From a virus (Duplodnaviria > Caudoviricetes), in IMG/VR virus record IMGVR_UViG_3300033075_001021: a stretch of DNA of 64,000 nt; one strand, given 5' to 3'. How positions within the stretch are numbered: the first letter of the stretch is position 1; each line of letters opens with the position of its first letter. The notes below the pieces were generated by a model. The model was not told where the DNA came from. It ran no database searches and was given only the letters and a program-made list of their open reading frames with translations. Positions 1-64,000 of this stretch are shown here, in pieces. The translations under genes were made by a program, and so were the position numbers.

Positions 1-20
1 ATTTGTGAAGCAAGGGCAGC

Positions 21-151
21 CGCTAACAAGGTATTAGCAATATGGCGGCTGACGTGCTCGATTAAACATTTATTTTAAATTCAACTTTGGCTCTTCGTGT
101 CGGCTGTGGTGCGTTAATTCCGCCACATCGCTAATACCCGAACCGTTAGGC
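21..151 (-). repeat. attC-like integron cassette recombination site
   Basis: Minus strand GCCTAAC (R'') ... GTTAGCG (R') with inverted arms GGTATTAGCGATGTGGCGG / CCGCCATATTGCTAATACC; upstream ORF stops inside R''. Confidence 0.7.
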
Positions 152-433
152 GATATTTTGACACCACGCAATTACACCTTCATCTAATTCGTGTCCATCA
201 ATATCAATCTCCCAAATATTGTTCCCTAAAAAGTTTTTAAAATGAACTGTTACAACTCTTCCTTTAGTAGTTATTACCTCATAAAACCCAGTTTTTGTTG
301 GTTTAACATCTTCAATTAAATAAAAACATCGCCTAACATAGGGTTTGGCATTATTGGGGCTTGACGTAGTTACAATGGGCTTTTGTAACTCTATTGTGCT
401 GTTGTCCAAGCTGGACGGATTACTATTTGACAT
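146..433 (-). CDS. hypothetical protein in attC-bounded cassette (start uncertain)
   Basis: ORF ends in the TAA of GCCTAAC. Confidence 0.5.
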   Translation of the reverse strand: MSNSNPSSLDNSTIELQKPIVTTSSPNNAKPYVRRCFYLIEDVKPTKTGFYEVITTKGRVVTVHFKNFLGNNIWEIDIDGHELDEGVIAWCQNIA

Positions 434-529
434 TTGTATAAATTTTTAACTTTTGAATAAATATTGGGCTTTGGTTGTGTGCTGACGTATTTCAATTTCC
501 CCACCACCGCCAAGCCTTTTTCGTTATAA
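331..529 (-). repeat. attC-like site
   Basis: TTATAAC ... GTTAGGC ends with inverted arms GGCTTGGCGGTGGTGGGG / CCCCAATAATGCCAAACC. Confidence 0.7.
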
Positions 530-817
530 GCAATTGCTAAGAACCTGCTTCCAATTGACTTTTTCGCCACAATAAGGGCAGTAAACAAATCTGCTCAAAT
601 ACCCTTTTCTACCATCTACTATTTGACTTTTCGTTTGTGGTTCTCCATTCAATAAGCCATACTTTTTAAAAGTTGGTTGAATGTTTACAATCCTTTCTAC
701 TTCATAATCAATAGTAGATTTGTTTACTTTCTCACCGCTAAGAAATCCTACTAAGCAATCGCAACTGCTTATAACATCGGTTTTGCAATAGTGGGGCTTT
801 TGTGCTTTACTGGTCAT
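524..817 (-). CDS. hypothetical Zn-ribbon protein in cassette
   Basis: CDC ... YCPYCG motif; stops in R'' site. Confidence 0.6.
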   Translation of the reverse strand: MTSKAQKPHYCKTDVISSCDCLVGFLSGEKVNKSTIDYEVERIVNIQPTFKKYGLLNGEPQTKSQIVDGRKGYLSRFVYCPYCGEKVNWKQVLSNCL

Positions 818-875
818 TTGTACTTCTATTTAAGTTTAGTTGTGGGTTGAACATTTGTGCCTTGAAACCCCACCA
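769..875 (-). repeat. truncated attC-like site fused to HAD gene
   Basis: One arm and R' GTTATAA present; other arm stops after CCCCACCA (plus 868-875), where HAD coding sequence continues. Confidence 0.6.
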
Positions 876-1028
876 TCCTTTATGCGGCCAATCTTGTCCT
901 GTTTTTTCTTTATATTGAACATATCCTTTTTCTGGAACAGGTGTGTTTATGAGTGTTCCATCAAAGTCCCAAACACAAATTCGTGTAATATCAGACTTGT
1001 TTTTCTTTATATTTCCAAATGTACCCAT
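807..1028 (-). pseudogene. HAD-family phosphatase N-terminus (RNA-repair HAD-like), truncated
   Basis: WDFDGTL motif I; sequence switches to attC repeat after WPHKGWWG. Confidence 0.65.
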
Positions 1029-1680
1029 ATGCGTATTTTGTTTTTTTTCTTAAATTTGCACTAATATTTTTTCTATCTAAACCTAGTTTATTCTCAACAT
1101 CTTTAGCACTCTTCCATTCTCTAATAAATTCGCCATCTAATGTATATTGTAGAATTGGTTTCTTTCGCCCTTCAGCGTTATTTTTAATCCATTCTTCAGA
1201 TTTTATAATTTTCCGACCAATTGATTTCTCAGCTGCTAATTTTTGTGCTTCAGTAAAACCAACTTTTTTTCTATTTTCAGATATTTTTCTTTTAATTTCA
1301 TCAGAATGTCTTCTTAACTTACTCTTTTCTCCAATTTTTCTTTTTGTTTCTTCACTCATTACTCGGCCAGTACACCCTTCACCACCCAATGTTAAATTCA
1401 TCCCATTAATATTATCTCGATTAAAGCTATTATATAAACCAATATAATAGACTTCCAATTGATTTAACTCAATATCTGAATACACACCTTCTTTTATTAT
1501 TTCAATATTATGTTTATCAAAACCATATTTTTTTAATGAAGAACACAATATTTTTTGAGCGTTACAATTACATTTTTTATAGTCTTTAAATCTTACATCT
1601 AAATTTGTTGTTTTTCCAATGTAAATCTTCCCTGTTGGTGATATAATCTTGTAAATATACCCTTTTTTCATAAGCGACAT
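991..1680 (-). CDS. GIY-YIG homing endonuclease with NUMOD3/NUMOD1 domains
   Basis: GYIYKI..KIYIGKT, NLTLGGEG, SEETKRKI, YGYIWKY. Confidence 0.9.
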   Translation of the reverse strand: MSLMKKGYIYKIISPTGKIYIGKTTNLDVRFKDYKKCNCNAQKILCSSLKKYGFDKHNIEIIKEGVYSDIELNQLEVYYIGLYNSFNRDNINGMNLTLGGEGCTGRVMSEETKRKIGEKSKLRRHSDEIKRKISENRKKVGFTEAQKLAAEKSIGRKIIKSEEWIKNNAEGRKKPILQYTLDGEFIREWKSAKDVENKLGLDRKNISANLRKKTKYAYGYIWKYKEKQV

Positions 1681-1710
1681 TTATTATAAATATGTCGCTT
1701 CTTCTCAAAA

Positions 1711-1815
1711 TCAAAAAATAAGTGTCCCATCAAAATCGAATACAGCGATTCTAGTTATTTGGTCCTTAGATTTACCTTCTTTCAAGATTTCTCTTATTTT
1801 CTTTTTCTCGTTCAT
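1711..1815 (-). pseudogene. orphaned original 5' end of the HAD gene
   Basis: MNEKKKIREILKEGKSKDQITRIAVFDFDGTLIF*, paralogous to ITRICVWDFDGTLI downstream of the endonuclease. Confidence 0.85.
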
Positions 1816-2135
1816 CTGAACAAATTTAACAATTTCGTAATTAATGATTCTTTGTATTTTCCTAAAAGAGTACCATATATCCTCTTTGATGCCGACCCAA
1901 TAAGTTCTTTAGTTATCGGACCGTGAGCATTGATTGTCTGCTTTAGGGCACCATTTATTCGTCGCACATCAAGATTTTTCTCACGCTTGAGCTTATTAAT
2001 GGTGTCTAAATTATCTTTTTCATACATATCAACAATACTTAATATCTTGTCAATATTTGGGGTTGTTTTTGAAAGCTCTAACTCAATCTGTTCTTTTAGC
2101 CTTCCTTTTCTTGTTTTTAAAATATTAAATGCCAT
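1812..2135 (-). CDS. hypothetical protein
   Basis: ORF behind a TAnnTTTG promoter. Confidence 0.7.
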   Translation of the reverse strand: MAFNILKTRKGRLKEQIELELSKTTPNIDKILSIVDMYEKDNLDTINKLKREKNLDVRRINGALKQTINAHGPITKELIGSASKRIYGTLLGKYKESLITKLLNLFR

Positions 2136-2139
2136 GTTG

Positions 2140-2171
2140 CAAATATACGTATTTTATTTTTATTTTCCAAA
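2140..2171 (-). promoter_or_regulatory. Bacteroidota sigma-A type promoter (example of about 20 copies)
   Basis: TTTGGAAAATAAAATAAAATACGTATATTTG = -33 TTTG / -7 TAnnTTTG; similar near 6003, 9855, 14048, 18842, 20091, 23080, 26337, 31163, 35748, 35866, 38821, 45542, 49501, 51044, 53933, 54900, 62747, 63948. Confidence 0.8.
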
Positions 2172-2172
2172 T

Positions 2173-2817
2173 TTAAGGTACAGTATATGGGTCATGGTGT
2201 TGAAATAATTCAGTATTAGCATCCCCCATATATCCTGTTAATCCATCTAGAAATCCAGCGTCTTGCCAACGTCTTATTGTTTCTTCCCTTCTTCTATCCA
2301 TTTCGACTAAATTGATTTCACCATATAAGTTTGGATTTACTTCTACATTAGCATATCTAGCCGAAAGTCTATCTGGTATTTGATGGTCCCATTCAACGGC
2401 TTGTGGTGTTTCCATTACAGGTATATAAGGCGAATAAACATATCCAGCATCCACACCACCCCGATATTGATAATTCAAATAAACCAATTCGCCTCTAGGA
2501 CCTTCCATGGGTTGAACATCAACCAAATCCAACCCTATTGTTCTAGCTGCTACTTGTTGAACAAATGGGAAATACTTACCCTTATCATATTTAGGTGTCC
2601 ACCAATCGTTGAAATTAAATGCTTTGGTGTTGGTTTTAATCCAACTTTTGATATACCATTTAAGGCCCTTCTTATCTAAGCTAAATATTGTTTCAAGTTC
2701 CTTTATAAGGACATAAGAAGGTAAATCAAAATCATTATATAATTGTTGTCTTCTGACTTTGTTTTCTACTATGTGAAAGTGTTCAGATAGGTATCTATGG
2801 ATTAATTTTTTCATCAA
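2173..2817 (-). CDS. short protein carrying T4 gp23-like major capsid protein segments
   Basis: VAARTIGLDLVDVQPMEGPRGELVYLNY, GYVYSPYIPV, RWQDAGFLDGL. Confidence 0.65.
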   Translation of the reverse strand: MMKKLIHRYLSEHFHIVENKVRRQQLYNDFDLPSYVLIKELETIFSLDKKGLKWYIKSWIKTNTKAFNFNDWWTPKYDKGKYFPFVQQVAARTIGLDLVDVQPMEGPRGELVYLNYQYRGGVDAGYVYSPYIPVMETPQAVEWDHQIPDRLSARYANVEVNPNLYGEINLVEMDRRREETIRRWQDAGFLDGLTGYMGDANTELFQHHDPYTVP

Positions 2818-2983
2818 TTCAAATTAATATCTGGGCCAATGGTTGGTTCTTCCTCATTATCGTCAACAATGAGTAATCCTTCAATTATATCCCCATTTTC
2901 ATCCAAAACCCTTACGTCTAATTTACCAATTTTTTCATCATAGTCAATGGTTATAACATATTCACCAAGGTCGATTCTTTTTT

Positions 2984-3226
2984 TCATAGCAATCTAAGTT
3001 TTTCTTGTCGTGATAACTTTTTTATTCGATGTTCTTCCTTAGATGCTTCACTACGGTTTTTAGCCTCAAAAACAGCCCTTAAATGGACAGGGAGCCGCAT
3101 ACGTGTGTATTTAGCTCCCTTACCAGAATTATGCTCTAATAGCCTTCTATTGACGTCTGTGGTTATCCCAGTATAAAGCGTACCATCTTTTTCACATTCT
3201 AAGATGTAAACATACCATTTCTTCAT
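2984..3226 (-). CDS. small GIY-YIG nuclease (UPF0213-like)
   Basis: [31 protein letters not shown]. Confidence 0.85.
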
Positions 3227-3266
3227 ATTATATAAATATGACCTGATGTGCTAAATTTAAGCATAA

Positions 3267-3827
3267 TTAATAATAAATAAATTCTTCATCGACAAATGTT
3301 TCCTCAAATTTTTCCATCCCTTCTTTAAACTCTTTAGTTTGCATGTATGCATTAAGAGCCCTCCACCCCTTAAGTCTTTCCCATTCTTTTTTCTTAATTA
3401 CATACCTAACGTCTTCTGACCAACCTTTTTGCTCAACTATTTTAGCGGCTTCTTTTTCACCATCTTGGAAAGAAAAGAATGTATAATATTTCTCAGCCAA
3501 TCTTAAAACCTCATCTTTAGTTAAAGTTTTCTTTTTAAGATTTAACCCAATGTTTTGTTTTACTTTATCTAAAATGTTTAGCTTCTTGGCTTCAGAATAA
3601 GCGCCTTTATAATTTGTTTGAAAGGCTTTAAGACTTCGGCAATCTTTGGCTAAAAATAAGATATCTTCTTCAGTGTATTGCTTACGCTCACGTTTAGGTT
3701 GTGAAGTATTCTTCCAACCAAAAGTATCACATAACTTCTGAATCAAACCTTTACGCTTTGCCGCAGAATACGCCGCTGGATTATCCTTTTTGAATTCTGT
3801 TAATGACTTATATTTTGACTTTTCCAT
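3267..3827 (-). CDS. helical-repeat putative DNA-binding protein
   Basis: N-terminus paralogous to adjacent ORF; no nuclease motif. Confidence 0.6.
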   Translation of the reverse strand: MEKSKYKSLTEFKKDNPAAYSAAKRKGLIQKLCDTFGWKNTSQPKRERKQYTEEDILFLAKDCRSLKAFQTNYKGAYSEAKKLNILDKVKQNIGLNLKKKTLTKDEVLRLAEKYYTFFSFQDGEKEAAKIVEQKGWSEDVRYVIKKKEWERLKGWRALNAYMQTKEFKEGMEKFEETFVDEEFIYY

Positions 3828-4570
3828 TATTTCTTTTTAATCATATGTGAACAAATTTCATTTAGCCAACCATTTTTTTGCGCACTATTATATGCTGATT
3901 TATTATTTTTCCCCCAATCCCACAACGAATCATATTTTTTTGCTTCTTCAATACATTTTTCTTTAGTCCATTTCATTCTAGGATTAACCATATGTTTTGA
4001 ACATATAGTTAAAAGATTATTATCACATGCAAATTTATATGATGAAGATGATTGTTTTTGCCAGTCGCCCCTTGTTTTATATTTTTTTGCTTCTTCAATA
4101 CATTTTTCTTTAGTCCATTTAATATTCTCTTTACGCTTCTTTATCATATGTTTAATACAATCTTTTAACCAATTATTTCTTCTAGCAGCTTTCATTGAAC
4201 CATTACTATTAATTTGCCATTCTTTTTTTGTTTTATATCTCTTTGCCTCTCTAATACATTTTTCTTTAGTCCAAAAATTAGCAGGTGTATGTTTTTTCTT
4301 TTCCCAATTATTTAATTTACATAATAATTTCTCAATTTTAAATCTTTTAGCCGCACCATAAGCACCAGAATTCCCACTTCTAAACTCATTTAATGTTGCA
4401 TAGTTTTTTGATTCTTCGATACATTCTTTTTTAGTCCATTTTTTCTTTTTAATCCAACCGAATCTTTCACAAATTTCATTAATTAATTTTTGTCTACAAG
4501 CAGCTTGATACGCAGCGGGATTTGCTTCTCGCCATTCTTTAAATGATTTGTATTGTGATTTCTCCATCAT
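3827..4570 (-). CDS. tandem-repeat putative DNA-binding protein
   Basis: Four ~50-aa repeats WTKEKCIEEAKKY. Confidence 0.7.
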   Translation of the reverse strand: MMEKSQYKSFKEWREANPAAYQAACRQKLINEICERFGWIKKKKWTKKECIEESKNYATLNEFRSGNSGAYGAAKRFKIEKLLCKLNNWEKKKHTPANFWTKEKCIREAKRYKTKKEWQINSNGSMKAARRNNWLKDCIKHMIKKRKENIKWTKEKCIEEAKKYKTRGDWQKQSSSSYKFACDNNLLTICSKHMVNPRMKWTKEKCIEEAKKYDSLWDWGKNNKSAYNSAQKNGWLNEICSHMIKKK

Positions 4571-6033
4571 ATGTTACCCCTTGCAGATTCAAATATTTTT
4601 TCTTCGGTCCACTTTTCAATTCCAGATAATACAGCTCGATATTCACCAATAGTTGTGGTTTTATAAATACTAACTGGATTATCCAAATCATGAATGATGT
4701 TCTTAAATAAATCAATTACATCAATTGTAAATTCTGGTAAAATAAATTTTTTATTTGGTTTATTACCGCCCCCAATACCACCGCCAGAAGAACCACCACT
4801 GGTCTTAGTTTGCTTTATAACTGGGATTAACATACCATTAAAATTGCTACCGTTAAAGGTTGACAAGAACTTATTATCTGTCAACATTAATGCACCACAT
4901 ACGCAAGCGTGTGTGAAATCCATAAAACCATATTGCTGTGTAGTAACCTTCAAATAATATTTTTCCATACTAGGGTTACCTCTTAACACCCTTGAAAACA
5001 TTTGATTGATAAGGTTTGGATTGTGGGTACCAGACATATCAATGATATTCCAAAGATTATCGTCTGAATAACCTAATCTAGCTCTATCTACCACAACCAA
5101 TACATCAAATTCATTGTTTTTAAATTTCACTAATTCTGAACTATCAACGTCCCCTTCAGAATGAGAAACACCAACATTAACGTTATGTTTTTTAAGAATA
5201 TTATAAACATCATCAGCTTGTTTTACTGACCTACAAGTTATAAGTGTTTTTCCAAGTTTATTATACGTAAACGCCCAAGATTTAATTTTAGTTAAAAGTG
5301 ATGGGCTATTAAATTCTTCGGGTTTAAATTTCTTCTTAACCCTTTCAATTAACTTAAGAATAATTGATTCAAGTGTTGCTTCAGTATCTTTTTTTGGAAA
5401 CTTATACCTACCCTTAATTTCATAATTACTGTCGATTTGCCCAGTCCAATTGTATTTAGATGCAACCAGTTCAATATTAAGTTTTGCAAAATATTCTGGC
5501 GGTATTGAATTTATTGCCAATGGATAAAGAGGATATCCACCTTTTTTAATGAAAACAGACGGTGTACCAGTTAACAAAATTTGTTTCTTTGGTTTAACCG
5601 TCTCAACAATTTTTTGTACCTGAGGCGCTAAATAATTTTCATGGGCTTCATCCACAATAAGTAAATCATAGTGTCCCTTAATCTTCTTAATTGTTTGTGG
5701 TAAACAAACATGTACTTGAGTGTTTGGATTAAAATTATCTGAATAAGTAAAATTCACATTCACTTCATTCAAACGGTCCATATAATTAGACCTTAAAACA
5801 GTTGTAGAATGAGTTAAAACCAATGCTTTTGCTTTTTGGTTTATTTTAAGATACCTTTGAAGTATATCAATTGATATTTCAGTTTTACCAGCGTTAGGTG
5901 CAAGGCCAAGTACTGACACGCTATTTTTCATTGCAAATTCAACTGCTGGTTCTTGATATGCTCGAAGAATCAAATCTCTTTTCATTATTTTACTTTTAGG
6001 TACAAATATACCAAAAATCATTGACAAAAACAA
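4567..6033 (-). CDS. SF2 helicase/ATPase (ResIII-like); likely start MKRDL ~5985
   Basis: LRAYQE, PNAGKT, IVDEAH, LLTGT, QMFSRVLR. Confidence 0.85.
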   Translation of the reverse strand: MFLSMIFGIFVPKSKIMKRDLILRAYQEPAVEFAMKNSVSVLGLAPNAGKTEISIDILQRYLKINQKAKALVLTHSTTVLRSNYMDRLNEVNVNFTYSDNFNPNTQVHVCLPQTIKKIKGHYDLLIVDEAHENYLAPQVQKIVETVKPKKQILLTGTPSVFIKKGGYPLYPLAINSIPPEYFAKLNIELVASKYNWTGQIDSNYEIKGRYKFPKKDTEATLESIILKLIERVKKKFKPEEFNSPSLLTKIKSWAFTYNKLGKTLITCRSVKQADDVYNILKKHNVNVGVSHSEGDVDSSELVKFKNNEFDVLVVVDRARLGYSDDNLWNIIDMSGTHNPNLINQMFSRVLRGNPSMEKYYLKVTTQQYGFMDFTHACVCGALMLTDNKFLSTFNGSNFNGMLIPVIKQTKTSGGSSGGGIGGGNKPNKKFILPEFTIDVIDLFKNIIHDLDNPVSIYKTTTIGEYRAVLSGIEKWTEEKIFESARGNI

Positions 6034-6056
6034 AATTCTTGCCTATATTTATTCAT

Positions 6057-6191
6057 ATGAAAAAACCAGAAACAAAACTAAACATTACTCTCTCACCTGA
6101 AATCATCCAAAAAATCAAGGATAGTAATTATAATCGAAATAAGCTGATAATCAATCTTTTAGAACAACATGTCAAAAAATCTAAAAAATAA
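6057..6191 (+). CDS. small ribbon-helix-helix-like protein
   Basis: MKKPETKLNITLSPEIIQKI... behind a TATTTAT motif; not in ORF track. Confidence 0.55.
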   Translation: MKKPETKLNITLSPEIIQKIKDSNYNRNKLIINLLEQHVKKSKK

Positions 6192-6246
6192 TTACGGTTT
6201 TTTGACTGTTTTTACTTTTCTGTGATATTTATAAAAAACCAATATC

Positions 6247-6402
6247 ATGGGAAGAAAAAAGAAAGAAGACAAAGACAAAAAAGTTACGGTTAGCATACGC
6301 ATACCTGATGAATTATTGGCCAGCATAGCTGATATCCAGAATAAGAGTCAATTCTTTGAGTGGTTGCTTGAGGAGTACTTTGCTAAACTAAAAACGAAGT
6401 AA
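6247..6402 (+). CDS. small ribbon-helix-helix-like protein
   Basis: MGRKKKEDKDKKVTVSIRIPDELL...NKSQFFEWLL behind a TATTTAT motif. Confidence 0.6.
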   Translation: MGRKKKEDKDKKVTVSIRIPDELLASIADIQNKSQFFEWLLEEYFAKLKTK

Positions 6403-6404
6403 CA

Positions 6405-7295
6405 ATGGGGGTTAAGTTGACAACAGAAGAATTTATTACTAGAGTTAAAAAAATACATGGTGATAGATATGACTATTCTAAAGTTAATTACATATCTTTA
6501 GATAAAAAAGTTTTAATTATTGATGAAAACGGCTTCGAACATACTATTCGTCCAGACAATTTAATATCTGGTAATAAATTAAACATTAGAAGCGTAATTA
6601 AAAAAGAAGATTATTTAACACACAAATTCAATACTATTCATCAGGGAAAATATTCATACTACAACTTAAACTATAAAAATGGTGTTGTTACAATAACATG
6701 TAACACACACGGTAATTTTACTCAAACAGTTGACAATCATTTAAAGGGTAAAGGTTGCCCAAAATGTAAGGGTAAAAATAAAACAACAAGTGACATTATT
6801 ATAGAATTTAACAAAATACATAAAAACAAATATGATTATTCATTGGTCAAGTACAACGGAATAAAAAATAAAGTAACTATTATTTGTCCAAAGCATGGAA
6901 ACTTTAATCAAACACCTGAAGAACATATAAATGGTTGTGGTTGTCCTATTTGTAAAACATCAAAAGGAGAAAAATATATTGCTGAATTATTAGATAGCAA
7001 TAATATTAAATATATTCCCCAACATAGATTCCAAAATTGTAAAAATATATTACCATTACCGTTTGATTTCTATTTGCCTGATTTTAATACATGTATTGAA
7101 TACCATGGTGAACAACATTATAGACCAATTCAACATTTTGGTGGTATTAAAAAATTTAACCTAACAAAAAAAAGGGATGCGATTAAAAAAGAATATTGTG
7201 ATAACAATTGGATTAACCTTATTATAGTTCCATTTAATCAGACTTCAAAATTAGATATAACCAAGCTTACCCATAATTTTTTTAATCTCGTCTAG
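6405..7295 (+). CDS. homing endonuclease (YDYS/CPxHG repeats plus PD-(D/E)XK/Vsr-like domain)
   Basis: KYDYSLVKY..ICPKHG..GCPIC; LPFDFYLP..CIEYHGEQH. Confidence 0.8.
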   Translation: MGVKLTTEEFITRVKKIHGDRYDYSKVNYISLDKKVLIIDENGFEHTIRPDNLISGNKLNIRSVIKKEDYLTHKFNTIHQGKYSYYNLNYKNGVVTITCNTHGNFTQTVDNHLKGKGCPKCKGKNKTTSDIIIEFNKIHKNKYDYSLVKYNGIKNKVTIICPKHGNFNQTPEEHINGCGCPICKTSKGEKYIAELLDSNNIKYIPQHRFQNCKNILPLPFDFYLPDFNTCIEYHGEQHYRPIQHFGGIKKFNLTKKRDAIKKEYCDNNWINLIIVPFNQTSKLDITKLTHNFFNLV

Positions 7296-7703
7296 ACATG
7301 TAACTTGAGATTCATGAAGACATGTATATGCCTCGTCTAAAGTTATCCAACGATAGTCGTCCATTTCAGGGAATCCACCTTGACTTTCAGGTACAAATGA
7401 ATTGCATTTCAATTCAAATTTGTTAAAATCAATTGGATTTTGAATCTCGAATAAAACAAAAGGATGAAGTGTTTTTTTCATCCTTTTGTATTCAACTGGT
7501 GGTAAATTATGTATTACCCGCCAGTTTGAAACGTCAGCGTTGGTTTCTTCAAATGTTTCCCTAACTGCCGCTTCTAGTGGTTTTTCATTGTCGTCCAATC
7601 GGCCTTTTGGTATTCCCCAAAAGTTTGGCTTATGGTTGGTCGGATGACCAACCAAAAACCTATTGTCTTTCCTTATTAAAAATAGTCCAGCTGCGTGTAC
7701 CAT
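7251..7703 (-). CDS. NUDIX hydrolase
   Basis: PKGRLDDNEKPLEAAVRETFEET Nudix box. Confidence 0.9.
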   Translation of the reverse strand: MVHAAGLFLIRKDNRFLVGHPTNHKPNFWGIPKGRLDDNEKPLEAAVRETFEETNADVSNWRVIHNLPPVEYKRMKKTLHPFVLFEIQNPIDFNKFELKCNSFVPESQGGFPEMDDYRWITLDEAYTCLHESQVTCLDEIKKIMGKLGYI

Positions 7704-7715
7704 TACATTTTAGTT

Positions 7716-8945
7716 TTAAAAGTCATATTCATCAAATGCACCATATCCACTAGCATAACTACCCCTACCATATTTGTACATATCGTTGAATGCATAATCA
7801 TCCTGTACTGTCAAGATTACTTCACCATTTGGAAGATTAAATGGTGTTACCATTTTGGTTTGTATTTTCTTTTTCCGTTGTCTTGGTTTAGAACCAGATT
7901 TACCAGCTTCCTTAGCAGTACTTCTAAGTAATACATCCAAACTAGGTTCATCGCTTGATGGGCGACTACCAATATCTTCACCTTCTTCAGCCTCTACTTC
8001 ATATTCATTAACTTCTACTTTAATTGAGGTGAAATCAAGGACTTCTTGAATTTGACCAATATATGTGTCGTTAATATAAAAGCTTGAGTTAATACTGTGG
8101 TCACCAAAGTTGATTCTTGGGCTGATTTTAACGCCCTTCATGAGAAGTTCTGGTTTACCATCAACATCCATGAAAATTTTGTACTTACCTTTTCTGGTAC
8201 TAGCATTAAAGACATTTTTAAAGTTGAGCGGAGATTCCTCTTGAATATTAATCTCGTTGATGATTGATTTTACAATATCAACAGTGATGATTTCAAGTGT
8301 TGATGCATATGTAATACAATCATCTTTAAATTCTTTGTAAATCAATAAATCATCCACGATTTCCTCAACAATATCAGGTGATAGGTTACCAAATGTTTTA
8401 AGATACCTAACACGACTTGGCCTATCAATAAGATTGGTGTCGATGTAAAGATTATTTGTAGTCATTAAAAACACCCTTCTGAAAGGAGAATTTAATGCGC
8501 CATCCATAATGGTCAAAAGTTCATTTGACTCTTTATAGATTTTTTCATATTCATCAACAAACACAACAATATCCTGTGGAATGGCGTTGATGAATGTGTG
8601 TGCGTTTTCCATGTGTCTTGGAACAACAACAACGGGGAGGTTTAAGCTATTGCAGATAATTTTAGATGTAACTGTTTTACCTGTACCTTTAACTCCGTTA
8701 AGTAATATACCAAGATTACCTGAATCGGTTTTAAAGTAATACTTCAGTACTCTTTTTACCAAATCAGTTTCAAGGCCGTAAATCTTGTACGGGAATTCAA
8801 ATTTTTCAGACATCGGGGAAAGGTGAAAACCAAACATGTTTGGTTCCAACTCGTAAATGGCTGGTTCAAGTTTTTTAAATGTGTTTTTTTGCTTTTCGCT
8901 AAGATGAAAATTACCACCTTTAGCAACCCATACTAATTCACTCAT
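7716..8945 (-). CDS. AAA+ ATPase
   Basis: GVKGTGKT, VFVDEYEK, DRPSRV. Confidence 0.85.
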   Translation of the reverse strand: MSELVWVAKGGNFHLSEKQKNTFKKLEPAIYELEPNMFGFHLSPMSEKFEFPYKIYGLETDLVKRVLKYYFKTDSGNLGILLNGVKGTGKTVTSKIICNSLNLPVVVVPRHMENAHTFINAIPQDIVVFVDEYEKIYKESNELLTIMDGALNSPFRRVFLMTTNNLYIDTNLIDRPSRVRYLKTFGNLSPDIVEEIVDDLLIYKEFKDDCITYASTLEIITVDIVKSIINEINIQEESPLNFKNVFNASTRKGKYKIFMDVDGKPELLMKGVKISPRINFGDHSINSSFYINDTYIGQIQEVLDFTSIKVEVNEYEVEAEEGEDIGSRPSSDEPSLDVLLRSTAKEAGKSGSKPRQRKKKIQTKMVTPFNLPNGEVILTVQDDYAFNDMYKYGRGSYASGYGAFDEYDF

Positions 8946-8966
8946 GGTTTTTTTGTTTTTGTTTTA

Positions 8967-9395
8967 TTAAATAATACCGTGTTCGGTCAATTGACGTTCC
9001 ACTTCTGCCCAATCAATAAATTTTCTTGAACTAAGCTCAGGGTCTGTTTTCAATGGAGCGCCCAAAGCTGCATCGTCAATGTATAGATTGGCGTATTGTT
9101 TGTTACTGTTTGACCATCCACTAGCTTTTTGAGATGGGTTATGATTAACCGCCCAAAGTGGGATGTCATTTTTTTTGAACCATTCAACTGCTTCTTTAAG
9201 TGTTGCTCTGTTATTTTGTGGTTTAGTACCACGCATCGTCCATAGCATTATTTTATGGCCCCTTTCTGCAATTTTTTTAAGTACTGGTACGGCACCAATA
9301 TCTTTTCCTACATCGGGATATTCATGTGTTACGCACGTACCGTCAAAATCAACACCTATGATAAGTGTATTTCGTTCTCTTGTTGCAGCGCTCAT
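8967..9395 (-). CDS. HAD-like hydrolase (BT0820-like)
   Basis: GVDFDGT, LWTMR, YIDD. Confidence 0.8.
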   Translation of the reverse strand: MSAATRERNTLIIGVDFDGTCVTHEYPDVGKDIGAVPVLKKIAERGHKIMLWTMRGTKPQNNRATLKEAVEWFKKNDIPLWAVNHNPSQKASGWSNSNKQYANLYIDDAALGAPLKTDPELSSRKFIDWAEVERQLTEHGII

Positions 9396-9850
9396 TAAAA
9401 ATGTAATTTTTGTTTTGCTAAGGTTATATTTGAATATTCTTTAACTCCTGTTATTTCTGGACCAAACCAACCAATCGGTTTGAAAGTATCGCAATCCTCT
9501 TGAGACTTAAATTCAACTTCAGCGACAGTTAAACCATTAGGATATGTATCTACATCAACAACATAATTTCCATTGTGTGGAGATAACGTAGTTCTTATCT
9601 TTTCTAATTTATATTTACATTTGCTTAGGATTTCAAGAGCATCAATTAGAGGGATTTCATATTCGTATTCATCCCTGACTTTGTTTTTGGTGTATTTAAG
9701 ACAGAGAAAAGCTTTGTGGTCTATCACCCTAACCCTCAACTGTTTATTTTTATCTAACAAAACATACCCCTGTTTGATAAGTTTTTGTTCTCCTAAATTT
9801 GGTGATATCTCAGTCTCAATCAAAAACTTACGTTCAATTTCTTTTGCCAT
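9395..9850 (-). CDS. CYTH domain protein
   Basis: EIERKFL, LRVR, AEVEF. Confidence 0.85.
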   Translation of the reverse strand: MAKEIERKFLIETEISPNLGEQKLIKQGYVLLDKNKQLRVRVIDHKAFLCLKYTKNKVRDEYEYEIPLIDALEILSKCKYKLEKIRTTLSPHNGNYVVDVDTYPNGLTVAEVEFKSQEDCDTFKPIGWFGPEITGVKEYSNITLAKQKLHF

Positions 9851-9902
9851 GTTACAAATATACTAATTATTTTTGTAAGTAGCAAATAAAACACTAAAAA
9901 AA

Positions 9903-11495
9903 TTATTGCAATGTTGTATATTCACCGTTAATAAAGTTGATATGCTGTGCTTTACCATCATTGTGAATGATAACGTGTGACTGTAACCAAGAACTAGGTC
10001 CATGGTTGTAGTTTACCCTTAATGTTGTTGAAGTACCAACAGCCAATGCGCCGTCTTTACGACCTGGTGAGTGATAGTGGCCAACAATAATTTTAGTGTT
10101 TAATTTTCTAAATTGAAGAAGTGAACCACGACTTCCATTAGAGCCAATGTCACCATGTTGTCCAAGCTCCCAATTTTTTACCCTATATGATGAACGTCTA
10201 CCAAGTGTAATAAATTTTGGATACTTCTGATTAATTATTGCTGGAATAACACCTTTAACATCATATGGATTTTGTGCATATTGCTTTAACAACATTGCAC
10301 TGTATTCCATGTATGCAACAGAATTTTTTGTTGTTGGTTGTTTTTTCCAATCTTCATTTTTAAGCCAACGGTCTAAAAAGTCGTCATGGTTGCTTCTAAC
10401 AATAACAACATTTTTGTATTTCTCAAAAGGTTTTAGACCATTTAACATGTCATTGATTTCCTTTTCAATGGAGTTGGTACCGTGAATTTCCTTCGCATAT
10501 TGAATGAATGGGTCTTTTAATTCATGATGACTAATTGAATATCCATCAAAGACATCGTGAAGAACAACATGTTCTGGAACCAATTTATCCATCAACTCGA
10601 CTGTTTTATCTAATACCTCTTGGTCATGATGTCCATAGTGAATATCGCCTAGAATAATTGCAGCAACACTATCTGTTTTGTTTACTTGACCATTTTCAAC
10701 CTTATAAAATAAATCTGTAAATGCACCCGTTTTATCGTCAGCTGTTACTTGTCTAACAAAGAATGTTTCCTTGTCTTTAATTTCAACAATAACAAAACCA
10801 AATACATGATGAAACTCACCTTTTTTACCAGATTTTGAATCGGTATAATTCATCTGTGTAACGGCGCCAGTAGTTAACATCATCTTGGGTTTGTTGCCCT
10901 CAAGAACTGGAATCATTTCCAATTGTACTTTTGGTGAACCAAACACACAAGAGTTTATACCACTCATACCCTGCAATCCACTCATAGGATTAGTTGCTGT
11001 TGGTTGAATCTTAACATCGGACATAACAGAAACATACTTATGTATATTATGTCTGTTTGCATCCAAATATGGTGCGACTTCATCAACCCAATAATCTTCT
11101 TCCCTATCTGAAAATACACTGGTTGGGTTTTTGTATCTACCTGCTATAACATGGATGTCTGCCTCAATAAATTCAGCATAAGCTTTCATGTTATCAAAAA
11201 ACTTTGAATGAACAGGTGTATTGTTTTGTGCCCATGTTATGATAAAGCGTGATTTTGTTTTATCTGCTTTTCTCTTTTTGGCTTGTTCGTATTGTTCTGA
11301 TTCAATTTCAGGTTTTTCTTTAAAGCCTAATTTTTTAAACCATTTACGAACAGTTCTTTCAGAAACATTAAATTCGTTACCTAAATTTATTGCTAATTTT
11401 TCAACAGTTAAATTATTAATTAGTCTATTATCATATTCTAATTTAAACCGTTTAATTAAATCATCAGTTAAATCTTTGAACTTAAATTTATTCAT
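9903..11495 (-). CDS. metallophosphoesterase-fold nuclease (T5 A1-like) with N-terminal HTH
   Basis: GDIH, HDVFD, SNHD, GHYH motifs. Confidence 0.65.
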   Translation of the reverse strand: MNKFKFKDLTDDLIKRFKLEYDNRLINNLTVEKLAINLGNEFNVSERTVRKWFKKLGFKEKPEIESEQYEQAKKRKADKTKSRFIITWAQNNTPVHSKFFDNMKAYAEFIEADIHVIAGRYKNPTSVFSDREEDYWVDEVAPYLDANRHNIHKYVSVMSDVKIQPTATNPMSGLQGMSGINSCVFGSPKVQLEMIPVLEGNKPKMMLTTGAVTQMNYTDSKSGKKGEFHHVFGFVIVEIKDKETFFVRQVTADDKTGAFTDLFYKVENGQVNKTDSVAAIILGDIHYGHHDQEVLDKTVELMDKLVPEHVVLHDVFDGYSISHHELKDPFIQYAKEIHGTNSIEKEINDMLNGLKPFEKYKNVVIVRSNHDDFLDRWLKNEDWKKQPTTKNSVAYMEYSAMLLKQYAQNPYDVKGVIPAIINQKYPKFITLGRRSSYRVKNWELGQHGDIGSNGSRGSLLQFRKLNTKIIVGHYHSPGRKDGALAVGTSTTLRVNYNHGPSSWLQSHVIIHNDGKAQHINFINGEYTTLQ

Positions 11496-12387
11496 TTGAT
11501 TTTAATTTTAATATTTTCATTATTTTTTTAACGTTCTCATTATACTTTATTATTATTAACCTGATATTATTTTTTTCACAATATACTTTTTTAATAATGT
11601 CTTTTTTTTGCTGTTCTTTAAAACGTTTTTCACCTCCAAAATAATCAATAGCTTTATAGTGTTGTATTCCATTATATTCTATACATGTGTTATAATCAGG
11701 TAAATAAAAGTCAAATGGTAATTTAAGTTTATATTTACATTTATCAAATTTATATTGTGGGATAAAATTAACCGAAAAATTATTTAATAACTCTCTAATT
11801 TTATTTTCGCCTTTAGATTCTTTACAATATGGGCATTTTTGGCCCTTTAAATGATTTTGTGGTGTTTGTTCAAATTCACCATGAATCGGACAAATTATTT
11901 TTACTTTAGTTCCAAAACCAAAATATTCAACATTAGAATAATCATATTTATCGCTATGAATTAATTTTGCTTTTTCAACAAATTTATTTATTTTTGTCTT
12001 TCTTTTGATAAAAGAACACAACTCACAATCTTTACCTTTTAGATGGTTTGATGGAGTTTGTTCAAATTCACCATGAACAGGACAAATTATCTTTACTTTA
12101 GTGTCATAATTAATATATCTAACTTTAGAATAATCGAATTTGTTATCATGAATTAATTTACCTTTCTTAATAAAATCATTTATGGATATTTTTTGCTTAT
12201 CTTGTGAACATTTAGAACATCCATAACCACTTAAATGACCACTAGCTCTTTGTTCAAATTCGCCATGAATTGGACAAATTATTTTTACTTTAAATTTACT
12301 TTCTGTATAATCAACTAGTGAATAATCATATTTATCACCATGAATTAATTTTGCTTTTTGAATGAATTTTAGATTTTTATTTATCAT
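11488..12387 (-). CDS. homing endonuclease (YDYS/CPxHG repeats plus PD-(D/E)XK)
   Basis: Three KYDYS..ICPIHGEFEQ repeats; LPFDFYLP..IEYNGIQH; paralog of 6405-7295. Confidence 0.8.
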   Translation of the reverse strand: MINKNLKFIQKAKLIHGDKYDYSLVDYTESKFKVKIICPIHGEFEQRASGHLSGYGCSKCSQDKQKISINDFIKKGKLIHDNKFDYSKVRYINYDTKVKIICPVHGEFEQTPSNHLKGKDCELCSFIKRKTKINKFVEKAKLIHSDKYDYSNVEYFGFGTKVKIICPIHGEFEQTPQNHLKGQKCPYCKESKGENKIRELLNNFSVNFIPQYKFDKCKYKLKLPFDFYLPDYNTCIEYNGIQHYKAIDYFGGEKRFKEQQKKDIIKKVYCEKNNIRLIIIKYNENVKKIMKILKLKSNE

Positions 12388-12409
12388 AATTTTCTTTTAT
12401 GATAAATAT

Positions 12410-12577
12410 CTAAATAAAACTAAAAAGACAAAGTTTAAACCACTTACGGACAGTCCTTTCTGATTTACCAAATAAAGCCATGAGTTTTTTCATTCTATCA
12501 TCCCATGACAATTCTTTGTCGGTGTAGACAGTTTTAGCTTCTTGGATTTGTTCTTGTGTTAATTCAGTAAACTTCAT
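12410..12577 (-). pseudogene. orphaned original 5' end of the A1-like gene
   Basis: MKFTELTQEQ...GKSERTVRKWFKLCLFSFI*, matching NVSERTVRKWFK in 9903-11495. Confidence 0.85.
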
Positions 12578-12598
12578 TTTAACGGGTTTAGTAAAATC

Positions 12599-12973
12599 TT
12601 ATTGTTCATCAGACTTTTTCTTTTTCCAAGAAAATCTTTGATGAAACTTAGCACGATAATCACCAGTTTCAAATCCTTGGGTTCTTAATATAACCTCAAG
12701 GGCCAATGGAAGTTCGGACAATAACTTATCAAATTCATCCTTTTTTTCTTGGCTTATTGTTGGTAATTCGTCTGTAAAAGCTGGGTCAAAATCATCTGGC
12801 TTACCATTAAGTATCAAATCCATGTCTTCATAAACATCATCCCCACCAAATGGAGACTCGTCTCTTAAAAAATCTTCAGCCGATGTAATGAATCTATTAA
12901 GATGCAGCGACCAATTCATTGCCCTTAATAAAGCAATGTGTTCTTGTTTTAATGTAAAATTTAATATGCTCAT
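12599..12973 (-). CDS. hypothetical protein
   Basis: ORF in operon, overlapping stop/start. Confidence 0.7.
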   Translation of the reverse strand: MSILNFTLKQEHIALLRAMNWSLHLNRFITSAEDFLRDESPFGGDDVYEDMDLILNGKPDDFDPAFTDELPTISQEKKDEFDKLLSELPLALEVILRTQGFETGDYRAKFHQRFSWKKKKSDEQ

Positions 12974-13668
12974 AGTTCGTTATTCATGATTTTATTTACA
13001 ACTTCGGTTACACCTTCAACAGCTTTCTTCTTAACATAAGTTATATCCAATCCCCATCCTTGAAGCGCTGGGCTTGGGTTAGGGTCAATATAAATAACCT
13101 TTGCTTTAGGGTCTGCCGTTCCTACCATTCCAGATGTATAACTTATATCAAAGCCAGTGCCTATAACCAAAACGTAATCACATTTACGTAATGCTGCGTA
13201 TGCTTCTTCAACTTCAAAAGGATATTCACCAAACAAAACCAAATGTGGTCTTAGTTGAGACCCTCTCGGACATTTATCACCCATTTTGATGTCCTCTTTG
13301 CAATCGTATAAAAACTTAGGGCTAAAAGTACCCCTCATTTTTCTTAAATCACCGTGAAGATGTAATACATTAGAGGACCCACCACGTTCATGGAGGTCAT
13401 CAACATTTTGTGTGATAACAGTAACATCAAAGCGTTCTTCCAATTTGGCTAATGCTTTATGTGCATCATTGGGTTCAACGGTAGCCAATGCCTTTCGTCT
13501 TTCATTATAAAAACCCAGAACCTTTTCAGGTGTTTTGCGCCAAGCCTCAATCGTTGCGACCTCATCAATTTTATAGTTGTACCATAAGCCGTCCTTAACA
13601 TCCCTAAATGTTGGTATGCCACTTTCTTGGCTGATTCCAGCCCCAGTAAACACTGCTATCTTTTTCAT
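12970..13668 (-). CDS. cobB: Sir2/CobB NAD-dependent deacylase
   Basis: GAGISQESGIPTFR, TQNVDDLHERGG, HLHG. Confidence 0.9.
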   Translation of the reverse strand: MKKIAVFTGAGISQESGIPTFRDVKDGLWYNYKIDEVATIEAWRKTPEKVLGFYNERRKALATVEPNDAHKALAKLEERFDVTVITQNVDDLHERGGSSNVLHLHGDLRKMRGTFSPKFLYDCKEDIKMGDKCPRGSQLRPHLVLFGEYPFEVEEAYAALRKCDYVLVIGTGFDISYTSGMVGTADPKAKVIYIDPNPSPALQGWGLDITYVKKKAVEGVTEVVNKIMNNEL

Positions 13669-14042
13669 TAGAATTTCCCTTTAATTTGTTTTTGTGTTAA
13701 TAATTCTTCAGCTCTCTTTTCAACTTCTTCCTTAAATTTTCTTGTGATTAGCATATCACAAATCTTTTCAGCTGTTTGGTCTATTTTATAATTGATAAAC
13801 GATTCAGCATCTTTTTCAAACGTTTTGAAGTTCTCTTCGATTTGTTTGGTTAAATCATCTTCAATTTTTTTAATTACACGGTGAGATAAAAGTTTATACT
13901 CATGTTCAAGCATTTCATGTATGACTGACCTAGTTTCTTGTTTGGTTACAACCAAAATATCACCATTAGCATCACGTATTTGTATATAGTCGCTAGCTTC
14001 AAGGCGTTTAAGTCTTTGTGGTATTGGTTTTTGTCTTGGCAT
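13668..14042 (-). CDS. hypothetical protein
   Basis: ORF behind promoter. Confidence 0.65.
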   Translation of the reverse strand: MPRQKPIPQRLKRLEASDYIQIRDANGDILVVTKQETRSVIHEMLEHEYKLLSHRVIKKIEDDLTKQIEENFKTFEKDAESFINYKIDQTAEKICDMLITRKFKEEVEKRAEELLTQKQIKGKF

Positions 14043-14073
14043 AATACAAATATACCAATAAAACTTTAATTTA

Positions 14074-14349
14074 TCAAGTCTTTTCAGGCATTAAAGTTTC
14101 ATAACAACCAATTTTATCCCTGACTTCCTCTAAACGAGAATCATTTTTACAGTACAATACCGAATAGTTCATATGCACCTGAATCTCACCAGAATCAATT
14201 TTATCAAAGACCTCTTCAAGGTCTTCTTTATTAAAGAAGATTGATTCTTGTCCACCCCAATCTTGTCTGAATAAAAGGTAATCATAAGATAGGTCATGTT
14301 TGGGCCCGTCGCCACTACCATATCGATTTTCTAAATAGTATCGTTTCAT
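14074..14349 (-). CDS. hypothetical protein
   Basis: ORF in operon. Confidence 0.6.
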   Translation of the reverse strand: MKRYYLENRYGSGDGPKHDLSYDYLLFRQDWGGQESIFFNKEDLEEVFDKIDSGEIQVHMNYSVLYCKNDSRLEEVRDKIGCYETLMPEKT

Positions 14350-14903
14350 AGCATAAAACCAATTGGGTCTTTAATAAAGCTTTCCCACTGTGCTTTTTCT
14401 TGACGAAGGTCTTCACGAACATCCGTTATCACCTCACCAAGCCAGTTGGTACCTTGCCATTGTGATTCATCATGAACACGTGGGTCACTTTCAGCTAAAC
14501 CAATACCCCAGATTTTATCTTCTGGACTTGCTTCAACAAGAAGAGTGTCACCAGTTGCCATTAAATCATCATAGTAATGTTTATGTTGTGTGAATTTAGC
14601 TTGATTAGCACGATACACAACACTCTTAGCTACTGATTCCCATCGGTCCTTATCAAAATCCTTCACCCTACGACCTAACGCTTTCTGTTCATATGGCTGT
14701 TCAGCTTTCATTATCGCTTCATAAGATTCCATATCTTTAAAGGTAAGAGCTTTTTGTGCCATCATGTATTGCTCACAGCAATTGTATTTTACCCCGTCTA
14801 TGAGGATTTCAGCGGGTGCCCATTGACTGAACGGGCCACCCCAAAAGAATGTATATTTTTCCATATTAACTTGTTTTAAAACCGATTCCACTGGTTCTGT
14901 CAA
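14346..14903 (-). CDS. NADAR (YbiA-like) hydrolase; likely start MEKYTFF
   Basis: FSQW, EQYMMAQKA, LVEASPEDKIWGIG, GTNWLG. Confidence 0.9.
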   Translation of the reverse strand: MTEPVESVLKQVNMEKYTFFWGGPFSQWAPAEILIDGVKYNCCEQYMMAQKALTFKDMESYEAIMKAEQPYEQKALGRRVKDFDKDRWESVAKSVVYRANQAKFTQHKHYYDDLMATGDTLLVEASPEDKIWGIGLAESDPRVHDESQWQGTNWLGEVITDVREDLRQEKAQWESFIKDPIGFML

Positions 14904-16182
14904 CTTGACTCATATAAAAACCTTTGTATGACTCTTTAATCAAAGAGATTGTATCCTCAAGTGTCCATTCGCCATCGTCTTCTGACATTTCTTTGATATT
15001 ATCTGCTAAGTTGGCAATAAAAGCACCAGTGATTTTTGCTTTTTTACCATTGATTGTCCCATTAAGAGCGTCATAAACCTCTGGAATCTGGTATTCCTTT
15101 GGAAGATGTATTTCACAAACTTTAGCAATTTGTTCTTCTGTTAAGAAAGTATAGTCAAGTGTCATATTAAAACGACCTGGTCTTTCTGCCGCCCTGTCGA
15201 CCAAACCTTTATCATTGGTTGATGCAAGAAGACTGATTTTCCTTTTCTTTACACCATCAAAAAATGATAAGAACTGGCCTAAAAGCATTGTGTAGCTACC
15301 CTTATCCCTTGACCCTAAGAAAAGGTCAATATCATCCATGATGATAACAACATTGTCAAAGATTTCACATGCCTCTAAGATTACCGTAAGGTCATCTGTT
15401 GTTGAGAAATCAGGAATGACAAACGTTACATTCGGTATGAGTTTTCTGATGATTTCACGAATACTTTCAGTTTTGCCTGTACCTGGCTCACCATTCAAAA
15501 GATATCTAGCACTACCGCCTCTGCTTACCCTTGAAATAAAGTGGTCAATGAATTTTCTTTGCGTATCATTCAAAATCAAATCAGTAGTAAAGTTGGAGAT
15601 ATCGATGATTTCGATACCTTTAAAGTTATTTTCATTGAGTTTGACTTTGATACACTTACCCACATATTTTGAATTGTTAAAAGCAAGTTTCTTAAGTTTC
15701 TTTACTGTATCATAAAGATACTCAACCGAAGCACCATTTTTTATTGTAAGATGTAGTTCTGTGATTAAATCCCTACGATTATCAAGATAACTTTTTGTTT
15801 GAATTACGAATTCATTATCTGGTTCATCGGCAAATTTTACATGAAACCACCAAGGGTTGGTCATGTTATACGGACCACCAAGATATACCCTACCAACCGA
15901 ATCTGTGGAACCATATAATGACACGATTACATCTTTGTTTGGCTTTCGATGAGATTCAAAAAGATACTCATTAATGATTGCAAATTCAATAAGTGTAATT
16001 AAAACAGTTTCAGCACTAGTTTTGTAGTCGTCAGAATAATTTTCTTGTGCTCCAATTTCTGATTCCTCATTCAAAGCATCAATTAAACTCTGTATTGATT
16101 CCTCATCATTTGTAGATGGAGTAGTTACCCCGATTGACAGTTCATTTTGTGATTCTTGTTGCTTATTTGACATATTTGACAT
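14866..16182 (-). CDS. AAA+ ATPase
   Basis: GEPGTGKT, MDDID, ERPGRF. Confidence 0.85.
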   Translation of the reverse strand: MSNMSNKQQESQNELSIGVTTPSTNDEESIQSLIDALNEESEIGAQENYSDDYKTSAETVLITLIEFAIINEYLFESHRKPNKDVIVSLYGSTDSVGRVYLGGPYNMTNPWWFHVKFADEPDNEFVIQTKSYLDNRRDLITELHLTIKNGASVEYLYDTVKKLKKLAFNNSKYVGKCIKVKLNENNFKGIEIIDISNFTTDLILNDTQRKFIDHFISRVSRGGSARYLLNGEPGTGKTESIREIIRKLIPNVTFVIPDFSTTDDLTVILEACEIFDNVVIIMDDIDLFLGSRDKGSYTMLLGQFLSFFDGVKKRKISLLASTNDKGLVDRAAERPGRFNMTLDYTFLTEEQIAKVCEIHLPKEYQIPEVYDALNGTINGKKAKITGAFIANLADNIKEMSEDDGEWTLEDTISLIKESYKGFYMSQVDRTSGIGFKTS

Positions 16183-16186
16183 ATTC

Positions 16187-16774
16187 CTAGTTTAATTTTT
16201 TTATTACTTCGGTGTATGAAATGGGTGTATAATTAATCAAGTTACATCCAACATCCATAACTTTCCTACCAATATAAAATCCAGCATCCTCACCATGATG
16301 AAGGTTCCCATGACAATGCCCATGTAAATGATATGAACCATGATGAGCTTTGTTCCATGAATAAATTGGGTAGTGACAAAGAACAAATGGAATATCTCCT
16401 TTGATATTTCCACCTGAAATCTTCAGGTCAACTAAGTCATTTATTGACTCAAATCTGTTGTAACTAGCGATGTCTTTGTATTTATCATGATTACCCATTA
16501 TGTAATGGATTTTCCCTTTTAAGGCATGAACAATACCGTTTGCCCATTCTGGCCTACCAAAACATAAATCACCAAGATAAAAAACAACATCGTTATCGTC
16601 AACGACACTATTCCAATTTTTGATAATCACTTTATGCATGGCTTCCACATCTGGGTCACCATTTGGTTTTCTGAAGGGTCGATTATCAAACCCTATTACG
16701 TTTTTGTGATAAAGATGAAAATCACTTATGAACCACACGTTTTTTCCATCACTCACATCAATCTTTATCCTCAT
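16187..16774 (-). CDS. calcineurin-like metallophosphoesterase
   Basis: SDFH, LGD, GNHD, HGHCH. Confidence 0.9.
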   Translation of the reverse strand: MRIKIDVSDGKNVWFISDFHLYHKNVIGFDNRPFRKPNGDPDVEAMHKVIIKNWNSVVDDNDVVFYLGDLCFGRPEWANGIVHALKGKIHYIMGNHDKYKDIASYNRFESINDLVDLKISGGNIKGDIPFVLCHYPIYSWNKAHHGSYHLHGHCHGNLHHGEDAGFYIGRKVMDVGCNLINYTPISYTEVIKKLN

Positions 16775-16779
16775 AATCT

Positions 16780-17364
16780 TTATTCTTTAAATTTTTCTTT
16801 TAGTTTTTTAAAGGCTTCCGTTTCTCCAAGAGTATACGTAGCCACTTTGTTTGTTTTCTTTTTTATTTCTTGTACTTTTTGTTGTACCTCAACATCTTCA
16901 ATATTTTCAGCCATTTCAATCATTGATGTTTTCCTGATTGACCTTAAAAGCCAATTAATGTGTTTGTCATTTTTCAATGACTTTGTTAACACCCAATTAT
17001 AGAATTCTCGCATTGCAATAACAGACATAAAAGTTGTTGTATTTACACCAGTTACACCCATTTTTCTTTCACCAATCAATTTAACCATTGGATGTTCTGA
17101 CTGAGGCCCATCACTAAACATGGATTTTAAATTTTCCATAAAGTCTTTCTTAAATTCTTCTGTCGCCATACCCTCAAGAATATCTTGGACAGAAAATAAA
17201 TCATCCCCAGTTATCACACATTTGAATTGCCCCTTTGGTCGGTCCCAAACCTTATCTATATTGGTTATTGGGAAATAGGCTCTAATCAAATGGTTAAGAA
17301 AGTTCTTCGTTTTAGGGTTTTCTAACATCGCATCCAAGTGCGCATGAATCTCTTGTTGTGTCAT
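16780..17364 (-). CDS. hypothetical protein
   Basis: ORF in operon. Confidence 0.7.
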   Translation of the reverse strand: MTQQEIHAHLDAMLENPKTKNFLNHLIRAYFPITNIDKVWDRPKGQFKCVITGDDLFSVQDILEGMATEEFKKDFMENLKSMFSDGPQSEHPMVKLIGERKMGVTGVNTTTFMSVIAMREFYNWVLTKSLKNDKHINWLLRSIRKTSMIEMAENIEDVEVQQKVQEIKKKTNKVATYTLGETEAFKKLKEKFKE

Positions 17365-17759
17365 TATAGTGTTTTAATTAAGTAATAGGTTGTGAAAAGC
17401 TGAACGTAATGAAGTACTTGGTCAAAACCAACACTTACAAAAAAGTTATGTACATCACCCTTAGCCCACAGCTTTGAGTTTAACCTACTCGTAAAATAGT
17501 CTGTTATCCAGTGACAAATAAATGTTATACAACTAAACATCAAGCCAAAAATTATTCCACCAATCAAATTAAACGGACCAATATAGAATAAAACTCCCAT
17601 TGGTAATAACCAGCATAGTGAATAAGTTGCAACATGATATGTCAATGCACGGTTATTTTTACTCTTGTTTGTAGCTTGCCAGTGAGTTTGCAACACAAAA
17701 TCACCTATAAAGTGAGTTGCCAATATTGTAAAAATCTCTATAAAATTTAATTCCCACAT
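17364..17759 (-). CDS. DUF3307-like membrane protein
   Basis: HFIGDFVLQ, H..TD, DQVLH. Confidence 0.8.
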   Translation of the reverse strand: MWELNFIEIFTILATHFIGDFVLQTHWQATNKSKNNRALTYHVATYSLCWLLPMGVLFYIGPFNLIGGIIFGLMFSCITFICHWITDYFTSRLNSKLWAKGDVHNFFVSVGFDQVLHYVQLFTTYYLIKTL

Positions 17760-18316
17760 TTTTTTGTTATTAGTTTACACAAATATTTAAAATACTCTTC
17801 ATCTAAATCCCGTTTAATGTAATTAATATCTTTATGTACCCATTGAACATTTCCTTCAATATAACCTTTAGATGAATCAATACGGTCTAATGATGCTGTT
17901 ATATTAGGACAACCTTTTTTTCTACTAATACTTCGCTCAAGTTTAATTGGTAATCCTGATAAAGCACACATTTCATTTTGTTTCAAATATAAATCCCAAG
18001 CATATTCTTTATTTATTAAAAAATCATGTCCACGTAACTTAGCCGATTTAATAACTCTTGACCAAAACGTATCACTTATATTACCAACATAACTTCTAAT
18101 TTCTCTCATTTTATCAAATGCTCGGCATGGACATCCTTTCGTTTTACCAGTTTGTAATGCCGATATCCTTACTAAGGATTCGGTTCCACATTTACATTTA
18201 CATAATACTGCATAGTTTCTATTTTTGATTTCCTTAATTTCATTATCAATAACAGTCCAATAATCAAATACATCACCATTATTAGGTGTTAAATATTTTA
18301 ATTTTCTTTTATTCAT
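17747..18316 (-). CDS. His-Me/HNH-type homing endonuclease (start MNKRKL)
   Basis: CKCKCG, CALSG, SLDRIDSSKGYIEGNVQWV. Confidence 0.75.
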   Translation of the reverse strand: MNKRKLKYLTPNNGDVFDYWTVIDNEIKEIKNRNYAVLCKCKCGTESLVRISALQTGKTKGCPCRAFDKMREIRSYVGNISDTFWSRVIKSAKLRGHDFLINKEYAWDLYLKQNEMCALSGLPIKLERSISRKKGCPNITASLDRIDSSKGYIEGNVQWVHKDINYIKRDLDEEYFKYLCKLITKKCGN

Positions 18317-18368
18317 ACATTTATTTAACAATAAATATATCTTGCCAATTAAAAAGTTAAAATATTTT

Positions 18369-18437
18369 TCAAACAAATCTGCAACCTGCAAACCAATGTA
18401 CAAAAATGATTGTGAATATTTCGGCAAAGTTTAACAT
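18369..18437 (-). pseudogene. orphaned original 5' end of the DUF3307 gene
   Basis: MLNFAEIFTIIFVHWFAGCRFV* vs MWELNFIEIFTILATHFIGDF. Confidence 0.75.
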
Positions 18438-18820
18438 ATATTTTCTTTTGCAATTGTACTCAAGGTCTTACCATCATATTGACCATCATAATTGGCTTTA
18501 AAATGTTTCATAATAGCACCCATATCTTTAACAGATAGAAGAGATATAATTTGACGCATTTCAGCTTCTGAAAGTTGCTTTGGAAGATATGTCTCCAAAA
18601 TGGAAAGCTCATCTTGATTATTTGTGGTTTCTTTAATACCTTCAACCAGCTTTTTAACAAGTTTAATAACATCGCCATCGGTGAGTTCAACTTTCCCATT
18701 GGCCCCTTGTTCAGAACGCTGAATTTCGGCTTTTAAAACCCTTAAAATACCCAATTTTACGGTATTTTTTTCTTTCATCGCAGTTTTTAAATCCTCTGAT
18801 ATTGAATTAATTAGATTCAT
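18431..18820 (-). CDS. GatB/YqeY domain protein
   Basis: DLKTAMKEK, YLPKQLSE, KDMGAIM. Confidence 0.85.
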   Translation of the reverse strand: MNLINSISEDLKTAMKEKNTVKLGILRVLKAEIQRSEQGANGKVELTDGDVIKLVKKLVEGIKETTNNQDELSILETYLPKQLSEAEMRQIISLLSVKDMGAIMKHFKANYDGQYDGKTLSTIAKENIC

Positions 18821-18873
18821 AGTTTACCTTTTATTCGATGACAAATATACAAAGAAAAAACGAATAATGCAAA

Positions 18874-19290
18874 TTATTCGCCTGTTAATTTTTCAAAAGT
18901 TAACCCATGTTGGAATGGTTTCCTGTCCTTCATTGCAACAAACGTAAAGTTAGCCGCACAAATTTCTTCGATTTCACCTAAAGTGCTTTCACGATTGACC
19001 GTGATTCTAACTTGAACTGAAGACTTGCCTAATGATTTAATCTCAGATGTCATTACAATAAGGTCACCAAGAAAGGCTGGCTTGTGAAAATCAATTCTGT
19101 CAACACAAGCGGTTACACAACCATCAGCTCCAGTTCCATATAACGCTCTTCTAACAACCTTGACACCAGCAATGTCCATTTCGGCCATTATTTTGCCACC
19201 AAATAGTGTATCATTATAATTTAAGTCCTGTGGGAAAACGGTAAAAGAATGTGTTGACGTCAATCTGTTTACCCTATCAAATGTTTTCAT
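18874..19290 (-). CDS. acyl-CoA thioesterase (HotDog)
   Basis: DLNYNDTLFGGKIMAEMD, FTFVA. Confidence 0.85.
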   Translation of the reverse strand: MKTFDRVNRLTSTHSFTVFPQDLNYNDTLFGGKIMAEMDIAGVKVVRRALYGTGADGCVTACVDRIDFHKPAFLGDLIVMTSEIKSLGKSSVQVRITVNRESTLGEIEEICAANFTFVAMKDRKPFQHGLTFEKLTGE

Positions 19291-19852
19291 TTATTTTGTA
19301 TTTTTTCTTTGTTCCGTCTGGTTTTGAATAAAGAACCTCTGAAGATTCTACTTCAATTGGTTCGACGTTTGAAAGATTTTTAACATATTTTTTTGCTGTT
19401 CCTTTTTTTAAGTAACATATTGTTGCATGTGGATGATAATTTGGAAATTCTGTTGTGTGTGGTAGTTCTTTAAACTTCTTATTCAACGCATGAAGGTCTG
19501 GGCTTTCAATATCAAATTTTAATACATCAAACAATTCATTCTCAAACGCTGAAATTTTTTTCAGTGTTAATTCTGGTCGTTTGATTTCATCAATTAATGT
19601 TTCAACCGCTTCATCTTTTACGTCTTCATGAACACCAAACAAAATTGTAACGTGTGGGTCTAATTCCCTACCATAACCACCATTTTCTCCATCACCAAAA
19701 TATATATCATCTTCATCAACCATATTTTGAATTTCATTCCATTTTTCGGTTGACGTATCTAACCCAATCATTACGCAACCGTAATCATACTTTCTGTTCT
19801 GTCTCTTCAGAAGAGCTTCCCTCAGTGTTTTCTTTAGGTTCATCAGTTTCAT
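19277..19852 (-). CDS. 2H phosphodiesterase (Acb1/gp57B-like)
   Basis: Two HxT motifs, PHVTIL and PHATIC. Confidence 0.7.
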   Translation of the reverse strand: MKLMNLKKTLREALLKRQNRKYDYGCVMIGLDTSTEKWNEIQNMVDEDDIYFGDGENGGYGRELDPHVTILFGVHEDVKDEAVETLIDEIKRPELTLKKISAFENELFDVLKFDIESPDLHALNKKFKELPHTTEFPNYHPHATICYLKKGTAKKYVKNLSNVEPIEVESSEVLYSKPDGTKKKYKINENI

Positions 19853-20087
19853 AAGTTAATGCTTCATTAACCGTTTTAATAACACCATTAACTAACATTT
19901 GTTTAATGTTTGAGTCACTGGTTAAAATGATTAATTGTTTTATTGCGTAGGATAAAGTTGCCACATCATCGACAACCATTTTGTATGCACCTTCTTTGGT
20001 AGCTGGGAGTTCAGTATCGGGGGGCTTGCTAAATAATATTGGACGTTCCCTTTCAGAGTCAAAATCGACTAATATTGAATTTTTCAT
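19785..20087 (-). CDS. hypothetical protein
   Basis: ORF behind promoter. Confidence 0.6.
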   Translation of the reverse strand: MKNSILVDFDSERERPILFSKPPDTELPATKEGAYKMVVDDVATLSYAIKQLIILTSDSNIKQMLVNGVIKTVNEALTYETDEPKENTEGSSSEETEQKV

Positions 20088-20126
20088 AAAACAAATATAC
20101 TAAAAAAAGTTGAATAATGCAACTTT

Positions 20127-21200
20127 TTAGTGTTGTGTTAATAAAATGGTTTTAACATCTTTCCTAGCTGCTGCATCGTCACCATCATTCGGTGTAACCA
20201 ATACATGCCATTTCATTAATTTTGGGTTTTCTGGTGTTTTTAATAATTCAGCATAAGTAATAATATCTTTAAGTGGTAAATTGAAATATTCCGCTACTTT
20301 TTGTTTTAACAGTTGTTTATCTGAAATCTTAGCTAAATCTAACCCCTTAAATAATTCAGTTGGTACCCAAACAGATATTTTTTGTTTGTCAGTATCAATT
20401 TTTGAGCGCTCTTTTTTAGAACCACCAAGTGAGAATGCAACAGAACCAATGTTTGAAGACTTTGCAACATCGGCCATTTTAGTATAAGCATCATCAATTA
20501 TGTTAAAGCCTTCTTCTTGTAATTTCTTAATAACCTTTTCAGCAATAGACACATACTTTTTTGTAAAAAAATCACCAGAATCATTCCATCTTAAAATAAT
20601 CTTAGATTCATAACCTTTAAGTGCTTTATGTTTTGTACATATTTGCTTAAGCTCAACGTACAACTGATTTTCATATTCATTTGGATAATTCAATAAATAA
20701 TTCAAACGACGTGTCATCAAATCATATGAATTTGGGTATTGAATATATCGACCTTTTAAAGCATAACAAATAACACGACATTCACCAGCACCTGGGCAGG
20801 TATTGATTACATAAAATCTATTTTTGCTGATATCATAGGCAATTCCTCTGAAAGCTGGAACACCTGTTTTGTAGAAGTATTCATTGGGTTGACCACTCTT
20901 TAACATCTTTTCATTGGTGTTGATTAATGAATTTGGTTTTTCTGTGATTCTTTTGGCAAAATCTTCTATATCTAATTTACCACCCTTAAATAACTTTGAT
21001 TTTGAATGAATAAACGGCATCTTTGGTGAAAACTTTTCTCTTTCACCATAACCCTTGTTTGCGTTTGAAATTACCCTATTAAGATAGCTTTTTAATTCTT
21101 CTGGAGAAAGACATTCTTTTTGAACATCAGCAAAGTCTTTTTCCCAACTAATCTCATTAATATATTGGTTAATGGCCTCGTTTAATAACTTTTTAATCAT
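20127..21200 (-). CDS. Gp88-like protein
   Basis: TCPGAGEC..CYA, RWNDSGDF, YTK. Confidence 0.7.
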   Translation of the reverse strand: MIKKLLNEAINQYINEISWEKDFADVQKECLSPEELKSYLNRVISNANKGYGEREKFSPKMPFIHSKSKLFKGGKLDIEDFAKRITEKPNSLINTNEKMLKSGQPNEYFYKTGVPAFRGIAYDISKNRFYVINTCPGAGECRVICYALKGRYIQYPNSYDLMTRRLNYLLNYPNEYENQLYVELKQICTKHKALKGYESKIILRWNDSGDFFTKKYVSIAEKVIKKLQEEGFNIIDDAYTKMADVAKSSNIGSVAFSLGGSKKERSKIDTDKQKISVWVPTELFKGLDLAKISDKQLLKQKVAEYFNLPLKDIITYAELLKTPENPKLMKWHVLVTPNDGDDAAARKDVKTILLTQH

Positions 21201-21619
21201 TATTGGGTTTTAATATAAATATCATTTGATTTTAATAAAACCACGTTAAATGACACCCAATATCGTTGTTACTGGGACTTTGAATAGACGTATAAGATAG
21301 GGAAAATTAAGACAAGATAAATACGTTTATTTTAGAATGTGCTATCCAAAGCAACGTATTTTGTTTCGGTATAACCTACTTCAATGTAACAACGATAGGT
21401 TGGTTAGTTAGTATCGTCTTTAACGAACATTACTCTAAGTATCATAATTAAGGTCCATAAACAAGCGTTGAAAAATAACACCATGGTTATGGTTTCGATT
21501 ATTGGGCTAAAACTAGCAAAAAAGCTAAGTATAAAGCACAATACACTACCTAGAATACTAATCGGTGAATAATATGACATAAAATTCTTCATACCAATAA
21601 ATATCACCAATTTTGTTTT

Positions 21620-21696
21620 TGGAGCCCCCAGTCGGCTTCGAACCGACGTCCCGTCTATACCACAGACAGATTTTGAACCAACTAAACTATGGCGGC
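21620..21696 (-). tRNA. tRNA-Thr(GGT), atypical loop GTGGTAT
   Basis: Cloverleaf, encoded CCA. Confidence 0.75.
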
Positions 21697-21964
21697 TTAT
21701 TTCATAAACGGCTTAGATATTCTCCAAGCCTCTGAAATGTGTTTTTCGGCTTCTTCAATCGCCTCAGCAGCTCTATACAGAGCCAAGGCTAGCTTTTTTC
21801 TTCCACCTTGATGGTCTTTATTACCATCAATATTCAGCTTAATTTTAAGGTGTTCTAAAAGCTCTGAAAGCGCTTCATAATGAAGGTCTCCAATATCGGT
21901 GGCCAATCCTTGAAGGTCACCGTCGTATTTTTCTACAACCTTTTTATGTTTTTCACAACTCATA

Positions 21965-22037
21965 GAGCAGTGGAGCAGAATCGAACTGCCGTCTGAACCT
22001 TGGCAAGGTCCCATAATAGCCGCTATACGACCACTGC
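21965..22037 (-). tRNA. tRNA-Gly(GCC)
   Basis: Cloverleaf, loop TTGCCAA. Confidence 0.9.
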
Positions 22038-22092
22038 ATTGGTGGCTATCTAAACCCCGAACATGGGGAACTTCGCCAATTAGTTTTTACCA

Positions 22093-22164
22093 GAGCAGCA
22101 TGTGGGAGTCAAACCCACGCCCCCGACTTGGAAGGACGGTATGCTATCGTAACACCTATGCTGC
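22093..22164 (-). tRNA. tRNA-Gly(TCC)
   Basis: Cloverleaf, loop CTTCCAA. Confidence 0.85.
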
Positions 22165-22227
22165 ATGGACCAGAGGGGCGGTGTCCCCACCGTGGATTCC
22201 CTTTCAACTCTGGATAATATAAATATA

Positions 22228-22924
22228 CAAGATTGAGCTTAGCCGCCATTTTGTTTTAGGCTATCATTTATCTATGCACCAACCCGACCTCTCAGGGGAA
22301 CCGACACCCACCGCTAAATTATTTTGTTATTAACTTTTAAGTAAATTAAGTCACAATCTAATCCTTCAAGATGTAAACCAATAATTTCTTTTATTAGGTT
22401 TTTATCAATTCCGCACATAATTCTATCTGCCGAATTAGATGATTTATCAACCCATCTTAAATTTTTACTGCGATTATCGTTACGTTTTTTGTTTTTATGG
22501 TCTACCTCCCAACCTTTGGGTTTAATTCCATGAAAAACTTCTGCAACAATACGATGAACCCTAAACGTTTTATTTATTTTGTTAATTTTAATATCAATTA
22601 ACTCATAACCTTCACGTTGTTGTCTTTTTTTCAAAATTCTTCCAGTGATTCTATTTTTAATATCACCATTAGAAGAAACATCGTAATCATAATCTCTAAA
22701 TTGCTTCCAAATAACTGTTTTCATATTTTCTCTTTATAATAAATATAAAGAAATTTAGCGAAAACCGACACCTATGAAAAAAATGTCGGTTTTTTCAGGT
22801 CTGTTTGGCTTGCTACTTCTTTGGTGGTAACGGATTTTCGATAATTTACTGGTCCTCCCAAATTAGGTTCCGTAGTGGCGAACTTCCTCCAGCATTACTG
22901 CCAGCGATAGCTTCTCTTACCTTG
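22228..22924 (-). ncRNA. rnpB: minimal RNase P RNA interrupted by an HNH gene
   Basis: GAGGAAGTTCGCCA pairs with TGGCGGCT (P4); GCTATC/GATAGC (P2); GTAA-capped P3; AGATAAATGAT..AACAAAA 3' signature. Confidence 0.8.
22314..22724 (-). CDS. NUMOD4-HNH homing endonuclease
   Basis: YDVSSNG, RVHRIVA, VDHKNKKRNDNRSKNLRW. Confidence 0.9.
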   Translation of the reverse strand: MKTVIWKQFRDYDYDVSSNGDIKNRITGRILKKRQQREGYELIDIKINKINKTFRVHRIVAEVFHGIKPKGWEVDHKNKKRNDNRSKNLRWVDKSSNSADRIMCGIDKNLIKEIIGLHLEGLDCDLIYLKVNNKII

Positions 22925-23120
22925 TTTATTCTTCTTTGTTTAATACTTCTGCAATTTTCTTAATATCAACATTCGTATTAAATGCTGAAACATCACCTTC
23001 CAGAAGTAAATCTTCGTATTCTTCAGGGAAATTACTTTCAAAAATTTCCGCTGGTACTATGTAATATTTTTCCATAACACAAAGATACGAAATCTTTTTT
23101 AAATGTCAAATAACTCTAAA

Positions 23121-23195
23121 GTCACCCCCACGGGGTTCGAACCCGTAACCTTCGGCTTAAGAGGCCGTAGCTACTTCCACATGAGCTTGAGGGTG
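23121..23195 (-). tRNA. tRNA-Lys(CTT)
   Basis: Cloverleaf, loop CTCTTAA. Confidence 0.85.
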
Positions 23196-23408
23196 ATAAA
23201 ATAAGGATTAATAATCCTTATCGTTTATTAGTTGAACAAGTTCTTCAAATAATTGAATTTTTCTTGGTGCTGTTATTATCCTATAACTCTCAAGAGGGTT
23301 AATAGGAAATAACGTCACACAAGTTGAAAACTTGCTGTACTGTACCCAAATTCTTCTGAATCTATCCCCAAAATGATTCACCAATAACTGTTCCATTTTT
23401 GCGTTTTT

Positions 23409-23495
23409 TGGTGGCCCCGATGGGATTCGAACCCATGATGGTCTTGCGACATCAGTTTAAAAGACTGTTGGTATCAACCACTAACCGACGGAGCC
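23409..23495 (-). tRNA. tRNA-Lys(TTT) with long variable arm
   Basis: Loop CTTTTAA; variable arm TGTCGCAAGAC. Confidence 0.8.
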
Positions 23496-23512
23496 AAAAT
23501 TAATCTTATTTT

Positions 23513-23546
23513 GTACCCCCGTTAGGAATCGAACCAACGTGAGGCA
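23513..23546 (-). pseudogene. 3' fragment of a split tRNA-Lys
   Basis: T-arm-like GTTCGATTCC plus CGGGGGT complementary to GCCCTCG of fragment 24157-24200. Confidence 0.7.
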
Positions 23547-23547
23547 C

Positions 23548-23999
23548 TTAAGTTTTTTGCTTTTCATTTAAGAATTTATACCAACCAAATTGTATTGCAG
23601 TTTTACGTCTGTGACAATTAGCACACCTAACATCACATTTATTAATCTCTGCGAATACTGTTTCTAACCTATAACCCTGTGATACTAATGTGCTAATATC
23701 TTTATATTTATTAGAATCATCTCTATGGTCAAATTCTAAAACAATTGGGTCAGTTTCACCACAATCAATACATGGATGGGTTGATAAATATTCAAATACT
23801 TTTATCCTAATTAAATCTCTATTCTTTCTATTTCGTTCATAAACATCAACCTTATGTTTTTCACGGTTATTGTTATAATACGCTTTAGATTTTATTCGAC
23901 TACATTCCCGACAAATAGTACTGTAACCATCACGTTTGGTTTTATTCTTATTGAAAAGAGCTAAGTCTTTTTCTTGTTTACAAATGCTACATATTTTCA
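23548..23999 (-). CDS. HNH endonuclease (tRNA-associated)
   Basis: CIDCGETDPIVLEFDH..CANCHRRKT. Confidence 0.85.
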
Positions 24000-24056
24000 T
24001 AATTCTATTTTTATATAAATATGTGGCTTTTAACAAAAAGACAATTTAAAAGCTTA

Positions 24057-24133
24057 GGTGGGCCCCAAGGGAATCGAACCCTTTTTTTGACTGGTTAAAA
24101 GCCAGTGGCAATACCAAATTTTGCTAGAAGCCC
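24057..24133 (-). tRNA. tRNA-Lys(TTT), replacement copy on the HNH element
   Basis: Complete cloverleaf between the two halves of a split tRNA-Lys. Confidence 0.8.
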
Positions 24134-24156
24134 AATTTTATACCCCCACTAGCTTT

Positions 24157-24200
24157 AACGGTTTAAAAGACCGTTGCCTACACCAGTTTGCTACGAGGGC
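24157..24200 (-). pseudogene. 5' fragment of a split tRNA-Lys(TTT)
   Basis: Acceptor 5' strand, D arm and anticodon arm ACGGT CTTTTAA ACCGT; no T arm. Confidence 0.75.
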
Positions 24201-24376
24201 TTGTACATGACTTCCCCCAGCATCTCTGGTGAGAAGTCTTATCGTTTACGTTTACGTTTTATCATGTTATATTTAATCATACGTGAAATACAATTACTTT
24301 TAGCTACATCAGCCAAATATGCGTCTATTAATCTATAATCAATTTGTATATACATCTTTTTTAATTTTTAATTGTT

Positions 24377-24492
24377 GTGGGGGCGGCTGGAATTGCACCA
24401 ACGTTTTTCAAATTTACAGTTTGTTGATTAAATTTGTTTTTGCTGCAAACATTCTTAACCAGAATGTATTAGTCTAACATTTCAACACCCCC
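24377..24492 (-). tRNA. tRNA-Tyr(GTA)-like with insertion in the D region
   Basis: Acceptor, CAAA CTGTAAA TTTG arm and T-like arm; D arm replaced by a CAGCAA-motif insert. Confidence 0.5.
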
Positions 24493-24499
24493 ATATTTT

Positions 24500-24573
24500 G
24501 AGCCTCATTGGTTACTCGAAAACCATTCCCCTATTTACGAAACAGGTGCGTCACCATATACGCTTATGTGGCA
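24500..24573 (-). tRNA. tRNA-Thr(CGT)
   Basis: Cloverleaf, loop TTCGTAA. Confidence 0.75.
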
Positions 24574-24615
24574 TTTGCTAGGTTTTAATTTTCACCAGAC
24601 CTAACAACTGGCTGA

Positions 24616-24699
24616 GAGCCTTCGGCCAGATTCGAACTGGCGGGGGATTACTCCGCTCGCTTACAAGGCGAGTGCAATCGACCACTATGCGACGAAGGC
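24616..24699 (-). tRNA. tRNA-Thr(TGT) with long variable arm
   Basis: Loop CTTGTAA. Confidence 0.8.
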
Positions 24700-24761
24700 A
24701 TTTTGAATTTCTATGATACTTCTCCACACGGAAGTTCTATGAAATTCTAACAGTCTCATAC

Positions 24762-24852
24762 GGTGCAGATGGAGAGAATCGAACTCTCGTCCGCTGGTTG
24801 GAAGCCAGCTATAATATGTCGTTAATTCGACGAACCACTATACGACATCTGC
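24762..24852 (-). tRNA. tRNA-Gly(TCC) with extra D-loop hairpin
   Basis: Loop CTTCCAA; GTCG-AATTAA-CGAC in D loop. Confidence 0.75.
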
Positions 24853-24910
24853 ATTACAGGATGATTTTTTTTCCAATAAAAGTGGTTTAACTTTGCTGAA
24901 CTCATCCTTT

Positions 24911-24994
24911 GTGGGTCGTGAAGGACTCGAACCTCCGAAAGTCGAATGACGGGGAGGTTACAGCTCCCTGTGATTGCCGCTACACAAACGACCC
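24911..24994 (-). tRNA. tRNA-Tyr(GTA)
   Basis: Cloverleaf. Confidence 0.9.
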
Positions 24995-25148
24995 ATATGT
25001 TCATTTTTTCTCTAACATTTTCCAGAAATGAACAAAACTACATACTCACTCGTTTGATGCTTGTCGCCATACCGCAGTAGTCCAACGGTCAGCTGCTAGC
25101 CTCACAGCCTTAATCATCTCCAATAATCAGGCGCAAGCATCGCTATAT

Positions 25149-25232
25149 GTGGGTGAGGTCGGATTCGAACCAACCATCCATGCGGATTAAGTAATTTACA
25201 GTCACTCGCCTAACCAACTCGGCATCTCACCC
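25149..25232 (-). tRNA. tRNA-Tyr(GTA)
   Basis: Cloverleaf. Confidence 0.85.
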
Positions 25233-25310
25233 AATTTAACCCATTTAATCGTAAGGACTTAGTCTTCATCAAATCACTAGGGTTATCATGATTGATTACT
25301 TCCTTACTTT

Positions 25311-25385
25311 GTTACCCCAGAAGGATTCGAACCCTCACCCAGCCACGCTCAAAACGTAGGATGCTAACCGTTACACCACAGGGCA
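25311..25385 (-). tRNA. tRNA-Gln(TTG)
   Basis: Cloverleaf. Confidence 0.85.
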
Positions 25386-25492
25386 ATATAATTTTAACAT
25401 CAACATCGATTACCACAATTACGATGAACCTTCGGGCCAACCGCCCAATATTCTTTTTTTGCTACGTGGATAAAGAACTTTGATGTTGTAGC

Positions 25493-25567
25493 GTTGCGCT
25501 GAATGGAGTCGAACCATTGTCCTCTGCTTCAAAGGCAGTTATAATAAAGCCGTTATACGACAGCGCA
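25493..25567 (-). tRNA. tRNA-Gln(TTG)
   Basis: Cloverleaf. Confidence 0.85.
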
Positions 25568-25584
25568 ATATTTAAAGAACTTCA

Positions 25585-25657
25585 GTTGCCTCATTAGGAC
25601 TCGAACCCAAACTTAAGCGCTCAGAACGCCCAGTGCTTGCCATTACACCATGAAGCA
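25585..25657 (-). tRNA. tRNA-Gln(CTG)
   Basis: Cloverleaf. Confidence 0.85.
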
Positions 25658-25662
25658 ATATT

Positions 25663-25750
25663 GTCGGGGTGACAGGAATCGAACCTGCGGGGAGACTTGC
25701 TCACTCGGCTCCAAACCGAGACCGCTACCTGACTACGGGCCTACACCCCG
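25663..25750 (-). tRNA. tRNA-Pro(TGG) with long variable arm
   Basis: Loop TTTGGAG. Confidence 0.8.
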
Positions 25751-25814
25751 ATAATTTGAATTTCTACGATTCCTCCTCCTAACGGAAGTTCTATGAAATC
25801 CTAACAGTCTCCAC

Positions 25815-25889
25815 GGTAGGGTAGACAGGACTCGAACCTGCACCGTCTTCATCCCAAATGAAGTGACCTACCAATTGGTCAACTACCCT
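25815..25889 (-). tRNA. tRNA-Pro(TGG)
   Basis: Cloverleaf. Confidence 0.9.
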
Positions 25890-25895
25890 ATAAAT

Positions 25896-25930
25896 AAAAA
25901 ACCCCAGTCAAATTATGAACTGGGGTTTTT
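25896..25930 (-). terminator. attenuator terminator of the KYTQPG tRNA operon
   Basis: CCCCAGT-loop-ACTGGGG followed by T6. Confidence 0.85.
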
Positions 25931-25948
25931 GCTTATTCCTGATTATCT

Positions 25949-26053
25949 TTACACCAAATCGATGTCTTTTACAGTATATAACATACCCAGTCCATTAAGA
26001 GGTGTGCCCCCTTGTGGTTTTTGTTTCGGTTGATATGTCGTATACTTTTTCAT
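25949..26053 (-). CDS. leader peptide MKKYTTYQPKQKPQGGTPLNGLGMLYTVKDIDLV
   Basis: Codons 2-18 are all K/Y/T/Q/P/G, matching the downstream tRNAs. Confidence 0.9.
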   Translation of the reverse strand: MKKYTTYQPKQKPQGGTPLNGLGMLYTVKDIDLV

Positions 26054-26076
26054 GACTTTATTTGTTATTGTTGTTT

Positions 26077-26118
26077 ATAAATATGTACAAAGATACAAAA
26101 GTTTTTTGAAATGTCAAA
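26077..26118 (-). promoter_or_regulatory. tandem TAnnTTTG promoter plus TATTTAT motif
   Basis: TTTGACA..GTATCTTTG then TATTTAT. Confidence 0.8.
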
Positions 26119-26122
26119 TTTT

Positions 26123-26320
26123 TTATGAACTTTTTTTCTCTTTTTTTGTTTTTTCTTTTTTGTCAGCTTTTTCAGCTTCTGTTTTTTGTTTTTTGTTAAG
26201 GTCTCTTTCGTTTTGCTTCCACTCTGATTTTGGTGTGTATTTCCAGCCAGATTTCACTTTTGATTCTGCTTCAGTATCACTCAATCTCAGGTATTTACCA
26301 TCTTTAGAAACTGTTTTCAT
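26123..26320 (-). CDS. small basic hypothetical protein
   Basis: ORF behind promoter. Confidence 0.6.
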   Translation of the reverse strand: MKTVSKDGKYLRLSDTEAESKVKSGWKYTPKSEWKQNERDLNKKQKTEAEKADKKEKTKKEKKSS

Positions 26321-26372
26321 TTATTAATTATTTATGCAAATATACGAAGGGTTTTTCAATTTTCCAAATTTT

Positions 26373-26813
26373 TTATGAACTTTTTTTCTTCGCTTCTGAA
26401 ACCATCTCTTTTAAGTTGTTGATTTTATCACGTAACTTGATGGCAAGCTCGTAATCTTCATTGTCAACCGCCTCTTGAAGTTGCTCGTCTAATGTCTTCT
26501 TATTTTCTACGTTAGATTCACCAGCAAGAACATCGGTTACAACAATTTTTACAAATCTTCCGTTTGGTGTATCCCAAGTTAATTTTGTAAACCTAAGACC
26601 ATCTTCAATAATTTCTTCTGAACTGGTTGGTTCACCAAGATTGATACCTAGTTTATTGGCAATCATTTCTTCAGCATCCAAGGCCTCAGTTTCCTTAAAA
26701 CTTGATAGCGCCTCCATGAGTTTTTTTATTTCCTCATGTACTGGATTGGTGTATTTTCTTTCATTAGGTTGTTCGTTGAAAAAATCGTTGAACAAATCAT
26801 CAAAACTTTTCAT
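26373..26813 (-). CDS. UVR-domain protein
   Basis: QLQEAVDNEDYELAIKLRDKI. Confidence 0.75.
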   Translation of the reverse strand: MKSFDDLFNDFFNEQPNERKYTNPVHEEIKKLMEALSSFKETEALDAEEMIANKLGINLGEPTSSEEIIEDGLRFTKLTWDTPNGRFVKIVVTDVLAGESNVENKKTLDEQLQEAVDNEDYELAIKLRDKINNLKEMVSEAKKKSS

Positions 26814-27070
26814 TTTTGTTTGGTTTTTATTCGCTTGGTTATTTTCTTTGTTCTATTGGTAAACTCAGTTATTGGATTTATCTTATAGAAAAGAAAGAAT
26901 AATATAAAGAATAGGGCCGCAGCAGCATATAATATATGCATTGTAGTCCAGTAGTCTTTCGTTAATTGCGTCAATTTGTAGACAAGAAGGTCGTACCCAA
27001 ACGGGTTTAGAAAACTCGCTATCACTAGACACATGGTTCCTAGTTTTTTTCGTGTCGCTTCGGTCATCAC
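26810..27070 (-). CDS. small membrane protein
   Basis: Two hydrophobic segments. Confidence 0.6.
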   Translation of the reverse strand: MMTEATRKKLGTMCLVIASFLNPFGYDLLVYKLTQLTKDYWTTMHILYAAAALFFILFFLFYKINPITEFTNRTKKITKRIKTKQK

Positions 27071-27166
27071 AATCCATAGTTTTGGGTTTAATTACAACAA
27101 TAAGGAAATCTCCAATATTGTTCTTATGCTAGGTATAAGAAGGGACAATCAAGCCCCTTCTATACA

Positions 27167-27352
27167 TTACTTTACACTCTTTACTGAATCAGTAGCTACT
27201 GAATCCACTTTGGTGCTGTCAATTTGAATGCCAGTGGTGGTATCAGCTTTTAATTGTGCCGTACTGTCAGTTACACTGTCATTTTGTGTTGCTACGCTGT
27301 TGCAAGATGTCATTGCGACAACTAAGCAAATCGCAAAAATGGCTTTTTTCAT
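27167..27352 (-). CDS. putative lipoprotein (start MKKAIF)
   Basis: Signal peptide with lipobox-like MTSC. Confidence 0.6.
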   Translation of the reverse strand: MKKAIFAICLVVAMTSCNSVATQNDSVTDSTAQLKADTTTGIQIDSTKVDSVATDSVKSVK

Positions 27353-27516
27353 GTTCTTTCCTTTTTGTTTTTTTTGTTTGTTGTTATTATTATAAATATC
27401 TCCAGAATGCAAATATACGCCTTTTTTTCCCTTTCCATGATAATTATGCAAATATACTAATAAAAATCAAAACATGCAAATTTTTACATAAAAAAAGGGG
27501 CCATTTGGCCCCTTTT

Positions 27517-29436
27517 TTATGATTGAATTGTTACTGTCATTGTTCGTATTACTCCTTGACCATCCTTAGCTCGTATTGTATATGTTCTACCAGCAACCAA
27601 ATTACTAAAGGTTGCATTGGTTGAGAATATACTATTATCAATACTATATGATAATGGTGTTGTACCGTTTTTTGTTCTTACCGTTAACCCACTAATTACA
27701 AATGGGGATATTGGTTGTGTTAATGTCAATGTTGTAGATGTTCTAGCGCTATTTGCATCAATAACATGGAATGTATATGTTCCAGCGGTTAAACCACTAA
27801 AAACATTTCCTGTAACAAAGGTTACGTTATCTCTAGAGTATCTATATGGTGATGCACCACCCGAAGCATTAAGCGTTACGCTTGTTGTACCATTAATTGT
27901 TGTAATTTGTGAATAGTTAGCTGTAACAACAAGTTGTGCTACTTGAGAAATTGTAACAGATTTTGTTGCTGTTGACCCAGATGCGTCGGTTACCGTGAAT
28001 TCATGTGTTCCCGCTTGTCTTGAAAATGTTCCAGTACCACTATATGGTGGTACACCGCCAGATGCACCGACAGTTACTGTTGATAAACCGCCATTTATCA
28101 ATATTGGTGTGAAGCTTACACTAATATTCAACGGTTGTGGTATTGCTTGATTATATTCTATAATACCAATATCTGGATTTCCAACAATAGTATTACCATT
28201 TATGTCTTGTGTATAACCAACTGTTGTACCACTATTAATTAATATACTATTAACCGCTGGTGTAAAATCCCAATATAATGGGTTTGCATTTGTTGTGTCT
28301 TTCCAAATAACACTGGTTGTTATTGTTTCGGATGAGTGGGGGGTAAAATTCAACACACTACCACTACCTAACTTATAAACGTTGTTTTGGCTAACCAAAG
28401 CACCAGCTGTACCCCACTGCGCCCTACATACATCAATTGTACCGTATAATTGAACTACATTGTTTTTCAAAACTAAGCTTGATGCGGTTGTTGCTGAAGC
28501 TTTAAATGCAAAACAAGCACTTGATGATATACGATATGGCTCCGATTCGACAATGATATTATTATAAAATTGTAAATTTGTTACTGTTGTGGCAAATCCA
28601 CCAGAATTACTAACATATGATATTGACCCGTTATTAATACACTTATTATATGATAATATAGTATCTGTAACCGTATTGCCACCAGAACCACCAATTTCAA
28701 TAACACCATTACAATCTACAAATGTATTTTTGGTGATTAGGGTATTTTCAATTAACGGTACATCTGCATAGATATCTATAGCCCCACCATCAACACCATA
28801 GTCAAATGACTGAGCCCAGCAATCATGAAAATAGTTTTCACTGATTGTATTATTACTTGATGAAATTACAATCGGATTTGCGCCGTAATCATCATCATTT
28901 CCTGGAGGTGGTCCATCGTTTGTATTAACAACCATCCTAAGATTACCAATATCACACTTAGTCATAGTATTATAACCACTTACCCAATAAGCACCAACAC
29001 CAACCAATTCAATTTTACAATTGCTTATTGTATTATAGCTATTTATAGTACCATCAAATGTAAATGCTCTTTGAATTTTAGATTGGACTGTTCTATCTGT
29101 TGGGCTTATTGATGTATCTGTAATCCATAAGTTATCAAATATAATATAAGACCGATTATACATATAAAATAGGTGTGATATTTGCGCACCAGTACCTATA
29201 AACTTTGGTTTATTTCCTGAGCCATAAGAACCAAATTTTATTGGAGCTAATGCAGTACCAGATTTATTTACTGTTAATGTACCTGAAAATGTATCACCAC
29301 ACTTAAATAAAATTGAATCACCAGGTTGAAATGCTGACATTGAAGATTGAACCTGTGATAATGATTTCCACGGTGTTGATAATGAACCATTTGATGTTCC
29401 ACCAGTGTAGGATGAGCTTACGTAATAAGTTGCCAT
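27517..29436 (-). CDS. beta-helix repeat protein with SprB-like C-terminal repeats
   Basis: YYVSS..GSLSTPWKSL..PGDSILFKCG; GASGGVPPY and LTAGTYTFHVIDAN repeats. Confidence 0.75.
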   Translation of the reverse strand: MATYYVSSSYTGGTSNGSLSTPWKSLSQVQSSMSAFQPGDSILFKCGDTFSGTLTVNKSGTALAPIKFGSYGSGNKPKFIGTGAQISHLFYMYNRSYIIFDNLWITDTSISPTDRTVQSKIQRAFTFDGTINSYNTISNCKIELVGVGAYWVSGYNTMTKCDIGNLRMVVNTNDGPPPGNDDDYGANPIVISSSNNTISENYFHDCWAQSFDYGVDGGAIDIYADVPLIENTLITKNTFVDCNGVIEIGGSGGNTVTDTILSYNKCINNGSISYVSNSGGFATTVTNLQFYNNIIVESEPYRISSSACFAFKASATTASSLVLKNNVVQLYGTIDVCRAQWGTAGALVSQNNVYKLGSGSVLNFTPHSSETITTSVIWKDTTNANPLYWDFTPAVNSILINSGTTVGYTQDINGNTIVGNPDIGIIEYNQAIPQPLNISVSFTPILINGGLSTVTVGASGGVPPYSGTGTFSRQAGTHEFTVTDASGSTATKSVTISQVAQLVVTANYSQITTINGTTSVTLNASGGASPYRYSRDNVTFVTGNVFSGLTAGTYTFHVIDANSARTSTTLTLTQPISPFVISGLTVRTKNGTTPLSYSIDNSIFSTNATFSNLVAGRTYTIRAKDGQGVIRTMTVTIQS

Positions 29437-29833
29437 ATGATTTATTTTACAATAAATATCTGGAACTATAACAAAAAAAAGGGAAACCCAAGGTTCCCCA
29501 AAATAAATTTAAAAATCTAAGACGTGGGCTTCGAACCCCCAAAACACTCACATTTGTGTACCCTCCCGTATGTCCTAACCAAAGTAACTTACATATCTTA
29601 GATTTTCTGTATTAAGATGGGAATTTATGTGCTAATTCCAAGATACGGGCTACATCTTAATAATAAGTTTATCAAAATTGATTAACAGGATTCCCGATTC
29701 TCCACCTGTATACTTGCCGTCTAAGTCTATTAATCCTAGAGTTATAGATTTCACTGCTAAAAAACAAGCGTATTAATTTGTTTATCGTGTCTAACAACTT
29801 AACGTCTCATTATACGATAATCAATTTTGATTT

Positions 29834-29907
29834 GTTGCCACGGGTGGACTCGAACCACCGACTCTCCCCTAAACACGGGGCCCCTCTAACCGCTGAGGTA
29901 CGTAGCG
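29834..29907 (-). tRNA. tRNA-Asn(GTT)-like, atypical loop GTGTTTA
   Basis: Normal D and T arms. Confidence 0.6.
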
Positions 29908-30058
29908 AAACAATAGCTTCATATGCATCTTCCACCATTGTTTATCATGGCCTTCCGACCATAATATTTTCCTGTGGCGGTGATACGGAGGGACTTCTCA
30001 CATCCCACACATCATAATCACGATGTGTTGAGAACCATATCACACCACAGAAACAGAT

Positions 30059-30133
30059 GCGGACCGTAAGGGACTCGAACCCTCGACCTTCCCCGTGACA
30101 GGGGGATGTTGTAACCAACTCTACTAACAGTCC
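30059..30133 (-). tRNA. tRNA-Asp(GTC)
   Basis: Cloverleaf. Confidence 0.9.
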
Positions 30134-30135
30134 GT

Positions 30136-30628
30136 TCGTAGGGACTTTATTGGCTCCCTACTACCTAGTTGACCATTCAAATCAACACCAGAGGTCTCTG
30201 CTTTTTGGTCTTATGCTACAAGCTGAGTGGCTAACTCAACCTAAGACTCTTTGTAGATGTATCTACAAACGTTATCTCGGAAATAACGTGGGCCATGGAC
30301 AACCCAAAATTTTGATGTAACAGATTCATTACCCTGTTAGATGTAGACAACATCAGCACGGGCAGTATGGTCGCCGTATAACTTGTTTTTTCGGTCCGAG
30401 AGTCTATCCTCGTTGAACCAGACCATATACAAGCCACTGGGCACGTCCGTTTTCGTAACCTATTACTAGGCTTACCTAATCACGGAATATCGTTCTTTCG
30501 TTTCCGAACGCCACTACCTTAGGACCGTTATTTCTTTTTGATTGCAGAAATGAATCTTTATCAATGAACTATCTAATGTCACCTTTATTTAATGGTCTTG
30601 GCGGTGACGTGCCTTAATACCCATTCGC
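30136..30628 (-). ncRNA. candidate ~500-nt structured ncRNA
   Basis: GC-richer, hairpin-rich stretch with no convincing ORF, next to tRNAs. Confidence 0.4.
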
Positions 30629-30636
30629 TTTTTTTA

Positions 30637-31107
30637 TTAGAGTTTATATGAAACACCCAACCCAACATTTGATGATACGTTTCCATCACCAACAATTGAA
30701 CTAATAAATCTTTGTGTTACGTCAAGCTTCCAAACCCTGTAGGTAATTGATGGGCTATAGGTAAATTTGGTTCCAACACTTTCGTTTGCAAACATGGCAC
30801 CAGCTTCTAAACCAGCAGAAAGCTTGTTTGTCAATGAATAACGAGCACCAACCATCACTGGAATTTGAACAAATCTATGTCTGTTCTGTAAATAGGACGC
30901 GGACACACTGTATCCAATTTTGCCAGTTGGTTGACACATTACCATTAATGTTTGACCAAACGCTGGTGTTTTAGTATCCACACTTTCTGATTCAGAAATT
31001 GGCATGAACATTGCAGCGCCAACGTGATAGGTTACAGGTGATTTGGATTGACCAAACGATACCATTGAGATAGCGATTACCGCTAAGGCTAAAAATACTT
31101 TTTTCAT
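30637..31107 (-). CDS. outer-membrane beta-barrel protein
   Basis: Signal peptide; C-terminal VGLGVSYKL. Confidence 0.75.
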   Translation of the reverse strand: MKKVFLALAVIAISMVSFGQSKSPVTYHVGAAMFMPISESESVDTKTPAFGQTLMVMCQPTGKIGYSVSASYLQNRHRFVQIPVMVGARYSLTNKLSAGLEAGAMFANESVGTKFTYSPSITYRVWKLDVTQRFISSIVGDGNVSSNVGLGVSYKL

Positions 31108-31180
31108 ACTTTTTTTTGTTTTTCTTTTTTTGTTTTTAAAATTTAATTGTTATTTGAACCACAAAGATACTAACAAAAAT

Positions 31181-31387
31181 TCAAATGTCCAATTTTTTTT
31201 CGTCTTTTTTTGAAAAATTTTCATTAACTTGTTGATTACCACGCTGATGCCTAGGCTCATAAGGACATCTTAAACAGCCACTGCCGCAGCAATAACCACG
31301 ATTTAGGTGATATTCTTCTGTCATTACCACGTTTCCACCATCATAATAATAATCCAATCCTTCCTCAAATCTTTTTTTATCCTTCAT
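31181..31387 (-). CDS. DUF5522-like protein
   Basis: HLNRGYCCGSGCLRCPY. Confidence 0.75.
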   Translation of the reverse strand: MKDKKRFEEGLDYYYDGGNVVMTEEYHLNRGYCCGSGCLRCPYEPRHQRGNQQVNENFSKKDEKKLDI

Positions 31388-32027
31388 AGGTTTTTCCAGC
31401 TTGTTTTAATTCTTCCGCAAATTGATTTGGTAATCTGGCCCTAAGCCTTTTAAACCAATCGTTGGTCTTTATTTTACAAGAATAAATATTGTCAACACCT
31501 TTTTTGGTTTTGGCAACACCCTTGCAAATAACACCTTCGGATAAATTAAACTCATTGTTTTTAACCCTTTGAACAAATTCTATGTTCAAATTTCCTTCAT
31601 AGACAATTTTAGGAATACCTAAATGTCCAAAATCCCTGACAAATTGTTTTGGTTGAATAAAGCCTTTTTTGTATTGAGAGATATCAAAAAGTACGATATC
31701 AAATTCATCATTTCCAAACTCATGTTGTCCAAATGCTGATTTGGTCCCTAAAAGTTCAGCAAAACATACAAATGATAATGTGTTTCGATATTCCCTCGAC
31801 TTAAAAATTTCCGTTAAACCCTTTTCATATTTTTCTCTAAAGAGTTTTATTGCAAACCCAAATTGTTCATTTGATTCATCAATCATTACATTTCTTGAAC
31901 CAAACTTATAAAACCCTCTTTTGTGTGAATATTCAAACCTTAAGTTTGAACCATCCAATTTATCAAATGCTATAATGGGTAATCCCCAATAATCCCCGTA
32001 ATACGGTATACTCTCATAATGTTTCAT
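31377..32027 (-). CDS. RNA ligase-like nucleotidyltransferase
   Basis: KLDGSN, FAE, LFDI, EGVICK, KIK. Confidence 0.75.
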   Translation of the reverse strand: MKHYESIPYYGDYWGLPIIAFDKLDGSNLRFEYSHKRGFYKFGSRNVMIDESNEQFGFAIKLFREKYEKGLTEIFKSREYRNTLSFVCFAELLGTKSAFGQHEFGNDEFDIVLFDISQYKKGFIQPKQFVRDFGHLGIPKIVYEGNLNIEFVQRVKNNEFNLSEGVICKGVAKTKKGVDNIYSCKIKTNDWFKRLRARLPNQFAEELKQAGKTYEG

Positions 32028-32241
32028 ATAATCGCTTTAATACTTTTTGTTTTAATCTGTTATTAAAATCGGTTAAAAGCGATTCTGGGATTTTGATACC
32101 GTGTTTTTCAAACTCACCCAATATCTCTTGTTTTGTGAAGCAACCTTCAGCAATACCATCGGTCCATTGGTTGAGCCATAAACCCCAACTTTTTTTACCA
32201 ATGATTACACCCCTCGAAATGTTTGGGTGTTGAGATACCAA
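32014..32241 (-). CDS. hypothetical protein
   Basis: ORF in operon. Confidence 0.55.
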   Translation of the reverse strand: MVSQHPNISRGVIIGKKSWGLWLNQWTDGIAEGCFTKQEILGEFEKHGIKIPESLLTDFNNRLKQKVLKRLYETL

Positions 32242-32515
32242 CTTGTTGTTATTGAAAAATCCGTTATCGAATTGTCTGAAAGTGTATTTGCCATCGAACC
32301 CATCTGGGTCATATTCTACGACAACATCAACACCACAGAACGTTAGAATGCCGCTCCGATATGATTTTAAGAAGAACGTAAATATTTCATTGAAGTTATC
32401 AGAATACTTCCGTAACTTCCTGTCTTTTCTTGAACCAATGAGCGACTTGCGTTCTTCTATACGCCCATTGGTGTTAATGCGTCCAGCCTTTTCATGATAG
32501 TTTGTTTTTAATTTT

Positions 32516-32653
32516 GCGGACGTGAGGGGAATCGAACTTAATGACCTTATCGGTCAAACCCTGACTTTAGCGTGACAAGCTAATTGATTTTGTTGCTGAA
32601 TATAATCTTGACAGATTACTTTTTTTAACGTTATACCACTTAACTACACGTCC
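32516..32653 (-). tRNA. tRNA-Asp(GTC) with two insertions
   Basis: Acceptor, D and anticodon arms intact; ~45-nt insert after D arm and ~21-nt hairpin in T stem. Confidence 0.6.
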
Positions 32654-32762
32654 ATAAATCTATTATTATTTTTTGCTACTCTGCCCGTGTCGGAATCGAA
32701 CCGATACAGATGGAGATTCGCACTCCCTTTTCACTAATACCCTACTACCTTTCGGATAGATT

Positions 32763-32835
32763 GTATGATGTGTTGGACTTGAACCAACGTCCCCGCCCTG
32801 CACGGGCAGTATCCTAGTCCCCTAGACGAACATCA
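32763..32835 (-). tRNA. tRNA-Ala(TGC)-like, atypical loop CGTGCAG
   Basis: Cloverleaf, G33. Confidence 0.5.
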
Positions 32836-32928
32836 CTAACTACAACCTCACCATCGGCAAACAGATTGGTCGTAGAAAGGACTTTAGCTTGTATAAGGTT
32901 GCCGCCCTATATTTTGCATTACCTTTTT

Positions 32929-33004
32929 TGGTGGAGCGCTAGGAAATCGAATCCTACCACAGTGCTTGCAAAGCACCATCGCCAGCCTTGGTACATGGCA
33001 CCCC
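32929..33004 (-). tRNA. tRNA-Ala(TGC)
   Basis: Cloverleaf, G3-U70, CCA. Confidence 0.85.
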
Positions 33005-33013
33005 ATAAATTAA

Positions 33014-33087
33014 GTGGACCGTATCGGAGTCGAACCGATGACTCGACAGTGCAAATGTCGTGTGTTAGCCAGCTATACCAACAGCCC
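33014..33087 (-). tRNA. tRNA-Ala(TGC)
   Basis: Cloverleaf, G3-U70. Confidence 0.9.
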
Positions 33088-33162
33088 ATTACCAGATATT
33101 ACCAGATAATATAATAATGTCTTGATTATCAATATTATTTATCTGGAAATATTACCAGAAAA

Positions 33163-33234
33163 GCCGAGACTGGGGGGTTCGAACCCCGACCTTCACCGTG
33201 ACAAGGTGGTATGCAGCCATTACACCACAGCCTC
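33163..33234 (-). tRNA. tRNA-Asp(GTC)
   Basis: Cloverleaf, 4-bp T stem. Confidence 0.8.
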
Positions 33235-33293
33235 GAAAAAAACATGGCCCCTCATGTGACTAGCACGAAGTTTGGTTGTCATCCAGCCATTTA

Positions 33294-33377
33294 GTAGCCC
33301 CCGTGGGAATCGAACCCACTCCGACCTGACGGCCCCGACTTGAAAGGACGGTCACTCACCCAATTGTATTGAGGGCC
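33294..33377 (-). tRNA. tRNA-Glu(TTC) with long variable arm
   Basis: Loop CTTTCAA. Confidence 0.75.
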
Positions 33378-33385
33378 ATTCTGCT

Positions 33386-33473
33386 GTACCGCCGACGGGG
33401 GTCGAACCCGCACGTTCTTTTTCAGAACACCGCCTTGAAAGGGCGGCGACATAACCAATTAGTCGACAGCGGC
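33386..33473 (-). tRNA. tRNA-Glu(TTC) with long variable arm
   Basis: Variable arm GTTCT-GAAAA-AGAAC. Confidence 0.8.
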
Positions 33474-33479
33474 ATTTTT

Positions 33480-33553
33480 GTAGCCTCGCACGGATTCGAA
33501 CCGAAATTTCTGCCGTGAAAGGGCAGCGTCCTGACCAGTTAGACGACGAGGCC
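33480..33553 (-). tRNA. tRNA-Glu(TTC)
   Basis: Cloverleaf. Confidence 0.9.
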
Positions 33554-33555
33554 AT

Positions 33556-33915
33556 TTATTTTCCTTTATAACTACGAGCTTCTGTTAAAAACTTTTCATC
33601 ATCTCTATTGCTATGTTCAATATTATGGCAATTTGAACATATCAACTCGCATTTATCCAATTCTTTAATAATAATATCCCAAGCTCGATTTGCGACATTA
33701 CCAATTGTAAATTCTTTTTCTGCTGGATTCTTATGATGAAACTCCAAAGCAGATGGATGTTTATCATAACCACACCTATTACACTTTCCACCAAGGTATT
33801 CAATAGCTTTTAATTTTGTTCTATAACGTCTAATCTTAGTGTTACATGAATTACATCTAGTTCTATTTTTACCCTGTAATTGTTTAATAGGTTTATCACA
33901 TAATTTACAATTCAT
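33556..33915 (-). CDS. HNH endonuclease (tRNA-associated)
   Basis: CNRCGYDKHPSALEFHH..CSNCH; wedged between tRNA-Phe and tRNA-Glu. Confidence 0.85.
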   Translation of the reverse strand: MNCKLCDKPIKQLQGKNRTRCNSCNTKIRRYRTKLKAIEYLGGKCNRCGYDKHPSALEFHHKNPAEKEFTIGNVANRAWDIIIKELDKCELICSNCHNIEHSNRDDEKFLTEARSYKGK

Positions 33916-33990
33916 GTGGTACGAGTCGGAATCGAACCGACGTTGTCGTGGCTCTTCAGGCCACCGCTAAACCATCTCAGCTACCGCACC
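33916..33990 (-). tRNA. tRNA-Phe(GAA)
   Basis: Cloverleaf. Confidence 0.9.
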
Positions 33991-34055
33991 ATTTTGATAT
34001 GTTGGGGATATTGAAATCATATCCCCTTTTCTCGGCCCACATATCAAGGACACCT

Positions 34056-34129
34056 GTGGTACAGGTCGGGCTCGAACCGACGACCATTGCGCCTTCAACG
34101 CAACACTCTACCATCTGAGTTACTGCACC
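34056..34129 (-). tRNA. tRNA-Phe(GAA)
   Basis: Cloverleaf. Confidence 0.9.
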
Positions 34130-34190
34130 TTGTTTAGGAACTGGTTTTACAACCACGGCTTGTACTTCACCTACATTTCTGAATTCCCAA

Positions 34191-34262
34191 GCGGATGGTA
34201 CGGGAATTGAACCCGTGACCTTGGCGTGACAAGCCAATAGTTTACCACTAGCCTAACCATCC
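34191..34262 (-). tRNA. tRNA-Asp(GTC)
   Basis: Cloverleaf. Confidence 0.85.
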
Positions 34263-34360
34263 ATAACGGGATAATCATTATGTTTTGGACGAAACTTTTT
34301 AAGCTATCACATATCTCGATATCGTCTCTAATATCGACATTTTGATGTGCCACTATCCCA

Positions 34361-34448
34361 GCGGACCCTACGAGATTCGAACTCGCCTGTCAGATAAATC
34401 TGTTCTGGGTTGACAGCCCAGCGGCCACACCAAGCAGCCCCAGAGTCC
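34361..34448 (-). tRNA. tRNA-Asp(GTC) with long variable arm
   Basis: Variable arm CAGA-TTTA-TCTG. Confidence 0.8.
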
Positions 34449-34453
34449 ATAAC

Positions 34454-34483
34454 AAAAAACCCCTCGATTTGTGGTCGAGGGGC
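34454..34483 (-). terminator. attenuator terminator of the FEDA tRNA operon
   Basis: CCCCTCGA-loop-TCGAGGGG followed by T6. Confidence 0.85.
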
Positions 34484-34507
34484 TCAAATTATGTTTTAAG
34501 ATAAACG

Positions 34508-34594
34508 TTAATTTTGGGCAATACTCGACCTCTGTGACCAATCGGCCTCAGCTGCATCAAAGTTAAACTCAAATATGTTGTTAACGTTTCTCAT
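34508..34594 (-). CDS. leader peptide MRNVNNIFEFNFDAAEADWSQRSSIAQN
   Basis: Codons 8-18 FEFNFDAAEAD match the Phe/Glu/Asp/Ala tRNAs downstream. Confidence 0.85.
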   Translation of the reverse strand: MRNVNNIFEFNFDAAEADWSQRSSIAQN

Positions 34595-34627
34595 TGTTTT
34601 TATGTTTGTGGGTTTCCCCGTTAAGTA

Positions 34628-34669
34628 ATAAATATATGCAAATATACGAAAGATTTTCGAAAAAGCAAA
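34628..34669 (-). promoter_or_regulatory. tandem TAnnTTTG promoter plus TATTTAT motif
   Basis: Near-identical to 61528-61569 and 40144-40185. Confidence 0.8.
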
Positions 34670-34692
34670 TATTTTGTAAAGATTTTTTTTTA

Positions 34693-34766
34693 GCACGGGA
34701 AGATGTTAACGAAACACCGTCCTCAAGGCTCAACGCCTTGCGCTCTTCAACTGAGCTATTCCCGTA
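34693..34766 (-). tRNA. tRNA-like RNA (TTG loop with G33, aberrant T loop)
   Basis: Acceptor ACGGGAA/TTCCCGT, canonical D arm. Confidence 0.5.
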
Positions 34767-34769
34767 AAT

Positions 34770-35735
34770 TAAGACTGAGTACTTGGTCTTGGGAGAAGGA
34801 ATTTTTCACACAGATTTCTCTGGTAGTACACACCTACATTTCTGTTGGTATCCTCCATACAGACTGATTATAGGTTCAGCAACCACTACGTACTGCTATA
34901 TAGTTTACTCCTTTCACTCTCAGCCCCTTGGAAGGGTGAACAATCTCCCGACTGCTACTGATTAGCTACTTGTTTCAGCTCTCCACATTTCCTTGAGGTA
35001 CTCTGTGGGCCAACATATTGTCTTTCGACGCAGCTGGATAACTGTATTGTCACAGCACGTGCCCAATGCTTTCTCTTTTTTATAATTTGCATTAACAAAG
35101 TTGCAATGCCAAATAGTCATTTAGAAGGTTGTGATTGGGCTCTGAACCGTGCCACCTTTTGAGTAGTTTAGGTTCAAACAACCTCCTGTTTTCAGCCGCC
35201 AAGCTTACTCACTTTACTGAGTCTATCATCCCACCATTTCTGCCAGAGCAGCACCACCTGTTCACGTGGTAGACACAATCAATGAGTAGAAACCCATCGA
35301 TTGTTGGTTCGTCATATGGGATGACAATAACCTTTCATCAATAACTGCTGAAAATTGGCGGTCCTTAGCAGTTAAAGCAACATCAATTTGTCGGTGTTAC
35401 CACCCAAGTCAGGCCGACCAAGCCCGACCCACCCTACTTTCACGTCTGCCCGACGATACTCCATAAGATGGTATAATGCTGTGTTTCGTGTGAACAGACT
35501 TTCATCTGCGCCAAACATTCTTAGGCGATTGTTTGACTTTTCCGACTTATGAATTCATCGGTTATTCTAACGAGGAGAACACCCCCGAACCAAATTAGTA
35601 ACTGGTCAAGCCAGCTTATTCACACGGACCGTGCGTATTTCAACGCTGAAGGTTTTGGATACCCGTGCTTTTGTGTGGCTGTCTTAAGAGTGCCTCTCAT
35701 ACAACAGATTCGCGAATGGCATTTAACCCACACAT
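34770..35735 (-). ncRNA. candidate ~950-nt structured ncRNA
   Basis: Own TAnnTTTG promoter near 35748, no minus-strand ORF, GC-richer, many hairpins. Confidence 0.55.
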
Positions 35736-35914
35736 TTGTTTGGATTGCAAAGATACGAATAACTTTTTAATCCACCAAATTTTTTAAGAACTTTTTTTGA
35801 GACATCGGAGTCATTTGGCCTAACTCACCATGTTATTGTAATCGCTCGGTGTCTCAATTAGAATGCAAATATACAACAGATTTTTCAATTTTCCAAATTT
35901 TCTGTCAACTTTTT

Positions 35915-36742
35915 TTAATTAAAGTGATTTTCTAGTGATTCAATCAATTTAATCATATTACACTCATAGAATCCAGCAGAATTGATGTTATTTACTTCGA
36001 CAATCTTTAATTCATCGTCAGCTAAACAAACATCTAATACAAATGCTTCGGCTGGTTGATATTTGTCAACCATGCTTTGTGCAAAGTCAACGAAATAAGA
36101 TTCATCATCGTAATTAGCGTAGATAACTCTATTACCAATCTTATATCTACTAGCTGTAACCACATTTCCACCAACAACCCAGCATCTAACTTCTTGTTGA
36201 ATGTTTTTAAGCGGAGAAACCAAAATTTGAGTTTCTTCTGTAATAACATTAACCGTATCGTGGTCGTTACAAGTTTTTGTGTAATCAGCCCAAGCCGCTT
36301 TAGAAAACACTTGACCAGAAAATACTTTGCTATCTTTTGTTGGTCTAGCAAAGAAAAATTCATTATCAAAAGGTATAGCGTCTGTAAAATTGATTACTTG
36401 ACCATCGCCATTTAACATGTTTTCAAACCCATATTGTGGTGCGTAAACATTGTAGTCATGATTGTCATTCAACATACTGCCTGGTTTCCAACCACGTTTA
36501 GCCGCTGCCGCAGCCATGGCCACGGCACCAAAACAAAAAATGTTTGTTTTATCGGTTTGATAAACCTTAGGGTTAAAATCTGGAATCTTATCAGCTTCTT
36601 CAGAATCATACCATTCATAGATATCACCAGCAAATGGAATATACTTTACAATATCGTATTCAAACTTGAAACGATTCATTGTATCTAAAAGCGTCTGATA
36701 ATGATGCTCTTTAAATAAGTTTTCTTGTATTACGTAAAACAT
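35915..36742 (-). CDS. ATP-grasp domain protein (DUF4343-like)
   Basis: FFARP..K.FSG, EVRCWVV, VLDV, IVEVN..SAGFY. Confidence 0.8.
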   Translation of the reverse strand: MFYVIQENLFKEHHYQTLLDTMNRFKFEYDIVKYIPFAGDIYEWYDSEEADKIPDFNPKVYQTDKTNIFCFGAVAMAAAAAKRGWKPGSMLNDNHDYNVYAPQYGFENMLNGDGQVINFTDAIPFDNEFFFARPTKDSKVFSGQVFSKAAWADYTKTCNDHDTVNVITEETQILVSPLKNIQQEVRCWVVGGNVVTASRYKIGNRVIYANYDDESYFVDFAQSMVDKYQPAEAFVLDVCLADDELKIVEVNNINSAGFYECNMIKLIESLENHFN

Positions 36743-36983
36743 TATTTTTTAGCGTTTCGTAGAGATTGATTTTTTTCATGAAAAAAATCCACCCACATTT
36801 TAACAAAAGCTGATGCTTTTTTATTGATATCTTCTTCCGTTCTAGCAGAAAAATAAACATCGATTTCTGGCATATAACATGAGAACATTTCATCACTTTC
36901 TGGGTTATCTGTCATAACCGTAAAGTCAACTGATACTGTTCGTTTTTGATTGTATATTTCGTTTTGTTTCATAAAACTGTTTT

Positions 36984-37073
36984 GTGAGGATGGTCGGACT
37001 CGAACCGACACGCTACTATTATTTCGCCCCAGATTCTAAGTCTGGTGTGTGCTGCCAATTTCACCACATCCCC
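36984..37073 (-). tRNA. tRNA-Leu(TAG)
   Basis: Type II cloverleaf. Confidence 0.9.
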
Positions 37074-37076
37074 ATA

Positions 37077-37508
37077 TTATTTTTTACGCCTAAATGTTGG
37101 TGTTTGTGAATGACAATTCGGGCAAAGAACTCTAAGGTTTTCTAACCTATTATCATTATTATCACCATTAATATGGTCAATTTCTAATGTGATTGGTTTT
37201 CCATTCCAAATCCCATTATTTGAACATTCAGCGCATTCATTTTTTAAAACTCCATCATTAATAAGTCTTATTCTTAAGTAACTGCTATTAAACTTAACTT
37301 TATTATTAATAATATCATCTAGACTAACTTTTGGTTTTCTCAACCCTTTACCAGCCATATTCCCATCATACTCAATACCCATTAATTTTAAATAATTGTT
37401 AAGTGTATCTTGTTTACATTTAAGTTGTTTAATAATGTAAGCTTTAGATTGTTTTTCAACAATCCATTTTAGTATTTCTTCTTTTCTTTCTATTATATCT
37501 TTTCTCAT
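37077..37508 (-). CDS. HNH endonuclease (start MRKDI)
   Basis: LEIDHINGDNNDNRLENLRVLCPNCHSQT. Confidence 0.9.
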   Translation of the reverse strand: MRKDIIERKEEILKWIVEKQSKAYIIKQLKCKQDTLNNYLKLMGIEYDGNMAGKGLRKPKVSLDDIINNKVKFNSSYLRIRLINDGVLKNECAECSNNGIWNGKPITLEIDHINGDNNDNRLENLRVLCPNCHSQTPTFRRKK

Positions 37509-37563
37509 ACTTATAAATATAAGGTAGATACATAAAAAGTAAATAGACATGTATACCAATTTT

Positions 37564-37646
37564 GTGACCCTAGTAGGACTCGAACCTACACGCCTTACGG
37601 CAGCTGCTTCTTAGACAGCTCTGTCTACCAATTCCAGCATAGAGCC
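37564..37646 (-). tRNA. tRNA-Leu(AAG)
   Basis: Loop CTAAGAA. Confidence 0.85.
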
Positions 37647-37745
37647 ATTTGTTGTCTTTCCAACCGTCACGATTTTTTTGCGATTATTTGAGATATTGTT
37701 TATCCCATTATCATCTCTTTTCACACTCCATATCGCTTTGAGTTT

Positions 37746-37830
37746 GTGACCATGACAGGCTTCGAACCTGCACATCCTTAAGGACCTGCGGGTCTAAACC
37801 GCAGCTGTATTCCAGTTCCAGCACATGGCC
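37746..37830 (-). tRNA. tRNA-Leu(TAG)
   Basis: Loop TTTAGAC. Confidence 0.85.
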
Positions 37831-37874
37831 ATTACAAGATGATTTTGAAAGGTTTGAACTTTCTCGTTTCTATT

Positions 37875-38201
37875 TTAGGTAGATTCTTTATCCTGAAATT
37901 TGCTGAAATCATCTTTTGTGGCCGTAAAAGGACTCGAACCTTCACTCCTTTCGGAACCTGATTTTGAGTCAGGCGTGTCTACCAATTCCACCATACGGCC
38001 ATTTATTATTTCAAATATCTTTCGTGGACTAATTTGTATCGCTTTTTGTGATATTTCATCCACTCTTTTTTTTGGTATATCATAATGATTTTTATGAAAC
38101 CAACACTTTTTAATGTTAAGGTCTTTAGCCATCTGATGAAGGTTCTCTATTGAATAAGGAACGCACACCAAATGTCTCATATTATCATAATAATATACCA
38201 T
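37875..38201 (-). CDS. DUF4031-like protein reading into tRNA-Leu(CAA)
   Basis: HLVC..LHQMAKDLNIKKCWFH..HYDI. Confidence 0.55.
   Translation of the reverse strand: MVYYYDNMRHLVCVPYSIENLHQMAKDLNIKKCWFHKNHYDIPKKRVDEISQKAIQISPRKIFEIINGRMVELVDTPDSKSGSERSEGSSPFTATKDDFSKFQDKEST
37918..38000 (-). tRNA. tRNA-Leu(CAA)
   Basis: Cloverleaf. Confidence 0.9.
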
Positions 38202-38202
38202 T

Positions 38203-38286
38203 GTGACCTTGACAGGCTTCGAACCTGCATGTCCTACGGACCAGTGGGTTTAAGCCACCGCTGTATTCCAGTTCCAGCACAAGGCC
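38203..38286 (-). tRNA. tRNA-Leu(TAA)
   Basis: Cloverleaf. Confidence 0.85.
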
Positions 38287-38371
38287 ATTTGAGAGACCCA
38301 AAAACTACACCATCGAAACAGGGACCTGTACCCCATAACATTCTCATTCTTGGTTTTACCTCTCTAGGTTT

Positions 38372-38459
38372 TGTAGGGCGAGAGGGAGTCGAACCCTCAC
38401 GGTCCTTTCGGACCACAGGATTTTAAGTCCTGCGTGTCTACCAGTTCCACCACCGCCCC
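38372..38459 (-). tRNA. tRNA-Leu(TAA)
   Basis: Cloverleaf. Confidence 0.9.
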
Positions 38460-38463
38460 ATTT

Positions 38464-38551
38464 GTAGAGATGGAAGGATTTGCACCCTCACGCTTATTCC
38501 TAAGCACAAGGCTTCTCGGCCTTGCGTGTCTACTAATTTCACCACATCTCA
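38464..38551 (-). tRNA. tRNA-Leu(GAG), C33
   Basis: Loop CCGAGAA. Confidence 0.75.
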
Positions 38552-38553
38552 AC

Positions 38554-38775
38554 TTATTTCCACTTAGTTTTCCTATTATATTTCCAAGTTTGGTATTCTC
38601 TTGCTTTATAATATTGCAACTGTTTATTCGGATTTTTATATCCTCTTCTATATCGTGGATAGAAGCTGATTCCTTCGTCCCAATATATAGGATAAAGAAT
38701 GTTTATCCAAATAATGTGATATTCTATACCACTAGTTGCTTTGCTAAGCTTTGCTCTGTTTCTATTTTTTGACAT
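38554..38775 (-). CDS. small basic hypothetical protein
   Basis: ORF behind promoter near 38821. Confidence 0.6.
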   Translation of the reverse strand: MSKNRNRAKLSKATSGIEYHIIWINILYPIYWDEGISFYPRYRRGYKNPNKQLQYYKAREYQTWKYNRKTKWK

Positions 38776-38842
38776 ATTAGGTTATTTACCTAATACATGT
38801 CAAGTCTTTTTTTCATATTGCAAATATACAGAACTTTTTTTA

Positions 38843-39139
38843 TTAATCCAAATATTTTACAAATTCGCTTTCAATTCTTTCAACGCCACTGCTATCCAAG
38901 GCATCAATATAGCCCAGTGGTGACGTACCAGCAGCAAGCATACAGATATTTTTAAATCCGTTTTCTTTAGTTATCTGGCTATCAGCTTCTGTAATAACAT
39001 CATCCATTTTAGCATATACCGATTCTAATCTTTTGGTTGCTGGATTAACGTTTCCCCACGAAACATGCGGGTCTCCGATTTCTTCAACCATAAATTTTCT
39101 TCCACTTTTTAGGTGGACTGTGTAACGTCTGTTGCTCAT
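38843..39139 (-). CDS. hypothetical protein (start MSNRR)
   Basis: ORF between tRNAs. Confidence 0.65.
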   Translation of the reverse strand: MSNRRYTVHLKSGRKFMVEEIGDPHVSWGNVNPATKRLESVYAKMDDVITEADSQITKENGFKNICMLAAGTSPLGYIDALDSSGVERIESEFVKYLD

Positions 39140-39152
39140 AAAATATTTTTTA

Positions 39153-39225
39153 GTGGCCCCTAACAGAATTGAACTGTTGACCTCTCCCATGTCAAAGGAG
39201 CGCTATCCCACTTAGCTAAAGGGCC
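39153..39225 (-). tRNA. tRNA-Val(GAC)
   Basis: Cloverleaf. Confidence 0.85.
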
Positions 39226-39230
39226 AATTT

Positions 39231-39316
39231 GTGGGTCCACTCGGACTCGAACCGAGATTAACTGCTCGTCTCCACCTTGTAAGGATGGGATGTTTATCCT
39301 GTTACACCATGGACCC
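39231..39316 (-). tRNA. tRNA-Val(TAC) with long variable region
   Basis: Loop CTTACAA. Confidence 0.8.
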
Positions 39317-39320
39317 ATTT

Positions 39321-39396
39321 GTAGGAGTGGACGGAGTCGAACCGCCGACCCTCTGCTTGTAAGGCAGATGCTCTAAACCAGCTGAGCTACACTCCC
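39321..39396 (-). tRNA. tRNA-Val(TAC)
   Basis: Cloverleaf. Confidence 0.9.
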
Positions 39397-39400
39397 ATGT

Positions 39401-39473
39401 GAAGCGGTGACAAGATTCAAACTTGTGTTTCAGAGGTTGCAGCTCTGCGCCTAAATCACTCGGCCACACCGCC
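39401..39473 (-). tRNA. tRNA-Cys(GCA)
   Basis: Cloverleaf, U73. Confidence 0.9.
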
Positions 39474-39698
39474 TTATACTATCCAACGACTCAATATTTG
39501 TGCTGGCATCTTTGATAAGAAATCAGCTTCACCCATATCAGAAATTGGAACTTCAAAGAAGACACCCATTGTTTGACTAATTGGGTTCCCTTCGGTACTA
39601 ATTCTTGTATTATAATAAGCAACCCCTTTTCTAATATACAATAATTCCGCTTCTGGTTTTTGCTTATAAAGCAATTTTTTGATTTCGTTCTTTTCCAT
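39474..39698 (-). CDS. hypothetical protein
   Basis: ORF between tRNAs. Confidence 0.65.
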   Translation of the reverse strand: MEKNEIKKLLYKQKPEAELLYIRKGVAYYNTRISTEGNPISQTMGVFFEVPISDMGEADFLSKMPAQILSRWIV

Positions 39699-39893
39699 AA
39701 TCTTTTTTAATTAAAACCTTTGTTGGTCTCCAATCACCGATGTCAATTGTAACCTCAATAAAATCATCGTTTTCTATATTATTTACATTAACATCTTCAA
39801 TAGCATCATTTGATAGCATTGGTGATTTATTAACCCCTTTTCGATTAAATAAATTTTTAATGTTAAGTAACTTTTTCATAAAACATGTGTTTT

Positions 39894-39981
39894 GAACCCA
39901 TGACAGGATTTGAACCTGTGGTGAGGGATAACCCTTACAGTTTTGCAGACTGTCATCTTCGGCCACTCGAATCACATGGGC
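39894..39981 (-). tRNA. tRNA-Cys(GCA) with long variable arm
   Basis: Variable arm AGGG-TTAT-CCCT. Confidence 0.8.
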
Positions 39982-39985
39982 AAAT

Positions 39986-40017
39986 AAAAAACCCCAGCTA
40001 TACTCTAGACTGGGGCT
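39986..40017 (-). terminator. attenuator terminator of the LVC tRNA operon
   Basis: GCCCCAG-loop-CTGGGGT followed by T-tract. Confidence 0.85.
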
Positions 40018-40041
40018 TAATGTTATTATTAGATTTCAAAT

Positions 40042-40122
40042 TTATAACATAGGAATCCCAGTCGTGTTAGATAACACTAGCACACACAATACAAGGAGCA
40101 ATATGTTTGATAAATTTTTCAT
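40042..40122 (-). CDS. leader peptide MKNLSNILLLVLCVLVLSNTTGIPML
   Basis: Codons 8-17 are all L/V/C, matching the downstream tRNAs. Confidence 0.9.
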   Translation of the reverse strand: MKNLSNILLLVLCVLVLSNTTGIPML

Positions 40123-40143
40123 CTTAGTTTTTTGTTGTTGTTT

Positions 40144-40185
40144 ATAAATATATGCAAATATACGAAAGAATTTTTAAAAAGCAAA
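40144..40185 (-). promoter_or_regulatory. tandem TAnnTTTG promoter plus TATTTAT motif
   Basis: TTTGC..TTCGTATATTTGCATATATTTAT. Confidence 0.8.
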
Positions 40186-40203
40186 TTTTTTTGAAACTTT
40201 TTT

Positions 40204-40701
40204 TTAAAGATTTTTTACGTACTCAACGGTGATATCATTTTTCTTAATAAATCCTCTTAATTGTTCAAATGCTAATAAACTTGGTGGTTCACTCATTTCA
40301 TCGTCATTTTGGGGTAGATTATGAGGTATTGATACTTCTATTTTAATCAAGGATTTACTGATATCGACACCCATTGGGTATTTGAGTAAACTTACCCTTT
40401 CTTCAGATTCGTCTTCTTTACCCCTACCATAACCAGCCCTAACATCAGCATATGATTGTAATCTATATCTATTTGATAATGAATTACCATCAATAGTAAT
40501 TCTAACCTGCATTGGTATAGAATAAGACTTAAACCATTTATTTCTAGTAAAAGAAACATATGGTTGAATACTAGATGTTAATTTAAAATCATTTGCTATT
40601 ATTCCCATTAAACCACGATAGTTTGTAAAGTGATATAAAGGGCCAATATTTTTACCCTCTAATAACCCCTCTCTCAATAATTGTTTAATTAAATCTTTCA
40701 T
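40204..40701 (-). CDS. hypothetical protein (possible ADP-ribosyltransferase-like fold)
   Basis: LYHFT, VSFTR, ESEER; N-terminal LREGLLE motif. Confidence 0.5.
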   Translation of the reverse strand: MKDLIKQLLREGLLEGKNIGPLYHFTNYRGLMGIIANDFKLTSSIQPYVSFTRNKWFKSYSIPMQVRITIDGNSLSNRYRLQSYADVRAGYGRGKEDESEERVSLLKYPMGVDISKSLIKIEVSIPHNLPQNDDEMSEPPSLLAFEQLRGFIKKNDITVEYVKNL

Positions 40702-41273
40702 TATATATCAATCATTTTAAGTTTTCCCATTTTATCGTATGCAACATTTCCAATATGAAGGTCCAACGGCCTTCCAAGGTCTTTTTCAATTATTGGTGCA
40801 ACGGCTCTTAAAAATTTTGCCCATCTATAAAGAATAGATAATATAAATGGATTATCACCATTATCCGCTGCATCAATAACAGTATTAAAACACTCCCCCT
40901 CAAAAAAATTATTTATTGTAATAAAACCATTACTGCAAGATATTTCACCAGATAGGTTCAATAAAAATCTATCTATTTCATTTAATTCATATGCGGCCTC
41001 TGCTGTTTTTAATTTTTCAATCTCAACAACTGTTAATGTTGGGTCTTTTCTAAATGGAAAAGTACGATAGACTTTAGGAAAGTATTTTGGATTCTCTTGG
41101 AATGTACTTAGCCACTCATGCACCGTATCTTCATCACCAATCTTAAAAAGTCTGTCTGGATATTTGTTTGATGCATAAACCTTATGATAAGCGCCCTTAC
41201 CAAATTCTTTTTTTGGTTTAATTGACATCTCTTCTAATGATTCCCTAAGATATGTCCTAATCCATTGTTTCAT
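40701..41273 (-). CDS. kinase-like protein
   Basis: GKGAYHKVY, DLHIGNV, KMIDI. Confidence 0.7.
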   Translation of the reverse strand: MKQWIRTYLRESLEEMSIKPKKEFGKGAYHKVYASNKYPDRLFKIGDEDTVHEWLSTFQENPKYFPKVYRTFPFRKDPTLTVVEIEKLKTAEAAYELNEIDRFLLNLSGEISCSNGFITINNFFEGECFNTVIDAADNGDNPFILSILYRWAKFLRAVAPIIEKDLGRPLDLHIGNVAYDKMGKLKMIDI

Positions 41274-41860
41274 TATATGTCAATTATTTTTATATTCTTA
41301 TTCATATCATATGCAACATTCTGAGAGTGTAAATCTCTGTCAAAATAGTCATATTTATTTTCCAAATACTTATACATCGTGTAAATTGTTTTGGTCCATT
41401 TTAAAATCTTTTTCATATCCGCATCACTAGGTCGTATTTCATTTAAGTAAACCTTAAAATCCCTTAAAAACCCCATATGTCCATTTGGGTAATAGTTATC
41501 AATTTTATGAATATGGAGCAAGCTATAAGCACCTTTAGGAAAATTTTTAATTACTTGATTTACCATATCAAAATCGGCTTTAGCATTTACAGTGTCTAAT
41601 TTTTCTATTTCAGCAATATAGTAATAAGGATTTTTTTTTGATGGGAAAATACGATAGACTTTAGGGAATATTTTCGGATTTTCTTGAAATATCTTTGACC
41701 AAAACTCTACATCATTTTTTCTCCCGATTTTATATAATCTATCAGGGTGTTTATGTGACTTCAAAACAGTGTGCTGTACCCCACTACCAAATATTGGTTT
41801 TGGGGTTATGGATACTTCCTCCAAGGACTCTTTTAAACGTTGTTTAATCCATTGTTTCAT
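41273..41860 (-). CDS. kinase-like protein (tandem paralog)
   Basis: GSGVQH, DLHSQNV, KIIDI. Confidence 0.7.
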   Translation of the reverse strand: MKQWIKQRLKESLEEVSITPKPIFGSGVQHTVLKSHKHPDRLYKIGRKNDVEFWSKIFQENPKIFPKVYRIFPSKKNPYYYIAEIEKLDTVNAKADFDMVNQVIKNFPKGAYSLLHIHKIDNYYPNGHMGFLRDFKVYLNEIRPSDADMKKILKWTKTIYTMYKYLENKYDYFDRDLHSQNVAYDMNKNIKIIDI

Positions 41861-41908
41861 ATTCCATAAATATTTACATATTCAAAGAAAATCCCTAATC
41901 TTAAGAAT

Positions 41909-42235
41909 ATGGGATATGTTTATTTATTACTTGAAACCGATAAGGACGGAAATGAGCGCCATAAAATTGGTATAACCAAAAATTGGCCAGAAAAACGTGT
42001 AAAACAACTGCAAACGGGAAATTCTAACGTTATTAGGTTATTACAGACTTATGAGAGCCCTAATTATAAGAAGGTTGAGCAATGGCTCCATAGTCGATTC
42101 TCTGGGCTTAAAACGGAAACAAATAACGAATGGTTTAAGTTAAATGATGACCAAGTTTTAGGGTTTCAAGATATATGCAAAAAGCTGGACGAAACCATCC
42201 AGCTCTTATTAAAAGAAAATCCATTTTTTAAATAA
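41909..42235 (+). CDS. GIY-YIG/T5orf172-family protein
   Basis: GYVYLL..HKIGIT..RVKQLQTGN..EWF. Confidence 0.8.
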   Translation: MGYVYLLLETDKDGNERHKIGITKNWPEKRVKQLQTGNSNVIRLLQTYESPNYKKVEQWLHSRFSGLKTETNNEWFKLNDDQVLGFQDICKKLDETIQLLLKENPFFK

Positions 42236-42515
42236 CTTCAATAACCTTTCCATACACTTGTTTGGTCCACCCATTGATGCCGCCTTTATTGTTTCCAATT
42301 TGGCATCCTTTATCTGGGTTCTTAGCTTTAACCAAATGTGTATAAAAACGTCCTTTGACTTTACAATACACAATATCCCCAACTTGAGCTTCTTCCCAAG
42401 TTATCGGTGCCAATTTATGTTCCTGACCAGATTTAATAAGGGGAACCATTGAGTTCCCCTTTTCCTTGGTTATAAACGTCTCACCCTTCTGCAATTTTTC
42501 CAATTTCCAGTTCAT
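42228..42515 (-). CDS. S24/S26 peptidase-like protein
   Basis: GNSMVPLI, GDIV, HLVK. Confidence 0.55.
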   Translation of the reverse strand: MNWKLEKLQKGETFITKEKGNSMVPLIKSGQEHKLAPITWEEAQVGDIVYCKVKGRFYTHLVKAKNPDKGCQIGNNKGGINGWTKQVYGKVIEVI

Positions 42516-43137
42516 GCAAATAATCTTCAAATTCTTTATAAATCTCAAATGTGTCGGTATGGATGATGAAATCATTATAGGAATTGTAGTGTTCGGTTAC
42601 ATATTTCCTAAATCCTTCTAGCACCTCACCAAGCTTCTTCCCTTCAAATCCATACCTTCTCATTACATCCCCACCATTGAATTTGGATTGTACGTAAAGC
42701 TTGCGACACTCCAAGTATTCCAACCTTCTTACCTCAGTTACAATATTTGCTTCTGGGAAGAAATCGTCAATCATAATGAAGTATGATGTTTTATCCTCAG
42801 CAAATTTGAATTCATGGTTTTCGTCGGCAACATTCTCAGTCATCCACTCCAAAAAGGTCATATATGATGCTCTCTTTTTGTTACGGTCACGGTTGATTTT
42901 ATTGAGTTCTTCCATTTGGAATTTCTTCCAGTTGAAGTATGGTGACTCAGCAATGAATGTAAAGATATCCTCAAGTTCATCAAATCCCTTTTCGTATCTT
43001 TCATATGAAAGACCCAAGAATTTAAAGATTTTTGGATAATCCTTTGATACTGGAATACTACCTAATTTACCACGTTTATTATATACGTTCATAAATAAAC
43101 CTTCTTGCCCATATTTTAAATTATATTCTATTTTCAT
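42481..43137 (-). CDS. C-terminal half of a split nucleotidyltransferase-like gene
   Basis: Begins LKYGQEGL, which appears to continue GNFIGRLAH in 43918-44325. Confidence 0.7.
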   Translation of the reverse strand: MKIEYNLKYGQEGLFMNVYNKRGKLGSIPVSKDYPKIFKFLGLSYERYEKGFDELEDIFTFIAESPYFNWKKFQMEELNKINRDRNKKRASYMTFLEWMTENVADENHEFKFAEDKTSYFIMIDDFFPEANIVTEVRRLEYLECRKLYVQSKFNGGDVMRRYGFEGKKLGEVLEGFRKYVTEHYNSYNDFIIHTDTFEIYKEFEDYLHELEIGKIAEG

Positions 43138-43140
43138 ATT

Positions 43141-43857
43141 TTAATTTTTATATTTCCATATAAAACCACATGCTGTTTTAGTTAATCCTCGACAACAATT
43201 TCTACAATTAATTTTAAGTGTCCTATACACATCCATTGTTGATTCCCATTCTTTAATGAATTCACCAGCTATTGTATATTGTAAGACCCTTTTTTTATTC
43301 GCTTTTTCTGATAATATTTTTTTCGTTTTTTCTGAGTGATTTTTATTGAAGAAAGGGTTGTTATGCTTAGTTCTTTTACTACCCTTAAATGGATTATTAT
43401 CTCTAAAATATGTATTATGATTTAATAACCATTTTGTTTTTTTCTCTATAACCTCTTCATCGGTTAATCCTTTTTCCTTCCAAATATCTTCAAATGTTTT
43501 GCCGTACATTGGATTATTAGCACCGCTAACGTCTACGTGATTGAATGACATTTTTAACTTTGTTCTATCGTTATGTTTATTTCCTTCCATTGGAGAGGTT
43601 TCTCCACCGATAAGAATATTATATCCAATTGCTTTATTTTGACTGTTAAGTTTATTAACCCAAAATTTTTCTTTTTGATTTAACTCTTCAATATTCGAGG
43701 CAAAATCTATTATTTCTTTCTTAAAATTTTTCCTACCATATTTTTTTATCGCTTCTTTCAAAAGTTTACCGCCACCTAAATAATATTCATTATTTTTGCT
43801 ATCCTTACCAATATAGATTTTACCATTAACTAAATTTGTTGTTTTGTATATCACCAT
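43141..43857 (-). CDS. GIY-YIG homing endonuclease (NUMOD3/NUMOD1)
   Basis: IYKTTNLVNGKIYIGK, GYNI, NNPMYGK. Confidence 0.9.
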   Translation of the reverse strand: MVIYKTTNLVNGKIYIGKDSKNNEYYLGGGKLLKEAIKKYGRKNFKKEIIDFASNIEELNQKEKFWVNKLNSQNKAIGYNILIGGETSPMEGNKHNDRTKLKMSFNHVDVSGANNPMYGKTFEDIWKEKGLTDEEVIEKKTKWLLNHNTYFRDNNPFKGSKRTKHNNPFFNKNHSEKTKKILSEKANKKRVLQYTIAGEFIKEWESTMDVYRTLKINCRNCCRGLTKTACGFIWKYKN

Positions 43858-43917
43858 AACATTTATTTAATAATAAATATCACGACTGGTCAAGAAGGAC
43901 TATGCTTTATTAAAAAA

Positions 43918-44325
43918 TTATAGGTCATCTGTATCAATTTCACCAGAAAATCCATGAGCAAGTCTACCAATGAAGTTTCCAAGGTCATTATATGACAAAT
44001 ACATTGCGTTTGAATCAAAATGTTCTGGTGCGCAAGTAATGATGTCTACTTGCAATTCCTTGTAATCAAATGACCAGCAGTTACCGTTATGAAAGATTTC
44101 ATTCGGTGTAAATGTGTTTTCAATGTATTCCCTCATTTGTGGGTAATCCTTGCTGGTTACAAGAATATCAGCATCACCAAATGTTTGCTTGTTCTTGTAA
44201 AACAACGGCATAGTAACCCTGTCAAAGGTTCTTTTAAGAATGTCAATTAGCTCTTTGCTAATTTCTTCAAATTCGGGTCTATCATATCGCCTTGTTACCG
44301 TATTTTTTAGTGCTCTTCCACCCAT
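43918..44325 (-). CDS. N-terminal half of a split nucleotidyltransferase-like gene
   Basis: MGGRALK, FGDADILV, QVDII. Confidence 0.7.
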   Translation of the reverse strand: MGGRALKNTVTRRYDRPEFEEISKELIDILKRTFDRVTMPLFYKNKQTFGDADILVTSKDYPQMREYIENTFTPNEIFHNGNCWSFDYKELQVDIITCAPEHFDSNAMYLSYNDLGNFIGRLAHGFSGEIDTDDL

Positions 44326-44383
44326 TTTTTATTATTTTATTCGTTTTATAATTATGTTTCTTTTTATGCTAAATAATTTAACC

Positions 44384-44725
44384 TTACCAGTTATCACCTA
44401 TTGAGTTAATACTTGATTTATGCTTTGGGTGACTCCAAGTATCGGTTTCTTTATCATAGTTATAACCTCGTTGGTCTGTAAGTGTATATTTAGTTATTGT
44501 TACACCATCAACATCACAAACTTCTGTTAAGAATGTTTTTTCATGTTTAGTACCAGCAAGCGTTGTCCAAACCTCAAGTCTAAAATTTTTAGGTATTAAT
44601 TTGCCTGTTGCTATTACTCTACAACAAGTCCCTTCACCTAAAACGTGAACCCTTAATCCTTCCATATCTTTATATGGATGTGTTGGGATACCATAACCAC
44701 ATCCACACATTCTTTGTTTACCCAT
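44384..44725 (-). CDS. hypothetical protein
   Basis: ORF in operon. Confidence 0.6.
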   Translation of the reverse strand: MGKQRMCGCGYGIPTHPYKDMEGLRVHVLGEGTCCRVIATGKLIPKNFRLEVWTTLAGTKHEKTFLTEVCDVDGVTITKYTLTDQRGYNYDKETDTWSHPKHKSSINSIGDNW

Positions 44726-44730
44726 AGTAT

Positions 44731-45246
44731 TTATTTTGGTTTGATTGTTATATGCATCTTCTTACCTTCCAATTTTGGCATGTATTCCAATGCACCATTT
44801 TCTTTACATTGGCTAGCAAAACTCAAAAGAACAATCTCACCTCTTTCTTTATGGACAATTTGTCGTCCTCTGAATTGAATAACGCATTTTACTTTGTTAC
44901 CTTCAGATAAGAAGCCGATTGCATTTTTGACACGATATGAAATGTCGTTTTCAGATATTTCAACACCTAAACGTATCTCTTTAATTTCACCACCCTTATT
45001 GTTCTTCTTTTGTTCTTTTGCTTTCTGTTTTTCTTGATATTGATACTTGCTGAACTCCATCAATTTACAAATTGATGTGTCACCTTGATTCTTTATCTCA
45101 ATAAGGTCAAGTCCTTCAGACCTACCTAATGAAAGGGCCTCAGAAAGTGTATATACCCCGTCGTATTGTTCTGACCCAACAATTCTAATGTTAGGCGATT
45201 TAATCCATGTGTTAATTACGTAATTGTGTTTCTTTCTTTTATTCAT
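44731..45246 (-). CDS. infC: translation initiation factor IF-3
   Basis: GLDLIEI, CKLMEFSKYQY, KEIRLG, GNKVKCVIQFRGR, PKLEGK. Confidence 0.9.
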   Translation of the reverse strand: MNKRKKHNYVINTWIKSPNIRIVGSEQYDGVYTLSEALSLGRSEGLDLIEIKNQGDTSICKLMEFSKYQYQEKQKAKEQKKNNKGGEIKEIRLGVEISENDISYRVKNAIGFLSEGNKVKCVIQFRGRQIVHKERGEIVLLSFASQCKENGALEYMPKLEGKKMHITIKPK

Positions 45247-45544
45247 TTTCTTTTTTATCAAATGATGACGGTAAAACATTGATTCCAAATTTCTTACCGA
45301 ATTTTACTAAAAATATGATTAGAATTCCAGAACCTGGCACAATGAATAAAGCACTTAAGACGGTTAATTTGAAAACGTCAAGGCTTTGATTTTTTACCTT
45401 CGCTTTTTCCTCTTTGGTTAGTGATTTGCTTTTTGCAGCCCAAAGAAGTTTTATAAGTTCTTTTGTTTCTATCGCTTCCAGTTTTGTATCACCAATAAGC
45501 TGTTTTACCGATTTTTTTATCTTTTCCACTATATTAAAACGCAA
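45239..45544 (-). CDS. LETM1-like small membrane protein
   Basis: EEKAKVKNQSLD..FIVPG..LPSSF. Confidence 0.55.
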   Translation of the reverse strand: MRFNIVEKIKKSVKQLIGDTKLEAIETKELIKLLWAAKSKSLTKEEKAKVKNQSLDVFKLTVLSALFIVPGSGILIIFLVKFGKKFGINVLPSSFDKKENE

Positions 45545-45574
45545 ATATACAACTTGTTATCGGAAAAATCAAAT

Positions 45575-45820
45575 TTATTTTCTTTTCCCTTCTTTAAATG
45601 ACTCTTTGGTCATTTCTTTCATTTTTATAAGGTCATCCAGCTTTAAGTTAAATTGCTTCTCAGCATATGCTTCAATCGCCCCTATGAGGTCACATAATTC
45701 ACAAATAATCAAAACATTAGCGTTTTGCGATTTAGCGTCTTCTAATTCTTGTATTTCCTCGGTGATTTTTGAGTATTCACCCAAGACACCTTTTTGAATG
45801 TTAACTTTGTGGTAACCCAT
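45575..45820 (-). CDS. MazG-like small protein
   Basis: KITEEIQEL..ELCDLIGA. Confidence 0.5.
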   Translation of the reverse strand: MGYHKVNIQKGVLGEYSKITEEIQELEDAKSQNANVLIICELCDLIGAIEAYAEKQFNLKLDDLIKMKEMTKESFKEGKRK

Positions 45821-46361
45821 ATAAATTAATTAATTTTGACATTCTTGGTTCAGCACAGCCAGTACCATATATCCAAGTTAAAAAATCACATTCACGAATC
45901 CCATATGAACCTAATTCAATTTTTCCATCACATAAAATATCAAAACCATCAGTCGTGGCAATTACTGATATTTCATTATACGGGAAATATTGACGATAAA
46001 AATTCAACGCACAATCAACTACGAAATTTAACCCAGATTTGTTTACTTCATCGGTTTTGATTAACTCATTCTTCATGAAATATTTTGTATGTAGAAAATC
46101 AAAACTTTCATAACGATAACACGGTGTTATTGTTTGAAATTGACCCTTGGGTAAAAATTCTTTGAGGTAAAGGTACAAGAAAGATTGTTCACCAGATGCG
46201 ACCAAACACTTATCATTATGTTTTAGTTGAAACGATATACGGTCCTTAGGTTTTGTAATATTGTCAACAAATTCAGACACTGTCCATGGTGCTTCAATGC
46301 GTTTAAAACCTTGCGCTTCATAAAACTTTAGTGAATCGTCGAGTAATTTATAGTTTATCAT
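45801..46361 (-). CDS. stand-alone class II aaRS-like catalytic core
   Basis: IEAPW, LVASGEQ, TPCYRYE..FMKNEL, ELGS, GTGCAEPR. Confidence 0.7.
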   Translation of the reverse strand: MINYKLLDDSLKFYEAQGFKRIEAPWTVSEFVDNITKPKDRISFQLKHNDKCLVASGEQSFLYLYLKEFLPKGQFQTITPCYRYESFDFLHTKYFMKNELIKTDEVNKSGLNFVVDCALNFYRQYFPYNEISVIATTDGFDILCDGKIELGSYGIRECDFLTWIYGTGCAEPRMSKLINLYGLPQS

Positions 46362-46669
46362 TTTTTAAGTTTAAATTCAAAAAATGCACCATAAGATTCG
46401 TTATAACCTGGTTTGTCATAATTTACAATCCAACCAGCCTTTCGGTACGCATTTTCAAAATCCATCCAATGCTTATCAAATACTTCTTGGCGTGTTGTTC
46501 CTTCAGGTGCCAATTTCAAGATTTCATCTAGAATTTCATCCTGTTTAATTGTAAAAGATGACTTACCGAAATAATGACGATTGATGCAATTGTTTACCGC
46601 TTCGAATACAAAATCTGGAAACGCTTTTTCAACGTTATCCAATGCTTGTTGTGGTGTAATTGGTTTCAT
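46358..46669 (-). CDS. hypothetical protein
   Basis: ORF in operon. Confidence 0.65.
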   Translation of the reverse strand: MKPITPQQALDNVEKAFPDFVFEAVNNCINRHYFGKSSFTIKQDEILDEILKLAPEGTTRQEVFDKHWMDFENAYRKAGWIVNYDKPGYNESYGAFFEFKLKK

Positions 46670-47202
46670 GTTATTAATCCTGTTTTAACTAATCGATGTA
46701 TGTATTTAGAATGTTCGATGTTCTTTTCATTCGCATATCCAATGGTCATGTGTAACCCCCAAAATGGTCTTCCTAAACCTAATTCGGCTCTTATGCCATG
46801 CAAACCATCACGATGTTCGTGTGAAACTGGTAGCCACCAGTGTTTATCATCGGTTCTTGGCTCAATATCAAGCATGATTGGTACTTCAATACCATCCCAC
46901 TTTTTCTTGACCGAATTCCAAATTTGTTTTACTTCGTCCATTGAACGTTTTCCGTTCATTGACATTTCTTTAAAACTGTCATTGATGAATGAAACGTGAC
47001 CACCACGAAGAGGTTTATTCAAAACCAAATTATAACGCTTCTTGATAAACCAAGCGTAATAATCGGTTATATCACCATCAAATAATACCAACGCCATATG
47101 CTTCCAAGAAGCTTGCAAATTATGCTTTTTGGTAATGTTCTCTGGTTCGAACTCTATTCTTCCTGTAAGTAATATCTTATCCACAACATTAGTGTTATGC
47201 AA
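46666..47202 (-). CDS. 2H phosphoesterase-like protein
   Basis: HVSF and HMTIG motifs. Confidence 0.6.
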   Translation of the reverse strand: MHNTNVVDKILLTGRIEFEPENITKKHNLQASWKHMALVLFDGDITDYYAWFIKKRYNLVLNKPLRGGHVSFINDSFKEMSMNGKRSMDEVKQIWNSVKKKWDGIEVPIMLDIEPRTDDKHWWLPVSHEHRDGLHGIRAELGLGRPFWGLHMTIGYANEKNIEHSKYIHRLVKTGLIT

Positions 47203-47875
47203 GTTTAAAATTTGGTAAGAAGGTTCTTAAGAATGCGTTGGTTTCACCACCAATTCTCTCAAGCCATCCTTGATATTGTTTTTCGTTTGCTTCATCAGTA
47301 ACCATTTCGTTCCTAACAAAGTCTGGGTAGTAATCACGTTTGAAAACCCTTTCATCAACAAGAAATACAACAGCTGTAAGTGTATCGTTAAGGTCTGGTT
47401 CTCTAAACTCAGCAACCATTACACCGTTGTTACGAAGTGTTTGTGCATGTTGTTGAAGAGTCCCAAGTCTTTCAGGATTCTCATTGGTTGTACCACCGTT
47501 AAGAATAATGAATGTTTTATCCTTATTGGCAAACTTATTATAGATTGGGTCAAATGGTGGAATACCTCTTACCAGCTGACCGTATTCAACAACAGCATGT
47601 CCAAATTGAATACCTTGTTGAATTGGTGATAGATTATAGGGAACCAATCCATACATTCTATATTCAAGGAACATTTCTGATTTCCTAGGCATAGAGTTTG
47701 GTTTAAGGTCACATTTTCTAATTCTGTCGAGATAATCAATATATGTAATCTTTTCTTCAAAAAAAGAAGCCATATAGAATCCCCAACTTGTTTGCCATTG
47801 TTTTAAATCAAGTGGGCGCACTCTATCAAGTACGCACCACTCAAATCCTGTTTTTTTTTCTTCCATGTTTACCAA
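47195..47875 (-). CDS. peptidyl-tRNA hydrolase (Pth2-like)
   Basis: RMY..LSPIQQGIQFGHA, FREPDLNDTLTAV. Confidence 0.65.
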   Translation of the reverse strand: MVNMEEKKTGFEWCVLDRVRPLDLKQWQTSWGFYMASFFEEKITYIDYLDRIRKCDLKPNSMPRKSEMFLEYRMYGLVPYNLSPIQQGIQFGHAVVEYGQLVRGIPPFDPIYNKFANKDKTFIILNGGTTNENPERLGTLQQHAQTLRNNGVMVAEFREPDLNDTLTAVVFLVDERVFKRDYYPDFVRNEMVTDEANEKQYQGWLERIGGETNAFLRTFLPNFKLA

Positions 47876-48072
47876 TTTCTTGTTACATCTGCAAACAAGT
47901 TTGGATTGGTTTTAATCCAATTCAAAACCAGTGCTTGCATATTAGGAGGTATTGGAAATCCTTGCATATACACGACATCCATTACAACCTCGATTTCTTG
48001 CCCTTCAGCCAAGGTTACACCATTCTGAAGAGTCGTTTTTTTCAAAAGCTTAAATACTTTGTTCTTTATCAT
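47869..48072 (-). CDS. hypothetical protein
   Basis: ORF in operon. Confidence 0.6.
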   Translation of the reverse strand: MIKNKVFKLLKKTTLQNGVTLAEGQEIEVVMDVVYMQGFPIPPNMQALVLNWIKTNPNLFADVTRNW

Positions 48073-48080
48073 ACGAATTT

Positions 48081-48422
48081 TTATTTACCATATACACCTG
48101 ATTCCCAACCCAAACGAATACCATATTTTTGGCCAATCGCTTCAATATCGGCATCAGCTTTATCATCCCAATAGTCTTCATCAAAGTAAGGTTCAATGGG
48201 TATAATTTCAAGACTATCATAAGTCTGGGTACCAAACCACGTTCTGTTTGTTAAGCGAAAATCTTCAATCTTACAACCACATACTTCGTTGTTCTTAAAG
48301 TATTCTTCAAGCTCAAGTTTAATCTTAGCTTCTTTTACTTTAAATTCAGCCTCAAGTTGTGAGTTGTATTTATCAACAATCGCTTTTGCTTGTTCGTATT
48401 GTTCTTGTGTTACCTTTTCCAT
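48081..48422 (-). CDS. hypothetical protein
   Basis: ORF in operon. Confidence 0.6.
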   Translation of the reverse strand: MEKVTQEQYEQAKAIVDKYNSQLEAEFKVKEAKIKLELEEYFKNNEVCGCKIEDFRLTNRTWFGTQTYDSLEIIPIEPYFDEDYWDDKADADIEAIGQKYGIRLGWESGVYGK

Positions 48423-48427
48423 GATTT

Positions 48428-49495
48428 TTATTTTAAACCAACTTCTTCATTTTGCTTTGCAAAGAAATATAGTCGGCATCTTTCAGAAACCTTTGAGTTA
48501 ATATCCTTTGGCTCCAACCCAGCTTCAGCAATGGTATCGCTTTCTTCCTTCATGATGTCTTGAACAACATTTCTGATAAAGTCACCCATCTTCTTGATGT
48601 CGATGCTACCACCGTTCATAAGGTCAAAGGTCTTGTCAAGCATTTGTTCCAAACGCCAGTCAGGTGTAACCTTATTAACCACATCGATAATCTTGTTTAG
48701 CTTAGCATCATCAACTGGCTTTAAGGTTGTTACCTTTGAAGCCTTGCTGTGCTTTTCACCCTTAGACTTGAAACGATAAACCTTACCTTCTGGAGTCATG
48801 TGTGAAAATACAACACCTTCACCAATACCCACGTGTCCGAAAGCCTTACCAACAGGACATTCTTCTTCAACCTCAAGAGTCATTTCAATTATCTTGTTTT
48901 GAGCCAATTGAGGCATATTGAAGTCGATTTCGACAGAATAGGTCTTGTAGTCTTCAATGTTGTAAATCCTAGCCTCTGGGCATCTTAAATCAGAAGAATC
49001 AACCCAATAAGCAACTGGCTTGTCATCTTCACTCTTTGGATGCGGAGTAATCTTCACACCAAAGATGAACATGGACTTATCAATGTTAGAGATTGCTACG
49101 CTCTTTTGAATACCCTTACCAGCCCACTCACCATAGATAGTGATAGTGTTTTCCTTCATGTCAAGATTATGCTTTAAGCTGATATGATAGAATAGGTTCT
49201 GGAACGCACCTCTGTTGGTTTCAACAAAGAACGCAGAGCCAGCATTATCCTTTTCAGGTGTAATGATGTTCTCTCTGGATTGAGCCCACATACCTTCCAA
49301 TTCGTTGTAGGACACACCGAAGTTGGTACCATGAAGCTTGATTGTACCCTTAAAAGTCAATACAGGCTTTGGTCTTGATGGGTCGTAAATGGCATCGCCA
49401 TTCTCGTCCAATCCAACGAAATTATAGCTCCTATTGATATCAGCAATCACGTTCTTGAATTGCTCGATGCTTGGAAATGATATATGCTTCTTCAT
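48428..49495 (-). CDS. Rnl2-family RNA ligase
   Basis: KLHGTN, YGEW, GEGVV, FKSK. Confidence 0.85.
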   Translation of the reverse strand: MKKHISFPSIEQFKNVIADINRSYNFVGLDENGDAIYDPSRPKPVLTFKGTIKLHGTNFGVSYNELEGMWAQSRENIITPEKDNAGSAFFVETNRGAFQNLFYHISLKHNLDMKENTITIYGEWAGKGIQKSVAISNIDKSMFIFGVKITPHPKSEDDKPVAYWVDSSDLRCPEARIYNIEDYKTYSVEIDFNMPQLAQNKIIEMTLEVEEECPVGKAFGHVGIGEGVVFSHMTPEGKVYRFKSKGEKHSKASKVTTLKPVDDAKLNKIIDVVNKVTPDWRLEQMLDKTFDLMNGGSIDIKKMGDFIRNVVQDIMKEESDTIAEAGLEPKDINSKVSERCRLYFFAKQNEEVGLK

Positions 49496-49533
49496 AGTTG
49501 CAAATATACGATTTTATTGTGAATAAATCAAGT

Positions 49534-50913
49534 TTACTTCAAACCTTTCGCCATGGCTTCAATCTCTTTGATTGATTCCAATGTATCGCAGGTGTTTTTA
49601 TCATCCCTAAGTGTCTTAAACACTGGGTGTAAAAGGGCATAGTTACCCTCAGAATCATTGGATAAACCGCAACACTTAACTTCAAGGATGGTGCCCAAAA
49701 GCTTATCTTGGTTATCCGTAATATACTGCATCATTTCTTCATTGATGCCAGTTGGACGAGTGAATACCTTGCCATCGGCTGATTCAGCATTTACACTGGA
49801 GATAACATTTGCGTTCTTACCAGTACCGTAGTTAAAACCAACAATCTTCAGGTCCACATCCATCTCCAACTTCATCTTAACTTGCCAGTTGGGTTTGCCA
49901 TCTTTCCATGTTCCTTCATAAGCTTTAAGGATAGTTCCTTCTTGACCTTGATTTAACATATCTTGGAAATGGCCCATAGCCTCATCATATGAATCAACAG
50001 CTTTGGTTTCAACAAGGCTAATCATGCTTGGTTTACGTTCAAACAGCATATCTGATACACGATTCAACCTTAAGTAGTAAGGTGTATCTGACTTCTGCTC
50101 AAAGTATTCGTCAACATGAATGGTATCCCATACGGTAAACCTGATGGCATCCAAAGCATCTTGATAATTCATATGTTTTTCTTCAAACTTCTTGATTTCT
50201 TTGGTTACATCTTCACCATCCAATTTCTTCTTACCAATGCTTACCAGAGATGCTACGATACCGTTGCTTTCATAACGACTGATACCATCCATGGTAAGTT
50301 CACCATTCAAAACACAATCCTCAAAACCAGCAAGTTCATCCAAGAACTTAGCACCAGTAAGAATTGTTGGTTCACCTTGACGACTTTCCAATTCAACATC
50401 ACCAGAACGAATAATAGCGTTGCAATAACGGCCATCCATTTTGATTTGGCTGTAACCCTTACCACCTTTTTCAAAAATCTTTTTAGCCAGCTTTTCATCA
50501 TAGGATTTAGCACCCATGTAAGGTGTTTCTTCAATGAGCTTCGGGAAAACCTTATTGATAAGACTTGTACCTAGGTTCATCTTACAATCCTTTTCGATGA
50601 TACGCTCAATGATATAAGCATCGTCAGCATCACATAAAGATAAAATTGCTGATAAGTGTAAAAGAGCCGCCTTACCTGTAAGTGTTCTTTCACTCAATAA
50701 AGATAACGCATCTAATGCATCTGTTAAGTCATGTGATAAGATTGATTTATCATAAGATGGTACCTGTTTGATATAGAACTTTACACGCTTGCTGTTGGCA
50801 AGATATAACACCTGCTTTAACAGGTCGTTATCTTTGTATTTACTCAGGATTTCAACTTTCTTTTTGGTTGATGATTCGCCAGCGATTTCATCAAAGATTT
50901 GTTTGATTTTCAT
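49534..50913 (-). CDS. ATP-dependent DNA ligase
   Basis: KMDGRY, LNGEL, EGTILK, KMK, LLHPVF..RDDK. Confidence 0.9.
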   Translation of the reverse strand: MKIKQIFDEIAGESSTKKKVEILSKYKDNDLLKQVLYLANSKRVKFYIKQVPSYDKSILSHDLTDALDALSLLSERTLTGKAALLHLSAILSLCDADDAYIIERIIEKDCKMNLGTSLINKVFPKLIEETPYMGAKSYDEKLAKKIFEKGGKGYSQIKMDGRYCNAIIRSGDVELESRQGEPTILTGAKFLDELAGFEDCVLNGELTMDGISRYESNGIVASLVSIGKKKLDGEDVTKEIKKFEEKHMNYQDALDAIRFTVWDTIHVDEYFEQKSDTPYYLRLNRVSDMLFERKPSMISLVETKAVDSYDEAMGHFQDMLNQGQEGTILKAYEGTWKDGKPNWQVKMKLEMDVDLKIVGFNYGTGKNANVISSVNAESADGKVFTRPTGINEEMMQYITDNQDKLLGTILEVKCCGLSNDSEGNYALLHPVFKTLRDDKNTCDTLESIKEIEAMAKGLK

Positions 50914-51080
50914 CTTTTTTATATCGATTTTTTTTAACGATTATTGTTGCAGATTGATTTTTATCTGGTTTGGTTGTTTTTATTGATATCACTCGCATAT
51001 TCATGACAGTCGATATATCAATTGGTTTTTTGTTCTTCATATGCAAATATATGGGGAATCTTTCGATTCCCCAAATTTTT

Positions 51081-52214
51081 TTACAACATTTTGTACAATT
51101 TTTTATCATCGTACTCCATCATGTATTCCTTTATGGTTCCAACCTTGCCTGTTTGAAGTGCGAAATACAAGCCTGTAAAGGAATCCAGACCCATTTTCTT
51201 TGTAACTTCGAATACCGCAGTAGCATACGCTTTCCTTTCGGCAGCTGTTATGTTCTTTGGCTTTCTTGGTTCCAATTCAACCCAAGCTTCGTTAAGCTTA
51301 GCTATCAACGCATCGTAGCTAGCCTTTAACCTGAAGATTTCTTCACGTCTTTCTGGGAAAGTCGCAGCAAATTCTTCGATTTCATTGGCTTTAACGACAG
51401 TCAATATGTTATGCTCAGCAGTTTTTGACTTTAAGTGGTGAACCGCAACATACGCTGGGTTCTTGATTTTAACACGATTGAAGTTACCGTCCACAACCAC
51501 ATAACCTTCTTCAGACCATGGCATACCTTCAAATGTTCTTATCAAAGCACCGAAGTCCTTTGCGTTCAAATCAAAAGCTTTAACCAACGGGATACCAGTC
51601 AACAAAGAAAAGTTTTTCAACACTTCATAGTTGTCCTCAACCAAAGTTTCTGCATTTCTTGCGGCCAATAATGTAATAGATGATTCACCGTGAGGCTTTA
51701 CTACTATATTATATGGTGTTGTTAATTCAAATACAAAGGTTGTTTTCTTGAAAGACTTGAACAATGATTTCTCAATATTATACTTTTCTTTCAATACCTT
51801 CCAGAATAACTCATTGAAAGTAGTTCCCATCTTGTTGTTTACTTCCCCTTCACCTTCAGCAGTACCAGTAGTTGCAGCAAACCATTCTTGCTTATGCCAA
51901 TCCCAATAAACTTGAATCATTGTACCATCGACTTTTTCAAGTACAACGGCAGAATTCCAGTCTATCTTAGCGGCTTGTGATTCACCGTGATTGAAGAACT
52001 TTCTGAATGACATAGACATAACCTTCCATGTATCCCTTTCAAGAATAAGACCACGACAGTCTTGTACCTCTGGGCATGACATATCAGATTCAATTTGGTC
52101 ATATTTCAAATGAATCTTTGAGGTATATGTACGACATTTTAATTTAAAATCTTGTATTGCCTTAGCTAACCCAAATTTTTTTATATACTTAACTACTGAT
52201 AACTCCTGTATCAT
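51081..52214 (-). CDS. Rnl1 (T4 RnlA-like) RNA ligase
   Basis: DCRGLI, KFFNHGE, EKVDGT, FEL, EGYVV, RVKIKN. Confidence 0.9.
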   Translation of the reverse strand: MIQELSVVKYIKKFGLAKAIQDFKLKCRTYTSKIHLKYDQIESDMSCPEVQDCRGLILERDTWKVMSMSFRKFFNHGESQAAKIDWNSAVVLEKVDGTMIQVYWDWHKQEWFAATTGTAEGEGEVNNKMGTTFNELFWKVLKEKYNIEKSLFKSFKKTTFVFELTTPYNIVVKPHGESSITLLAARNAETLVEDNYEVLKNFSLLTGIPLVKAFDLNAKDFGALIRTFEGMPWSEEGYVVVDGNFNRVKIKNPAYVAVHHLKSKTAEHNILTVVKANEIEEFAATFPERREEIFRLKASYDALIAKLNEAWVELEPRKPKNITAAERKAYATAVFEVTKKMGLDSFTGLYFALQTGKVGTIKEYMMEYDDKKLYKML

Positions 52215-52938
52215 TATTTCTTTTTTTATGTGACTCTGAAATTTTTCTTTTTGTTTCTTCACTCAAAACACGCCCACTTCTTTTTTTACTTTGTTCAATT
52301 TTTAATTGTATTGCCGCATCAACACCCATAATTTCTTCATACGTTTTACCTTTATTCGGATTTTTCCACCCTTTTCTAGCCTTAGATAAACTTTCTTTAT
52401 GTTTATCTGACATTGGTTTTTTCTTTCCTTTATTAGATTCTGAAATTTTTCTTTTTGTTTCCTCACTTAAAGGACGAAATTTTTTCTTTTTACCTTTTAA
52501 TAATTCCGACATTTTTTTTGCTGTTTCTGATGCCCACGGTTTTTGTTTTCCTTTATGTGCATCACTTATTTTTTTCTTATGTTCATCAGTTAATTTTTTA
52601 CCTTTATGAAATTTTGAAACATTAGCTCGAAGAACTTCTTTTTTAGGGTTATTTGAAAATGTATCACCCCCAGTGCCCCCCTCTGCAATATTATAACCAC
52701 CAATATTTTTACTAATAAACTCTTTTTCTTTTTCGTTTAAAGTATCGATATTGTCACATTCAAATATTATTTCCCATTTAAAATTATGAAAACCATATTT
52801 TTTAATCGCATTATAAAATAACCATTTCTTTTTATTAAAGGCTAATTTATGTGATTGTATTCTTTTTTCTAATGTCCCCTTTGTTTTACCAATATAAAAT
52901 TTACCATTTATTGTGTTGGTTGCTTTGTAAATTATCAT
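52189..52938 (-). CDS. GIY-YIG homing endonuclease with NUMOD3 repeats
   Basis: IYKATNTINGKFYIGKT, GYNIAEGG, SEETKRKISES repeats. Confidence 0.9.
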   Translation of the reverse strand: MIIYKATNTINGKFYIGKTKGTLEKRIQSHKLAFNKKKWLFYNAIKKYGFHNFKWEIIFECDNIDTLNEKEKEFISKNIGGYNIAEGGTGGDTFSNNPKKEVLRANVSKFHKGKKLTDEHKKKISDAHKGKQKPWASETAKKMSELLKGKKKKFRPLSEETKRKISESNKGKKKPMSDKHKESLSKARKGWKNPNKGKTYEEIMGVDAAIQLKIEQSKKRSGRVLSEETKRKISESHKKRNNDTGVISS

Positions 52939-52995
52939 AGATTTTAATTTATATTATGTTATATAATATAAATATACTCAAATTGTAATTTAGTT

Positions 52996-53115
52996 TCATG
53001 AACCACAAACATATTTCAAATGAATCTTGTTTTCATACACTTTAGCCTTAAGCTTGAATTTTTCAATAGCTTTAGCTAAACCATTTTCCTCAATAAATTT
53101 TATTATCGCTAACAT
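52996..53115 (-). pseudogene. orphaned original 5' end of the Rnl1 gene
   Basis: MLAIIKFIEENGLAKAIEKFKLKAKVYENKIHLKYVCGS*; 19-bp direct repeat at 52100-52118 and 53010-53028. Confidence 0.9.
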
Positions 53116-53118
53116 GAG

Positions 53119-53367
53119 CTATTCTTTAAACGTTCTACAATATTGTTGGTAATCCTCAAGCCATAATTGATATAAACAGAATTCGCAGCTGTGTTTTTGG
53201 CCCGTGCAGTCGCCATAATGACGACCATCATAGGGCTTCTTGCCTTCAGATAGGATATTTGTGTGGATACGTTTTACCCATTGAATAACATCCTCTCTGG
53301 ACATTTCAAAGGGTAAATCATCGACTTGTGTTTCTTTCTCAACAAGCCAATCTATAAAACATTTCAT
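53119..53367 (-). CDS. hypothetical protein
   Basis: HYGDCT..SCEFC. Confidence 0.6.
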   Translation of the reverse strand: MKCFIDWLVEKETQVDDLPFEMSREDVIQWVKRIHTNILSEGKKPYDGRHYGDCTGQKHSCEFCLYQLWLEDYQQYCRTFKE

Positions 53368-53369
53368 CT

Positions 53370-53443
53370 TGTAGGACCATCAAGAATCGAACTTGAATCT
53401 AGAGCTTAGAAGGCACTCGTTCTATCCATTGAACTATGGTCCC
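53370..53443 (-). tRNA. tRNA-Arg(TCT)
   Basis: Cloverleaf. Confidence 0.85.
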
Positions 53444-53557
53444 ATATGGGCTGCTAAGTAATTTCAGGACCGTCTCCGTGTAGTACCTCTTCCCTCGCTT
53501 ACCCGTCAGTAAGCTACTCTTGGCACTCTCTACCACCTTAGCACTAATTAAGCCCAA

Positions 53558-53920
53558 TTATTTTGTTTCTGAATCACCAGAATCTTTCGGCTGTTCTTCT
53601 TTTCCTTCAGATTTCTTAGTTTGTGGTTCATCCTTTTTTGGGGTTGTTCTTTTCTTTAAGAGAAGTTGAGCTAAAATTTTTCTTTCCAGTTTTTCAGCCT
53701 CTGTTCCTTCTTCGAGTATTCTTTTAGCCGCAAACATAGCACAAAGTTCAGAGAAGATAAACATATCTTCATCACTTACAATTAATTTACTTATTAAAAG
53801 CATAATTGTGCCCGATTGCGCTACCGTGTAATCTTTACCACCAGTTCCTTCATCTATAAGGGCTTGACCCATTTGTTTGATTTTTCCGCTAAGTTCTGTA
53901 CGCCTTGTTTCGTTTTCCAT
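53558..53920 (-). CDS. hypothetical protein
   Basis: ORF behind promoter. Confidence 0.65.
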   Translation of the reverse strand: MENETRRTELSGKIKQMGQALIDEGTGGKDYTVAQSGTIMLLISKLIVSDEDMFIFSELCAMFAAKRILEEGTEAEKLERKILAQLLLKKRTTPKKDEPQTKKSEGKEEQPKDSGDSETK

Positions 53921-53965
53921 AATATATTTTTACAAATATACCACATAAATTTTAAATCTCCAAAT

Positions 53966-54895
53966 TTATTTTGAAATATTTGTTACAACACCACGAATTT
54001 TTATTTTTTGTGTTGGTTTCCAATCAGTTATTTGATTTGACATGACAGGTTTACCGCCATTTGGATTCACTGCTAACGTAACATGAGGAATCGCATTTTT
54101 TGATGGATATCCATTAACTTCTAAAGCAATTGCCATATCACTTTTACCTAAACGCTTAGTTGTCAAGCCAACTTCTTTACCTAAATCCTCTTTATTAGCG
54201 CTTTTTCCAAATTCAATTGTCATGTGATGGCCAATAAAATTCCATCCATCTGGAATTTCATCTTTATACATGCGATAAAGCATATTCCTTGATATTTCAT
54301 CCAACACAACACCTGAATACAAGATATTGGAATCGGGATACATATCCTTAGATTCCAATATCTTCTTAAGTGTTAACGGACCCACACTCTTATGTGTCTT
54401 AACCATTTGTTCAATTTTGTCAAATGGAACACCATGCTGATTCCTTGCTGCCAAGGCTTCAGTTGTTAATCCACCAGTACCAATGTCAACAATTTGGATA
54501 TTTTCATCTGCGTACCCCAACTTCAATGCATGTACAACGTAAGCCTTAGCCTCGTTTGCCTTTAAGTTGGTGTTGTCAATAACAACTGGTGAAATTCCTT
54601 CATCCATTGACCTTTTAGCATTGGTAAGGTTTTTTGAGTGCATACGACTAAGGTCAATAAAGTTTTTAGATTCATTCATCTTAGCGAAAAAGCCTCTGTA
54701 ATCACCAGTTGCTTCAATCAAGTTGTCGGTTGAGTGTATAACACCTTCGCCAACCAAAGACTTAGCTTTGGTTGACTTGCCGCCACCAGATATTCCACGC
54801 ATGATAACCAATACCTTATCTGGTCTTGTTACAGGTACACCCAATGAGTTCTTTTGAACTTCTTCACGTAATATTTCTTTGATTTTATTCTTCAT
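53966..54895 (-). CDS. polynucleotide kinase plus 2',3'-cyclic phosphodiesterase fusion (RNA end healing)
   Basis: GISGGGKST, IDNTN, RNQHGVP; HHMTI and PHVTL. Confidence 0.8.
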   Translation of the reverse strand: MKNKIKEILREEVQKNSLGVPVTRPDKVLVIMRGISGGGKSTKAKSLVGEGVIHSTDNLIEATGDYRGFFAKMNESKNFIDLSRMHSKNLTNAKRSMDEGISPVVIDNTNLKANEAKAYVVHALKLGYADENIQIVDIGTGGLTTEALAARNQHGVPFDKIEQMVKTHKSVGPLTLKKILESKDMYPDSNILYSGVVLDEISRNMLYRMYKDEIPDGWNFIGHHMTIEFGKSANKEDLGKEVGLTTKRLGKSDMAIALEVNGYPSKNAIPHVTLAVNPNGGKPVMSNQITDWKPTQKIKIRGVVTNISK

Positions 54896-54936
54896 CTGGC
54901 AAATATACGAAGATTAATTGAAACCACCAAATCTTT

Positions 54937-55434
54937 TTAAAGATTGATATATACTAATCCATTGGTATCAGTAAAAGTATCCCCAGAATTGTATTTCTGT
55001 AACATATCTTTCCAACCCAAACCAAATGTTTTTTGAAGATGTGGGTTATCTTGGAACTTCCAAGTGCCACCCCATTCCCATCCAGCTCTTCTGAATACGT
55101 TTACTACTTCCATCCAATCAGCAATTTTATCACCGTCCCAATCTTTTTTAATATCCCATGAGACTTCTTTGTCATTAATTAATAACGCAAAATCAAATGC
55201 AACCCCATAATTATGGAAACTTTGACCACCTTTAGCTTGGGTTACTTTTTTGCCTGGTTTTGTACGACCTTGCGCATAAAGTGCATTTTGTTCATCAAAT
55301 GTTCTAAGTGCTTGTACAATTCTTATTTCAGAGTGGGTTGTTAATTGAGCGTTAGCTTGATTAATTAAAAACGTAACTTCATTTCTTAATTTAGGATGAA
55401 GTAGTTGAATCCTTTGTTGTGTAACATTATCCAT
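54937..55434 (-). CDS. M15 peptidase endolysin
   Basis: RTFDEQNALYAQGRT, SFHNYGVAFD, DNPHLQ. Confidence 0.9.
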   Translation of the reverse strand: MDNVTQQRIQLLHPKLRNEVTFLINQANAQLTTHSEIRIVQALRTFDEQNALYAQGRTKPGKKVTQAKGGQSFHNYGVAFDFALLINDKEVSWDIKKDWDGDKIADWMEVVNVFRRAGWEWGGTWKFQDNPHLQKTFGLGWKDMLQKYNSGDTFTDTNGLVYINL

Positions 55435-55437
55435 GTT

Positions 55438-56091
55438 TTAATATTTTATTCTTCTTTTATTATAATGTGTGTCATAAACACCTTGTGTTAAACCATAGTC
55501 AACTATTACCAATGAATCACTACCACCTCTATTAACCAAACCCCATGAACTTAATCTACCAAGGTCACCAGAATCACTATCGGAACTCATAAGAAAATCC
55601 ATAACATCATTTGCAAATTCACTGTTATCCAAAAATTCTTTAACTTCTGGGTCAATAGAAAAATATGCTTTTCGACCCCTATTTTCAGCAGTTTGATTTC
55701 TGAGATATAGACTAAACGTTAAAATATCAACACCAACAATTTTTTTAAATACGCTTGGTGATACCTTACGTGCCAATTCCATTTCCACCCATAAAGCATC
55801 ATTATGATATTCATATATTTGTGCAACTATATTTGAAAAGTATCTTTCATTACCATATTGTATTTCAACTTCGTTTTGTGCGATACCTTTTCTATTTTTA
55901 GCAAGTTTTAAAACTTTTTCGTTGTCCACTTTATATGCAATCCTTCCAGAACCAGATGAAATACGTTGAAGATGTTGTTCGCAATATCGTTGTCTTTCAG
56001 CAAAAGACCTTAGTGCTGCAAATTGCTCTATATTCCATGTAGTTGGATAATCTTCACCCATTACATCCTCATATATGTCTAATATCTTCAT
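55438..56091 (-). CDS. kinase-like protein
   Basis: SSGSGRIAY, VLKLA, AQNEVE, DLG..SWG, IVDYG. Confidence 0.65.
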   Translation of the reverse strand: MKILDIYEDVMGEDYPTTWNIEQFAALRSFAERQRYCEQHLQRISSGSGRIAYKVDNEKVLKLAKNRKGIAQNEVEIQYGNERYFSNIVAQIYEYHNDALWVEMELARKVSPSVFKKIVGVDILTFSLYLRNQTAENRGRKAYFSIDPEVKEFLDNSEFANDVMDFLMSSDSDSGDLGRLSSWGLVNRGGSDSLVIVDYGLTQGVYDTHYNKRRIKY

Positions 56092-56518
56092 TATTTAAAT
56101 GATGTGTTTTTTATTAACCTTGATTTTTTATTGACAATTTGTAACGCTGAATCTAATAGTATTTCTCTACGGTCCATTTTTTCTGGTACTGGTGAAAATA
56201 CAACCGTATCGGCCATTGGACCAGAGGCAGTTGCAATATCAGTTGGTGACATATCAAGAGGTATTGTGCTGGTTGAGTCAAATGTATACCTTGATTTTTC
56301 GGCTGATTCTTTGCCCATTTCCCTTATTATTGCTGATAACTTAACATAATCATCTAAAAGAGCCCTATTTTCAGCGACCAATTTAGAACAATCATCACTT
56401 TTAAAATATGTGCCAATGAGATAGGTTCCTGAACCAAAAACCAATAAAACCAAAAGAACCACAAAACGCTGTTTCATGGTAAAAAGCTGTAAAATCTTAG
56501 CATATTCTTTCATATTCA
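56091..56518 (-). CDS. membrane-anchored hypothetical protein
   Basis: N-terminal TM segment; follows TATTTAT motif. Confidence 0.55.
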
Positions 56519-56567
56519 TAAATATGCCCCATAAATGAAAAAAGGTGCCAAAAAGCACCTTTATTTT

Positions 56568-56659
56568 GCGGAGAACAGCGGAGTCGAACCGCACCCAGCT
56601 TCTTAAGCCGAGCGTCACGCTTAGCAGGCGGACCCCCTCACCGTCAGGGTTTGCTCTCC
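56568..56659 (-). tRNA. tRNA-Ser(GCT)
   Basis: Type II cloverleaf. Confidence 0.85.
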
Positions 56660-56664
56660 GTAGT

Positions 56665-56738
56665 GTAGTCCCAAAGGGATTCGAACCCCTATAGTCTGCT
56701 TAGAAGGCAGACGTCCTATCCAGTTGAACGATGGAACC
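56665..56738 (-). tRNA. tRNA-Arg(TCT)
   Basis: Cloverleaf. Confidence 0.9.
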
Positions 56739-56742
56739 ATTC

Positions 56743-56834
56743 TGGACCGCTAGGCGGGATTCGAACCCACATTTGATATTATCGCAGCTCCAATTACAGA
56801 TAACGGTTTAGAAGACCGATTTGGCTACAAGCGG
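56743..56834 (-). tRNA. D-armless tRNA-Arg(TCT)-like RNA
   Basis: Acceptor, 8-nt linker, CTTCTAA arm, long variable region, T arm, CCA. Confidence 0.65.
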
Positions 56835-56879
56835 ATGTGTGAATTTATTTGACTTGATTAACAATATCACTAAAAAGTA

Positions 56880-56953
56880 GGTGGCCTCGGCGGGGGTCGA
56901 ACCCACAACAAACGTTTAGGAAACGCTTATGATAACCATTTCACCACGAAGCC
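56880..56953 (-). tRNA. tRNA-Arg(CCT)
   Basis: Cloverleaf. Confidence 0.85.
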
Positions 56954-56955
56954 AT

Positions 56956-56984
56956 TGGTAGTCCCAGAAGGATTCGAACCCTCT
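56956..56984 (-). pseudogene. 3' fragment of a split tRNA-Arg(ACG)
   Basis: GAGGGTTCGAATCCTTC TGGGACT ACCA; pairs with GGTCTCA of 57522-57566. Confidence 0.8.
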
Positions 56985-57396
56985 AATTATTTTCAACATA
57001 GTGTAATTTTCTATGGCAATTTGAACATAAAATAATACACTTCTCAACTTCCCTCATTATTTTTTCAAGACTGTATGTGTTATAGATTAAATTTGAAACT
57101 TCAAATTCTTTACTATTCCTATCTTGATGATGAAAATCTAAACAGGCTATATGTGTTTCGCCACATTTTTCGCATTTTAGTTTAGACTTAAAATCACGAT
57201 ACCATTCTTGGTTTCTTTTCTTATTTTTTAGATTTCTATTTAGCGTTGTTTGTTTATTACGGTTGTAAGATTCTTTTCTAATTTCTTTCCAACATAATAC
57301 ACAAGCGCTATGATAAACACCATTTTTTTTATTTTTAAAAGGAAATTGATTCAACTCTTTTTCCTTTTTACACCTTGAACAAAATTTTCTTTCCAT
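56983..57396 (-). CDS. HNH endonuclease (tRNA-associated; start MERKF)
   Basis: CEKCGETHIACLDFHH..CSNCHRKLH. Confidence 0.85.
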   Translation of the reverse strand: MERKFCSRCKKEKELNQFPFKNKKNGVYHSACVLCWKEIRKESYNRNKQTTLNRNLKNKKRNQEWYRDFKSKLKCEKCGETHIACLDFHHQDRNSKEFEVSNLIYNTYSLEKIMREVEKCIILCSNCHRKLHYVENN

Positions 57397-57442
57397 AACT
57401 TTTTTTAATAAATATTGCGAATTATTAAAAAAGTTCGTAACT

Positions 57443-57519
57443 GTGACCTTAGAGGGATTCGAACCCACCACTTCTCTTGGTTCGTAGCCAAGTGTTTTAT
57501 CCAGTTAAACTATAAGGTC
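57443..57519 (-). tRNA. tRNA-Arg(ACG), replacement copy on the HNH element
   Basis: Complete cloverleaf. Confidence 0.85.
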
Positions 57520-57521
57520 AT

Positions 57522-57566
57522 ATCTGATTCGTAGTCAGGTGCTTTATCCAGTTAAGCTATGAGACC
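57522..57566 (-). pseudogene. 5' fragment of a split tRNA-Arg(ACG)
   Basis: GGTCTCATAGCTTAACTGGATAAAGCACCTGACTACGAATCAG. Confidence 0.8.
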
Positions 57567-57570
57567 ATTT

Positions 57571-57645
57571 GTGGTTCCAGAAGGATTCGAACCCTCACCA
57601 AACTTACTTCGAAGGCAAGTATGCTGTCCATTACACCATGGAACC
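57571..57645 (-). tRNA. tRNA-Arg(TCG)
   Basis: Cloverleaf. Confidence 0.85.
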
Positions 57646-57819
57646 ATTAATATTCCCAACCCTTATGTTTTATGTTAGGAATTTCGGTTTTAGGAACCCT
57701 GCGAATCTTACGGTTGCGCTGGTTCTTTAACCATTTTCTTGAATGTGACTTATGACCAAGAAATCTTTCAAGATGTTCAATCTTTTCTAAACATAAACTC
57801 ATAAAATAAGATTATTTTA

Positions 57820-57890
57820 GTCGCGTAGAAGGGAGTCGAACCCTCTTGGCCTGCCTTATGAGAGCTGGCTGTATTCCAATAACCTACGCA
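57820..57890 (-). tRNA. tRNA-Met(CAT) with reduced D arm
   Basis: Loop CTCATAA. Confidence 0.65.
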
Positions 57891-57900
57891 ATGTGGTTAA

Positions 57901-57975
57901 GCGGGTCAGGTGAGAGTCGAACTCACATCTCGCAACTTAACAGGTTGCCGTTTTAACCATTAGTACTACCGACCC
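57901..57975 (-). tRNA. tRNA-Asn(GTT)
   Basis: Cloverleaf. Confidence 0.85.
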
Positions 57976-58040
57976 ATGAGCCCCGTAATTCAATTTCATT
58001 ATCGTATCCCAAACGGGGCCACAAGAATACGATTCCAATT

Positions 58041-58113
58041 GAGGACTGTGAGAATTTCGAAATCTCGACCCGCACCTTAACAGGGTGCCGCTCTGCCTCT
58101 GAGCTAACAGTCC
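58041..58113 (-). tRNA. tRNA-Asn(GTT)
   Basis: Cloverleaf. Confidence 0.85.
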
Positions 58114-58183
58114 ATTGGTGTCCATGAACGTTTTAAACCGTGTGTGCCCCATGGACAGAGTGCTCACAACCTTCTATCTTTAT

Positions 58184-58474
58184 TTAATCTTTAATGATTA
58201 AATGTATATCAACCCCATTGACTGAATTATTAAAATGTAAAAATGATTTCTCAATATCAATCAGTGTGAAATCATAATCGACAATTTCAACATAATAATT
58301 TTTATCAATTTGTTTACAACCGTTATTTTTTAATTGTACCGAATTAAATATTTCGTCACCTTTTTGTGTATTAAAAAATGCCCAGATTGTATCTAACTTA
58401 TTTAATTGTGAACACATGTTATCAATGTATTCTTTAGTTTGGTTTTCAAACCCTAAAATTTTTATCAAATTCAT
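58184..58474 (-). CDS. hypothetical protein
   Basis: ORF after endonuclease. Confidence 0.55.
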   Translation of the reverse strand: MNLIKILGFENQTKEYIDNMCSQLNKLDTIWAFFNTQKGDEIFNSVQLKNNGCKQIDKNYYVEIVDYDFTLIDIEKSFLHFNNSVNGVDIHLIIKD

Positions 58475-58475
58475 A

Positions 58476-59123
58476 TTATTTACGACCTTTTAGCCAGCCG
58501 TCCAATATATAAGTATGTAACTCGTCAAGTTTTACTTTTTTGTTAATCCCATCCTTAGTTATCCAGCAGGTACCATATTGAGAGTTCGTTTTTCCAATAC
58601 CGTAACCTACTTTCTTTTGGCTCATCAATTTTTTTGTTTCCTCTGAATGTGACATTCCTAAAAATCCAGAGCTACCAATATGATTGTGGTTTCCACTTTG
58701 ATATGTTTTACGAACACTTTCACTTAGCTTTCTTTTCCATTCTTCATAAAATTTTTTATCTGTTTTTAACTTAGTTGTAAACGCTTTATTTCCTTCTCTA
58801 CAACAATTAATTTTTTGTTCTTCAGTTAAGAAACCTCCAGTACCACCTAAACCTAAATTCATACATTTGTCATCTTGTATCAACTCTAAATTTACAATAG
58901 CTTTTTCACGCTCAATTAATAATTCTCTACTTTCACAGAACTCCAAGATTTCTTTTATATGGTTCTCTTTACCATATTTCCTGATGCTATATCTAAGACG
59001 TTTCCCACTTCCCATGTAACCATCGTCAAGATTACTGGTACTATGCATTCCGATATAATATCTACCAGTGACCACACAAGTGGTTTTATAGATATAGTGT
59101 ATGTTTGCTTTTTGCCTTCCCAT
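58476..59123 (-). CDS. GIY-YIG (Seg-like) homing endonuclease (start MGRQK)
   Basis: YIYKTT..YYIGMHST..DGYMGSG, HSEETKKLMS. Confidence 0.85.
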   Translation of the reverse strand: MGRQKANIHYIYKTTCVVTGRYYIGMHSTSNLDDGYMGSGKRLRYSIRKYGKENHIKEILEFCESRELLIEREKAIVNLELIQDDKCMNLGLGGTGGFLTEEQKINCCREGNKAFTTKLKTDKKFYEEWKRKLSESVRKTYQSGNHNHIGSSGFLGMSHSEETKKLMSQKKVGYGIGKTNSQYGTCWITKDGINKKVKLDELHTYILDGWLKGRK

Positions 59124-59157
59124 ATAAATAAATATACGGGAAGTACAAAAAAGTCGA

Positions 59158-59245
59158 TGGAGGATTGGGTGGGATTCGAACCCACGATGGTCTTGCGACA
59201 CTGGGTTAACAGCCCAGACTTTTCGGCCTCTAAAGCAACCAATCC
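59158..59245 (-). tRNA. tRNA-Asn(GTT) with long variable arm
   Basis: Variable arm TGTCGCAAGAC, CCA. Confidence 0.8.
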
Positions 59246-59250
59246 ATTAT

Positions 59251-59342
59251 GTCGTGCAGATGGGATTCGAACCCACATTTGATGTTATCTCAAGATGCCA
59301 GTTACAAGTGTGATGTATATAAGACACCGCTGCTACTGCACG
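59251..59342 (-). tRNA. D-armless tRNA-Ile(TAT)-like RNA
   Basis: Same architecture as 56743-56834. Confidence 0.6.
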
Positions 59343-59554
59343 AATTTGTAGCGACGACGGGAGTTGCGCCCGCTTATCCTCTTAATACCGCTCTAACTCT
59401 ACATGGTGATAATTTTCTTCTGTCCCAACATCCCGTTGAACGCAGTTACTCTCTTATCGTTTGCTTTGTTAGAAGCATTAGTCTGGACCCCTATTAAGGG
59501 TTACTCGGTTCGTCCGAGCGAGGTCTGACCTCCCCATCCCCAATTAAAGAACTT

Positions 59555-59627
59555 GTTGACCCTACAGGATTTGAACCTGTGACCTTATGATTATGAGTCA
59601 TTTGCTCTACCGCTGAGCTAAGGGTCA
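59555..59627 (-). tRNA. tRNA-Met/Ile2(CAT)
   Basis: Cloverleaf. Confidence 0.85.
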
Positions 59628-59806
59628 GAAAATAAAAGTATTTTTTAATAGTAGATATTCATCGATTGATAATTCTTTTGCTAAAATCATGTCAATCTTC
59701 TCAACATCTATATTCGGCGTATTAAGGATTTTGAATAAAACTTCTAATGTTTTATCCTTAGATACACCAGCATCTTTAAATGCCTCTATTAGTTTCTCTA
59801 TCATTG

Positions 59807-59888
59807 TTGTGCCCGTGGGAGTCGAACCCACCTTGTTCCGAAGAACCCACCGTATCAGGATGGTGCCTAAACCGCTCGACCAGAGCAC
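59807..59888 (-). tRNA. tRNA-Ile(GAT) with long variable arm
   Basis: Variable arm GTTC-TTCG-GAAC. Confidence 0.8.
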
Positions 59889-59894
59889 AATATT

Positions 59895-59967
59895 GTGGGC
59901 ATACCAGAAATCGAATCTGGGTTTCTTGAGTATCAGTCAAGCGTTATAACCACTCTACTATACGCCC
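59895..59967 (-). tRNA. tRNA-Ile(GAT)
   Basis: Cloverleaf. Confidence 0.85.
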
Positions 59968-60041
59968 AATTTTGCAGTTTTTAAGTCATATCAAGGGACG
60001 GAGGTGCAAGCTCCAAAACTTGGGGAGGGGTTTAACCCTAA

Positions 60042-60133
60042 GGGCGCATGATGGGATTCGAACCCACGGTGTTTGATATAATCTCATTCTGGTTCACAGC
60101 CAGATTCCATCGACCACTAGGACAACACACGCC
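60042..60133 (-). tRNA. tRNA-His(GTG) with long variable region
   Basis: Loop CTGTGAA. Confidence 0.75.
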
Positions 60134-60219
60134 ATGTTGCTGTTACGGTTGGATTTACACCAACTTCTCCGCTTGTACTTTACGGTGCATTATTCACATA
60201 TGCTACACTAACAATGTTT

Positions 60220-60295
60220 GGGTAATTGAAGGGGCTCGAACCCTCGACCTCCTGAATCACAATCAGGCGCTCTAACCAACTGAGCTACAACTACC
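60220..60295 (-). tRNA. tRNA-His(GTG)
   Basis: Cloverleaf with G-1. Confidence 0.9.
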
Positions 60296-60391
60296 ATTTT
60301 GATAAATCCAAGGTTATCAACCTTGCATACGGATGAGGTATGTCCTTATGGAATCGAACCAACACAGCCAGTGCATCGGAAGATTTATCTT

Positions 60392-60482
60392 GCGGAGAGA
60401 ATGAGACTCGAACTCATGCGGCAACTTTCGTCACCGACTCGCTTTCCAAGCGAGACCGATACCAACTTCGGATGACCTCTCC
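60392..60482 (-). tRNA. tRNA-Ser(GGA)
   Basis: Type II cloverleaf. Confidence 0.9.
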
Positions 60483-60488
60483 AATTTA

Positions 60489-60576
60489 CATACCCGTGTG
60501 GGATTCGAACCCACGGACCCCGATTAGGGGCCTCCGATTTCAGGTCGGTGCATTCAGCCTCTCTGCCAACAAGTAT
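60489..60576 (-). tRNA. tRNA-Ser(TGA), atypical (C33, possible 8-bp acceptor)
   Basis: Loop CCTGAAA; ATACTTGT/ACGGGTAT. Confidence 0.65.
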
Positions 60577-60580
60577 ATAA

Positions 60581-60672
60581 GCGGAAGCGGACGGATTCGA
60601 ACCCTCAGACGATATTGCTACCGCCCCACTGTTTTCAAGACAGGGCCCCGCACCAATGGGGTCAGCGCTTCC
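60581..60672 (-). tRNA. tRNA-Ser(TGA)
   Basis: Type II cloverleaf. Confidence 0.9.
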
Positions 60673-60676
60673 AATT

Positions 60677-60847
60677 GCTAATGGGGGAGGACTCGAACGC
60701 TCCACGGTGCGATTCAATAAACAGCAATTTGTGCTAGCTAGCTTGTGGTCAACCCGTTACTGCTTATCTATCTCGTTATCACCACCCCTGAGACAAAGGG
60801 GTATGTCTGCCATTGAGTCTTTTGACTCAGATTTCATCACCCATTAA
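60677..60847 (-). ncRNA. oversized tRNA-like RNA (~170 nt)
   Basis: Acceptor TAATGGG/CCCATTA, D-loop hairpin, CCCCT-TTGTCTC-AGGGG arm, ~75-nt variable region, T arm. Confidence 0.6.
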
Positions 60848-61006
60848 TTTGGTTTTCAATTCAATCAAAGAACTATAAACTGATTCAAGCCAATCAACGA
60901 TTTCTTTTGCTGAATAGTTGTTGTTTTTATACGCATCTAATTCTTCTTTGGTAATGCGTATTTGTTCATCTAATGTTAATTTTGTTTCGAAATTACTATT
61001 ATTTTA

Positions 61007-61092
61007 GCACGGATGGTTGAAGTCGAATCAACAAGCTACTATTACTTCGCACAGTTTTGGAGACTGCTTACCTCGCCAATGGATGCACCCGT
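61007..61092 (-). tRNA. tRNA-Trp(CCA) with long variable region
   Basis: Loop CTCCAAA. Confidence 0.75.
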
Positions 61093-61097
61093 ATTTT

Positions 61098-61170
61098 GCA
61101 CGAACATTCAGATTCGAACTGAAAACTGTAGTTTTGGAGACTATTATGATGCCGTTTCACCATGCTCGTG
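61098..61170 (-). tRNA. tRNA-Trp(CCA)
   Basis: Cloverleaf. Confidence 0.85.
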
Positions 61171-61334
61171 TATATATAAGAACTTTTCCTTTCTCTTTTA
61201 CAAACTTCAGCTCTGTTGAAAGGCCCAGTGCTAAAGCTTTTTGTTGATATTCCTCAACAATCTTGTCAAAATCCCTTTCTAACTCTTTGGGTTTCACCGT
61301 TCCTAGTTTCCTATAAAGTTCATCTGACATAATG

Positions 61335-61367
61335 AAAAAAGCCTCTGGATTTTAGGTCAGAGGCTTT
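61335..61367 (-). terminator. attenuator terminator of the RINHMSW tRNA operon
   Basis: AAGCCTCTG-loop-CAGAGGCTT followed by T-tract. Confidence 0.85.
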
Positions 61368-61395
61368 ATATTGTGAATCGTGATTTGCTGAGTTT

Positions 61396-61494
61396 TTATC
61401 CCCAAGTATCGTCACTATTAAGCATGACCTGTCCGTTTGAATTACTACGTATAATCCAATTAATCGAATTCATATGTCTGTTAATAGTTCTCAT
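61396..61494 (-). CDS. leader peptide MRTINRHMNSINWIIRSNSNGQVMLNSDDTWG
   Basis: 19 of the first 20 codons are R/I/N/H/M/S/W, matching the downstream tRNAs. Confidence 0.9.
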   Translation of the reverse strand: MRTINRHMNSINWIIRSNSNGQVMLNSDDTWG

Positions 61495-61527
61495 TGTTTT
61501 TATGTTTGTGGGTTTTCCCGTTAAGTA

Positions 61528-61569
61528 ATAAATATATGCAAATATACGAAAGATTTTTTAAAAAGCAAA
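61528..61569 (-). promoter_or_regulatory. tandem TAnnTTTG promoter plus TATTTAT motif
   Basis: Part of a ~70-bp near-identical repeat (61489-61558 vs 34589-34658). Confidence 0.8.
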
Positions 61570-61599
61570 TTTTTTATGAACTTTTTTTAAAAAAAATTT

Positions 61600-61989
61600 T
61601 TAGGCATACATATCGTCGTCATCGTCATCATGATTATCATGACCATGATGATGCCCATGATGGTGTCCATGCCCATGTCCATGACCTTCATGCTCACGGT
61701 CTTTTTCCTTTTCTTTTTCTTGTTTTTTCTCTTGCTCTTTTTGGTGTTTATACTCTTTTTTTCCATCACGAAGCTTAGAAGCTACAATTCTTTGAAATCT
61801 ATCATAAATAACATAACCCCTATTTGGGTTATCATCTAAATTTTTAGCAAATGCCAAAGCATCTTCTAATGAATCGGCGATAATTTCATTAACTTTTGGT
61901 ATAATACTATCTAAATATTTTACACTAATTATGTGTTTGTCGCATAAATTTTGGCGATTGTCTTTTTTTTCTGGTCTTTGATTTTTCAT
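61600..61989 (-). CDS. hypothetical protein with His/Gly/Asp-rich tail
   Basis: HEGHGHGHGHHHGHHHGHDNHDDDDD. Confidence 0.65.
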   Translation of the reverse strand: MKNQRPEKKDNRQNLCDKHIISVKYLDSIIPKVNEIIADSLEDALAFAKNLDDNPNRGYVIYDRFQRIVASKLRDGKKEYKHQKEQEKKQEKEKEKDREHEGHGHGHGHHHGHHHGHDNHDDDDDDMYA

Positions 61990-62006
61990 TTTTTTTGGTT
62001 TATAAA

Positions 62007-62366
62007 TTAGTATTCATCGATATCATCCCATTCTTCTTCATCACTTTCTTCATCTAACTCAGCTTCGCCATCCAATATTGATTGAAGATATTCTTCCCCA
62101 ATAAAGGTACCGAATTCACCCCCAAATATTTTATTAAATGTATCGTATTCATCTTTGGTGATTTCTTTAAATTCTATTCTTGATAATAGGTCTTCGCCGT
62201 TTGAATAATATAAACATTCAGAATTAGCATAATACTCAAAACTCCATGTGATGCTGGTTGCAATATCTTCAAAATCATTAACTTCTTTCTCAGTCATTAT
62301 TTTAAATCCATGCACATCAAACTCTTCACCATGGTTATCTATAAAAATTGCTAAATACCTTGCCAT
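62007..62366 (-). CDS. acidic hypothetical protein
   Basis: ORF after TATTTAT motif. Confidence 0.65.
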   Translation of the reverse strand: MARYLAIFIDNHGEEFDVHGFKIMTEKEVNDFEDIATSITWSFEYYANSECLYYSNGEDLLSRIEFKEITKDEYDTFNKIFGGEFGTFIGEEYLQSILDGEAELDEESDEEEWDDIDEY

Positions 62367-62448
62367 ATTTTTTTATATAAATATCTAGGTAACGACAAAA
62401 AAAATAGCCCCATAAAAATGGGGCTATTAGCTTAAGGTCTTAATTAAA

Positions 62449-62709
62449 TTAAAGACTGTTGTAAGTCTTTAACAAAGAAAGGAATGTTTGGTAGGTGTCT
62501 TTGTCTACATTTTTATTCCTGTAGTTTTCTTTGATTCTAGCCTTTACATCAGAAAGGTAATTTCTACCAAATTGATTTTGTCTAGAGGCTTCTGAAAGAG
62601 ACAACTTTCCTTTGATTGCGGTCTTAAGGATTTTAATACCGTTTTCAACACTAGATTGGGTTCTAGTCTTCTTCGTTTTAGCTGACCTTGCGGTTTTTGT
62701 GTTTGGCAT
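62449..62709 (-). CDS. basic HTH-like hypothetical protein
   Basis: ORF with own promoter and terminator (62405-62428). Confidence 0.6.
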   Translation of the reverse strand: MPNTKTARSAKTKKTRTQSSVENGIKILKTAIKGKLSLSEASRQNQFGRNYLSDVKARIKENYRNKNVDKDTYQTFLSLLKTYNSL

Positions 62710-62783
62710 AGTACTGGATTTTTAATTCGTGTTATTTATTAGATTACAAATATACGAAAAAAAATCAGTTCGTGCAAGTTTTT

Positions 62784-63941
62784 TTACAACAATTTTTGAA
62801 AATTATTATATTCAGCCCTAGCGATTGCGTCTCCAAGCTCTTTACCCTGCTTTAAACCATGTGTTTTCATTAGTTCTTCACCAGAAACTGTCAATTTGAA
62901 TACTATAAAAGCTTTAAGTAGCTTAGAATCAATATTTTCATGACCGCCAAATTTACTAATCTGACCATCTGTTACACCTGAAACTTTTTGCATTCTTTTA
63001 AGCTGAACAGCTGTTTCAGGTGTAAGATTTAACAAATTAAGTAAAAATGTAATACCTCTAATTTCGTCAACGGTATATTTCAAGTTGTTTAGTTGTTTAG
63101 AAACAACGCTTGGATTATTCCCAACCAAAAGAGTGCTGATAACCAGAATAGGGTCTCTTTCTTCAAGAAAATCGTTGTTTACTCTCAATCCTTTGAATAT
63201 CCAATCAAACAGACCATATTTGTCAATAAGGCTCAAAAAGTGTTTAACAGACTTAGCTGATTGGATACCTTTGATAAACTCATCGCGAATCCTTTCACCT
63301 GAAATACCATCAAGACTAGCATCGTTTCTTAATGCAGAGTCAACCTGAGGGTCCAAACCTGACCCAAACCTACCAGCAAATCTTATAGCTCTAAGAATTC
63401 TAAGTCTATCTTCGTTAAACCTTTCTTCAGGGGTACCCACGGTTCTTACTACACCGTTTTTAAGGTCTTCTATGCCACCCACAAGGTCAACAACCTCATG
63501 GGTATCTATGTCATAAAAAAGGGCGTTAATAGTCAAATCTCGACGTTTAACATCATTCTCTATGTTGGTGAACTTTACGGAATCTGGTCTTCGAGAATCA
63601 GAAGACCCAATATCTTCACGAAAAGTAGCGATTTCGTATTCCCCTTGGTTGGTAAAAACATTGATTACACCAAACGCTTTACCTGTTGGGAGTGTCCTGA
63701 ACCCAGCTTGGGCCATGATTTGTTCAACCCTATCTGGAAGGGCGTCAGTGGCCAAATCAAAGTCTTTTGGCTGTTTACCCAACAAAGCATCACGCACAGC
63801 ACCACCAACAACATAAAGCTTATGGCCGTTATTTTTAAAAACGTCCTTTATAGCCAATATATCGCTAGGTATGTTGATATCGTATTTAACCCTATTTTCC
63901 ATTAGTTTGAAACGCAATGATTCGCGTATAAAATTTTTCAT
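62784..63941 (-). CDS. cca: CCA-adding tRNA nucleotidyltransferase (class II)
   Basis: VGGAVRD..KDFDLAT, EIATFR, RRDLTINA, EDRLRILRAIRF, SGERIRDE. Confidence 0.9.
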   Translation of the reverse strand: MKNFIRESLRFKLMENRVKYDINIPSDILAIKDVFKNNGHKLYVVGGAVRDALLGKQPKDFDLATDALPDRVEQIMAQAGFRTLPTGKAFGVINVFTNQGEYEIATFREDIGSSDSRRPDSVKFTNIENDVKRRDLTINALFYDIDTHEVVDLVGGIEDLKNGVVRTVGTPEERFNEDRLRILRAIRFAGRFGSGLDPQVDSALRNDASLDGISGERIRDEFIKGIQSAKSVKHFLSLIDKYGLFDWIFKGLRVNNDFLEERDPILVISTLLVGNNPSVVSKQLNNLKYTVDEIRGITFLLNLLNLTPETAVQLKRMQKVSGVTDGQISKFGGHENIDSKLLKAFIVFKLTVSGEELMKTHGLKQGKELGDAIARAEYNNFQKLL

Positions 63942-64000
63942 TCTATACAAAGATACACCATTTTTATCAGACGACAAAATCTTTTTAGGCATATTTTCGT

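Follow-up and report, generated by a model that had tools for sequence, protein, structure and literature searches.

Class-II-shaped versions of class-I tRNAs in phage tRNA arrays

Described tRNAs with long arms or altered bodies

A long variable arm is a textbook property of the tRNAs for Ser, Leu and Tyr. The DNA analysed here is a stretch of 64,000 nucleotides, referred to in its whole length as the window, and its source is a huge uncultured phage from freshwater or wastewater. Its long-armed tRNA genes resemble bacterial class II tRNAs, especially tRNA-Tyr, in having a hairpin variable arm with a 3-4 bp stem and a 3-4-nt 3' spacer, a D stem tending towards 3 bp and a 7/5 acceptor/T-stem branch, but in anticodon and acceptor-end marks they correspond to Lys, Thr, Glu, Asp, Val, Cys, Asn, Ile, and His. 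Allo-tRNAs and (8/4) tRNA-Ser/His species (Mukai et al. 2017, PMC5389517) likewise combine a long arm with anticodons other than those for Ser, Leu or Tyr and belong partly to phage clusters, in which non-canonical (8/4) tRNA-His species occur (PMC5389517); (8/4)-like tRNA-Ser genes are also present in the window at 56568-56659 and 60581-60672. [quoted passage not shown]

The long-armed selC* tRNA-Cys shares its long arm, U73 and GCA anticodon with the Cys gene of the window; it is charged by CysRS and, once cysteinylated, works in translation (PMC5389517), and among experimental cases it offers the best precedent for a class-I tRNA of class-II shape being charged by its cognate synthetase. 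It differs in being a modified 8/4 structure with a bulge, derived from tRNA-Sec and found in anaerobic bacteria, whereas the Cys gene of the window is of the 7/5 type and lies in a phage array. Nematode nev-tRNAs (PMC3333845) also join class II bodies to anticodons for class-I amino acids (Gly, Ile), but they are eukaryotic and Leu-charged and their identity follows the body, whereas the marks of the window genes follow the anticodon. In phage T5, tRNA-Tyr (against retron-Eco7) and tRNA-Lys (against PARIS) are isoacceptors that duplicate host function with a changed structure, and for tRNA-Tyr the variable loop is said to matter (PMC11555353, PMC13096335). These evader tRNAs are experimentally proven point or loop variants within their normal class, whereas the genes of the window point to a switch of the entire class, and this for many amino acids.

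Caulobacter phage phiCbK and its relatives (NC_019405.1; PMC3556154) have tRNA-Lys genes of 88 and 91 nt in their tRNA array. These two long-armed genes of a cultured phage, Lys(CUU) and Lys(UUU), were annotated without comment, and the genome paper gives tRNA counts only and leaves the arms unmentioned (PMC3556154). Over the variable arm, the T arm and the acceptor end they share 79-83% identity with the 3' portion of the long Asn gene of the window, although phiCbK has just two long-armed genes as compared to nine to twelve in the window. In the literature, no paper describing this class was found, the nearest being those on allo-tRNAs, (8/4) tRNA-His and selC* tRNA-Cys, and the widespread phage type that carries long-armed class-I tRNAs seems to be undescribed.

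The long-armed genes and their normal partners

Twelve genes for class-I tRNAs with extended arms had been listed in a first-pass annotation. ARAGORN called nine of them, each of which lies on the minus strand and has a long variable arm, and according to ARAGORN and Rfam this set has the class-I anticodons for Lys, Thr, Glu, Asp, Val, Cys, Asn, Ile, and His. The nine genes are 84-91 nt long and contain a variable region of 13-20 nt that forms a stem-loop. Seven of the nine passed the gathering score of the Rfam tRNA model, at 43-56 bits, and the long Asp and Ile genes matched the tRNA-Sec model only, below its cut-off (35.4 and 27.5 bits, respectively). Together with a second Glu gene, these nine uphold the listing, whereas the Pro and Trp genes are irregular and doubtful. 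Class-I tRNAs are systematically represented in the window by class-II-shaped versions; such a set is unusual for bacteria and the structural claim made earlier was even understated. The genes are the following:

23409..23495, minus strand: tRNA-Lys(UUU), long arm, 87 nt (ARAGORN; Rfam tRNA 56.1 bits); variable arm uGUC-GCAA-GAC-CAUC; A73; CCA encoded
24616..24699, minus strand: tRNA-Thr(UGU), long arm, 84 nt (ARAGORN; Rfam 54.1 bits); variable arm cGGA-GUAA-UCC-CCC; G1-C72 and C2-G71
33295..33378, minus strand: second long-armed tRNA-Glu(UUC) (ARAGORN on sub-sequence; Rfam tRNA-Sec model 34.9 bits, E 0.0024); single anticodon-stem mismatch
33386..33473, minus strand: tRNA-Glu(UUC), long arm, 88 nt (ARAGORN; Rfam 50 bits); variable stem 6 bp, loop GAAAA; G1.U72 and A73, as in the normal Glu gene
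34361..34448, minus strand: tRNA-Asp(GUC), long arm, 88 nt (ARAGORN; Rfam tRNA-Sec model 35.4 bits); variable stem 4 bp, 3' spacer 4 nt; G73
39231..39316, minus strand: tRNA-Val(UAC), long arm, 86 nt (ARAGORN; Rfam 49.8 bits); A73; 4 nt downstream of the normal Val(UAC) gene
39894..39981, minus strand: tRNA-Cys(GCA), long arm, 88 nt (ARAGORN; Rfam 45.8 bits); variable arm aAGGG-UUAU-CCCU-CACC; U73
59158..59245, minus strand: tRNA-Asn(GUU), long arm, 88 nt (ARAGORN; Rfam 43.4 bits); arm identical to that of long Lys; U73; CCA encoded
59806..59889, minus strand: tRNA-Ile(GAU), long arm, 84 nt (ARAGORN; tRNA-Sec model 27.5 bits); variable arm GUUC-UUCG-GAAC-AAG; A73
60042..60133, minus strand: tRNA-His(GUG), long arm, 91 nt (60042-60132) plus G-1 encoded at 60133 (ARAGORN; Rfam 45.3 bits); variable region 20 nt; C73
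about 25661..25750, minus strand: doubtful Pro(UGG)-like gene, variable region 15 nt (hand fold)
61007..61093, minus strand: doubtful Trp(CCA)-like gene, variable region 18 nt (hand fold)

The Pro-like gene has a 7-bp acceptor stem followed by 4 nt, and not 2, before the D stem; it was matched by ARAGORN only at relaxed thresholds (ps90) with a shifted register, and Rfam gave no match at E<=1. The Trp-like gene, with a poor D stem, A1-U72 and G73, was not called by ARAGORN even with 70% thresholds and matched only the tRNA-Sec model of Rfam (30.1 bits, E 0.04). As both look degenerate, some decay does occur.

The distances measured between long and normal genes agree with the earlier statement that a normal isoacceptor usually adjoins the long one. 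For long Val, Glu and Ile, a normal gene of identical anticodon lies 4-6 nt away, and for His, Asp, Cys, Lys and Asn such a gene is found within 87-1044 nt. The one confirmed long gene that has no normal same-anticodon paralog is Thr(UGU), which is accompanied by Thr(CGU) and Thr(GGU). The normal genes, and a terminator-like site, are located as follows:

24057-24133: normal Lys
25815-25889: normal Pro
33480-33553: normal Glu
34191-34262: normal Asp
39321-39396: normal Val
39401-39473: normal Cys
57901-57975 and 58041-58113: normal Asn, two genes
59895..59967, minus strand: normal tRNA-Ile(GAU), 5 nt upstream of the long Ile copy
60220-60294: normal His
61098-61169: normal Trp
56541..56562, minus strand: terminator-like hairpin with T run, directly following the final tRNA of the Trp-to-Ser block

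Long and normal paralogs are only 43-69% identical in their cores, and the long genes have same-amino-acid relatives in other phages that are closer to them than the normal paralogs of the window. Within the Trp-to-Ser block, no other terminator-like site was found on the minus strand and, as the sole such site follows the block, long and normal genes would be co-transcribed. The window is rich in genes for RNA repair and tRNA processing, among them three RNA ligases, a PNK-like kinase and a CCA-adding enzyme, and genes for HNH and GIY-YIG endonucleases are interspersed with the tRNAs.

Arm structure, module exchange and spread

The arms of the window are hairpins of 3-6 bp, often closed by a GNRA or UUCG tetraloop, and are followed by a 3-4-nt spacer before the T stem. 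Among long-armed class-I tRNAs, the variable stem has 3-4 bp in 83% and the 3' spacer 3-4 nt in 64% of cases (mean 3.2), the commonest spacer length in Tyr, Ser and Leu tRNAs being 3, 1 and 2 nt, respectively; in geometry the arms resemble those of Tyr and not those of Ser or Leu. A D stem of at most 3 bp is present in 60% of long-armed versus 31.5% of short class-I tRNAs (Fisher p = 1e-14), and this shift to the class-II 3-bp form is expected for an arm that is kept in the mature tRNA. In the Ile family, double changes occur in all four pairs of the variable helix and 96.9% of cells are paired, as compared to 15-54% in slid controls, and 0/500 shuffles reached the observed value. Similarly, covariation was detected in the Thr family (14 members) and in the Cys family, and in a Thr sub-family the sequence of the variable arm is conserved though other stems have diverged. 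Covariation of cloverleaf and arm across orthologs shows purifying selection: the hairpin must fold, although covariation by itself does not show that it is useful.

The arm reported to be common to Lys and Asn was confirmed, as there are exactly two copies of TGTCGCAAGACCATC, at 23437-23451 and 59186-59200, with none expected by chance (0/100 shuffles), and the identity between the two long genes runs on through the T arm. Variable arm and T arm being identical, modules have been exchanged between tRNA genes. Also, the nearest relatives of long Lys and long Glu are short-armed, and therefore arms have been gained and lost. Asn and Lys anticodons appear to switch inside one long-armed lineage. 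Relatives also hold the reverse oddity, a class-I-shaped tRNA-Leu of 73-77 nt.

A survey of related phages, which had been proposed together with the first listing, revealed orthologs and a widespread type. The ortholog-bearing phages have a CCA-adding enzyme or ATP-grasp protein 61-82% identical to that of the window. Long Ile(GAU) has orthologs in L001, L002 and L004, where it is the sole Ile(GAU) within the stretch retrieved; long Thr has one in L137, long Cys in L137 and L138 with compensatory changes, long Asn in L004 with 90% core identity, and long His in L004 and L002. The nearest relative of long Val is the long Val of L056. Long-armed Asn was found on at least 119 IMG/VR contigs. The evidence from RNA libraries consists of a few Logan contigs of low depth, which may be due to carried-over DNA or to relatives. 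Long versions of Ala, Phe, Gly, Arg and Gln are lacking from the window and are also the five rarest elsewhere (1-3 each), which fits a constraint by synthetases. The long-armed phage tRNAs are conserved and probably form old lineages that pass between phages and between tRNA arrays.

Probable charging and use, and rival explanations

The discriminator survey covered 211 long-armed class-I tRNAs from many contigs. U73 was found in 9/9 Cys, G73 in 5/5 Trp, and A73 in 20/20 Ile, 8/8 Pro and 9/10 Lys genes. All His genes, long and normal, from the window and its relatives, encode G-1, and all carry C73 except for the long copy of L002 (A73). In the window, A73 is present in long Lys, Ile and Val, U73 in Cys, G73 in Asp, and G-1 with C73 in His. 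Differences from E. coli rules, seen in long Asn (U73 in place of G73) and in long Asp, which has A38 where the rules and the normal Asp copies have C38, speak against cognate charging, as does the response of E. coli GluRS to the variable region. Judging from the marks that are kept, the long-armed tRNAs are apparently still correctly charged, and a changed identity seems unlikely because the arm is Tyr-like and not of the Ser or Leu kind. Elsewhere, type I and type II tRNA-Leu are both charged by one LeuRS (PMC6614811). The long-armed genes probably encode genuine elongator tRNAs that lie in the same tightly packed operons as ordinary phage tRNAs and keep cognate anticodons and acceptor-end identity marks on a class-II-like body. 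On this reading, the arm would stay on in the mature tRNA, the cognate synthetases of the host would charge it, and translation would use it as a differently shaped second copy of each isoacceptor, the lineages being old, mobile and assembled by module exchange.

Neutral shuffling of tRNA modules is plausible, and it is possible, though doubtful, that the arms are passengers on functional cognate tRNAs, without benefit of their own and tolerated by synthetases, EF-Tu and ribosome. Phage tRNA arrays are renewed rapidly, and arms would be shuffled as genes are duplicated, as cuts by homing endonucleases are repaired and as conserved T and anticodon arms recombine; an arm once acquired would need only to fold cleanly, which is all that covariation requires. 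The exchanged Lys/Asn module, the short-armed relatives of long Lys and Glu, the class-I-shaped tRNA-Leu and the endonuclease genes amid the tRNAs are consistent with this. However, the set is systematic, extending over 9-10 amino acids and nearly always accompanied by a same-anticodon normal copy, its lineages last across distant phages with the Thr arm sequence kept, the long form is the only copy in the retrieved stretch of several relatives, and the D stem shifts in coordination with the arm. It is unlikely that the tRNAs serve mainly outside translation, engaging host effectors that recognise arm or body in the manner of decoys or sponges, or that the arm offers a handle to a phage protein that repairs or processes tRNAs or sorts those of the phage from those of the host. 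For Septu, phage tRNA-Tyr has been discussed as a decoy or a supplement (PMC13096335), the arms have a Tyr-like form, the conserved Thr arm suggests a sequence-specific contact, and RNA repair and tRNA-processing genes abound in the window; but a pure decoy needs no cognate discriminators, G-1/C73 or intact anticodon loops across twelve identities, the rarity of long Ala, Phe, Gly, Arg and Gln fits synthetase constraint, and no candidate binding protein was identified.

It is very improbable that the arm redirects these tRNAs to SerRS, LeuRS or TyrRS and so makes other codons read as Ser, Leu or Tyr, in the manner of nev-tRNAs and some allo-tRNAs. SerRS does depend on the long arm and not on the anticodon (PMC7609411, PMC5389517), long Asp, by its Ser-like acceptor end (G73, G1-C72, G2-C71, A3-U70) and its long arm, nearly matches the identity set of Ser, and A73 is also the Leu discriminator. 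However, the short stem and 3-4-nt spacer differ from Ser/Leu arms, the discriminators follow the amino acid of the anticodon (U73 for Cys, C73 with G-1 for His) and are not uniformly G73 or A73, and mistranslation over ten or more codon families would harm the phage's own proteins. With cognate anticodons and discriminators kept, the altered identity once considered is disfavoured. Scarcely credible are decaying duplicates or inserts excised after transcription, in spite of the irregular Pro-like and Trp-like genes, the mismatch in the second Glu gene and the RNA ligases of the phage, by which a cleaved tRNA might in principle be rejoined. In bacteria, tRNA introns belong to group I, measure some hundreds of bases and interrupt the anticodon loop. 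Neither bulge-helix-bulge nor group I features are present in the long-armed genes, seven of nine exceed the Rfam tRNA threshold, and covariation of cloverleaf and arm shows purifying selection. The covarying, tetraloop-capped hairpins, with D stems tending to the class-II form, lend no support to removal of the arms as introns.

As to why elongator tRNAs of this shape would be kept, escape from tRNA-targeting defences is plausible. We tentatively propose that a body other than class I may preserve a working isoacceptor when effectors that read the body or variable region hit the standard pool, candidates being nucleases, as the first-pass annotation had suggested, nucleotidyltransferases, other tRNA-targeting defence toxins and the phage's own host-shutoff activities. 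Published defences read or cut the variable arm (PMC13096335, PMC11541572), and in the case of MenT3 the length and orientation of the variable loop are read (PMC11541572). Towards arm-reading effectors a long arm could be a liability. The RNA ligases, PNK-like kinase and CCA-adding enzyme of the window provide context for such an arms race.

Long-armed tRNA genes and their predicted bodies

In the window, 56 tRNA genes were called by ARAGORN between 21.6 and 61.2 kb, and 46 matches to the Rfam tRNA model were above threshold. The first-pass annotation had listed twelve tRNAs with class-I anticodons and extended variable (V) arms, and for nine of these ARAGORN likewise called a gene of 84-91 nt with a long variable arm.

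Long-armed tRNA genes of the window (start position, strand, gene)
23409, minus strand, tRNA-Lys(UUU)
24616, minus strand, tRNA-Thr(UGU)
33386, minus strand, tRNA-Glu(UUC)
34361, minus strand, tRNA-Asp(GUC)
39231, minus strand, tRNA-Val(UAC)
39894, minus strand, tRNA-Cys(GCA)
59158, minus strand, tRNA-Asn(GUU)
59806, minus strand, tRNA-Ile(GAU)
60042, minus strand, tRNA-His(GUG)

None of the nine anticodons belongs to Leu, Ser, Tyr or Sec, the amino acids to which long variable arms in bacteria are limited according to reviews (PMC7609411) and textbooks. Membership of the Rfam tRNA family (RF00005) was taken as a full-length cloverleaf at or above the gathering score of 29 bits, and seven of the nine genes scored 43-56 bits with this model, above the gathering score. 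The long Asp and long Ile genes, both called by ARAGORN, had Rfam matches to the tRNA-Sec model only, at 35.4 and 27.5 bits and below the cut-off. A second long Glu gene on the list (33295-33378) was recovered by ARAGORN from a sub-sequence and by the tRNA-Sec model (E 0.0024). The two other entries are present as tRNA-like sequences of irregular build: the Pro-like gene (about 25661-25750), which Rfam does not match, has a connector of 4 nt, and the Trp-like gene (61007-61093) has a weak D stem and a tRNA-Sec match of 30 bits as its sole Rfam match. Both were counted as doubtful and are possibly decaying.

With the exception of Thr(UGU), the long genes each have a normal, short-armed isoacceptor of the same anticodon close by, much as the first-pass annotation had described, and for Val, Glu and Ile the spacing between the two is 4-6 nt. 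The sharing of one arm by long Lys and long Asn was also borne out, as the common 15-mer occurs exactly twice in the window, where none is expected by chance, and the identity runs on through the T arm; an exact search of IMG/VR for this V arm plus T arm gave 0 matches. Three further tRNA-like sequences were observed.

Additional tRNA-like sequences of the window
24761-24852, minus strand, about 90 nt, good acceptor and T arms, irregular middle in which a Gly(UCC)-type loop hairpin (CUUCCAA) follows an additional segment of about 19 nt
56746-56834, minus strand, about 90 nt, good acceptor and T arms, irregular middle in which the anticodon hairpin is of Arg(UCU) type, the D region is truncated and the variable region measures about 33 nt
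38464-38551, minus strand, Leu-like and long-armed, anticodon loop CCGAGAA with C33, so that ARAGORN reads a two-base anticodon; T loop unusual (GUGCAAAUCC); a probable Leu(GAG) gene whose loop is non-standard

The V regions of the long genes in the window measure 14-20 nt with stems of 3-6 bp, and are class II when this is defined by a stem-loop of at least 10 nt. The arms are closed by the loops GCAA (Lys, Asn), GUAA (Thr), UUCG (Ile), GAAAA (Glu), UUAU (Cys) or UUUA (Asp), and usually 3-4 unpaired bases lie between arm and T stem. Arm geometry was compared across the window and all fetched loci for 1633 tRNAs, of which 211 have a class-I anticodon and a long arm. In these 211 the stem is 3-4 bp in 83% and the 3' spacer 3-4 nt in 64%, and the modal 3' spacer is 3 in tRNA-Tyr, 2 in tRNA-Leu and 1 in tRNA-Ser, whose stems are 4-7 bp; the geometry of long-armed class-I tRNAs is closest to that of tRNA-Tyr and unlike that of tRNA-Ser or tRNA-Leu. 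D stems of at most 3 pairs were found in 60% of the long-armed versus 31.5% of the short class-I tRNAs (Fisher p = 1e-14) and in 76% of Leu, Ser and Tyr tRNAs. Bacterial class II architecture has a D stem of 3 bp, in which 13:22 is not a Watson-Crick pair; of the nine long genes of the window six have 3 pairs, and the short D stem is a tendency rather than a rule. In the ARAGORN folds all nine genes have a 7-bp acceptor and a 5-bp T stem (7/5), never 8/4 or 9/3, and a putative eighth acceptor pair in long His would be U-U. D arms have stems of 3-4 bp and loops of 7-10 nt. The long tRNAs are thereby modelled as class-II-like molecules with Tyr-type bodies.

An arm motif, GCGAAWAGT, that seemed common to Leu(UAG) and the Trp-like gene of the window, Val of L138 and Asn of L001 (both related phage contigs) was discarded, as it recurs only twice in the 1633 tRNAs. 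Arms that mimic an anticodon loop, and could act as decoys, were ruled out for the window, where the arms are tetraloop hairpins copying no anticodon loop. A comparison of anticodon loops between long and normal paralogs gave no consistent pattern. Outside the window, some long-armed Ile(UAU) tRNAs carry a V-arm loop (CUGAUUA, CAGAUUA or CCGAUUA) that is a copy of the tRNA-Ile(GAU) anticodon loop; this form is absent from the window.

Ile(UAU) genes with the anticodon-loop copy (fetched locus, position)
L009, 210-302
L046, 7585
L088, 9355
L100, 3887
L108, 11410
L110, 4574
L112, 4202

In a full-text literature search, no account turned up of phage tRNAs for Lys, Asn, Thr, Ile, His, Cys, Val, Glu or Asp that combine a 7/5 fold with a long arm. 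The nearest published work is that of Mukai et al. on allo-tRNAs (PMC5389517), and the nematode nev-tRNAs are also close (PMC3333845). Allo-tRNAs have an 8/4 or 9/3 acceptor branch of 12 bp, a tRNA-Sec-like D arm with a long stem and a tetraloop, and a Ser-type discriminator, whereas the long genes of the window fold as 7/5 and have ordinary D arms and cognate A, U, G or C at position 73; on these three features they are not allo-tRNAs. Two tRNA-Ser genes of the window (GCU, UGA; 56568-56659 and 60581-60672, both minus strand) do have tRNA-Sec-like long D stems and resemble the (8/4) tRNA-Ser or allo-tRNA type of phages (PMC5389517). The former is folded by ARAGORN with an 8-bp acceptor and a 4-bp T stem, and the latter exceeds the Rfam tRNA-Sec threshold (54.4 bits, cut-off 47).

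Amino-acid identity of the long-armed tRNAs

Identity elements were judged by the general rules for E. coli, in part those of PMC9976931, from which the rules of the host may differ. The His set (G-1, C73, GUG) is present in the long and normal His genes of the window and in the related contig L004, with G-1 encoded; in the window and its relatives every His gene, long or normal, encodes G-1, and C73 occurs in all except the long copy of the relative L002 (A73). Long Thr has G1-C72 and C2-G71, which together with GU at 35-36 make up the Thr set. The discriminators of long Cys (U73), of Lys, Val and Ile (A73) and of Asp (G73) agree, like the anticodons, with the respective sets, and long Glu has A73. 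The same holds beyond the window: among the 211 long-armed genes, taken from many unrelated contigs, Cys has U73 in 9/9, Trp G73 in 5/5, Ile A73 in 20/20, Pro A73 in 8/8 and Lys A73 in 9/10. Three departures were noted. Instead of the G73 of the Asn set, U73 is found in long Asn and also in one normal Asn paralog; long Asp has A38 and not C38; and the Glu set includes a short variable region without nucleotide 47, while the two long Glu arms are 18 nt and about 15 nt. E. coli GluRS is sensitive to the variable region. Ala, Phe, Gly, Arg and Gln have no long form in the window and the rarest long forms elsewhere, as would be expected if cognate synthetases limit which tRNAs carry an arm.

The first-pass annotation had considered that the long tRNAs might have an altered identity. 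The Ser set (a stem of 4-7 bp, a 3' spacer of 1 nt and G73) is not found in these genes, and G73 occurs only in Asp and the Trp-like gene. As the identity marks follow the anticodon and the arm geometry is neither that of Ser nor that of Leu, altered identity is disfavoured and seems unlikely. Nor need a long arm alter identity, judging from two precedents: selC* tRNA-Cys has a long arm and yet is cysteinylated and works in translation (PMC5389517), and a single LeuRS of Streptomyces charges type I and type II tRNA-Leu (PMC6614811). The window would then decouple arm and amino-acid identity for at least nine amino acids in a single genome. Cognate charging of the long tRNAs, if it occurs, would mean that a class switch is accepted by most bacterial synthetases, by EF-Tu and by the ribosome, with consequences for the rules of tRNA identity and for tRNA engineering, in which arms serve as orthogonal handles.

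Long-armed genes in related phages and elsewhere

The window, of 35% G+C and with nearly all genes on its minus strand, is a piece of a large uncultured phage, and its sequence is also present in freshwater, riverine, sludge and digester metagenomes. No close relative was found among GenBank phages, where megablast of 17 kb returned only 60-nt tRNA matches, and a 639-aa ORF used as an anchor found no relatives. Related phage contigs were fetched by way of two anchor proteins, the CCA-adding enzyme and an ATP-grasp protein (61-82% protein identity), and orthologous long-armed genes were indeed present in them.

Orthologs of long-armed genes in related phage contigs
Long Ile(GAU): L001, L002, L004
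Long His: L002, L004
Long Asn: L001, L004
Long Cys: L137, L138
Long Thr and long Lys: L137
Long Val and long Asp: L138
Long Pro: L139

In L001, L002 and L004 the long form is the sole Ile(GAU) gene of the fetched stretch. RNAalifold with eight long Ile(GAU) genes gave a cloverleaf with a 4-bp arm helix and compensatory double changes at every arm pair. For the arm helix alone, 96.9% of cells were paired versus 15-54% with slid partners, and the observed covariation was reached by 0 of 500 shuffles; long Thr(UGU) (n=14) and long Cys(GCA) (n=8) behaved in the same way. These alignments show that the long arm is maintained in evolution, and the readings of the long genes as pseudogenes, or of their arms as removed introns, are less likely. 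A long gene of the window and its normal paralog agree at only 43-69% of core positions, and closer relatives of the long genes are found for the same amino acid in other phages; the long genes are long-standing lineages of their own rather than recent duplicates that gained an insertion. Two side observations were made in such contigs: a tmRNA lies upstream of the CCA-adding enzyme gene in L001 (1533-1887) and L003 (5774-6128), with tag peptides ending in ...GELAVA, and a reverse oddity exists in the form of tRNA-Leu genes of 73-79 nt with A73 and a short class-I-type variable loop, beside normal long-armed Leu.

Short-looped tRNA-Leu genes in related and more distant huge-phage contigs
L137, 9134-9997
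L138, 9035-9109
L142, 8898-9188
L012, 4901-7263

When IMG/VR was searched for an Asn anticodon loop followed by a T loop at long-arm distance, at least 119 contigs matched, and ARAGORN called 94 long Asn genes among the matches listed and, less often, long genes for Ile, Thr, Met, Lys, Cys, Pro, His and Trp. Nine amino-acid families have long arms in the window versus at most five in any other locus, the other loci being shorter, and the window is the extreme case among the loci examined. With the same search pattern, most matches in cellular genomes arose by chance; ARAGORN called long Asn in 16 of 120 loci, and 10 of these 16 genes lie within dense tRNA arrays. Such arrays hold 17-36 tRNAs within 8 kb (L155, L206, L228, L232, L148), and a Thermoguttaceae MAG, Mycobacterium sp. 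and Verrucosispora sp. are examples of the genomes concerned. The design is common both in viral contigs and in bacterial tRNA arrays.

Genes that match the 3' part of long Asn from the window, and are annotated as tRNA-Lys, are present in Brevundimonas phages and in Caulobacter phages of the phiCbK type. In phiCbK itself, whose genome paper gives tRNA counts only (PMC3556154), the long tRNAs are Lys(CUU) of 88 nt and Lys(UUU) of 91 nt, and Lys(CUU) has its acceptor end in common with long Asn of the window. Within one long-armed lineage, identity appears to change between Asn and Lys through a single base at position 34. With its two long-armed tRNA-Lys genes, phiCbK on Caulobacter is a cultured system for this class.

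Gene context and possible roles of the arm

Several genes for RNA repair lie in the window, and the ligases, the kinase/phosphodiesterase-like (kinase/CPD-like) protein and the CCA-adding enzyme form a kit for tRNA healing and sealing.

Protein genes of the window
31377-32027, RNA ligase, RNA_ligase family
44731-45288, minus strand, phage-encoded translation initiation factor IF-3, both domains (E 5e-28 and 4e-17)
48428-49495, RNA ligase, RNA_ligase family
51081-52262, RNA ligase, T4 Rnl1-type
53966-54895, kinase/CPD-like protein
62784-63992, CCA-adding enzyme

A DNA ligase gene is also found among or around the tRNA blocks, and several HNH and GIY-YIG/NUMOD3 homing-endonuclease genes are interspersed with the RNA-repair genes.

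The long genes probably encode working elongator tRNAs that are charged cognately and retain a Tyr-type extra arm. They would be co-transcribed with the normal copies, as suggested by several spacers of 4-6 nt and by the sole minus-strand terminator-like site of the Trp-to-Ser block, which follows its last gene. RNA-library run X19 and the doubtful run X20 yielded only a few short, low-depth Logan contigs, in which RNA ends and strand are unreadable and a DNA origin is possible, so that they speak neither for nor against expression. Some are identical to 56777-57036, 58417-58567 and 60024-60295 of the window, and one carries the long Asn of a relative, arm included.

As to what the arm does, we slightly favour, as a tentative proposal, that two body shapes per anticodon protect translation from effectors that recognise tRNAs by their body or variable region. 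Protection of this kind fits the heavy investment of the window in tRNA repair, and it fits the behavior of MenT3, which discriminates tRNAs by the length and orientation of the arm (PMC11541572); if the arm changes sensitivity to tRNA-targeting defences, this would be a new and general counter-defence principle. Almost as likely, the arm would be a module that the tRNAs tolerate; recombination would spread it through arrays that evolve fast, with good folding as its only constraint. The arm common to long Lys and long Asn, the gain and loss of arms and the class-I-shaped tRNA-Leu of relatives, as the reverse oddity, all speak for such a module. A role of the long tRNAs as decoys, or of the arm as a handle, is less likely. 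In a more far-reaching reading, which we consider improbable, the phage has a deliberate parallel translation set with a class-II-shaped isoacceptor for most amino acids, distinguishable by its arm from the class-I tRNAs of the host. In the infected cell, host defence effectors or phage shut-off would destroy or block one pool or leave it without repair, and the other pool would escape, or be repaired or processed with preference by the phage RNase P, CCA-adding and ligase/kinase kit, with the arm as a tag of self and non-self for tRNAs.

A match to GOLLD RNA (RF02032) was also observed at 34772-35186 on the minus strand, flanked by Gln(UUG) at 34693 and by the ATP-grasp gene, with 74 bits (E 1.7e-17) and thus below the gathering score of 150.

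Follow-up and report, generated by a model that had tools for sequence, protein, structure and literature searches.

A putative leader-peptide attenuator ahead of tRNA genes in an uncultured giant phage

Introduction

On the minus strand of the virus record IMGVR_UViG_3300033075_001021, a block of tRNA genes is preceded by a small open reading frame whose first codons are confined to the amino acids which those tRNAs serve, and between the two lies a transcription terminator. Does this arrangement allow the phage to regulate its tRNA genes by ribosome-mediated attenuation? An earlier reading of the DNA, made from its letters alone (the sequence-only reading), had interpreted the locus as an attenuator responding to Lys, Tyr, Thr, Gln, Pro and Gly. 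Here, we examined this interpretation on the whole stretch of 64,000 nucleotides, referred to as the window, and on related phages.

In Proteobacteria, trpL, hisL, pheL and leuL are leader-peptide attenuators of amino-acid biosynthesis operons. Multivalent leaders are represented by thrL (Thr/Ile) and by those of ilvGMEDA and ilvBN (Ile/Val/Leu), and in E. coli the pheST attenuator with its pheM leader has the aminoacyl-tRNA synthetase for one amino acid as its output. Clusters of tRNA genes are carried by the phages T4 and T5, by large vibriophages and by mycobacteriophages. To our knowledge, no cis-acting sensor of tRNA abundance has been recognized. No description of leader-peptide control of tRNA genes, the known phage tRNA clusters included, was found in the full-text literature that we searched, a search that left most subscription journals outside its scope.

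A tRNA array headed by four leader-terminator units

The window is AT-rich, phage-like DNA (35% GC) in which ARAGORN called 56 tRNA genes, 56 of 56 on the minus strand. It also codes for a CCA-adding enzyme, two RNA ligases, a DNA ligase and helicases. The promoter pattern TTTG-N18-22-TAnnTTTG was found 19 times on the minus strand and four times on the plus strand. TTTG followed at a distance of 18-22 nt by TAnnTTTG is typical of Bacteroidota, to which the host is presumed to belong.

Inspection of the sequence after each promoter revealed a header of promoter, leader, terminator and tRNA genes in four places, at 61569, 40185, 34669 and 26118 (units A to D). The leader at 61569 draws on codons for W, S, H, I, M, N and R, that at 40185 on C, V and L, that at 34669 on D, F, E, A and (N), and that at 26118 on P, Q, Y, T, K and G. 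Each of these sets is identical with the amino acids served by the downstream tRNAs, and the four sets partition all 20 amino acids. When leader codons 2-18 were tabulated against the tRNA sets in a 4x4 table, the association was strong (chi2 = 121, p = 9e-22). The three units other than that at 26118, all on the minus strand, extend over 61569-61335, 40185-40000 and 34669-34470 and stand before the W/S/H/I/M/N/R, C/V/L and D/F/E/A tRNA blocks.

Several further features of the array were recorded. Units A and C have one common 5' UTR with a small GGG-AAA-CCC hairpin, while units B and D have another. A tRNA repair kit adjoins the array on the minus strand and consists of the CCA-adding enzyme (62784-63992), a T4 Rnl1-like RNA ligase (51081-52262) and an Rnl2-like RNA ligase (48428-49495). 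Inside the array, directly before tRNA-Gln 34693-34765 and downstream of the promoters at 35897 and 35779, a match to GOLLD RNA (RF02032) occupies 34772-35186 on the minus strand; at 74 bits (E = 5e-19) it stays below the gathering score of 150. About one third of the Lys, Thr, Glu, Asp, Val, Cys, Asn, His, Ile and Pro tRNAs are 83-92 nt long, apparently by virtue of an extra long arm, and short variable arms are normal for all of these amino acids (examples are 23409-23495, 24616-24699, 33386-33473, 34361-34448, 39231-39316, 39894-39981, 59158-59245 and 60042-60132). At 24133-24500 (minus strand), a tRNA-like pair of acceptor and T-arm is separated by a long insert; ARAGORN called no gene there with introns allowed, and Rfam reported in this neighbourhood only a weak tRNA match (24141-24200, 22 bits) and a tmRNA-like match (24761-24852, 24 bits). 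The Leu block contains, at 38464-38551 on the minus strand, an ARAGORN tRNA with an unreadable 2-base anticodon. In the related loci L088-L090 and L103, ARAGORN called tRNAs with a CUA (amber-reading) anticodon.

Parts of the unit at 26118

The unit at 26118 lies on the minus strand and starts with a Bacteroidota-type promoter (26118-26088), in which TTTG (-33) is followed after 19 nt by TATCTTTG (-7). This promoter is kept in the relatives L001 and L004, and an A-rich element ahead of it is common to other promoters of the array. The transcription start is unmapped and was inferred from promoter geometry. As judged from sequence and folds, the 5' UTR of about 29 nt (26082-26054) is A-rich and unstructured. 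The leader ORF, which begins with ATG 29-35 nt past the -7 box, comprises 34 codons plus TAA (26053-25949) and is kept in eight relatives.

Codons 2-18 of this ORF (26050-26000) had been claimed to specify exclusively K, Y, T, Q, P and G by means of varied synonymous codons, and this was borne out by the sequence for 17 of 17 positions, with 11 different codons in use (AAA, AAG, TAT, ACG, ACA, CAA, CCG, CCA, CCT, GGG and GGC). The six residues make up a fraction of 0.334 of the 10,763 amino acids encoded by the long ORFs of the window, and against this background 17 out of 17 has a probability of p = 7.9e-9. The longest run of the same composition elsewhere is seven residues in the long ORFs and six in the other small ORFs (375 in all, both strands). 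Chance is excluded as the source of the codon run. Within the ORF, 17 of the 18 codons before the antiterminator box belong to the set versus three of 11 in the tail.

Three segments of the leader are assigned to alternative helices. Region 1 (26046-26032) provides the 5' strand of a long-range 1:2 helix and contains an ACATAT motif that is common to four of four leader types. The antiterminator box (region 2a, ATGGACTGGG, 25995-25986) pairs with 25924-25915, and region 2b (25987-25973, starting with GGTATGTT) supplies the 3' strand of the 1:2 helix and overlaps the box by two G. An A-rich spacer of 19-20 nt (25948-25929) leads from the stop codon to the terminator; over 32 units the corresponding distance has a median of 24 nt and a range of 12-37 nt. 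The intrinsic terminator (regions 3 and 4, 25930-25896) proved to be present exactly where it had been proposed, with a hairpin of 13 pairs, a computed energy of -17.9 kcal/mol and six T at 25901-25896. Overall, the leader RNA folds much better than its shuffled versions (z = -4.5).

The T-tract of the terminator ends at 25896 and tRNA-Pro starts at 25889, a gap of 6 nt. As there is no room for a promoter between these positions, this tRNA-Pro must be made by read-through only. The tRNAs that can be reached solely through the terminator, together with interspersed small ORFs, fill 25889-23121 and comprise Pro(tgg), a weak second Pro, Gln(ctg), two Gln(ttg), two Tyr(gta), Thr(tgt), Thr(cgt), two Lys(ttt) and Lys(ctt). 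An internal promoter, recognized by its pattern as a near copy of the promoter at 26118, is located at 23110-23080, and the last tRNAs of the cluster, Gly(tcc) at 22164-22094, Gly(gcc) and Thr(ggt) (22164-21620 together), are downstream of both this promoter and the attenuator. Amino acids outside K, Y, T, Q, P and G are not represented among the tRNAs from the terminator to the end of the array. The tally given by the sequence-only reading holds for three Gln, two Tyr, three Thr and three Lys tRNAs and has to be corrected for the remainder: there are two tRNAs for Gly (gcc and tcc), not three, and only one firm tRNA for Pro. The evidence for the second tRNA-Pro(tgg) (25747-25665, 83 nt) is weak, with a call by ARAGORN at relaxed settings only and an Rfam score of 24 bits, below the cut-off.

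Leaders follow their tRNAs in related phages

Relatives were sought via the GP88-like gene that immediately follows the array (20127-21200) and not via the leader, so that the sample is unbiased with regard to the latter. Homologues of this gene number 334 in the protein collection, and IMG/VR yielded 467 related loci. The layout of the unit is kept in relatives whose GP88 genes are 37-86% identical to that of the window. Leaders of the K/Y/T/Q/P/G type (D-type) are present in L001 (86% GP88 identity), L010, L004, L018, L025, L032, L034 and L068 (39%). Their peptides drift in sequence while the run stays within the same six residues, of which up to 23 are consecutive. Comparison of the window with L001 yielded identities of 97% for leader codons 1-25, 94% for the terminator, 86% for the adjacent protein gene, 58% for tRNA-Pro and 37% for the leader tail, and synonymous sites in codons 1-25 are conserved. 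These segment identities point to constraint on RNA and codons, not on protein. The low value for the tRNA-Pro after the attenuator (25889-25815 compared with 1362-1434 of L001) is an observation in its own right, as it is found though leader and terminator are 94-97% identical.

Searches by other routes were also conducted. Among isolated phages, a nucleotide search gave a match to tRNA-Pro only, and a protein search for GP88 had no hit. No relative was obtained when the 639-aa neighbour served as the single query protein, and an exact scan for promoter words returned one unrelated-looking phage (L002) without leaders.

In a number of relatives, the tRNA genes are grouped in other ways. The complete 362-kb phage behind L034 (L088-L090) has its Cys-Val-Leu and Phe-Asp-Ala tRNAs in one cluster, and this fused cluster is preceded by a single leader that mixes L, D, C, A, V and F and lacks E. 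In the same phage the tRNA-Glu resides in the D cluster, the only such case, and here the D leader has gained a Glu codon. In distant phages (L094-L103, GP88 37-55% identical) the grouping of the tRNAs is very different, and every leader agrees with the group that it precedes. Examples include H/Q/P codons ahead of Pro, His and Gln tRNAs, Y/K codons ahead of Lys and Tyr tRNAs, seven Gln codons ahead of four Gln tRNAs, and V/I/K/S/H codons ahead of Lys, Val, Ile, Ser and His tRNAs. This tracking of regrouped tRNAs by the leaders is the strongest evidence for the attenuator reading.

For a count that does not depend on amino acids, units were called blindly on three grounds: how strong the terminator is, whether a short ORF ends 10-50 nt before it, and whether a tRNA lies no more than 600 nt away. 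The caller returned 34 units, of which 32, from more than 10 phages, are genuine. The two false calls (G001 53293 and L004 9505) are ORFs over tRNA hairpins, and the D unit of L004, which has a weak terminator, was missed. Both false units were retained in the test of association between leaders and tRNAs and were dropped only for the comparison of codons before the box with tail codons. Codons for 158 of 172 tRNA identities were present in leader codons 2-21 of the 34 units (odds ratio 22, p = 2e-43), which leaves 14 identities without a leader codon, such as Ala in the D cluster of L025. Across the family, the match between leaders and tRNAs is less than perfect. The true assignment of leaders to clusters ranked first of 24, 24, 24 and 120 permutations in four genomes and second of 24 in a fifth. 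Moreover, 68% of the codons before the box matched the tRNA set of their own unit versus 24% of the tail codons of the same ORFs (p = 4e-25). A test of codon boxes for Arg, Ser and Leu came out at 18 to 9 only and is no more than suggestive, partly because ARAGORN misses some tRNAs. The permutation and association tests were not corrected for shared ancestry of homologous units; given the many independent regroupings, shared ancestry is unlikely to explain the results.

Pairing of the leader with the terminator

According to the sequence-only reading, GGACTGGG (25993-25986) is able to sequester an arm of the terminator. In silico this capacity was confirmed, as the segment sits in a 10-bp complement (25995-25986) whose partner, 25924-25915, consists of the terminator 5' arm and the first loop bases. 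The resulting duplex of 10 bp has a computed energy of -16.4 kcal/mol and z = -4.1 versus shuffled leaders. Each unit has such a complement around nt +58 to +80 of its ORF, where the stretch that directly follows the codon run matches the unit's own terminator over the 5' arm and the first bases of the loop. Over the 34 units, the box averages -14.3 kcal/mol with its own terminator versus -9.9 kcal/mol with those of other units (permutation p <= 1e-5), and the mean z against shuffled leaders is -2.4. An alignment of nine sequences has 91% of the core box helix paired and changes on both sides in three of six pairs; pairing drops to 21-54% when the partner is slid along. Compensatory changes in box and terminator were found in both the D and the B unit of L004.

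The 1:2 helix, which is conserved, joins codons 3-8 (26046-26032) with 25987-25973, directly after the box. In this helix 78% of cells are paired and six of 14 pairs have changes on both sides. It adds about 8 kcal/mol to the terminator state and overlaps the box by just 2 nt. Full-length energies computed for the unit at 26118 put the terminator state ahead by 10.7 kcal/mol in the absence of a ribosome and by 14.3 kcal/mol with a ribosome on the stop codon. With a ribosome stalled at codons 4-12, this lead shrinks to 2.7-4.1 kcal/mol. In the same in silico analysis, the box is free when the A site is at codon 15 or earlier and is covered by the ribosome from codon 16 on.

Equilibrium folds of a transcript cut before the 3' arm gave a pairing of 0.70 between 5' arm and box without a ribosome and of 0.71 with a stalled one. 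These folds reveal no effect of the ribosome, which means that only the full-length energies speak for the 1:2 helix as a protective element; for the unit at 26118 such a role is suggested by modelling and remains unproven. We make no claim that the 1:2 helix by itself prevents antitermination, since the cut-transcript folds failed to separate the no-ribosome from the stalled situation.

Proposed mechanism

The attenuator interpretation put forward in the sequence-only reading is supported by these findings: each feature that it requires at the level of sequence was found, and across related phages these features co-vary. We conclude, with a probability of roughly 0.75, that the unit at 26118 is a ribosome-mediated (leader-peptide) transcription attenuator that regulates the phage's own tRNA genes, a function that is inferred without RNA-level or other experimental data. 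The phage probably makes the tRNAs of this block only when ribosomes are short of them, in the style of the trp operon.

In the model, transcription would start from the promoter at 26118 and the leader would be translated at once. As long as the supply of charged Lys, Tyr, Thr, Gln, Pro and Gly tRNAs is ample, the ribosome would be expected to cross codons 2-18 and the box (codons 20-23) and to reach the stop codon. With a ribosome over it, the box would be unable to hold the terminator 5' arm and the 1:2 helix could re-form behind the ribosome; the hairpin 25930-25897 would then form and RNA polymerase would stop 6 nt before tRNA-Pro. Should any of the cognate tRNAs be scarce, the ribosome is predicted to stall within codons 2 to about 15, covering region 1 and leaving the box free. 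Once the 5' arm has been made, the free box could pair with it, the terminator would be blocked and the polymerase would enter the tRNA block. Since the antiterminator is made before the 3' arm, a stall should lead to read-through according to classical logic, and since the sensor reads products of its own operon, it would exert negative feedback on tRNA supply.

Parts, geometry, energetics and co-variation are documented by the results above. The model adds by inference that the ribosome stalls, that it is coupled with the polymerase and that the switch works in the direction given. It also assumes that the presumed Bacteroidota host couples transcription tightly with translation. It counts against full control by the attenuator that Gly(tcc), Gly(gcc) and Thr(ggt) are also behind the internal promoter.

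Alternative explanations

The alternative that survives best, though we consider it unlikely, is that the attenuator senses general translation capacity or the stage of infection and not specific tRNAs, with the codon match as secondary tuning; in variants of this idea, any slowing of ribosomes, or the lack of translation early in infection, would be the signal. The box of the unit at 26118 pairs with the 5' arm equally well without a ribosome, so that an untranslated leader might be read through, and it is established for attenuators that loss of a tRNA cannot be distinguished from amino-acid starvation. However, a general sensor would have no need for leader sets that track the downstream tRNAs through many regroupings, nor for the contrast between codons before the box and those in the tail.

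We see very little scope for the possibility that the ORF encodes an ordinary small phage protein, that the terminator is leaky with the tRNAs arising by constitutive read-through, and that leader codons and tRNAs match by a mere coincidence of composition. The array does commonly contain small ORFs that have promoters of their own, e.g. 26320-26123, and low-complexity peptides exist. Such a coincidence has to be set against p = 8e-9 for the unit at 26118 alone and against matched units that number four in the window and 32 across the family. Furthermore, composition is kept while the peptide drifts, the C-terminal tail is unconserved (37%), synonymous sites in codons 1-25 are conserved and the box co-varies with the terminator.

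That leader translation controls processing or stability of the tRNA precursor (by ribosome protection or stall-induced cleavage) and not termination is hardly tenable, because this idea, compatible as it is with a common transcript for leader and tRNAs and with the RNA repair and processing genes of the phage, leaves unexplained both the strong hairpin with its U-tract before the first tRNA in every unit and the co-variation of the box with the 5' arm of that hairpin.

Discussion

As a putative tRNA-sensing attenuator, the unit at 26118 has much in common with trpL, hisL, pheL and leuL: a short leader, presumably translated, in which regulatory codons form a run, an intrinsic terminator before the first regulated gene, alternative 1:2, 2:3 and 3:4 helices, the first of them in a role that rests on modelling, and an antiterminator that is weaker than the terminator and would win kinetically. 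Unlike these, the phage unit would regulate tRNA genes, and the sensed molecules would therefore be products of the operon itself. It is also phage-encoded, with a Bacteroidota-type promoter and a leader without Shine-Dalgarno sequence, and its stop codon comes long after the box, some 20 nt ahead of the terminator. Like thrL and the ilv leaders, one leader samples several amino acids of one operon, yet the phage units sample six of them (seven at 61569), each set reflects which tRNA genes are present and not a pathway, and four units cover all 20. The resemblance to pheST lies in leader-peptide attenuation of a component of the translation apparatus, the proposed output in the phage being the tRNAs themselves.

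With T-box riboswitches the unit shares a terminator/antiterminator switch that reports tRNA status. However, T-boxes bind uncharged tRNA directly and do without an ORF, whereas the phage unit has a leader ORF. Rfam has no T-box match in the window, and over the unit it returned no known leader, riboswitch or T-box but only noise with E >= 0.25. Specifically, the Rfam leader families for Trp, His, Leu and Thr gave no match over the unit at E <= 1 or at the gathering score; the genes downstream are tRNA genes. As in T4, T5, the large vibriophages and the mycobacteriophages, the tRNA genes are arranged in arrays with intervening small ORFs, beside genes for tRNA repair.

Leader-peptide attenuation has so far been tied to genes of amino-acid supply, and here it would regulate tRNA genes. 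If true, this would amount to direct feedback of the product on tRNA abundance, a form of tRNA homeostasis, would explain how giant phages dose 50-60 tRNA genes, and would imply coupling of transcription and translation in Bacteroidota hosts. Compact and modular, the units would each sense as many as seven tRNA species simultaneously and could be used to report when anticodon nucleases deplete tRNAs. The independent regroupings of tRNAs with matching leaders can be regarded as natural experiments that already support the design rule.

For the family as a whole, we are inclined to believe, with less assurance than for the single unit, that a large clade of uncultured giant Bacteroidota phages runs a self-sensing network of tRNA supply, in which a leader read with the block's own tRNAs gates each block, so that its transcription sets in when these tRNAs are needed and is stopped by the tRNAs that it yields. 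With such a network, phage translation would not depend on the tRNA pool of the host. Beside the CCA-adding enzyme and RNA ligases of the phage, the network could also be an answer to tRNA-cleaving defences of the host.

Follow-up and report, generated by a model that had tools for sequence, protein, structure and literature searches.

Several leader-peptide attenuators are known from enterobacteria, among them trpL, hisL, pheL and leuL, together with the multivalent leaders of ilvGMEDA, which respond to Ile, Leu and Val, and of thr, which respond to Thr and Ile. In E. coli, an attenuator with the leader pheM controls pheST and thereby phenylalanyl-tRNA synthetase. Genes for tRNAs are textbook examples of promoter-controlled genes, governed by growth rate and the stringent response, and the tRNAs carried by phages have usually been viewed as a passive supplement to codon usage. 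It has been reported that a pheR mutant, in which one tRNA-Phe gene is missing, de-represses pheA 6-7 fold, and a response of attenuators to the dosage of tRNA genes, in addition to amino acids, is thus established for pheA and pheR (PMC3082878).

The locus described here lies on the minus strand of a 64-kb stretch of viral DNA, the whole of which is referred to as the window, and consists of a short leader rich in Phe, Glu, Asp and Ala codons followed by a block of tRNA genes for the same amino acids (the F/E/D/A, or FEDA, unit). Judged from its sequence, it is probably a leader-peptide attenuator in mechanistic terms, the leaders nearest to it being those of ilv and thr, which are multivalent, with pheST similar in spirit. 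With attenuators of the ilv and thr type, the mechanism of which has been set out for pheL (PMC3082878), it shares a promoter, a short ORF with a run of regulatory codons, an intrinsic terminator and a strand near the ORF that can pair with the 5' arm of the terminator, and in both cases a single leader would sense more than one amino acid. Unlike these attenuators, the phage units precede tRNA genes and not genes for biosynthetic enzymes, and their product would relieve the stall directly; each phage leader would sense three to seven amino acids, with four leaders covering all 20, and the units are phage-borne and carry a promoter of the Bacteroidota type. The presumed targets therefore lie beyond the classical scope of such control, which comprises biosynthesis, transport and synthetase genes. 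In pheST, likewise, the gene controlled by a leader rich in given codons belongs to the translation apparatus and serves the same codons, but it encodes a synthetase and not a tRNA, one amino acid is sensed, and the system is cellular and not viral. A further resemblance exists to T-box riboswitches, in which a terminator and an antiterminator also compete, the outcome is set by the state of a specific tRNA and translation-related genes are controlled; the T-box, however, binds uncharged tRNA directly and has no ORF, whereas the phage design would depend on a ribosome reading codons. No match to the T-box was obtained with Rfam, and the Rfam leader families (His_leader, Trp_leader and others) gave no match at gathering score, the best leader matches reaching 15 bits (E 1.8-3.5) and being driven by the terminator. 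In a literature search with most subscription journals outside its reach, no description of leader-peptide control of tRNA genes and no report of feedback control of phage tRNA arrays were found.

The FEDA unit begins with a Bacteroidota-type promoter at 34639-34669 on the minus strand, where a pattern scan for the consensus TTTG-N19-TAnnTTTG finds TTTG-N19-TAtaTTTG. This is followed by an A-rich 5' UTR (34595-34632) with a small GGGG-AAA-CCC hairpin at 34619-34610, in which inspection of the sequence reveals no Shine-Dalgarno sequence; the same UTR is found in the unit at 61494 and in the FEDA and W/S/H/I/M/N/R (WSHIMNR) leaders of relatives. Conceptual translation confirms the leader proposed in the preliminary description, an ORF of 28 codons plus TAA (34508-34594) running from the ATG at 34594 to the stop at 34510-34508, in which codons 8-18 (34541-34573) read FEFNFDAAEAD, with 10 of 11 residues being Phe, Glu, Asp or Ala and a single Asn codon (AAC) as the exception. 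After an A/U-rich spacer of 25 nt from the stop codon, there is an intrinsic terminator at 34454-34482, predicted by folding to have an 8-bp GC-rich stem, a 7-nt loop and a U6 tract (CCCCUCGA / 7-nt loop / UCGAGGGG / U6) and a hairpin energy of -13.3 kcal/mol. A candidate antiterminator strand, GGUCGAG, is located in codons 22-24 (34524-34530) and is the exact complement of CUCGACC at 34479-34473, which comprises the last five bases of the terminator 5' arm and the first two of the loop, as had been claimed for the corresponding DNA letters.

The first gene that would be regulated (34361-34448) is tRNA-like, with a GUC (Asp) anticodon and a long variable arm, as detected by ARAGORN and by an Infernal alignment (E 6e-6). 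Described beforehand as starting a few nucleotides past the U-tract, it begins at 34448, exactly 5 nt downstream. The rest of the block (32763-34262, minus strand; ARAGORN and Rfam) contains Asp, Phe, Phe, Glu, Glu, Asp, Ala and Ala tRNA genes, with a 119-aa ORF (33556-33915, minus strand) between the Phe and Glu genes, and a pattern scan of the block detects neither a strict promoter nor a strong terminator. The U-tract is separated from the tRNA by only 5 nt in this unit, and by 1-26 nt in most leaders of three classes, which leaves no room for an independent tRNA promoter.

The window holds 56 tRNA genes according to ARAGORN, all of them on the minus strand and arranged in four blocks, each headed by the same design and preceded by a shared promoter header. 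The WSHIMNR unit (61335-61569, ORF 61494-61396) has a control run with 18 of 19 residues in its set and is followed by Trp, Ser, His, Ile, Met, Asn and Arg tRNA genes; in the C/V/L (CVL) unit (39986-40185, ORF 40122-40042) all 10 control residues fall in the set, ahead of Cys, Val and Leu tRNA genes, and in the P/Q/Y/T/K/G unit (25896-26118, ORF 26053-25949) all 17 do, ahead of Pro, Gln, Tyr, Thr, Lys and Gly tRNA genes. Together with the FEDA unit, which starts at the ATG at 34594, these sets partition all 20 amino acids (7+3+4+6). When every six-frame ORF of the window was taken as the null (22,000-28,000 windows in each test), no equal to any of the four control runs appeared among the more than 22,000 other ORF windows; for the FEDA run, none of 27,688 other 11-residue windows from all ORFs reached 10 of 11, against a background frequency of 0.22 for the four residues. 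Approximately ten strong minus-strand terminators occur between 20 and 63 kb, and four of these fall precisely at the junction of a leader and its first tRNA gene.

Relatives of these units have been recovered in several ways. A search with the shared header returned 57 IMG/VR loci and 50 metagenome loci, while a scan independent of the header, for the succession of short ORF, terminator and tRNA, yielded 52 distinct leaders on about 50 phage contigs, most of them in the same four classes; a scan of IMG/VR with a FEDA-specific UTR pattern added one new locus only. The leader ORF, on whose conservation in relatives the preliminary description had staked the attenuator reading, stays open in all homologues. 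The nearest GenBank records are uncultured phages of 460-735 kb, related contigs reach 362 kb, and the phage DNA has been found in public runs from freshwater, riverine, digester and sludge metagenomes. Among the genomes of 185,579 species, the header-plus-start pattern has a single match, on a MAG contig of 20 kb; this contig has a W/S/H... leader of its own ahead of tRNAs, and the design therefore belongs to phages.

Comparison of the FEDA leaders indicates which property of the ORF has been conserved. In the seven distinct leaders (that of the window with its near-twin L033, L003, L058, L061, L075, L043/L073 and L048), 81 of 87 cells in control columns 8-18 are Phe, Glu, Asp or Ala, compared with the background of 0.22. 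In the variable columns chemically unlike residues replace one another within the set, as in the change from Glu to Phe (GAG to TTT), which takes three base changes; with such radical swaps confined to these four residues, selection would therefore act on which tRNA is called and not on the peptide. Synonymous codons in the control runs exhibit a trend only towards broader sampling, with 36 distinct codons against 32.5 expected (P = 0.09).

The same correspondence extends to the other classes. Across 26 non-redundant pairs of leader and operon, the fraction of residues 2-20 that belong to the leader's own tRNA set is 0.68, compared with 0.29 when pairs are permuted (maximum 0.50), and none of 20,000 permutations reaches the observed value, a test that relatedness within classes inflates. 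For this reason the differently grouped arrays have been taken as the decisive cases, and control-codon composition follows the downstream tRNA set in at least eight different groupings. One contig (L011) has two leaders, each with a composition matching its own operon, and in another pair (L034/L074) an N/S/Q/F/P/H/I/V leader precedes Gln, Pro, Phe, Asn, Val, Ile, Ser and His tRNA genes. The distant GenBank phage LR745206 (635 kb) has 61 tRNAs in four clusters, in which an H/K/F/S/W-rich leader stands before His-Phe-Trp-Lys-Arg-Ser tRNAs, an N/L/T/V/I-rich leader before Asn-Arg-Leu-Val-Ile-Thr tRNAs and a P/Q/D-rich leader before Pro-Asp-Gln tRNAs; its fourth cluster (L124, 364870-367155; Met, Glu, Tyr, Ile, Gly) lacks any codon-matched leader or terminator upstream that could be recognised.

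These comparisons bear on two simpler explanations. It could be argued that the short ORFs encode small functional peptides, that the hairpins are leaky terminators or insulators and that the tRNAs arise by constitutive read-through, with no sensing involved. The conservation of the ORFs and the resemblance of the CVL leader to a hydrophobic helix would fit such an account, which we nonetheless consider very improbable, given that composition is conserved and peptide sequence is not, with Phe, Glu, Asp and Ala interchanging freely, that composition matches the tRNA set in unrelated groupings, and that an unregulated terminator so close before the first tRNA (1-26 nt in most leaders of three classes) would be wasteful. 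The other explanation is chance, whereby an AT-rich intergenic region happens to hold an F/E/D/A-rich ORF beside a terminator. A 7-bp complementarity alone could indeed arise in this way, but the probability of this account as a whole is negligible in view of the four units in one window and the dozens of homologues, and it has been effectively refuted by the uniqueness of the run among the 27,688 windows, the homologues, the 20,000 permutations and the groupings in LR745206. The proposal that the FEDA leader is an attenuator is thus supported by comparative tests, in which ORF, terminator and complementarity are conserved, composition tracks the tRNA set and residues swap within the set.

The complementarity between GGUCGAG and CUCGACC is not significant when taken alone (shuffle P ~0.08), and with antiterminators of 6-10 bp, shuffle tests on single leaders are mostly non-significant (P 0.00-0.86); support has accordingly been sought in conserved position and covariation and not in the significance of single leaders. 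The segment that best complements the terminator 5' arm and loop lies, in nearly every leader of every class, at codons 19-27, just past the control run, and it changes along with the arm, as in the pairs GACUGGG/CCCAGUC, GGCUGGG/CCCAGCC, GAUGGG/CCCAUC, AGGUCA/UGACCU and GGUCGAG/CUCGACC. In the alignment of 14 C/V/L sequences the helix is 88.4% paired, compared with 20-52% for a slid partner, its covariation is reached by 1 of 500 shuffles and there are two compensatory pairs; the 14 sequences of the P/Q/Y... class give 88.3%, 22-53% for a slid partner, 12 of 500 shuffles and again two compensatory pairs. For the eight FEDA sequences, the corresponding values are 85.7%, 12-39% and 10 of 500, with one compensatory pair that represents one event between two clades. 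The helix is weak or interrupted in a few homologues (L017, L084 and L040/L047), and in LR745206 three unrelated terminators each have their own matching segment of 6-8 bp, at codon 21, 27 or 23. Overall, support for this short helix is moderate.

Folding has been used to examine how such a switch might operate, with kinetic-window folds restricted to the RNA that exists before the terminator 3' arm is made. With a ribosome fixed over the control codons, each of the four leaders of the window folds so that the 5' arm is paired with codons 21-26. The antiterminator also forms in these folds without any ribosome, for which reason the untranslated default would be read-through. A convincing 1:2 pause hairpin was not found in folds of the leaders, the strand-2 region pairing upstream in full-length folds, and with the antiterminator forming in the ribosome-free state, the logic of these leaders would differ from that of trp-type attenuators. 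The distance from stop codon to terminator is constant, at 22-35 nt, which means that a terminating ribosome could not reach the terminator and would stand on or between the antiterminator strands. In the two longer leaders, those of the W/S/H... and P/Q/Y... units, the folds indicate that a ribosome positioned at the stop codon fails by itself to mask the antiterminator strand, and timing or trailing ribosomes must therefore be invoked. Folding also predicts the terminator hairpin to be much more stable than the antiterminator, as a consequence of which the switch would have to be kinetic. In classical attenuators, the terminator is likewise stronger than the antiterminator.

Taking these features together, we infer that the leader ORF is translated, that the hairpin functions as a terminator and that the switch has a particular direction and physiological trigger, and we consider it likely, from the sequence comparisons, that the FEDA leader is a ribosome-mediated transcription attenuator exerting negative feedback on tRNA supply. 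Transcription would initiate from the promoter (34669-34639), with translation of the 28-codon leader under way as RNA polymerase moves on. With Phe, Glu, Asp and Ala codons read fast, the ribosome would pass codons 19-26 and arrive at the stop, 25 nt before the terminator, so that GGUCGAG would be occluded or separated from its partner; the terminator hairpin would then form, and transcription would end 5 nt before the first tRNA gene. Scarcity of any one of the four aminoacyl-tRNAs would instead make the ribosome lag in codons 8-18, leaving GGUCGAG free to pair with CUCGACC in the 5' arm and loop; the hairpin could then not nucleate, and the polymerase would read into the Asp, Phe, Glu and Ala tRNA genes. 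Since the stall would be caused by a lack of exactly those tRNAs that the block encodes, the feedback on tRNA supply would be direct and negative. The three sister units would do likewise for the other 16 amino acids.

A different possibility is that the device is real and codon-matched while its signal or output is something other than simple feedback on tRNA supply, for example a general sensor of translation capacity or amino acid starvation, a timing device that opens the tRNA operons as host translation declines, or an effect on RNA processing or stability rather than on termination. Several observations are compatible with this: a ribosome senses aminoacyl-tRNA and not tRNA itself, and starvation would open the gate too; the default in folds without translation is read-through; and codons 2-7 (Arg/Lys, Asn and Ile), which the leaders share, lie outside the FEDA and CVL sets. 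That codons 2-7 and one control codon (Asn) of the FEDA leader fall outside its own set also counts against the mechanism set out above. A general sensor, however, needs no class-specific codon sets that track the tRNAs of each operon, and control of termination is indicated by the combination of strong intrinsic terminators and antiterminator strands that match them. This alternative is consequently regarded as unlikely, although less so than the peptide and chance explanations, and feedback on tRNA supply is retained as the preferred reading.

The header of the FEDA unit raises a separate question of descent. The preliminary description had noted a near-copy of its promoter and UTR at 61489-61558, and the resemblance is in fact more extensive, with 90% identity over 110 nt (61479-61588) and 96% over the 81 nt that end at codon 2, between the FEDA and WSHIMNR headers of this genome; an exact 34-nt core is present twice, where chance would lead one to expect none. 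It had also been proposed that the header was duplicated and then retuned to each tRNA set. The four classes are paralogous, in keeping with the first part of this proposal, but a recent duplication is disfavoured, each class being old and shared with many phages. The FEDA header of the window is only 81-84% identical to FEDA headers elsewhere, as opposed to 96% to the WSHIMNR header of the same genome, which indicates that the near-identity is younger than the classes. On these comparisons, recent exchange or conversion of promoter and UTR between units, or very strong constraint, would explain it better than recent duplication and retuning.

Additional aspects of the region concern the tRNA genes and their surroundings. 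Nine tRNA genes, with specificities that normally have short variable arms, are 84-91 nt long: Asp (34361-34448), Glu (33386-33473), Lys (23409-23495), Cys (39894-39981), Val (39231-39316), His (60042-60132), Asn (59158-59245), Ile (59806-59889) and Thr (24616-24699). A 5-bp stem in the long variable arm has been confirmed for the Asp gene, the arms of the other eight being deduced from gene length alone, and each overlong gene lies close to one of normal length with the same anticodon. ARAGORN also called a tRNA with a two-base 'anticodon' at 38464-38551 (Rfam tRNA, 33.5 bits) and missed one at 22094-22164 that was found by Rfam. In the W/S/H/I/M/N/R class the gap from terminator to first tRNA is 165-234 nt, compared with 1-26 nt in most leaders of the other classes (a few up to 78 nt), and for the 165-nt gap before tRNA-Trp in the window (61170-61334) there was no Rfam match and no tRNA call. 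In the close relative L033, a tRNA-Met gene (1135-1210) is located within the 5' UTR, between promoter and FEDA leader, and in L040 and L047 a lone tRNA-Met is placed under a copy of the header, with no leader ORF. It may be that tRNA-Met is exempt from control by the attenuators.

A large non-coding RNA resembling GOLLD (34772-35779, minus strand) runs straight into a lone tRNA-Gln gene (34765-34693), immediately ahead of the FEDA promoter. The RNA matches Rfam RF02032 at 34772-35186 with 74 bits (E 5e-19), below the gathering score; the region has no ORF longer than 73 aa and has promoters at 35779 and 35897, and identical contigs of about 800 nt over 34781-35590 occur in two metatranscriptome runs from different studies. 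None of the contigs from four RNA or RNA-labelled public runs compared with 32000-41000 extends over the leaders. As in T5 and in huge-phage tRNA clusters generally, the arrays are large and interspersed with homing endonucleases and small ORFs, and HNH homing-endonuclease genes at 37077-37559 and 22314-22724 are inserted between tRNA genes of blocks headed by the leaders. The tRNA region of phage T5 was considered as a precedent and set aside, its annotated small CDSs being neither codon-matched nor trailed by terminators.

The arrays are also surrounded by genes for tRNA maintenance, encoding a CCA-adding enzyme (62784-63992), a T4 Rnl1-type RNA ligase (51081-52262), two further RNA ligases (48428-49495 and 31377-32027) and an R2K ATP-grasp protein (35915-36742), with Rnl1- and Rnl2-type enzymes both represented among the ligases and HNH endonucleases also near the tRNA blocks. 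Together they make up an island for supplying and repairing tRNAs, consistent with a function in re-establishing decoding capacity after the loss of host tRNAs. One of the ligase genes, at 31377-32027, follows the FEDA tRNAs on their downstream side, and because neither a strict promoter nor a strong terminator is found between them, it may be co-transcribed under the FEDA attenuator.

A broader interpretation, which is advanced tentatively and to which we would give somewhat less than even chances, is that the four units form a complete sensor of decoding capacity for all 20 amino acids. It would detect, set by set, the loss of host tRNAs through host shut-off or anticodon-nuclease defences and transcribe replacement tRNAs along with the co-located repair enzymes, constituting a tRNA homeostat run by the virus independently of its host and widespread among giant phages of several host phyla. 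Phage tRNA arrays could then be studied as a counter to tRNA depletion and tRNA-targeting defences, a view that becomes testable in that specific anticodon nucleases should switch on specific units. The leaders would also represent natural, modular, codon-specific sensors for three to seven amino acids each, and for all 20 together. If the proposed mechanism is true, it would provide the first example of tRNA transcription being regulated directly by tRNA supply, by way of the decoding ribosome, and giant phages would be seen to monitor and repair the decoding capacity of the cell on demand.

Follow-up and report, generated by a model that had tools for sequence, protein, structure and literature searches.

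The window, by which we mean the whole 64,000-nucleotide stretch of viral DNA analysed here (Duplodnaviria; Caudoviricetes; IMG/VR virus record IMGVR_UViG_3300033075_001021), is AT-rich and phage-like (31-42% GC). Its 56 tRNA genes share the minus strand, and scattered among them are small open reading frames (ORFs) and homing-endonuclease genes. At 40185-39986, read along the minus strand, a promoter, a 26-codon ORF and an intrinsic terminator are followed by a tRNA-Cys gene, and the upstream neighbour is an ORF of 165 residues whose stop lies at 40204. We call this arrangement the LVC unit, and its parts are as follows.

40155-40185, minus strand: LVC promoter, with -33 TTTG and -7 TAnnTTTG boxes, a motif of the Bacteroidota sigma-A type
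40123-40154, minus strand: 5' untranslated region, A-rich and devoid of a Shine-Dalgarno sequence; the positions -3 and -6 relative to the ATG are A
40042-40122, minus strand: LVC leader ORF, 26 codons and a stop
40072-40101, minus strand: regulatory run (codons 8-17), made up of ten Leu/Val/Cys codons in succession
40057-40063, minus strand: putative antiterminator strand, GACTGGG (codons 20-22), a complement to part of the terminator's 5' arm
39986-40018, minus strand: intrinsic terminator, a hairpin (40018-39989) and a T run (39991-39986), about -16 kcal/mol

Codons 8-17 of the leader read TTG CTC CTT GTA TTG TGT GTG CTA GTG TTA, that is, five different Leu codons together with Val and Cys, exactly as the first-pass annotation of this DNA had reported for an ORF at these coordinates. 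The leader ORF and the terminator hairpin are separated by a 23-nt spacer, and the hairpin consists of a 5' arm (40018-40006), a loop (40005-40001) and a 3' arm that begins at 40000. The complementarity between GACTGGG and CCCAGTC that had been noticed on first reading is likewise exact, the former spanning 40063-40057 and the latter 40014-40008 within the 5' arm. The tRNA-Cys gene starts at 39981, only 5 nt past the T run, which leaves a space too small for any further promoter, so that tRNA-Cys can be transcribed only through the terminator. A promoter followed by a strong terminator within about 170 nt is, moreover, sensible only if termination is conditional.

The promoter motif (-33 TTTG / -7 TAnnTTTG) is the one defined for Bacteroidota (PMC6847099; PMC9723704), and the A-rich start region lacking a Shine-Dalgarno sequence follows the translation-initiation rule of that phylum (PMC6847099). 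From the promoter type and the absence of Shine-Dalgarno sequences we infer a Bacteroidota host (PMC6847099). A scan with sigma-70-type promoter and terminator models, the wrong promoter model for this DNA, gave promoter-like sites at chance level and missed the minus-strand terminator.

The run of Leu, Val and Cys codons is not a product of chance. Against the window's own amino-acid usage, ten L/V/C codons out of ten have a binomial probability of 5e-9, and of the 27,044 ten-residue segments that the six-frame ORFs of 20 residues or more contain, a single one is composed of Leu, Val and Cys only, the one in the LVC leader itself. When the minus strand was searched for strong hairpins with a T run behind them, three more terminators came to light directly before tRNA blocks, each belonging to a unit with the same promoter, whose 25-nt core is identical in three of the four units (none expected), and with a leader ORF of 28-34 codons.

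61335-61569, minus strand: WSHIMNR sister unit (promoter, leader and terminator), ORF 61494-61396, 18 of 19 early residues being W/S/H/I/M/N/R; the block downstream holds Trp, Ser, His, Ile, Met, Asn and Arg tRNAs
34454-34669, minus strand: DFEA(N) sister unit (promoter, leader and terminator), ORF 34594-34508, codons 8-18 being D/F/E/A/N in 11 of 11; the block downstream holds Asp, Phe, Glu and Ala, and later Asn, tRNAs
25896-26118, minus strand: PQYTKG sister unit (promoter, leader and terminator), ORF 26053-25949, codons 2-18 being P/Q/Y/T/K/G in 17 of 17; the block downstream holds Pro, Gln, Tyr, Thr, Lys and Gly tRNAs

For the four units the binomial probability of the match between a leader and its own tRNA block ranges from 1e-6 to 5e-9, and the four leader sets (WSHIMNR, CVL, DFEA(N) and PQYTKG) together make up all 20 amino acids. 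Their terminators are as strong as those at gene ends in the window (-14 to -18 kcal/mol), and in three units the terminator stands 5-7 nt before the first tRNA. Codons 2-7 of the LVC leader are not Leu, Val or Cys, which counts against the attenuator reading set out below. An ORF that ends just before the promoter of the WSHIMNR unit (61700-61600, minus strand) has a C-terminus of alternating His and Gly followed by a run of Asp, resembling a metal-binding tail.

Relatives were sought by exact-pattern scans of IMG/VR and metagenome contigs, in which the LVC core and the promoter 24-mer, the latter also in degenerate form, served as queries; many loci were found, in wastewater, freshwater and peat-type samples. 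Two runs labelled RNA-Seq contain small portions of the locus, as contigs that look like DNA and show no transcript ends. The class of the leader agrees with the set of tRNAs found downstream by ARAGORN in all of these loci. In 24 units on IMG/VR contigs, the mean fraction of leader residues 2-20 that match the unit's own downstream tRNA set is 0.65, a value held down by truncated loci, as against 0.08 for the tRNA sets of the other classes. The order of residues in WSHIMNR and PQYTKG leaders differs between phages while the set of amino acids is kept. A complete and much diverged phage of 362 kb (CheckV 100%) has all four tRNA blocks, every one of them preceded by a terminator and a leader of the matching class, and another contig has a single mixed leader before a mixed array of 18 tRNAs, with Lys and Phe absent from both. 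One lineage (the related contigs L014, L015 and L055, one of them of 343 kb) counts against the attenuator reading: its LVC leader has four Val codons ahead of a block of Cys and Leu tRNAs only, and a search for tRNA-Val gave no match in the 5.7 kb downstream or on the rest of a 60-kb fragment. Two further IMG/VR loci (L013 and L016) have, about 1.5 kb upstream of the WSHIMNR leader, the promoter 24-mer some 185 nt before a tRNA-Met(CAT) gene and no leader ORF between the two; this tRNA is a candidate initiator tRNA, a species that an elongating ribosome could not sense.

When the 3 kb around the LVC unit were compared by blastn with 50,697 phage records, tRNA genes were the only matches, and a tblastn search of known phages with the neighbouring 639-residue protein gave none; these negatives indicate that there is no cultured relative. 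In bacterial and archaeal genomes the promoter 24-mer matched once, on a 170-kb contig (L062, PLXT01000115.1) in a metagenome-assembled genome labelled Methanobacterium sp. This contig is AT-rich and has a DFEA-type leader, a terminator and Asp, Phe and Glu tRNAs; it is probably a phage contig mis-binned into an archaeal genome, and as such no clue to the host.

Nine distinct copies of the LVC leader from close relatives allow a finer view. The ORF has exactly 26 codons in all of them, and codons 8-17 differ only by synonymous changes or by interchange among Leu, Val and Cys, with one exception (a Ser); one swap of Val for Cys takes three base changes. Codons 2-6 and 18-25 vary freely, save for an invariant CTGGG. 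These patterns bear on the reading of the ORF as a small hydrophobic signal-like or membrane peptide with its own promoter and terminator, the tRNAs then arising from constitutive leakage. Residues 7-17 do make up a hydrophobic stretch of 11 residues, preceded by an N-terminus that contains Lys, on its face like a signal peptide, and the peptide is conserved in relatives. Yet with 26 residues in all, only nine follow the hydrophobic stretch and no mature part is left, while 11 residues are too few to span a membrane, for which roughly 18 or more are required. The three sister leaders, of the same architecture, are polar; no Ile, Phe, Met or Ala occurs at any of the ten run codons in the nine copies, so that it is the L/V/C set that is kept and not hydrophobicity; and what is conserved in the nucleotide sequence (CTGGG) follows the terminator arm. 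We thus consider a membrane or secreted peptide very improbable, in line with the first-pass annotation, which had warned that the leader might be mistaken for one.

A reading as a translated leader of an attenuator calls for an alternative to the terminator hairpin. In nearly every unit a stretch of 6-10 nt at about nt 56-70 of the leader (codons 20-23) is complementary to the 5' arm of the unit's own terminator, the exception being one DFEA unit of the 362-kb phage, where pairing falls at nt 75-89. The predicted LVC antiterminator duplex has -14.8 kcal/mol, matched or bettered by 5 of 300 shuffled sequences, and the shuffle z-scores across units range from -0.8 to -3.8, being strongest for LVC and PQYTKG and weakest for WSHIMNR (-0.8 to -1.5). 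Shuffle support is thus moderate for LVC and weak for WSHIMNR, and matrices of cross-pairing between leaders and terminators do not have a clean diagonal; both points count against the attenuator reading. More telling is that in diverged relatives the pairing stretch changes together with the terminator, as can be seen from the following pairs (leader segment, then terminator 5' arm).

LVC, this window: GACTGGG with CCCAGTC
LVC, two relatives: GGCTGGG with CCCAGCC
LVC, 362-kb phage: TGGGCTT with AAGCCCA
DFEA, this window: GGTCGAG with CTCGACC
DFEA, 362-kb phage: CTGTCA with TGACAG
DFEA, 170-kb contig L062: AGGCTGA with TCAGCCT
WSHIMNR, this window: AGGTCA with TGACCT
WSHIMNR, relative L009: GAGTTA with TGACTC
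WSHIMNR, 362-kb phage: TCGGGT with ACCCGA

The DFEA and WSHIMNR units thus have wholly different terminators, with a matching leader segment for each. Co-variation was read from anchored listings of these pairs, the window's row in the MAFFT alignment being shifted by one base in the 5' arm. A change of Thr to Ala in the peptide accompanies the co-variation in the LVC leader, which places the constraint on the RNA. RNAalifold, applied to the nine LVC copies, predicts in addition an upstream helix (AACATA/TATGTT and CCT/GGG), whose columns are invariant and so neither support nor contradict it; such a helix would keep the pairing strand engaged until opened by a ribosome.

The effect of a ribosome on these pairings was modelled with folds of the RNA emerged before the 3' arm is made, in which the sequence up to 12 nt past the A-site codon was masked. 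The 5' arm of the LVC terminator is predicted to be sequestered with the A site at codons 2-16, partly so at codons 17-18, and free from codon 19 on, and in all four units, as in relatives, the predicted boundary likewise falls where the codon run ends. With no ribosome on the leader the antiterminator is predicted to form, so that the default would be read-through and termination would require translation of the leader. This predicted dependence of termination on translation is the one on which the first-pass annotation had made its attenuator stand or fall. The same predicted default means that termination would need tight coupling of transcription and translation, a demand that counts against the model.

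Read-through as the predicted ribosome-free state also lends something to a different reading, in which the leaders act as a general sensor of translation capacity or timing, or in which the response has the opposite sign and stalling lowers tRNA output, e.g., by transcript cleavage or Rho: lost coupling would open all four units together, leaders with codons for many amino acids report many tRNAs at once, and the data are compatible with either sign of the response. A general sensor, on the other hand, needs no four leaders that partition the 20 amino acids by tRNA block, with the match kept in diverged phages, and a pairing strand placed just beyond a ribosome stalled in the run is the classical layout in which stalling opens the downstream genes. 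We regard these variants as unlikely.

A third reading is that of a T-box-like riboswitch that senses tRNA, or of a small regulatory RNA with an incidental ORF. It is well established that T-box leaders likewise put a terminator/antiterminator switch before translation-related genes. At gathering score, the Rfam search of the window returned tRNA models only and no T-box, leader or small RNA family, and a permissive scan of the LVC unit gave nothing above 22 bits with an E-value below 0.1. The amino-acid match, moreover, is present only in the reading frame, and sets of three to seven amino acids are more than one specifier codon could explain, all of which makes an RNA of this kind extremely improbable.

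The LVC unit is thus most likely a translation-dependent transcription attenuator of the leader-peptide (trp/ilv) type that gates the Cys/Val/Leu tRNA block, as judged from sequence and modelled folds. The attenuator proposed in the first-pass annotation is in this way upheld in silico by the sister units, conservation, substitutions that stay within the set, a terminator that abuts the tRNA gene, co-variation and the predicted switch point. In the mechanism we envisage, a ribosome would be slowed on the ten Leu, Val and Cys codons when the matching charged tRNAs are scarce; the stretch at codons 20-22 would then be free to pair with the 5' arm of the terminator, and polymerase would read on into the tRNA genes. 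A fast ribosome that has reached at least codon 19 on its way to the stop would cover or unwind that stretch, the terminator would form, and transcription would end at 39991-39986. The three sister units would exert the same control for the other 17 amino acids.

The genes that would be regulated in this way, and an internal candidate promoter among them, are located as follows.

36984-39981, minus strand: regulated block, with two tRNA-Cys, three tRNA-Val, six tRNA-Leu and a Leu(GAG)-like tRNA of atypical form; an HNH endonuclease gene and small ORFs lie between the tRNA genes
38821-38852, minus strand: internal match to the promoter motif, ahead of a 73-residue ORF and Leu tRNAs

The six regular Leu tRNAs have the anticodons TAA (two), CAA, TAG (two) and AAG. 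The Leu-like tRNA at 38551-38464 (minus strand) has an 8-nt anticodon loop, CCGAGAAG, that contains GAG, and is left unassigned by ARAGORN; its homologue in the relative L012 is a regular tRNA-Leu(GAG), compared with which it has one extra base. The block had been described on first reading as two Cys, three Val and seven Leu tRNAs, GAG included, a count that holds for Cys, for Val and for six of the Leu tRNAs, the seventh being this atypical gene.

The variety of Leu codons in the leader had also suggested sensing at the level of isoacceptors, which is possible from the sequence. Each codon of the run can be read by some tRNA of the block, and none of the nine close copies has lost CTT, CTA or TTA/TTG. 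The codon CTC is in the leader where tRNA-Leu(GAG) or its odd homologue is present (the window and L012) and absent where that tRNA is (L002, L004 and L008), a co-occurrence that amounts to one evolutionary event. Five distinct Leu codons in six have a probability of 0.04, whereas all four leaders together use 33 distinct codons, an unremarkable number when 30.3 +/- 2.2 are expected (P = 0.16), and in one relative tRNA-Leu(CAG) is present while the codon CTG is missing from the leader, which counts against the idea, and against the attenuator itself. Codon diversity for Leu and the link between CTC and GAG in a single lineage thus speak weakly for the suggestion, and the diversity across the four leaders does not.

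The internal promoter that had been suspected near 38821 is a true match (38852-38821) to the motif used throughout the window: TTTG-N17-22-TAnnTTTG occurs 26 times as against 5.4 expected, a five-fold excess, with 20 of the matches on the coding strand. By this candidate promoter the Leu tRNAs may have a second, unattenuated input, a point that counts against the attenuator reading.

Several other features of the tRNA complement of the window deserve mention. Nine tRNAs with class-I anticodons (His, Ile, Asn, Cys, Val, Asp, Glu, Thr and Lys) are 84-91 nt in length and have a long variable arm (60132-60042, 59889-59806, 59245-59158, 39981-39894, 39316-39231, 34448-34361, 33473-33386, 24699-24616 and 23495-23409, all minus strand), and each has a normal-sized sibling nearby. 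A long variable arm is expected only in Leu, Ser and Tyr tRNAs. Just upstream of the DFEA promoter (34765-34693, minus strand) ARAGORN predicts a tRNA-Gln(TTG) with G for U before the anticodon, which scores below the Rfam tRNA threshold and may be decayed or unusual. GC-rich and apparently structured stretches adjoin tRNA genes at 53550-53445, 22930-22780 and 22310-22170 (minus strand), none with an Rfam match and the first directly upstream of a lone tRNA-Arg(TCT) (53443-53371). Endonuclease ORFs of HNH type and GIY-YIG-like kind, at 37559-37077 and 43857-43141 (minus strand), are inside or beside tRNA blocks. Genes for tRNA repair and maturation are also found among the blocks (51081-52262, 48428-49495, 49534-50913 and 62784-63992, minus strand), namely genes for two RNA ligases, one of them of the T4 Rnl1 type, for an ATP-dependent DNA ligase and for a CCA-adding enzyme from the poly(A) polymerase family; their presence fits a phage that defends its decoding capacity.

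The closest known parallels are the leaders of enterobacterial ilv operons, with codons for Ile, Val and Leu in ilvGMEDA and for Val and Leu in ilvBN. Like the LVC unit, they combine a run of codons for several amino acids in a short translated leader with a terminator and an antiterminator freed by stalling; unlike it, they control biosynthetic enzymes and respond to amino-acid supply, whereas the targets of the LVC unit are the tRNAs that read its leader. The LVC unit differs further in its Leu/Val/Cys set, its phage carrier, its Bacteroidota-type promoter and its lack of a Shine-Dalgarno sequence, and the two have no sequence or Rfam family in common. The trp, his and leu leaders (Trp_leader RF00513, His_leader RF00514 and Leu_leader RF00512) share its logic and list of parts, and the possible upstream helix (AACATA/TATGTT, CCT/GGG) resembles the 1:2 pairing of trp; but they sense one amino acid each, as against three, and the untranslated state, which leads to super-attenuation in trp, is read-through in the LVC folds. 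None of the Rfam leader families (Leu_leader, Trp_leader, His_leader and Thr_leader), nor T-box, reaches its gathering threshold in the LVC unit, where the sole leader-family match listed was Trp_leader with 12 bits against a cut-off of 41.

The pheST leader of E. coli is, as is well established, an attenuator for a component of the translation apparatus and not for biosynthesis, and is alike in this respect; its target is a synthetase protein and it concerns one amino acid, whereas the phage units precede tRNA genes and the four cover all 20. T-box riboswitches also match the expression of decoding genes to the state of tRNA by choosing between terminator and antiterminator, but they bind uncharged tRNA directly and with no ribosome involved, and the LVC unit has neither T-box features nor an Rfam match to them. 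In Flavobacterium psychrophilum, candidates for leader-peptide attenuation have been described upstream of amino-acid biosynthesis operons (PMC9723704); they come from the likely host phylum and have the same promoter type and kind of control, their targets not being tRNA genes (PMC9723704). The phylum thus appears to employ such control for amino-acid operons, which speaks for its plausibility in the host. In mechanism the LVC unit is the classical attenuator, and it differs in its tRNA targets, whose product would feed back on the signal, in the three to seven amino acids per leader (all 20 over the four units), in the phage carrier and in the lack of an Rfam family.

To our knowledge, the regulation of large phage tRNA sets is largely unknown, and tRNA genes are as a rule regarded as constitutive or just assigned to a time class. 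A full-text literature search found no description of leader-peptide or attenuator control of tRNA genes. An attenuator before tRNA genes would bring a new kind of target under the mechanism familiar from trp, his and ilv and, if true, would be the first attenuation system in which tRNAs are the regulated genes. Gene callers will label such leaders as hypothetical small or membrane proteins. As tRNA output would relieve the slow decoding that signals for it, the circuit would be a closed loop, and on balance we lean towards viewing the four attenuators as a tRNA homeostat of large Bacteroidota-type phages, one that would span all 20 amino acids and sense tRNA supply rather than amino-acid supply. 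With a product that removes its own inducing signal, it would be a self-correcting sensor of decoding capacity, and it would explain why tRNA genes are grouped by amino acid in these phages. The proposal bears on phage counter-measures against host defences that cleave tRNAs: if it is true, such a phage could, together with its neighbouring RNA ligase and CCA-adding genes, replace the tRNAs removed by host defences or shut-off.
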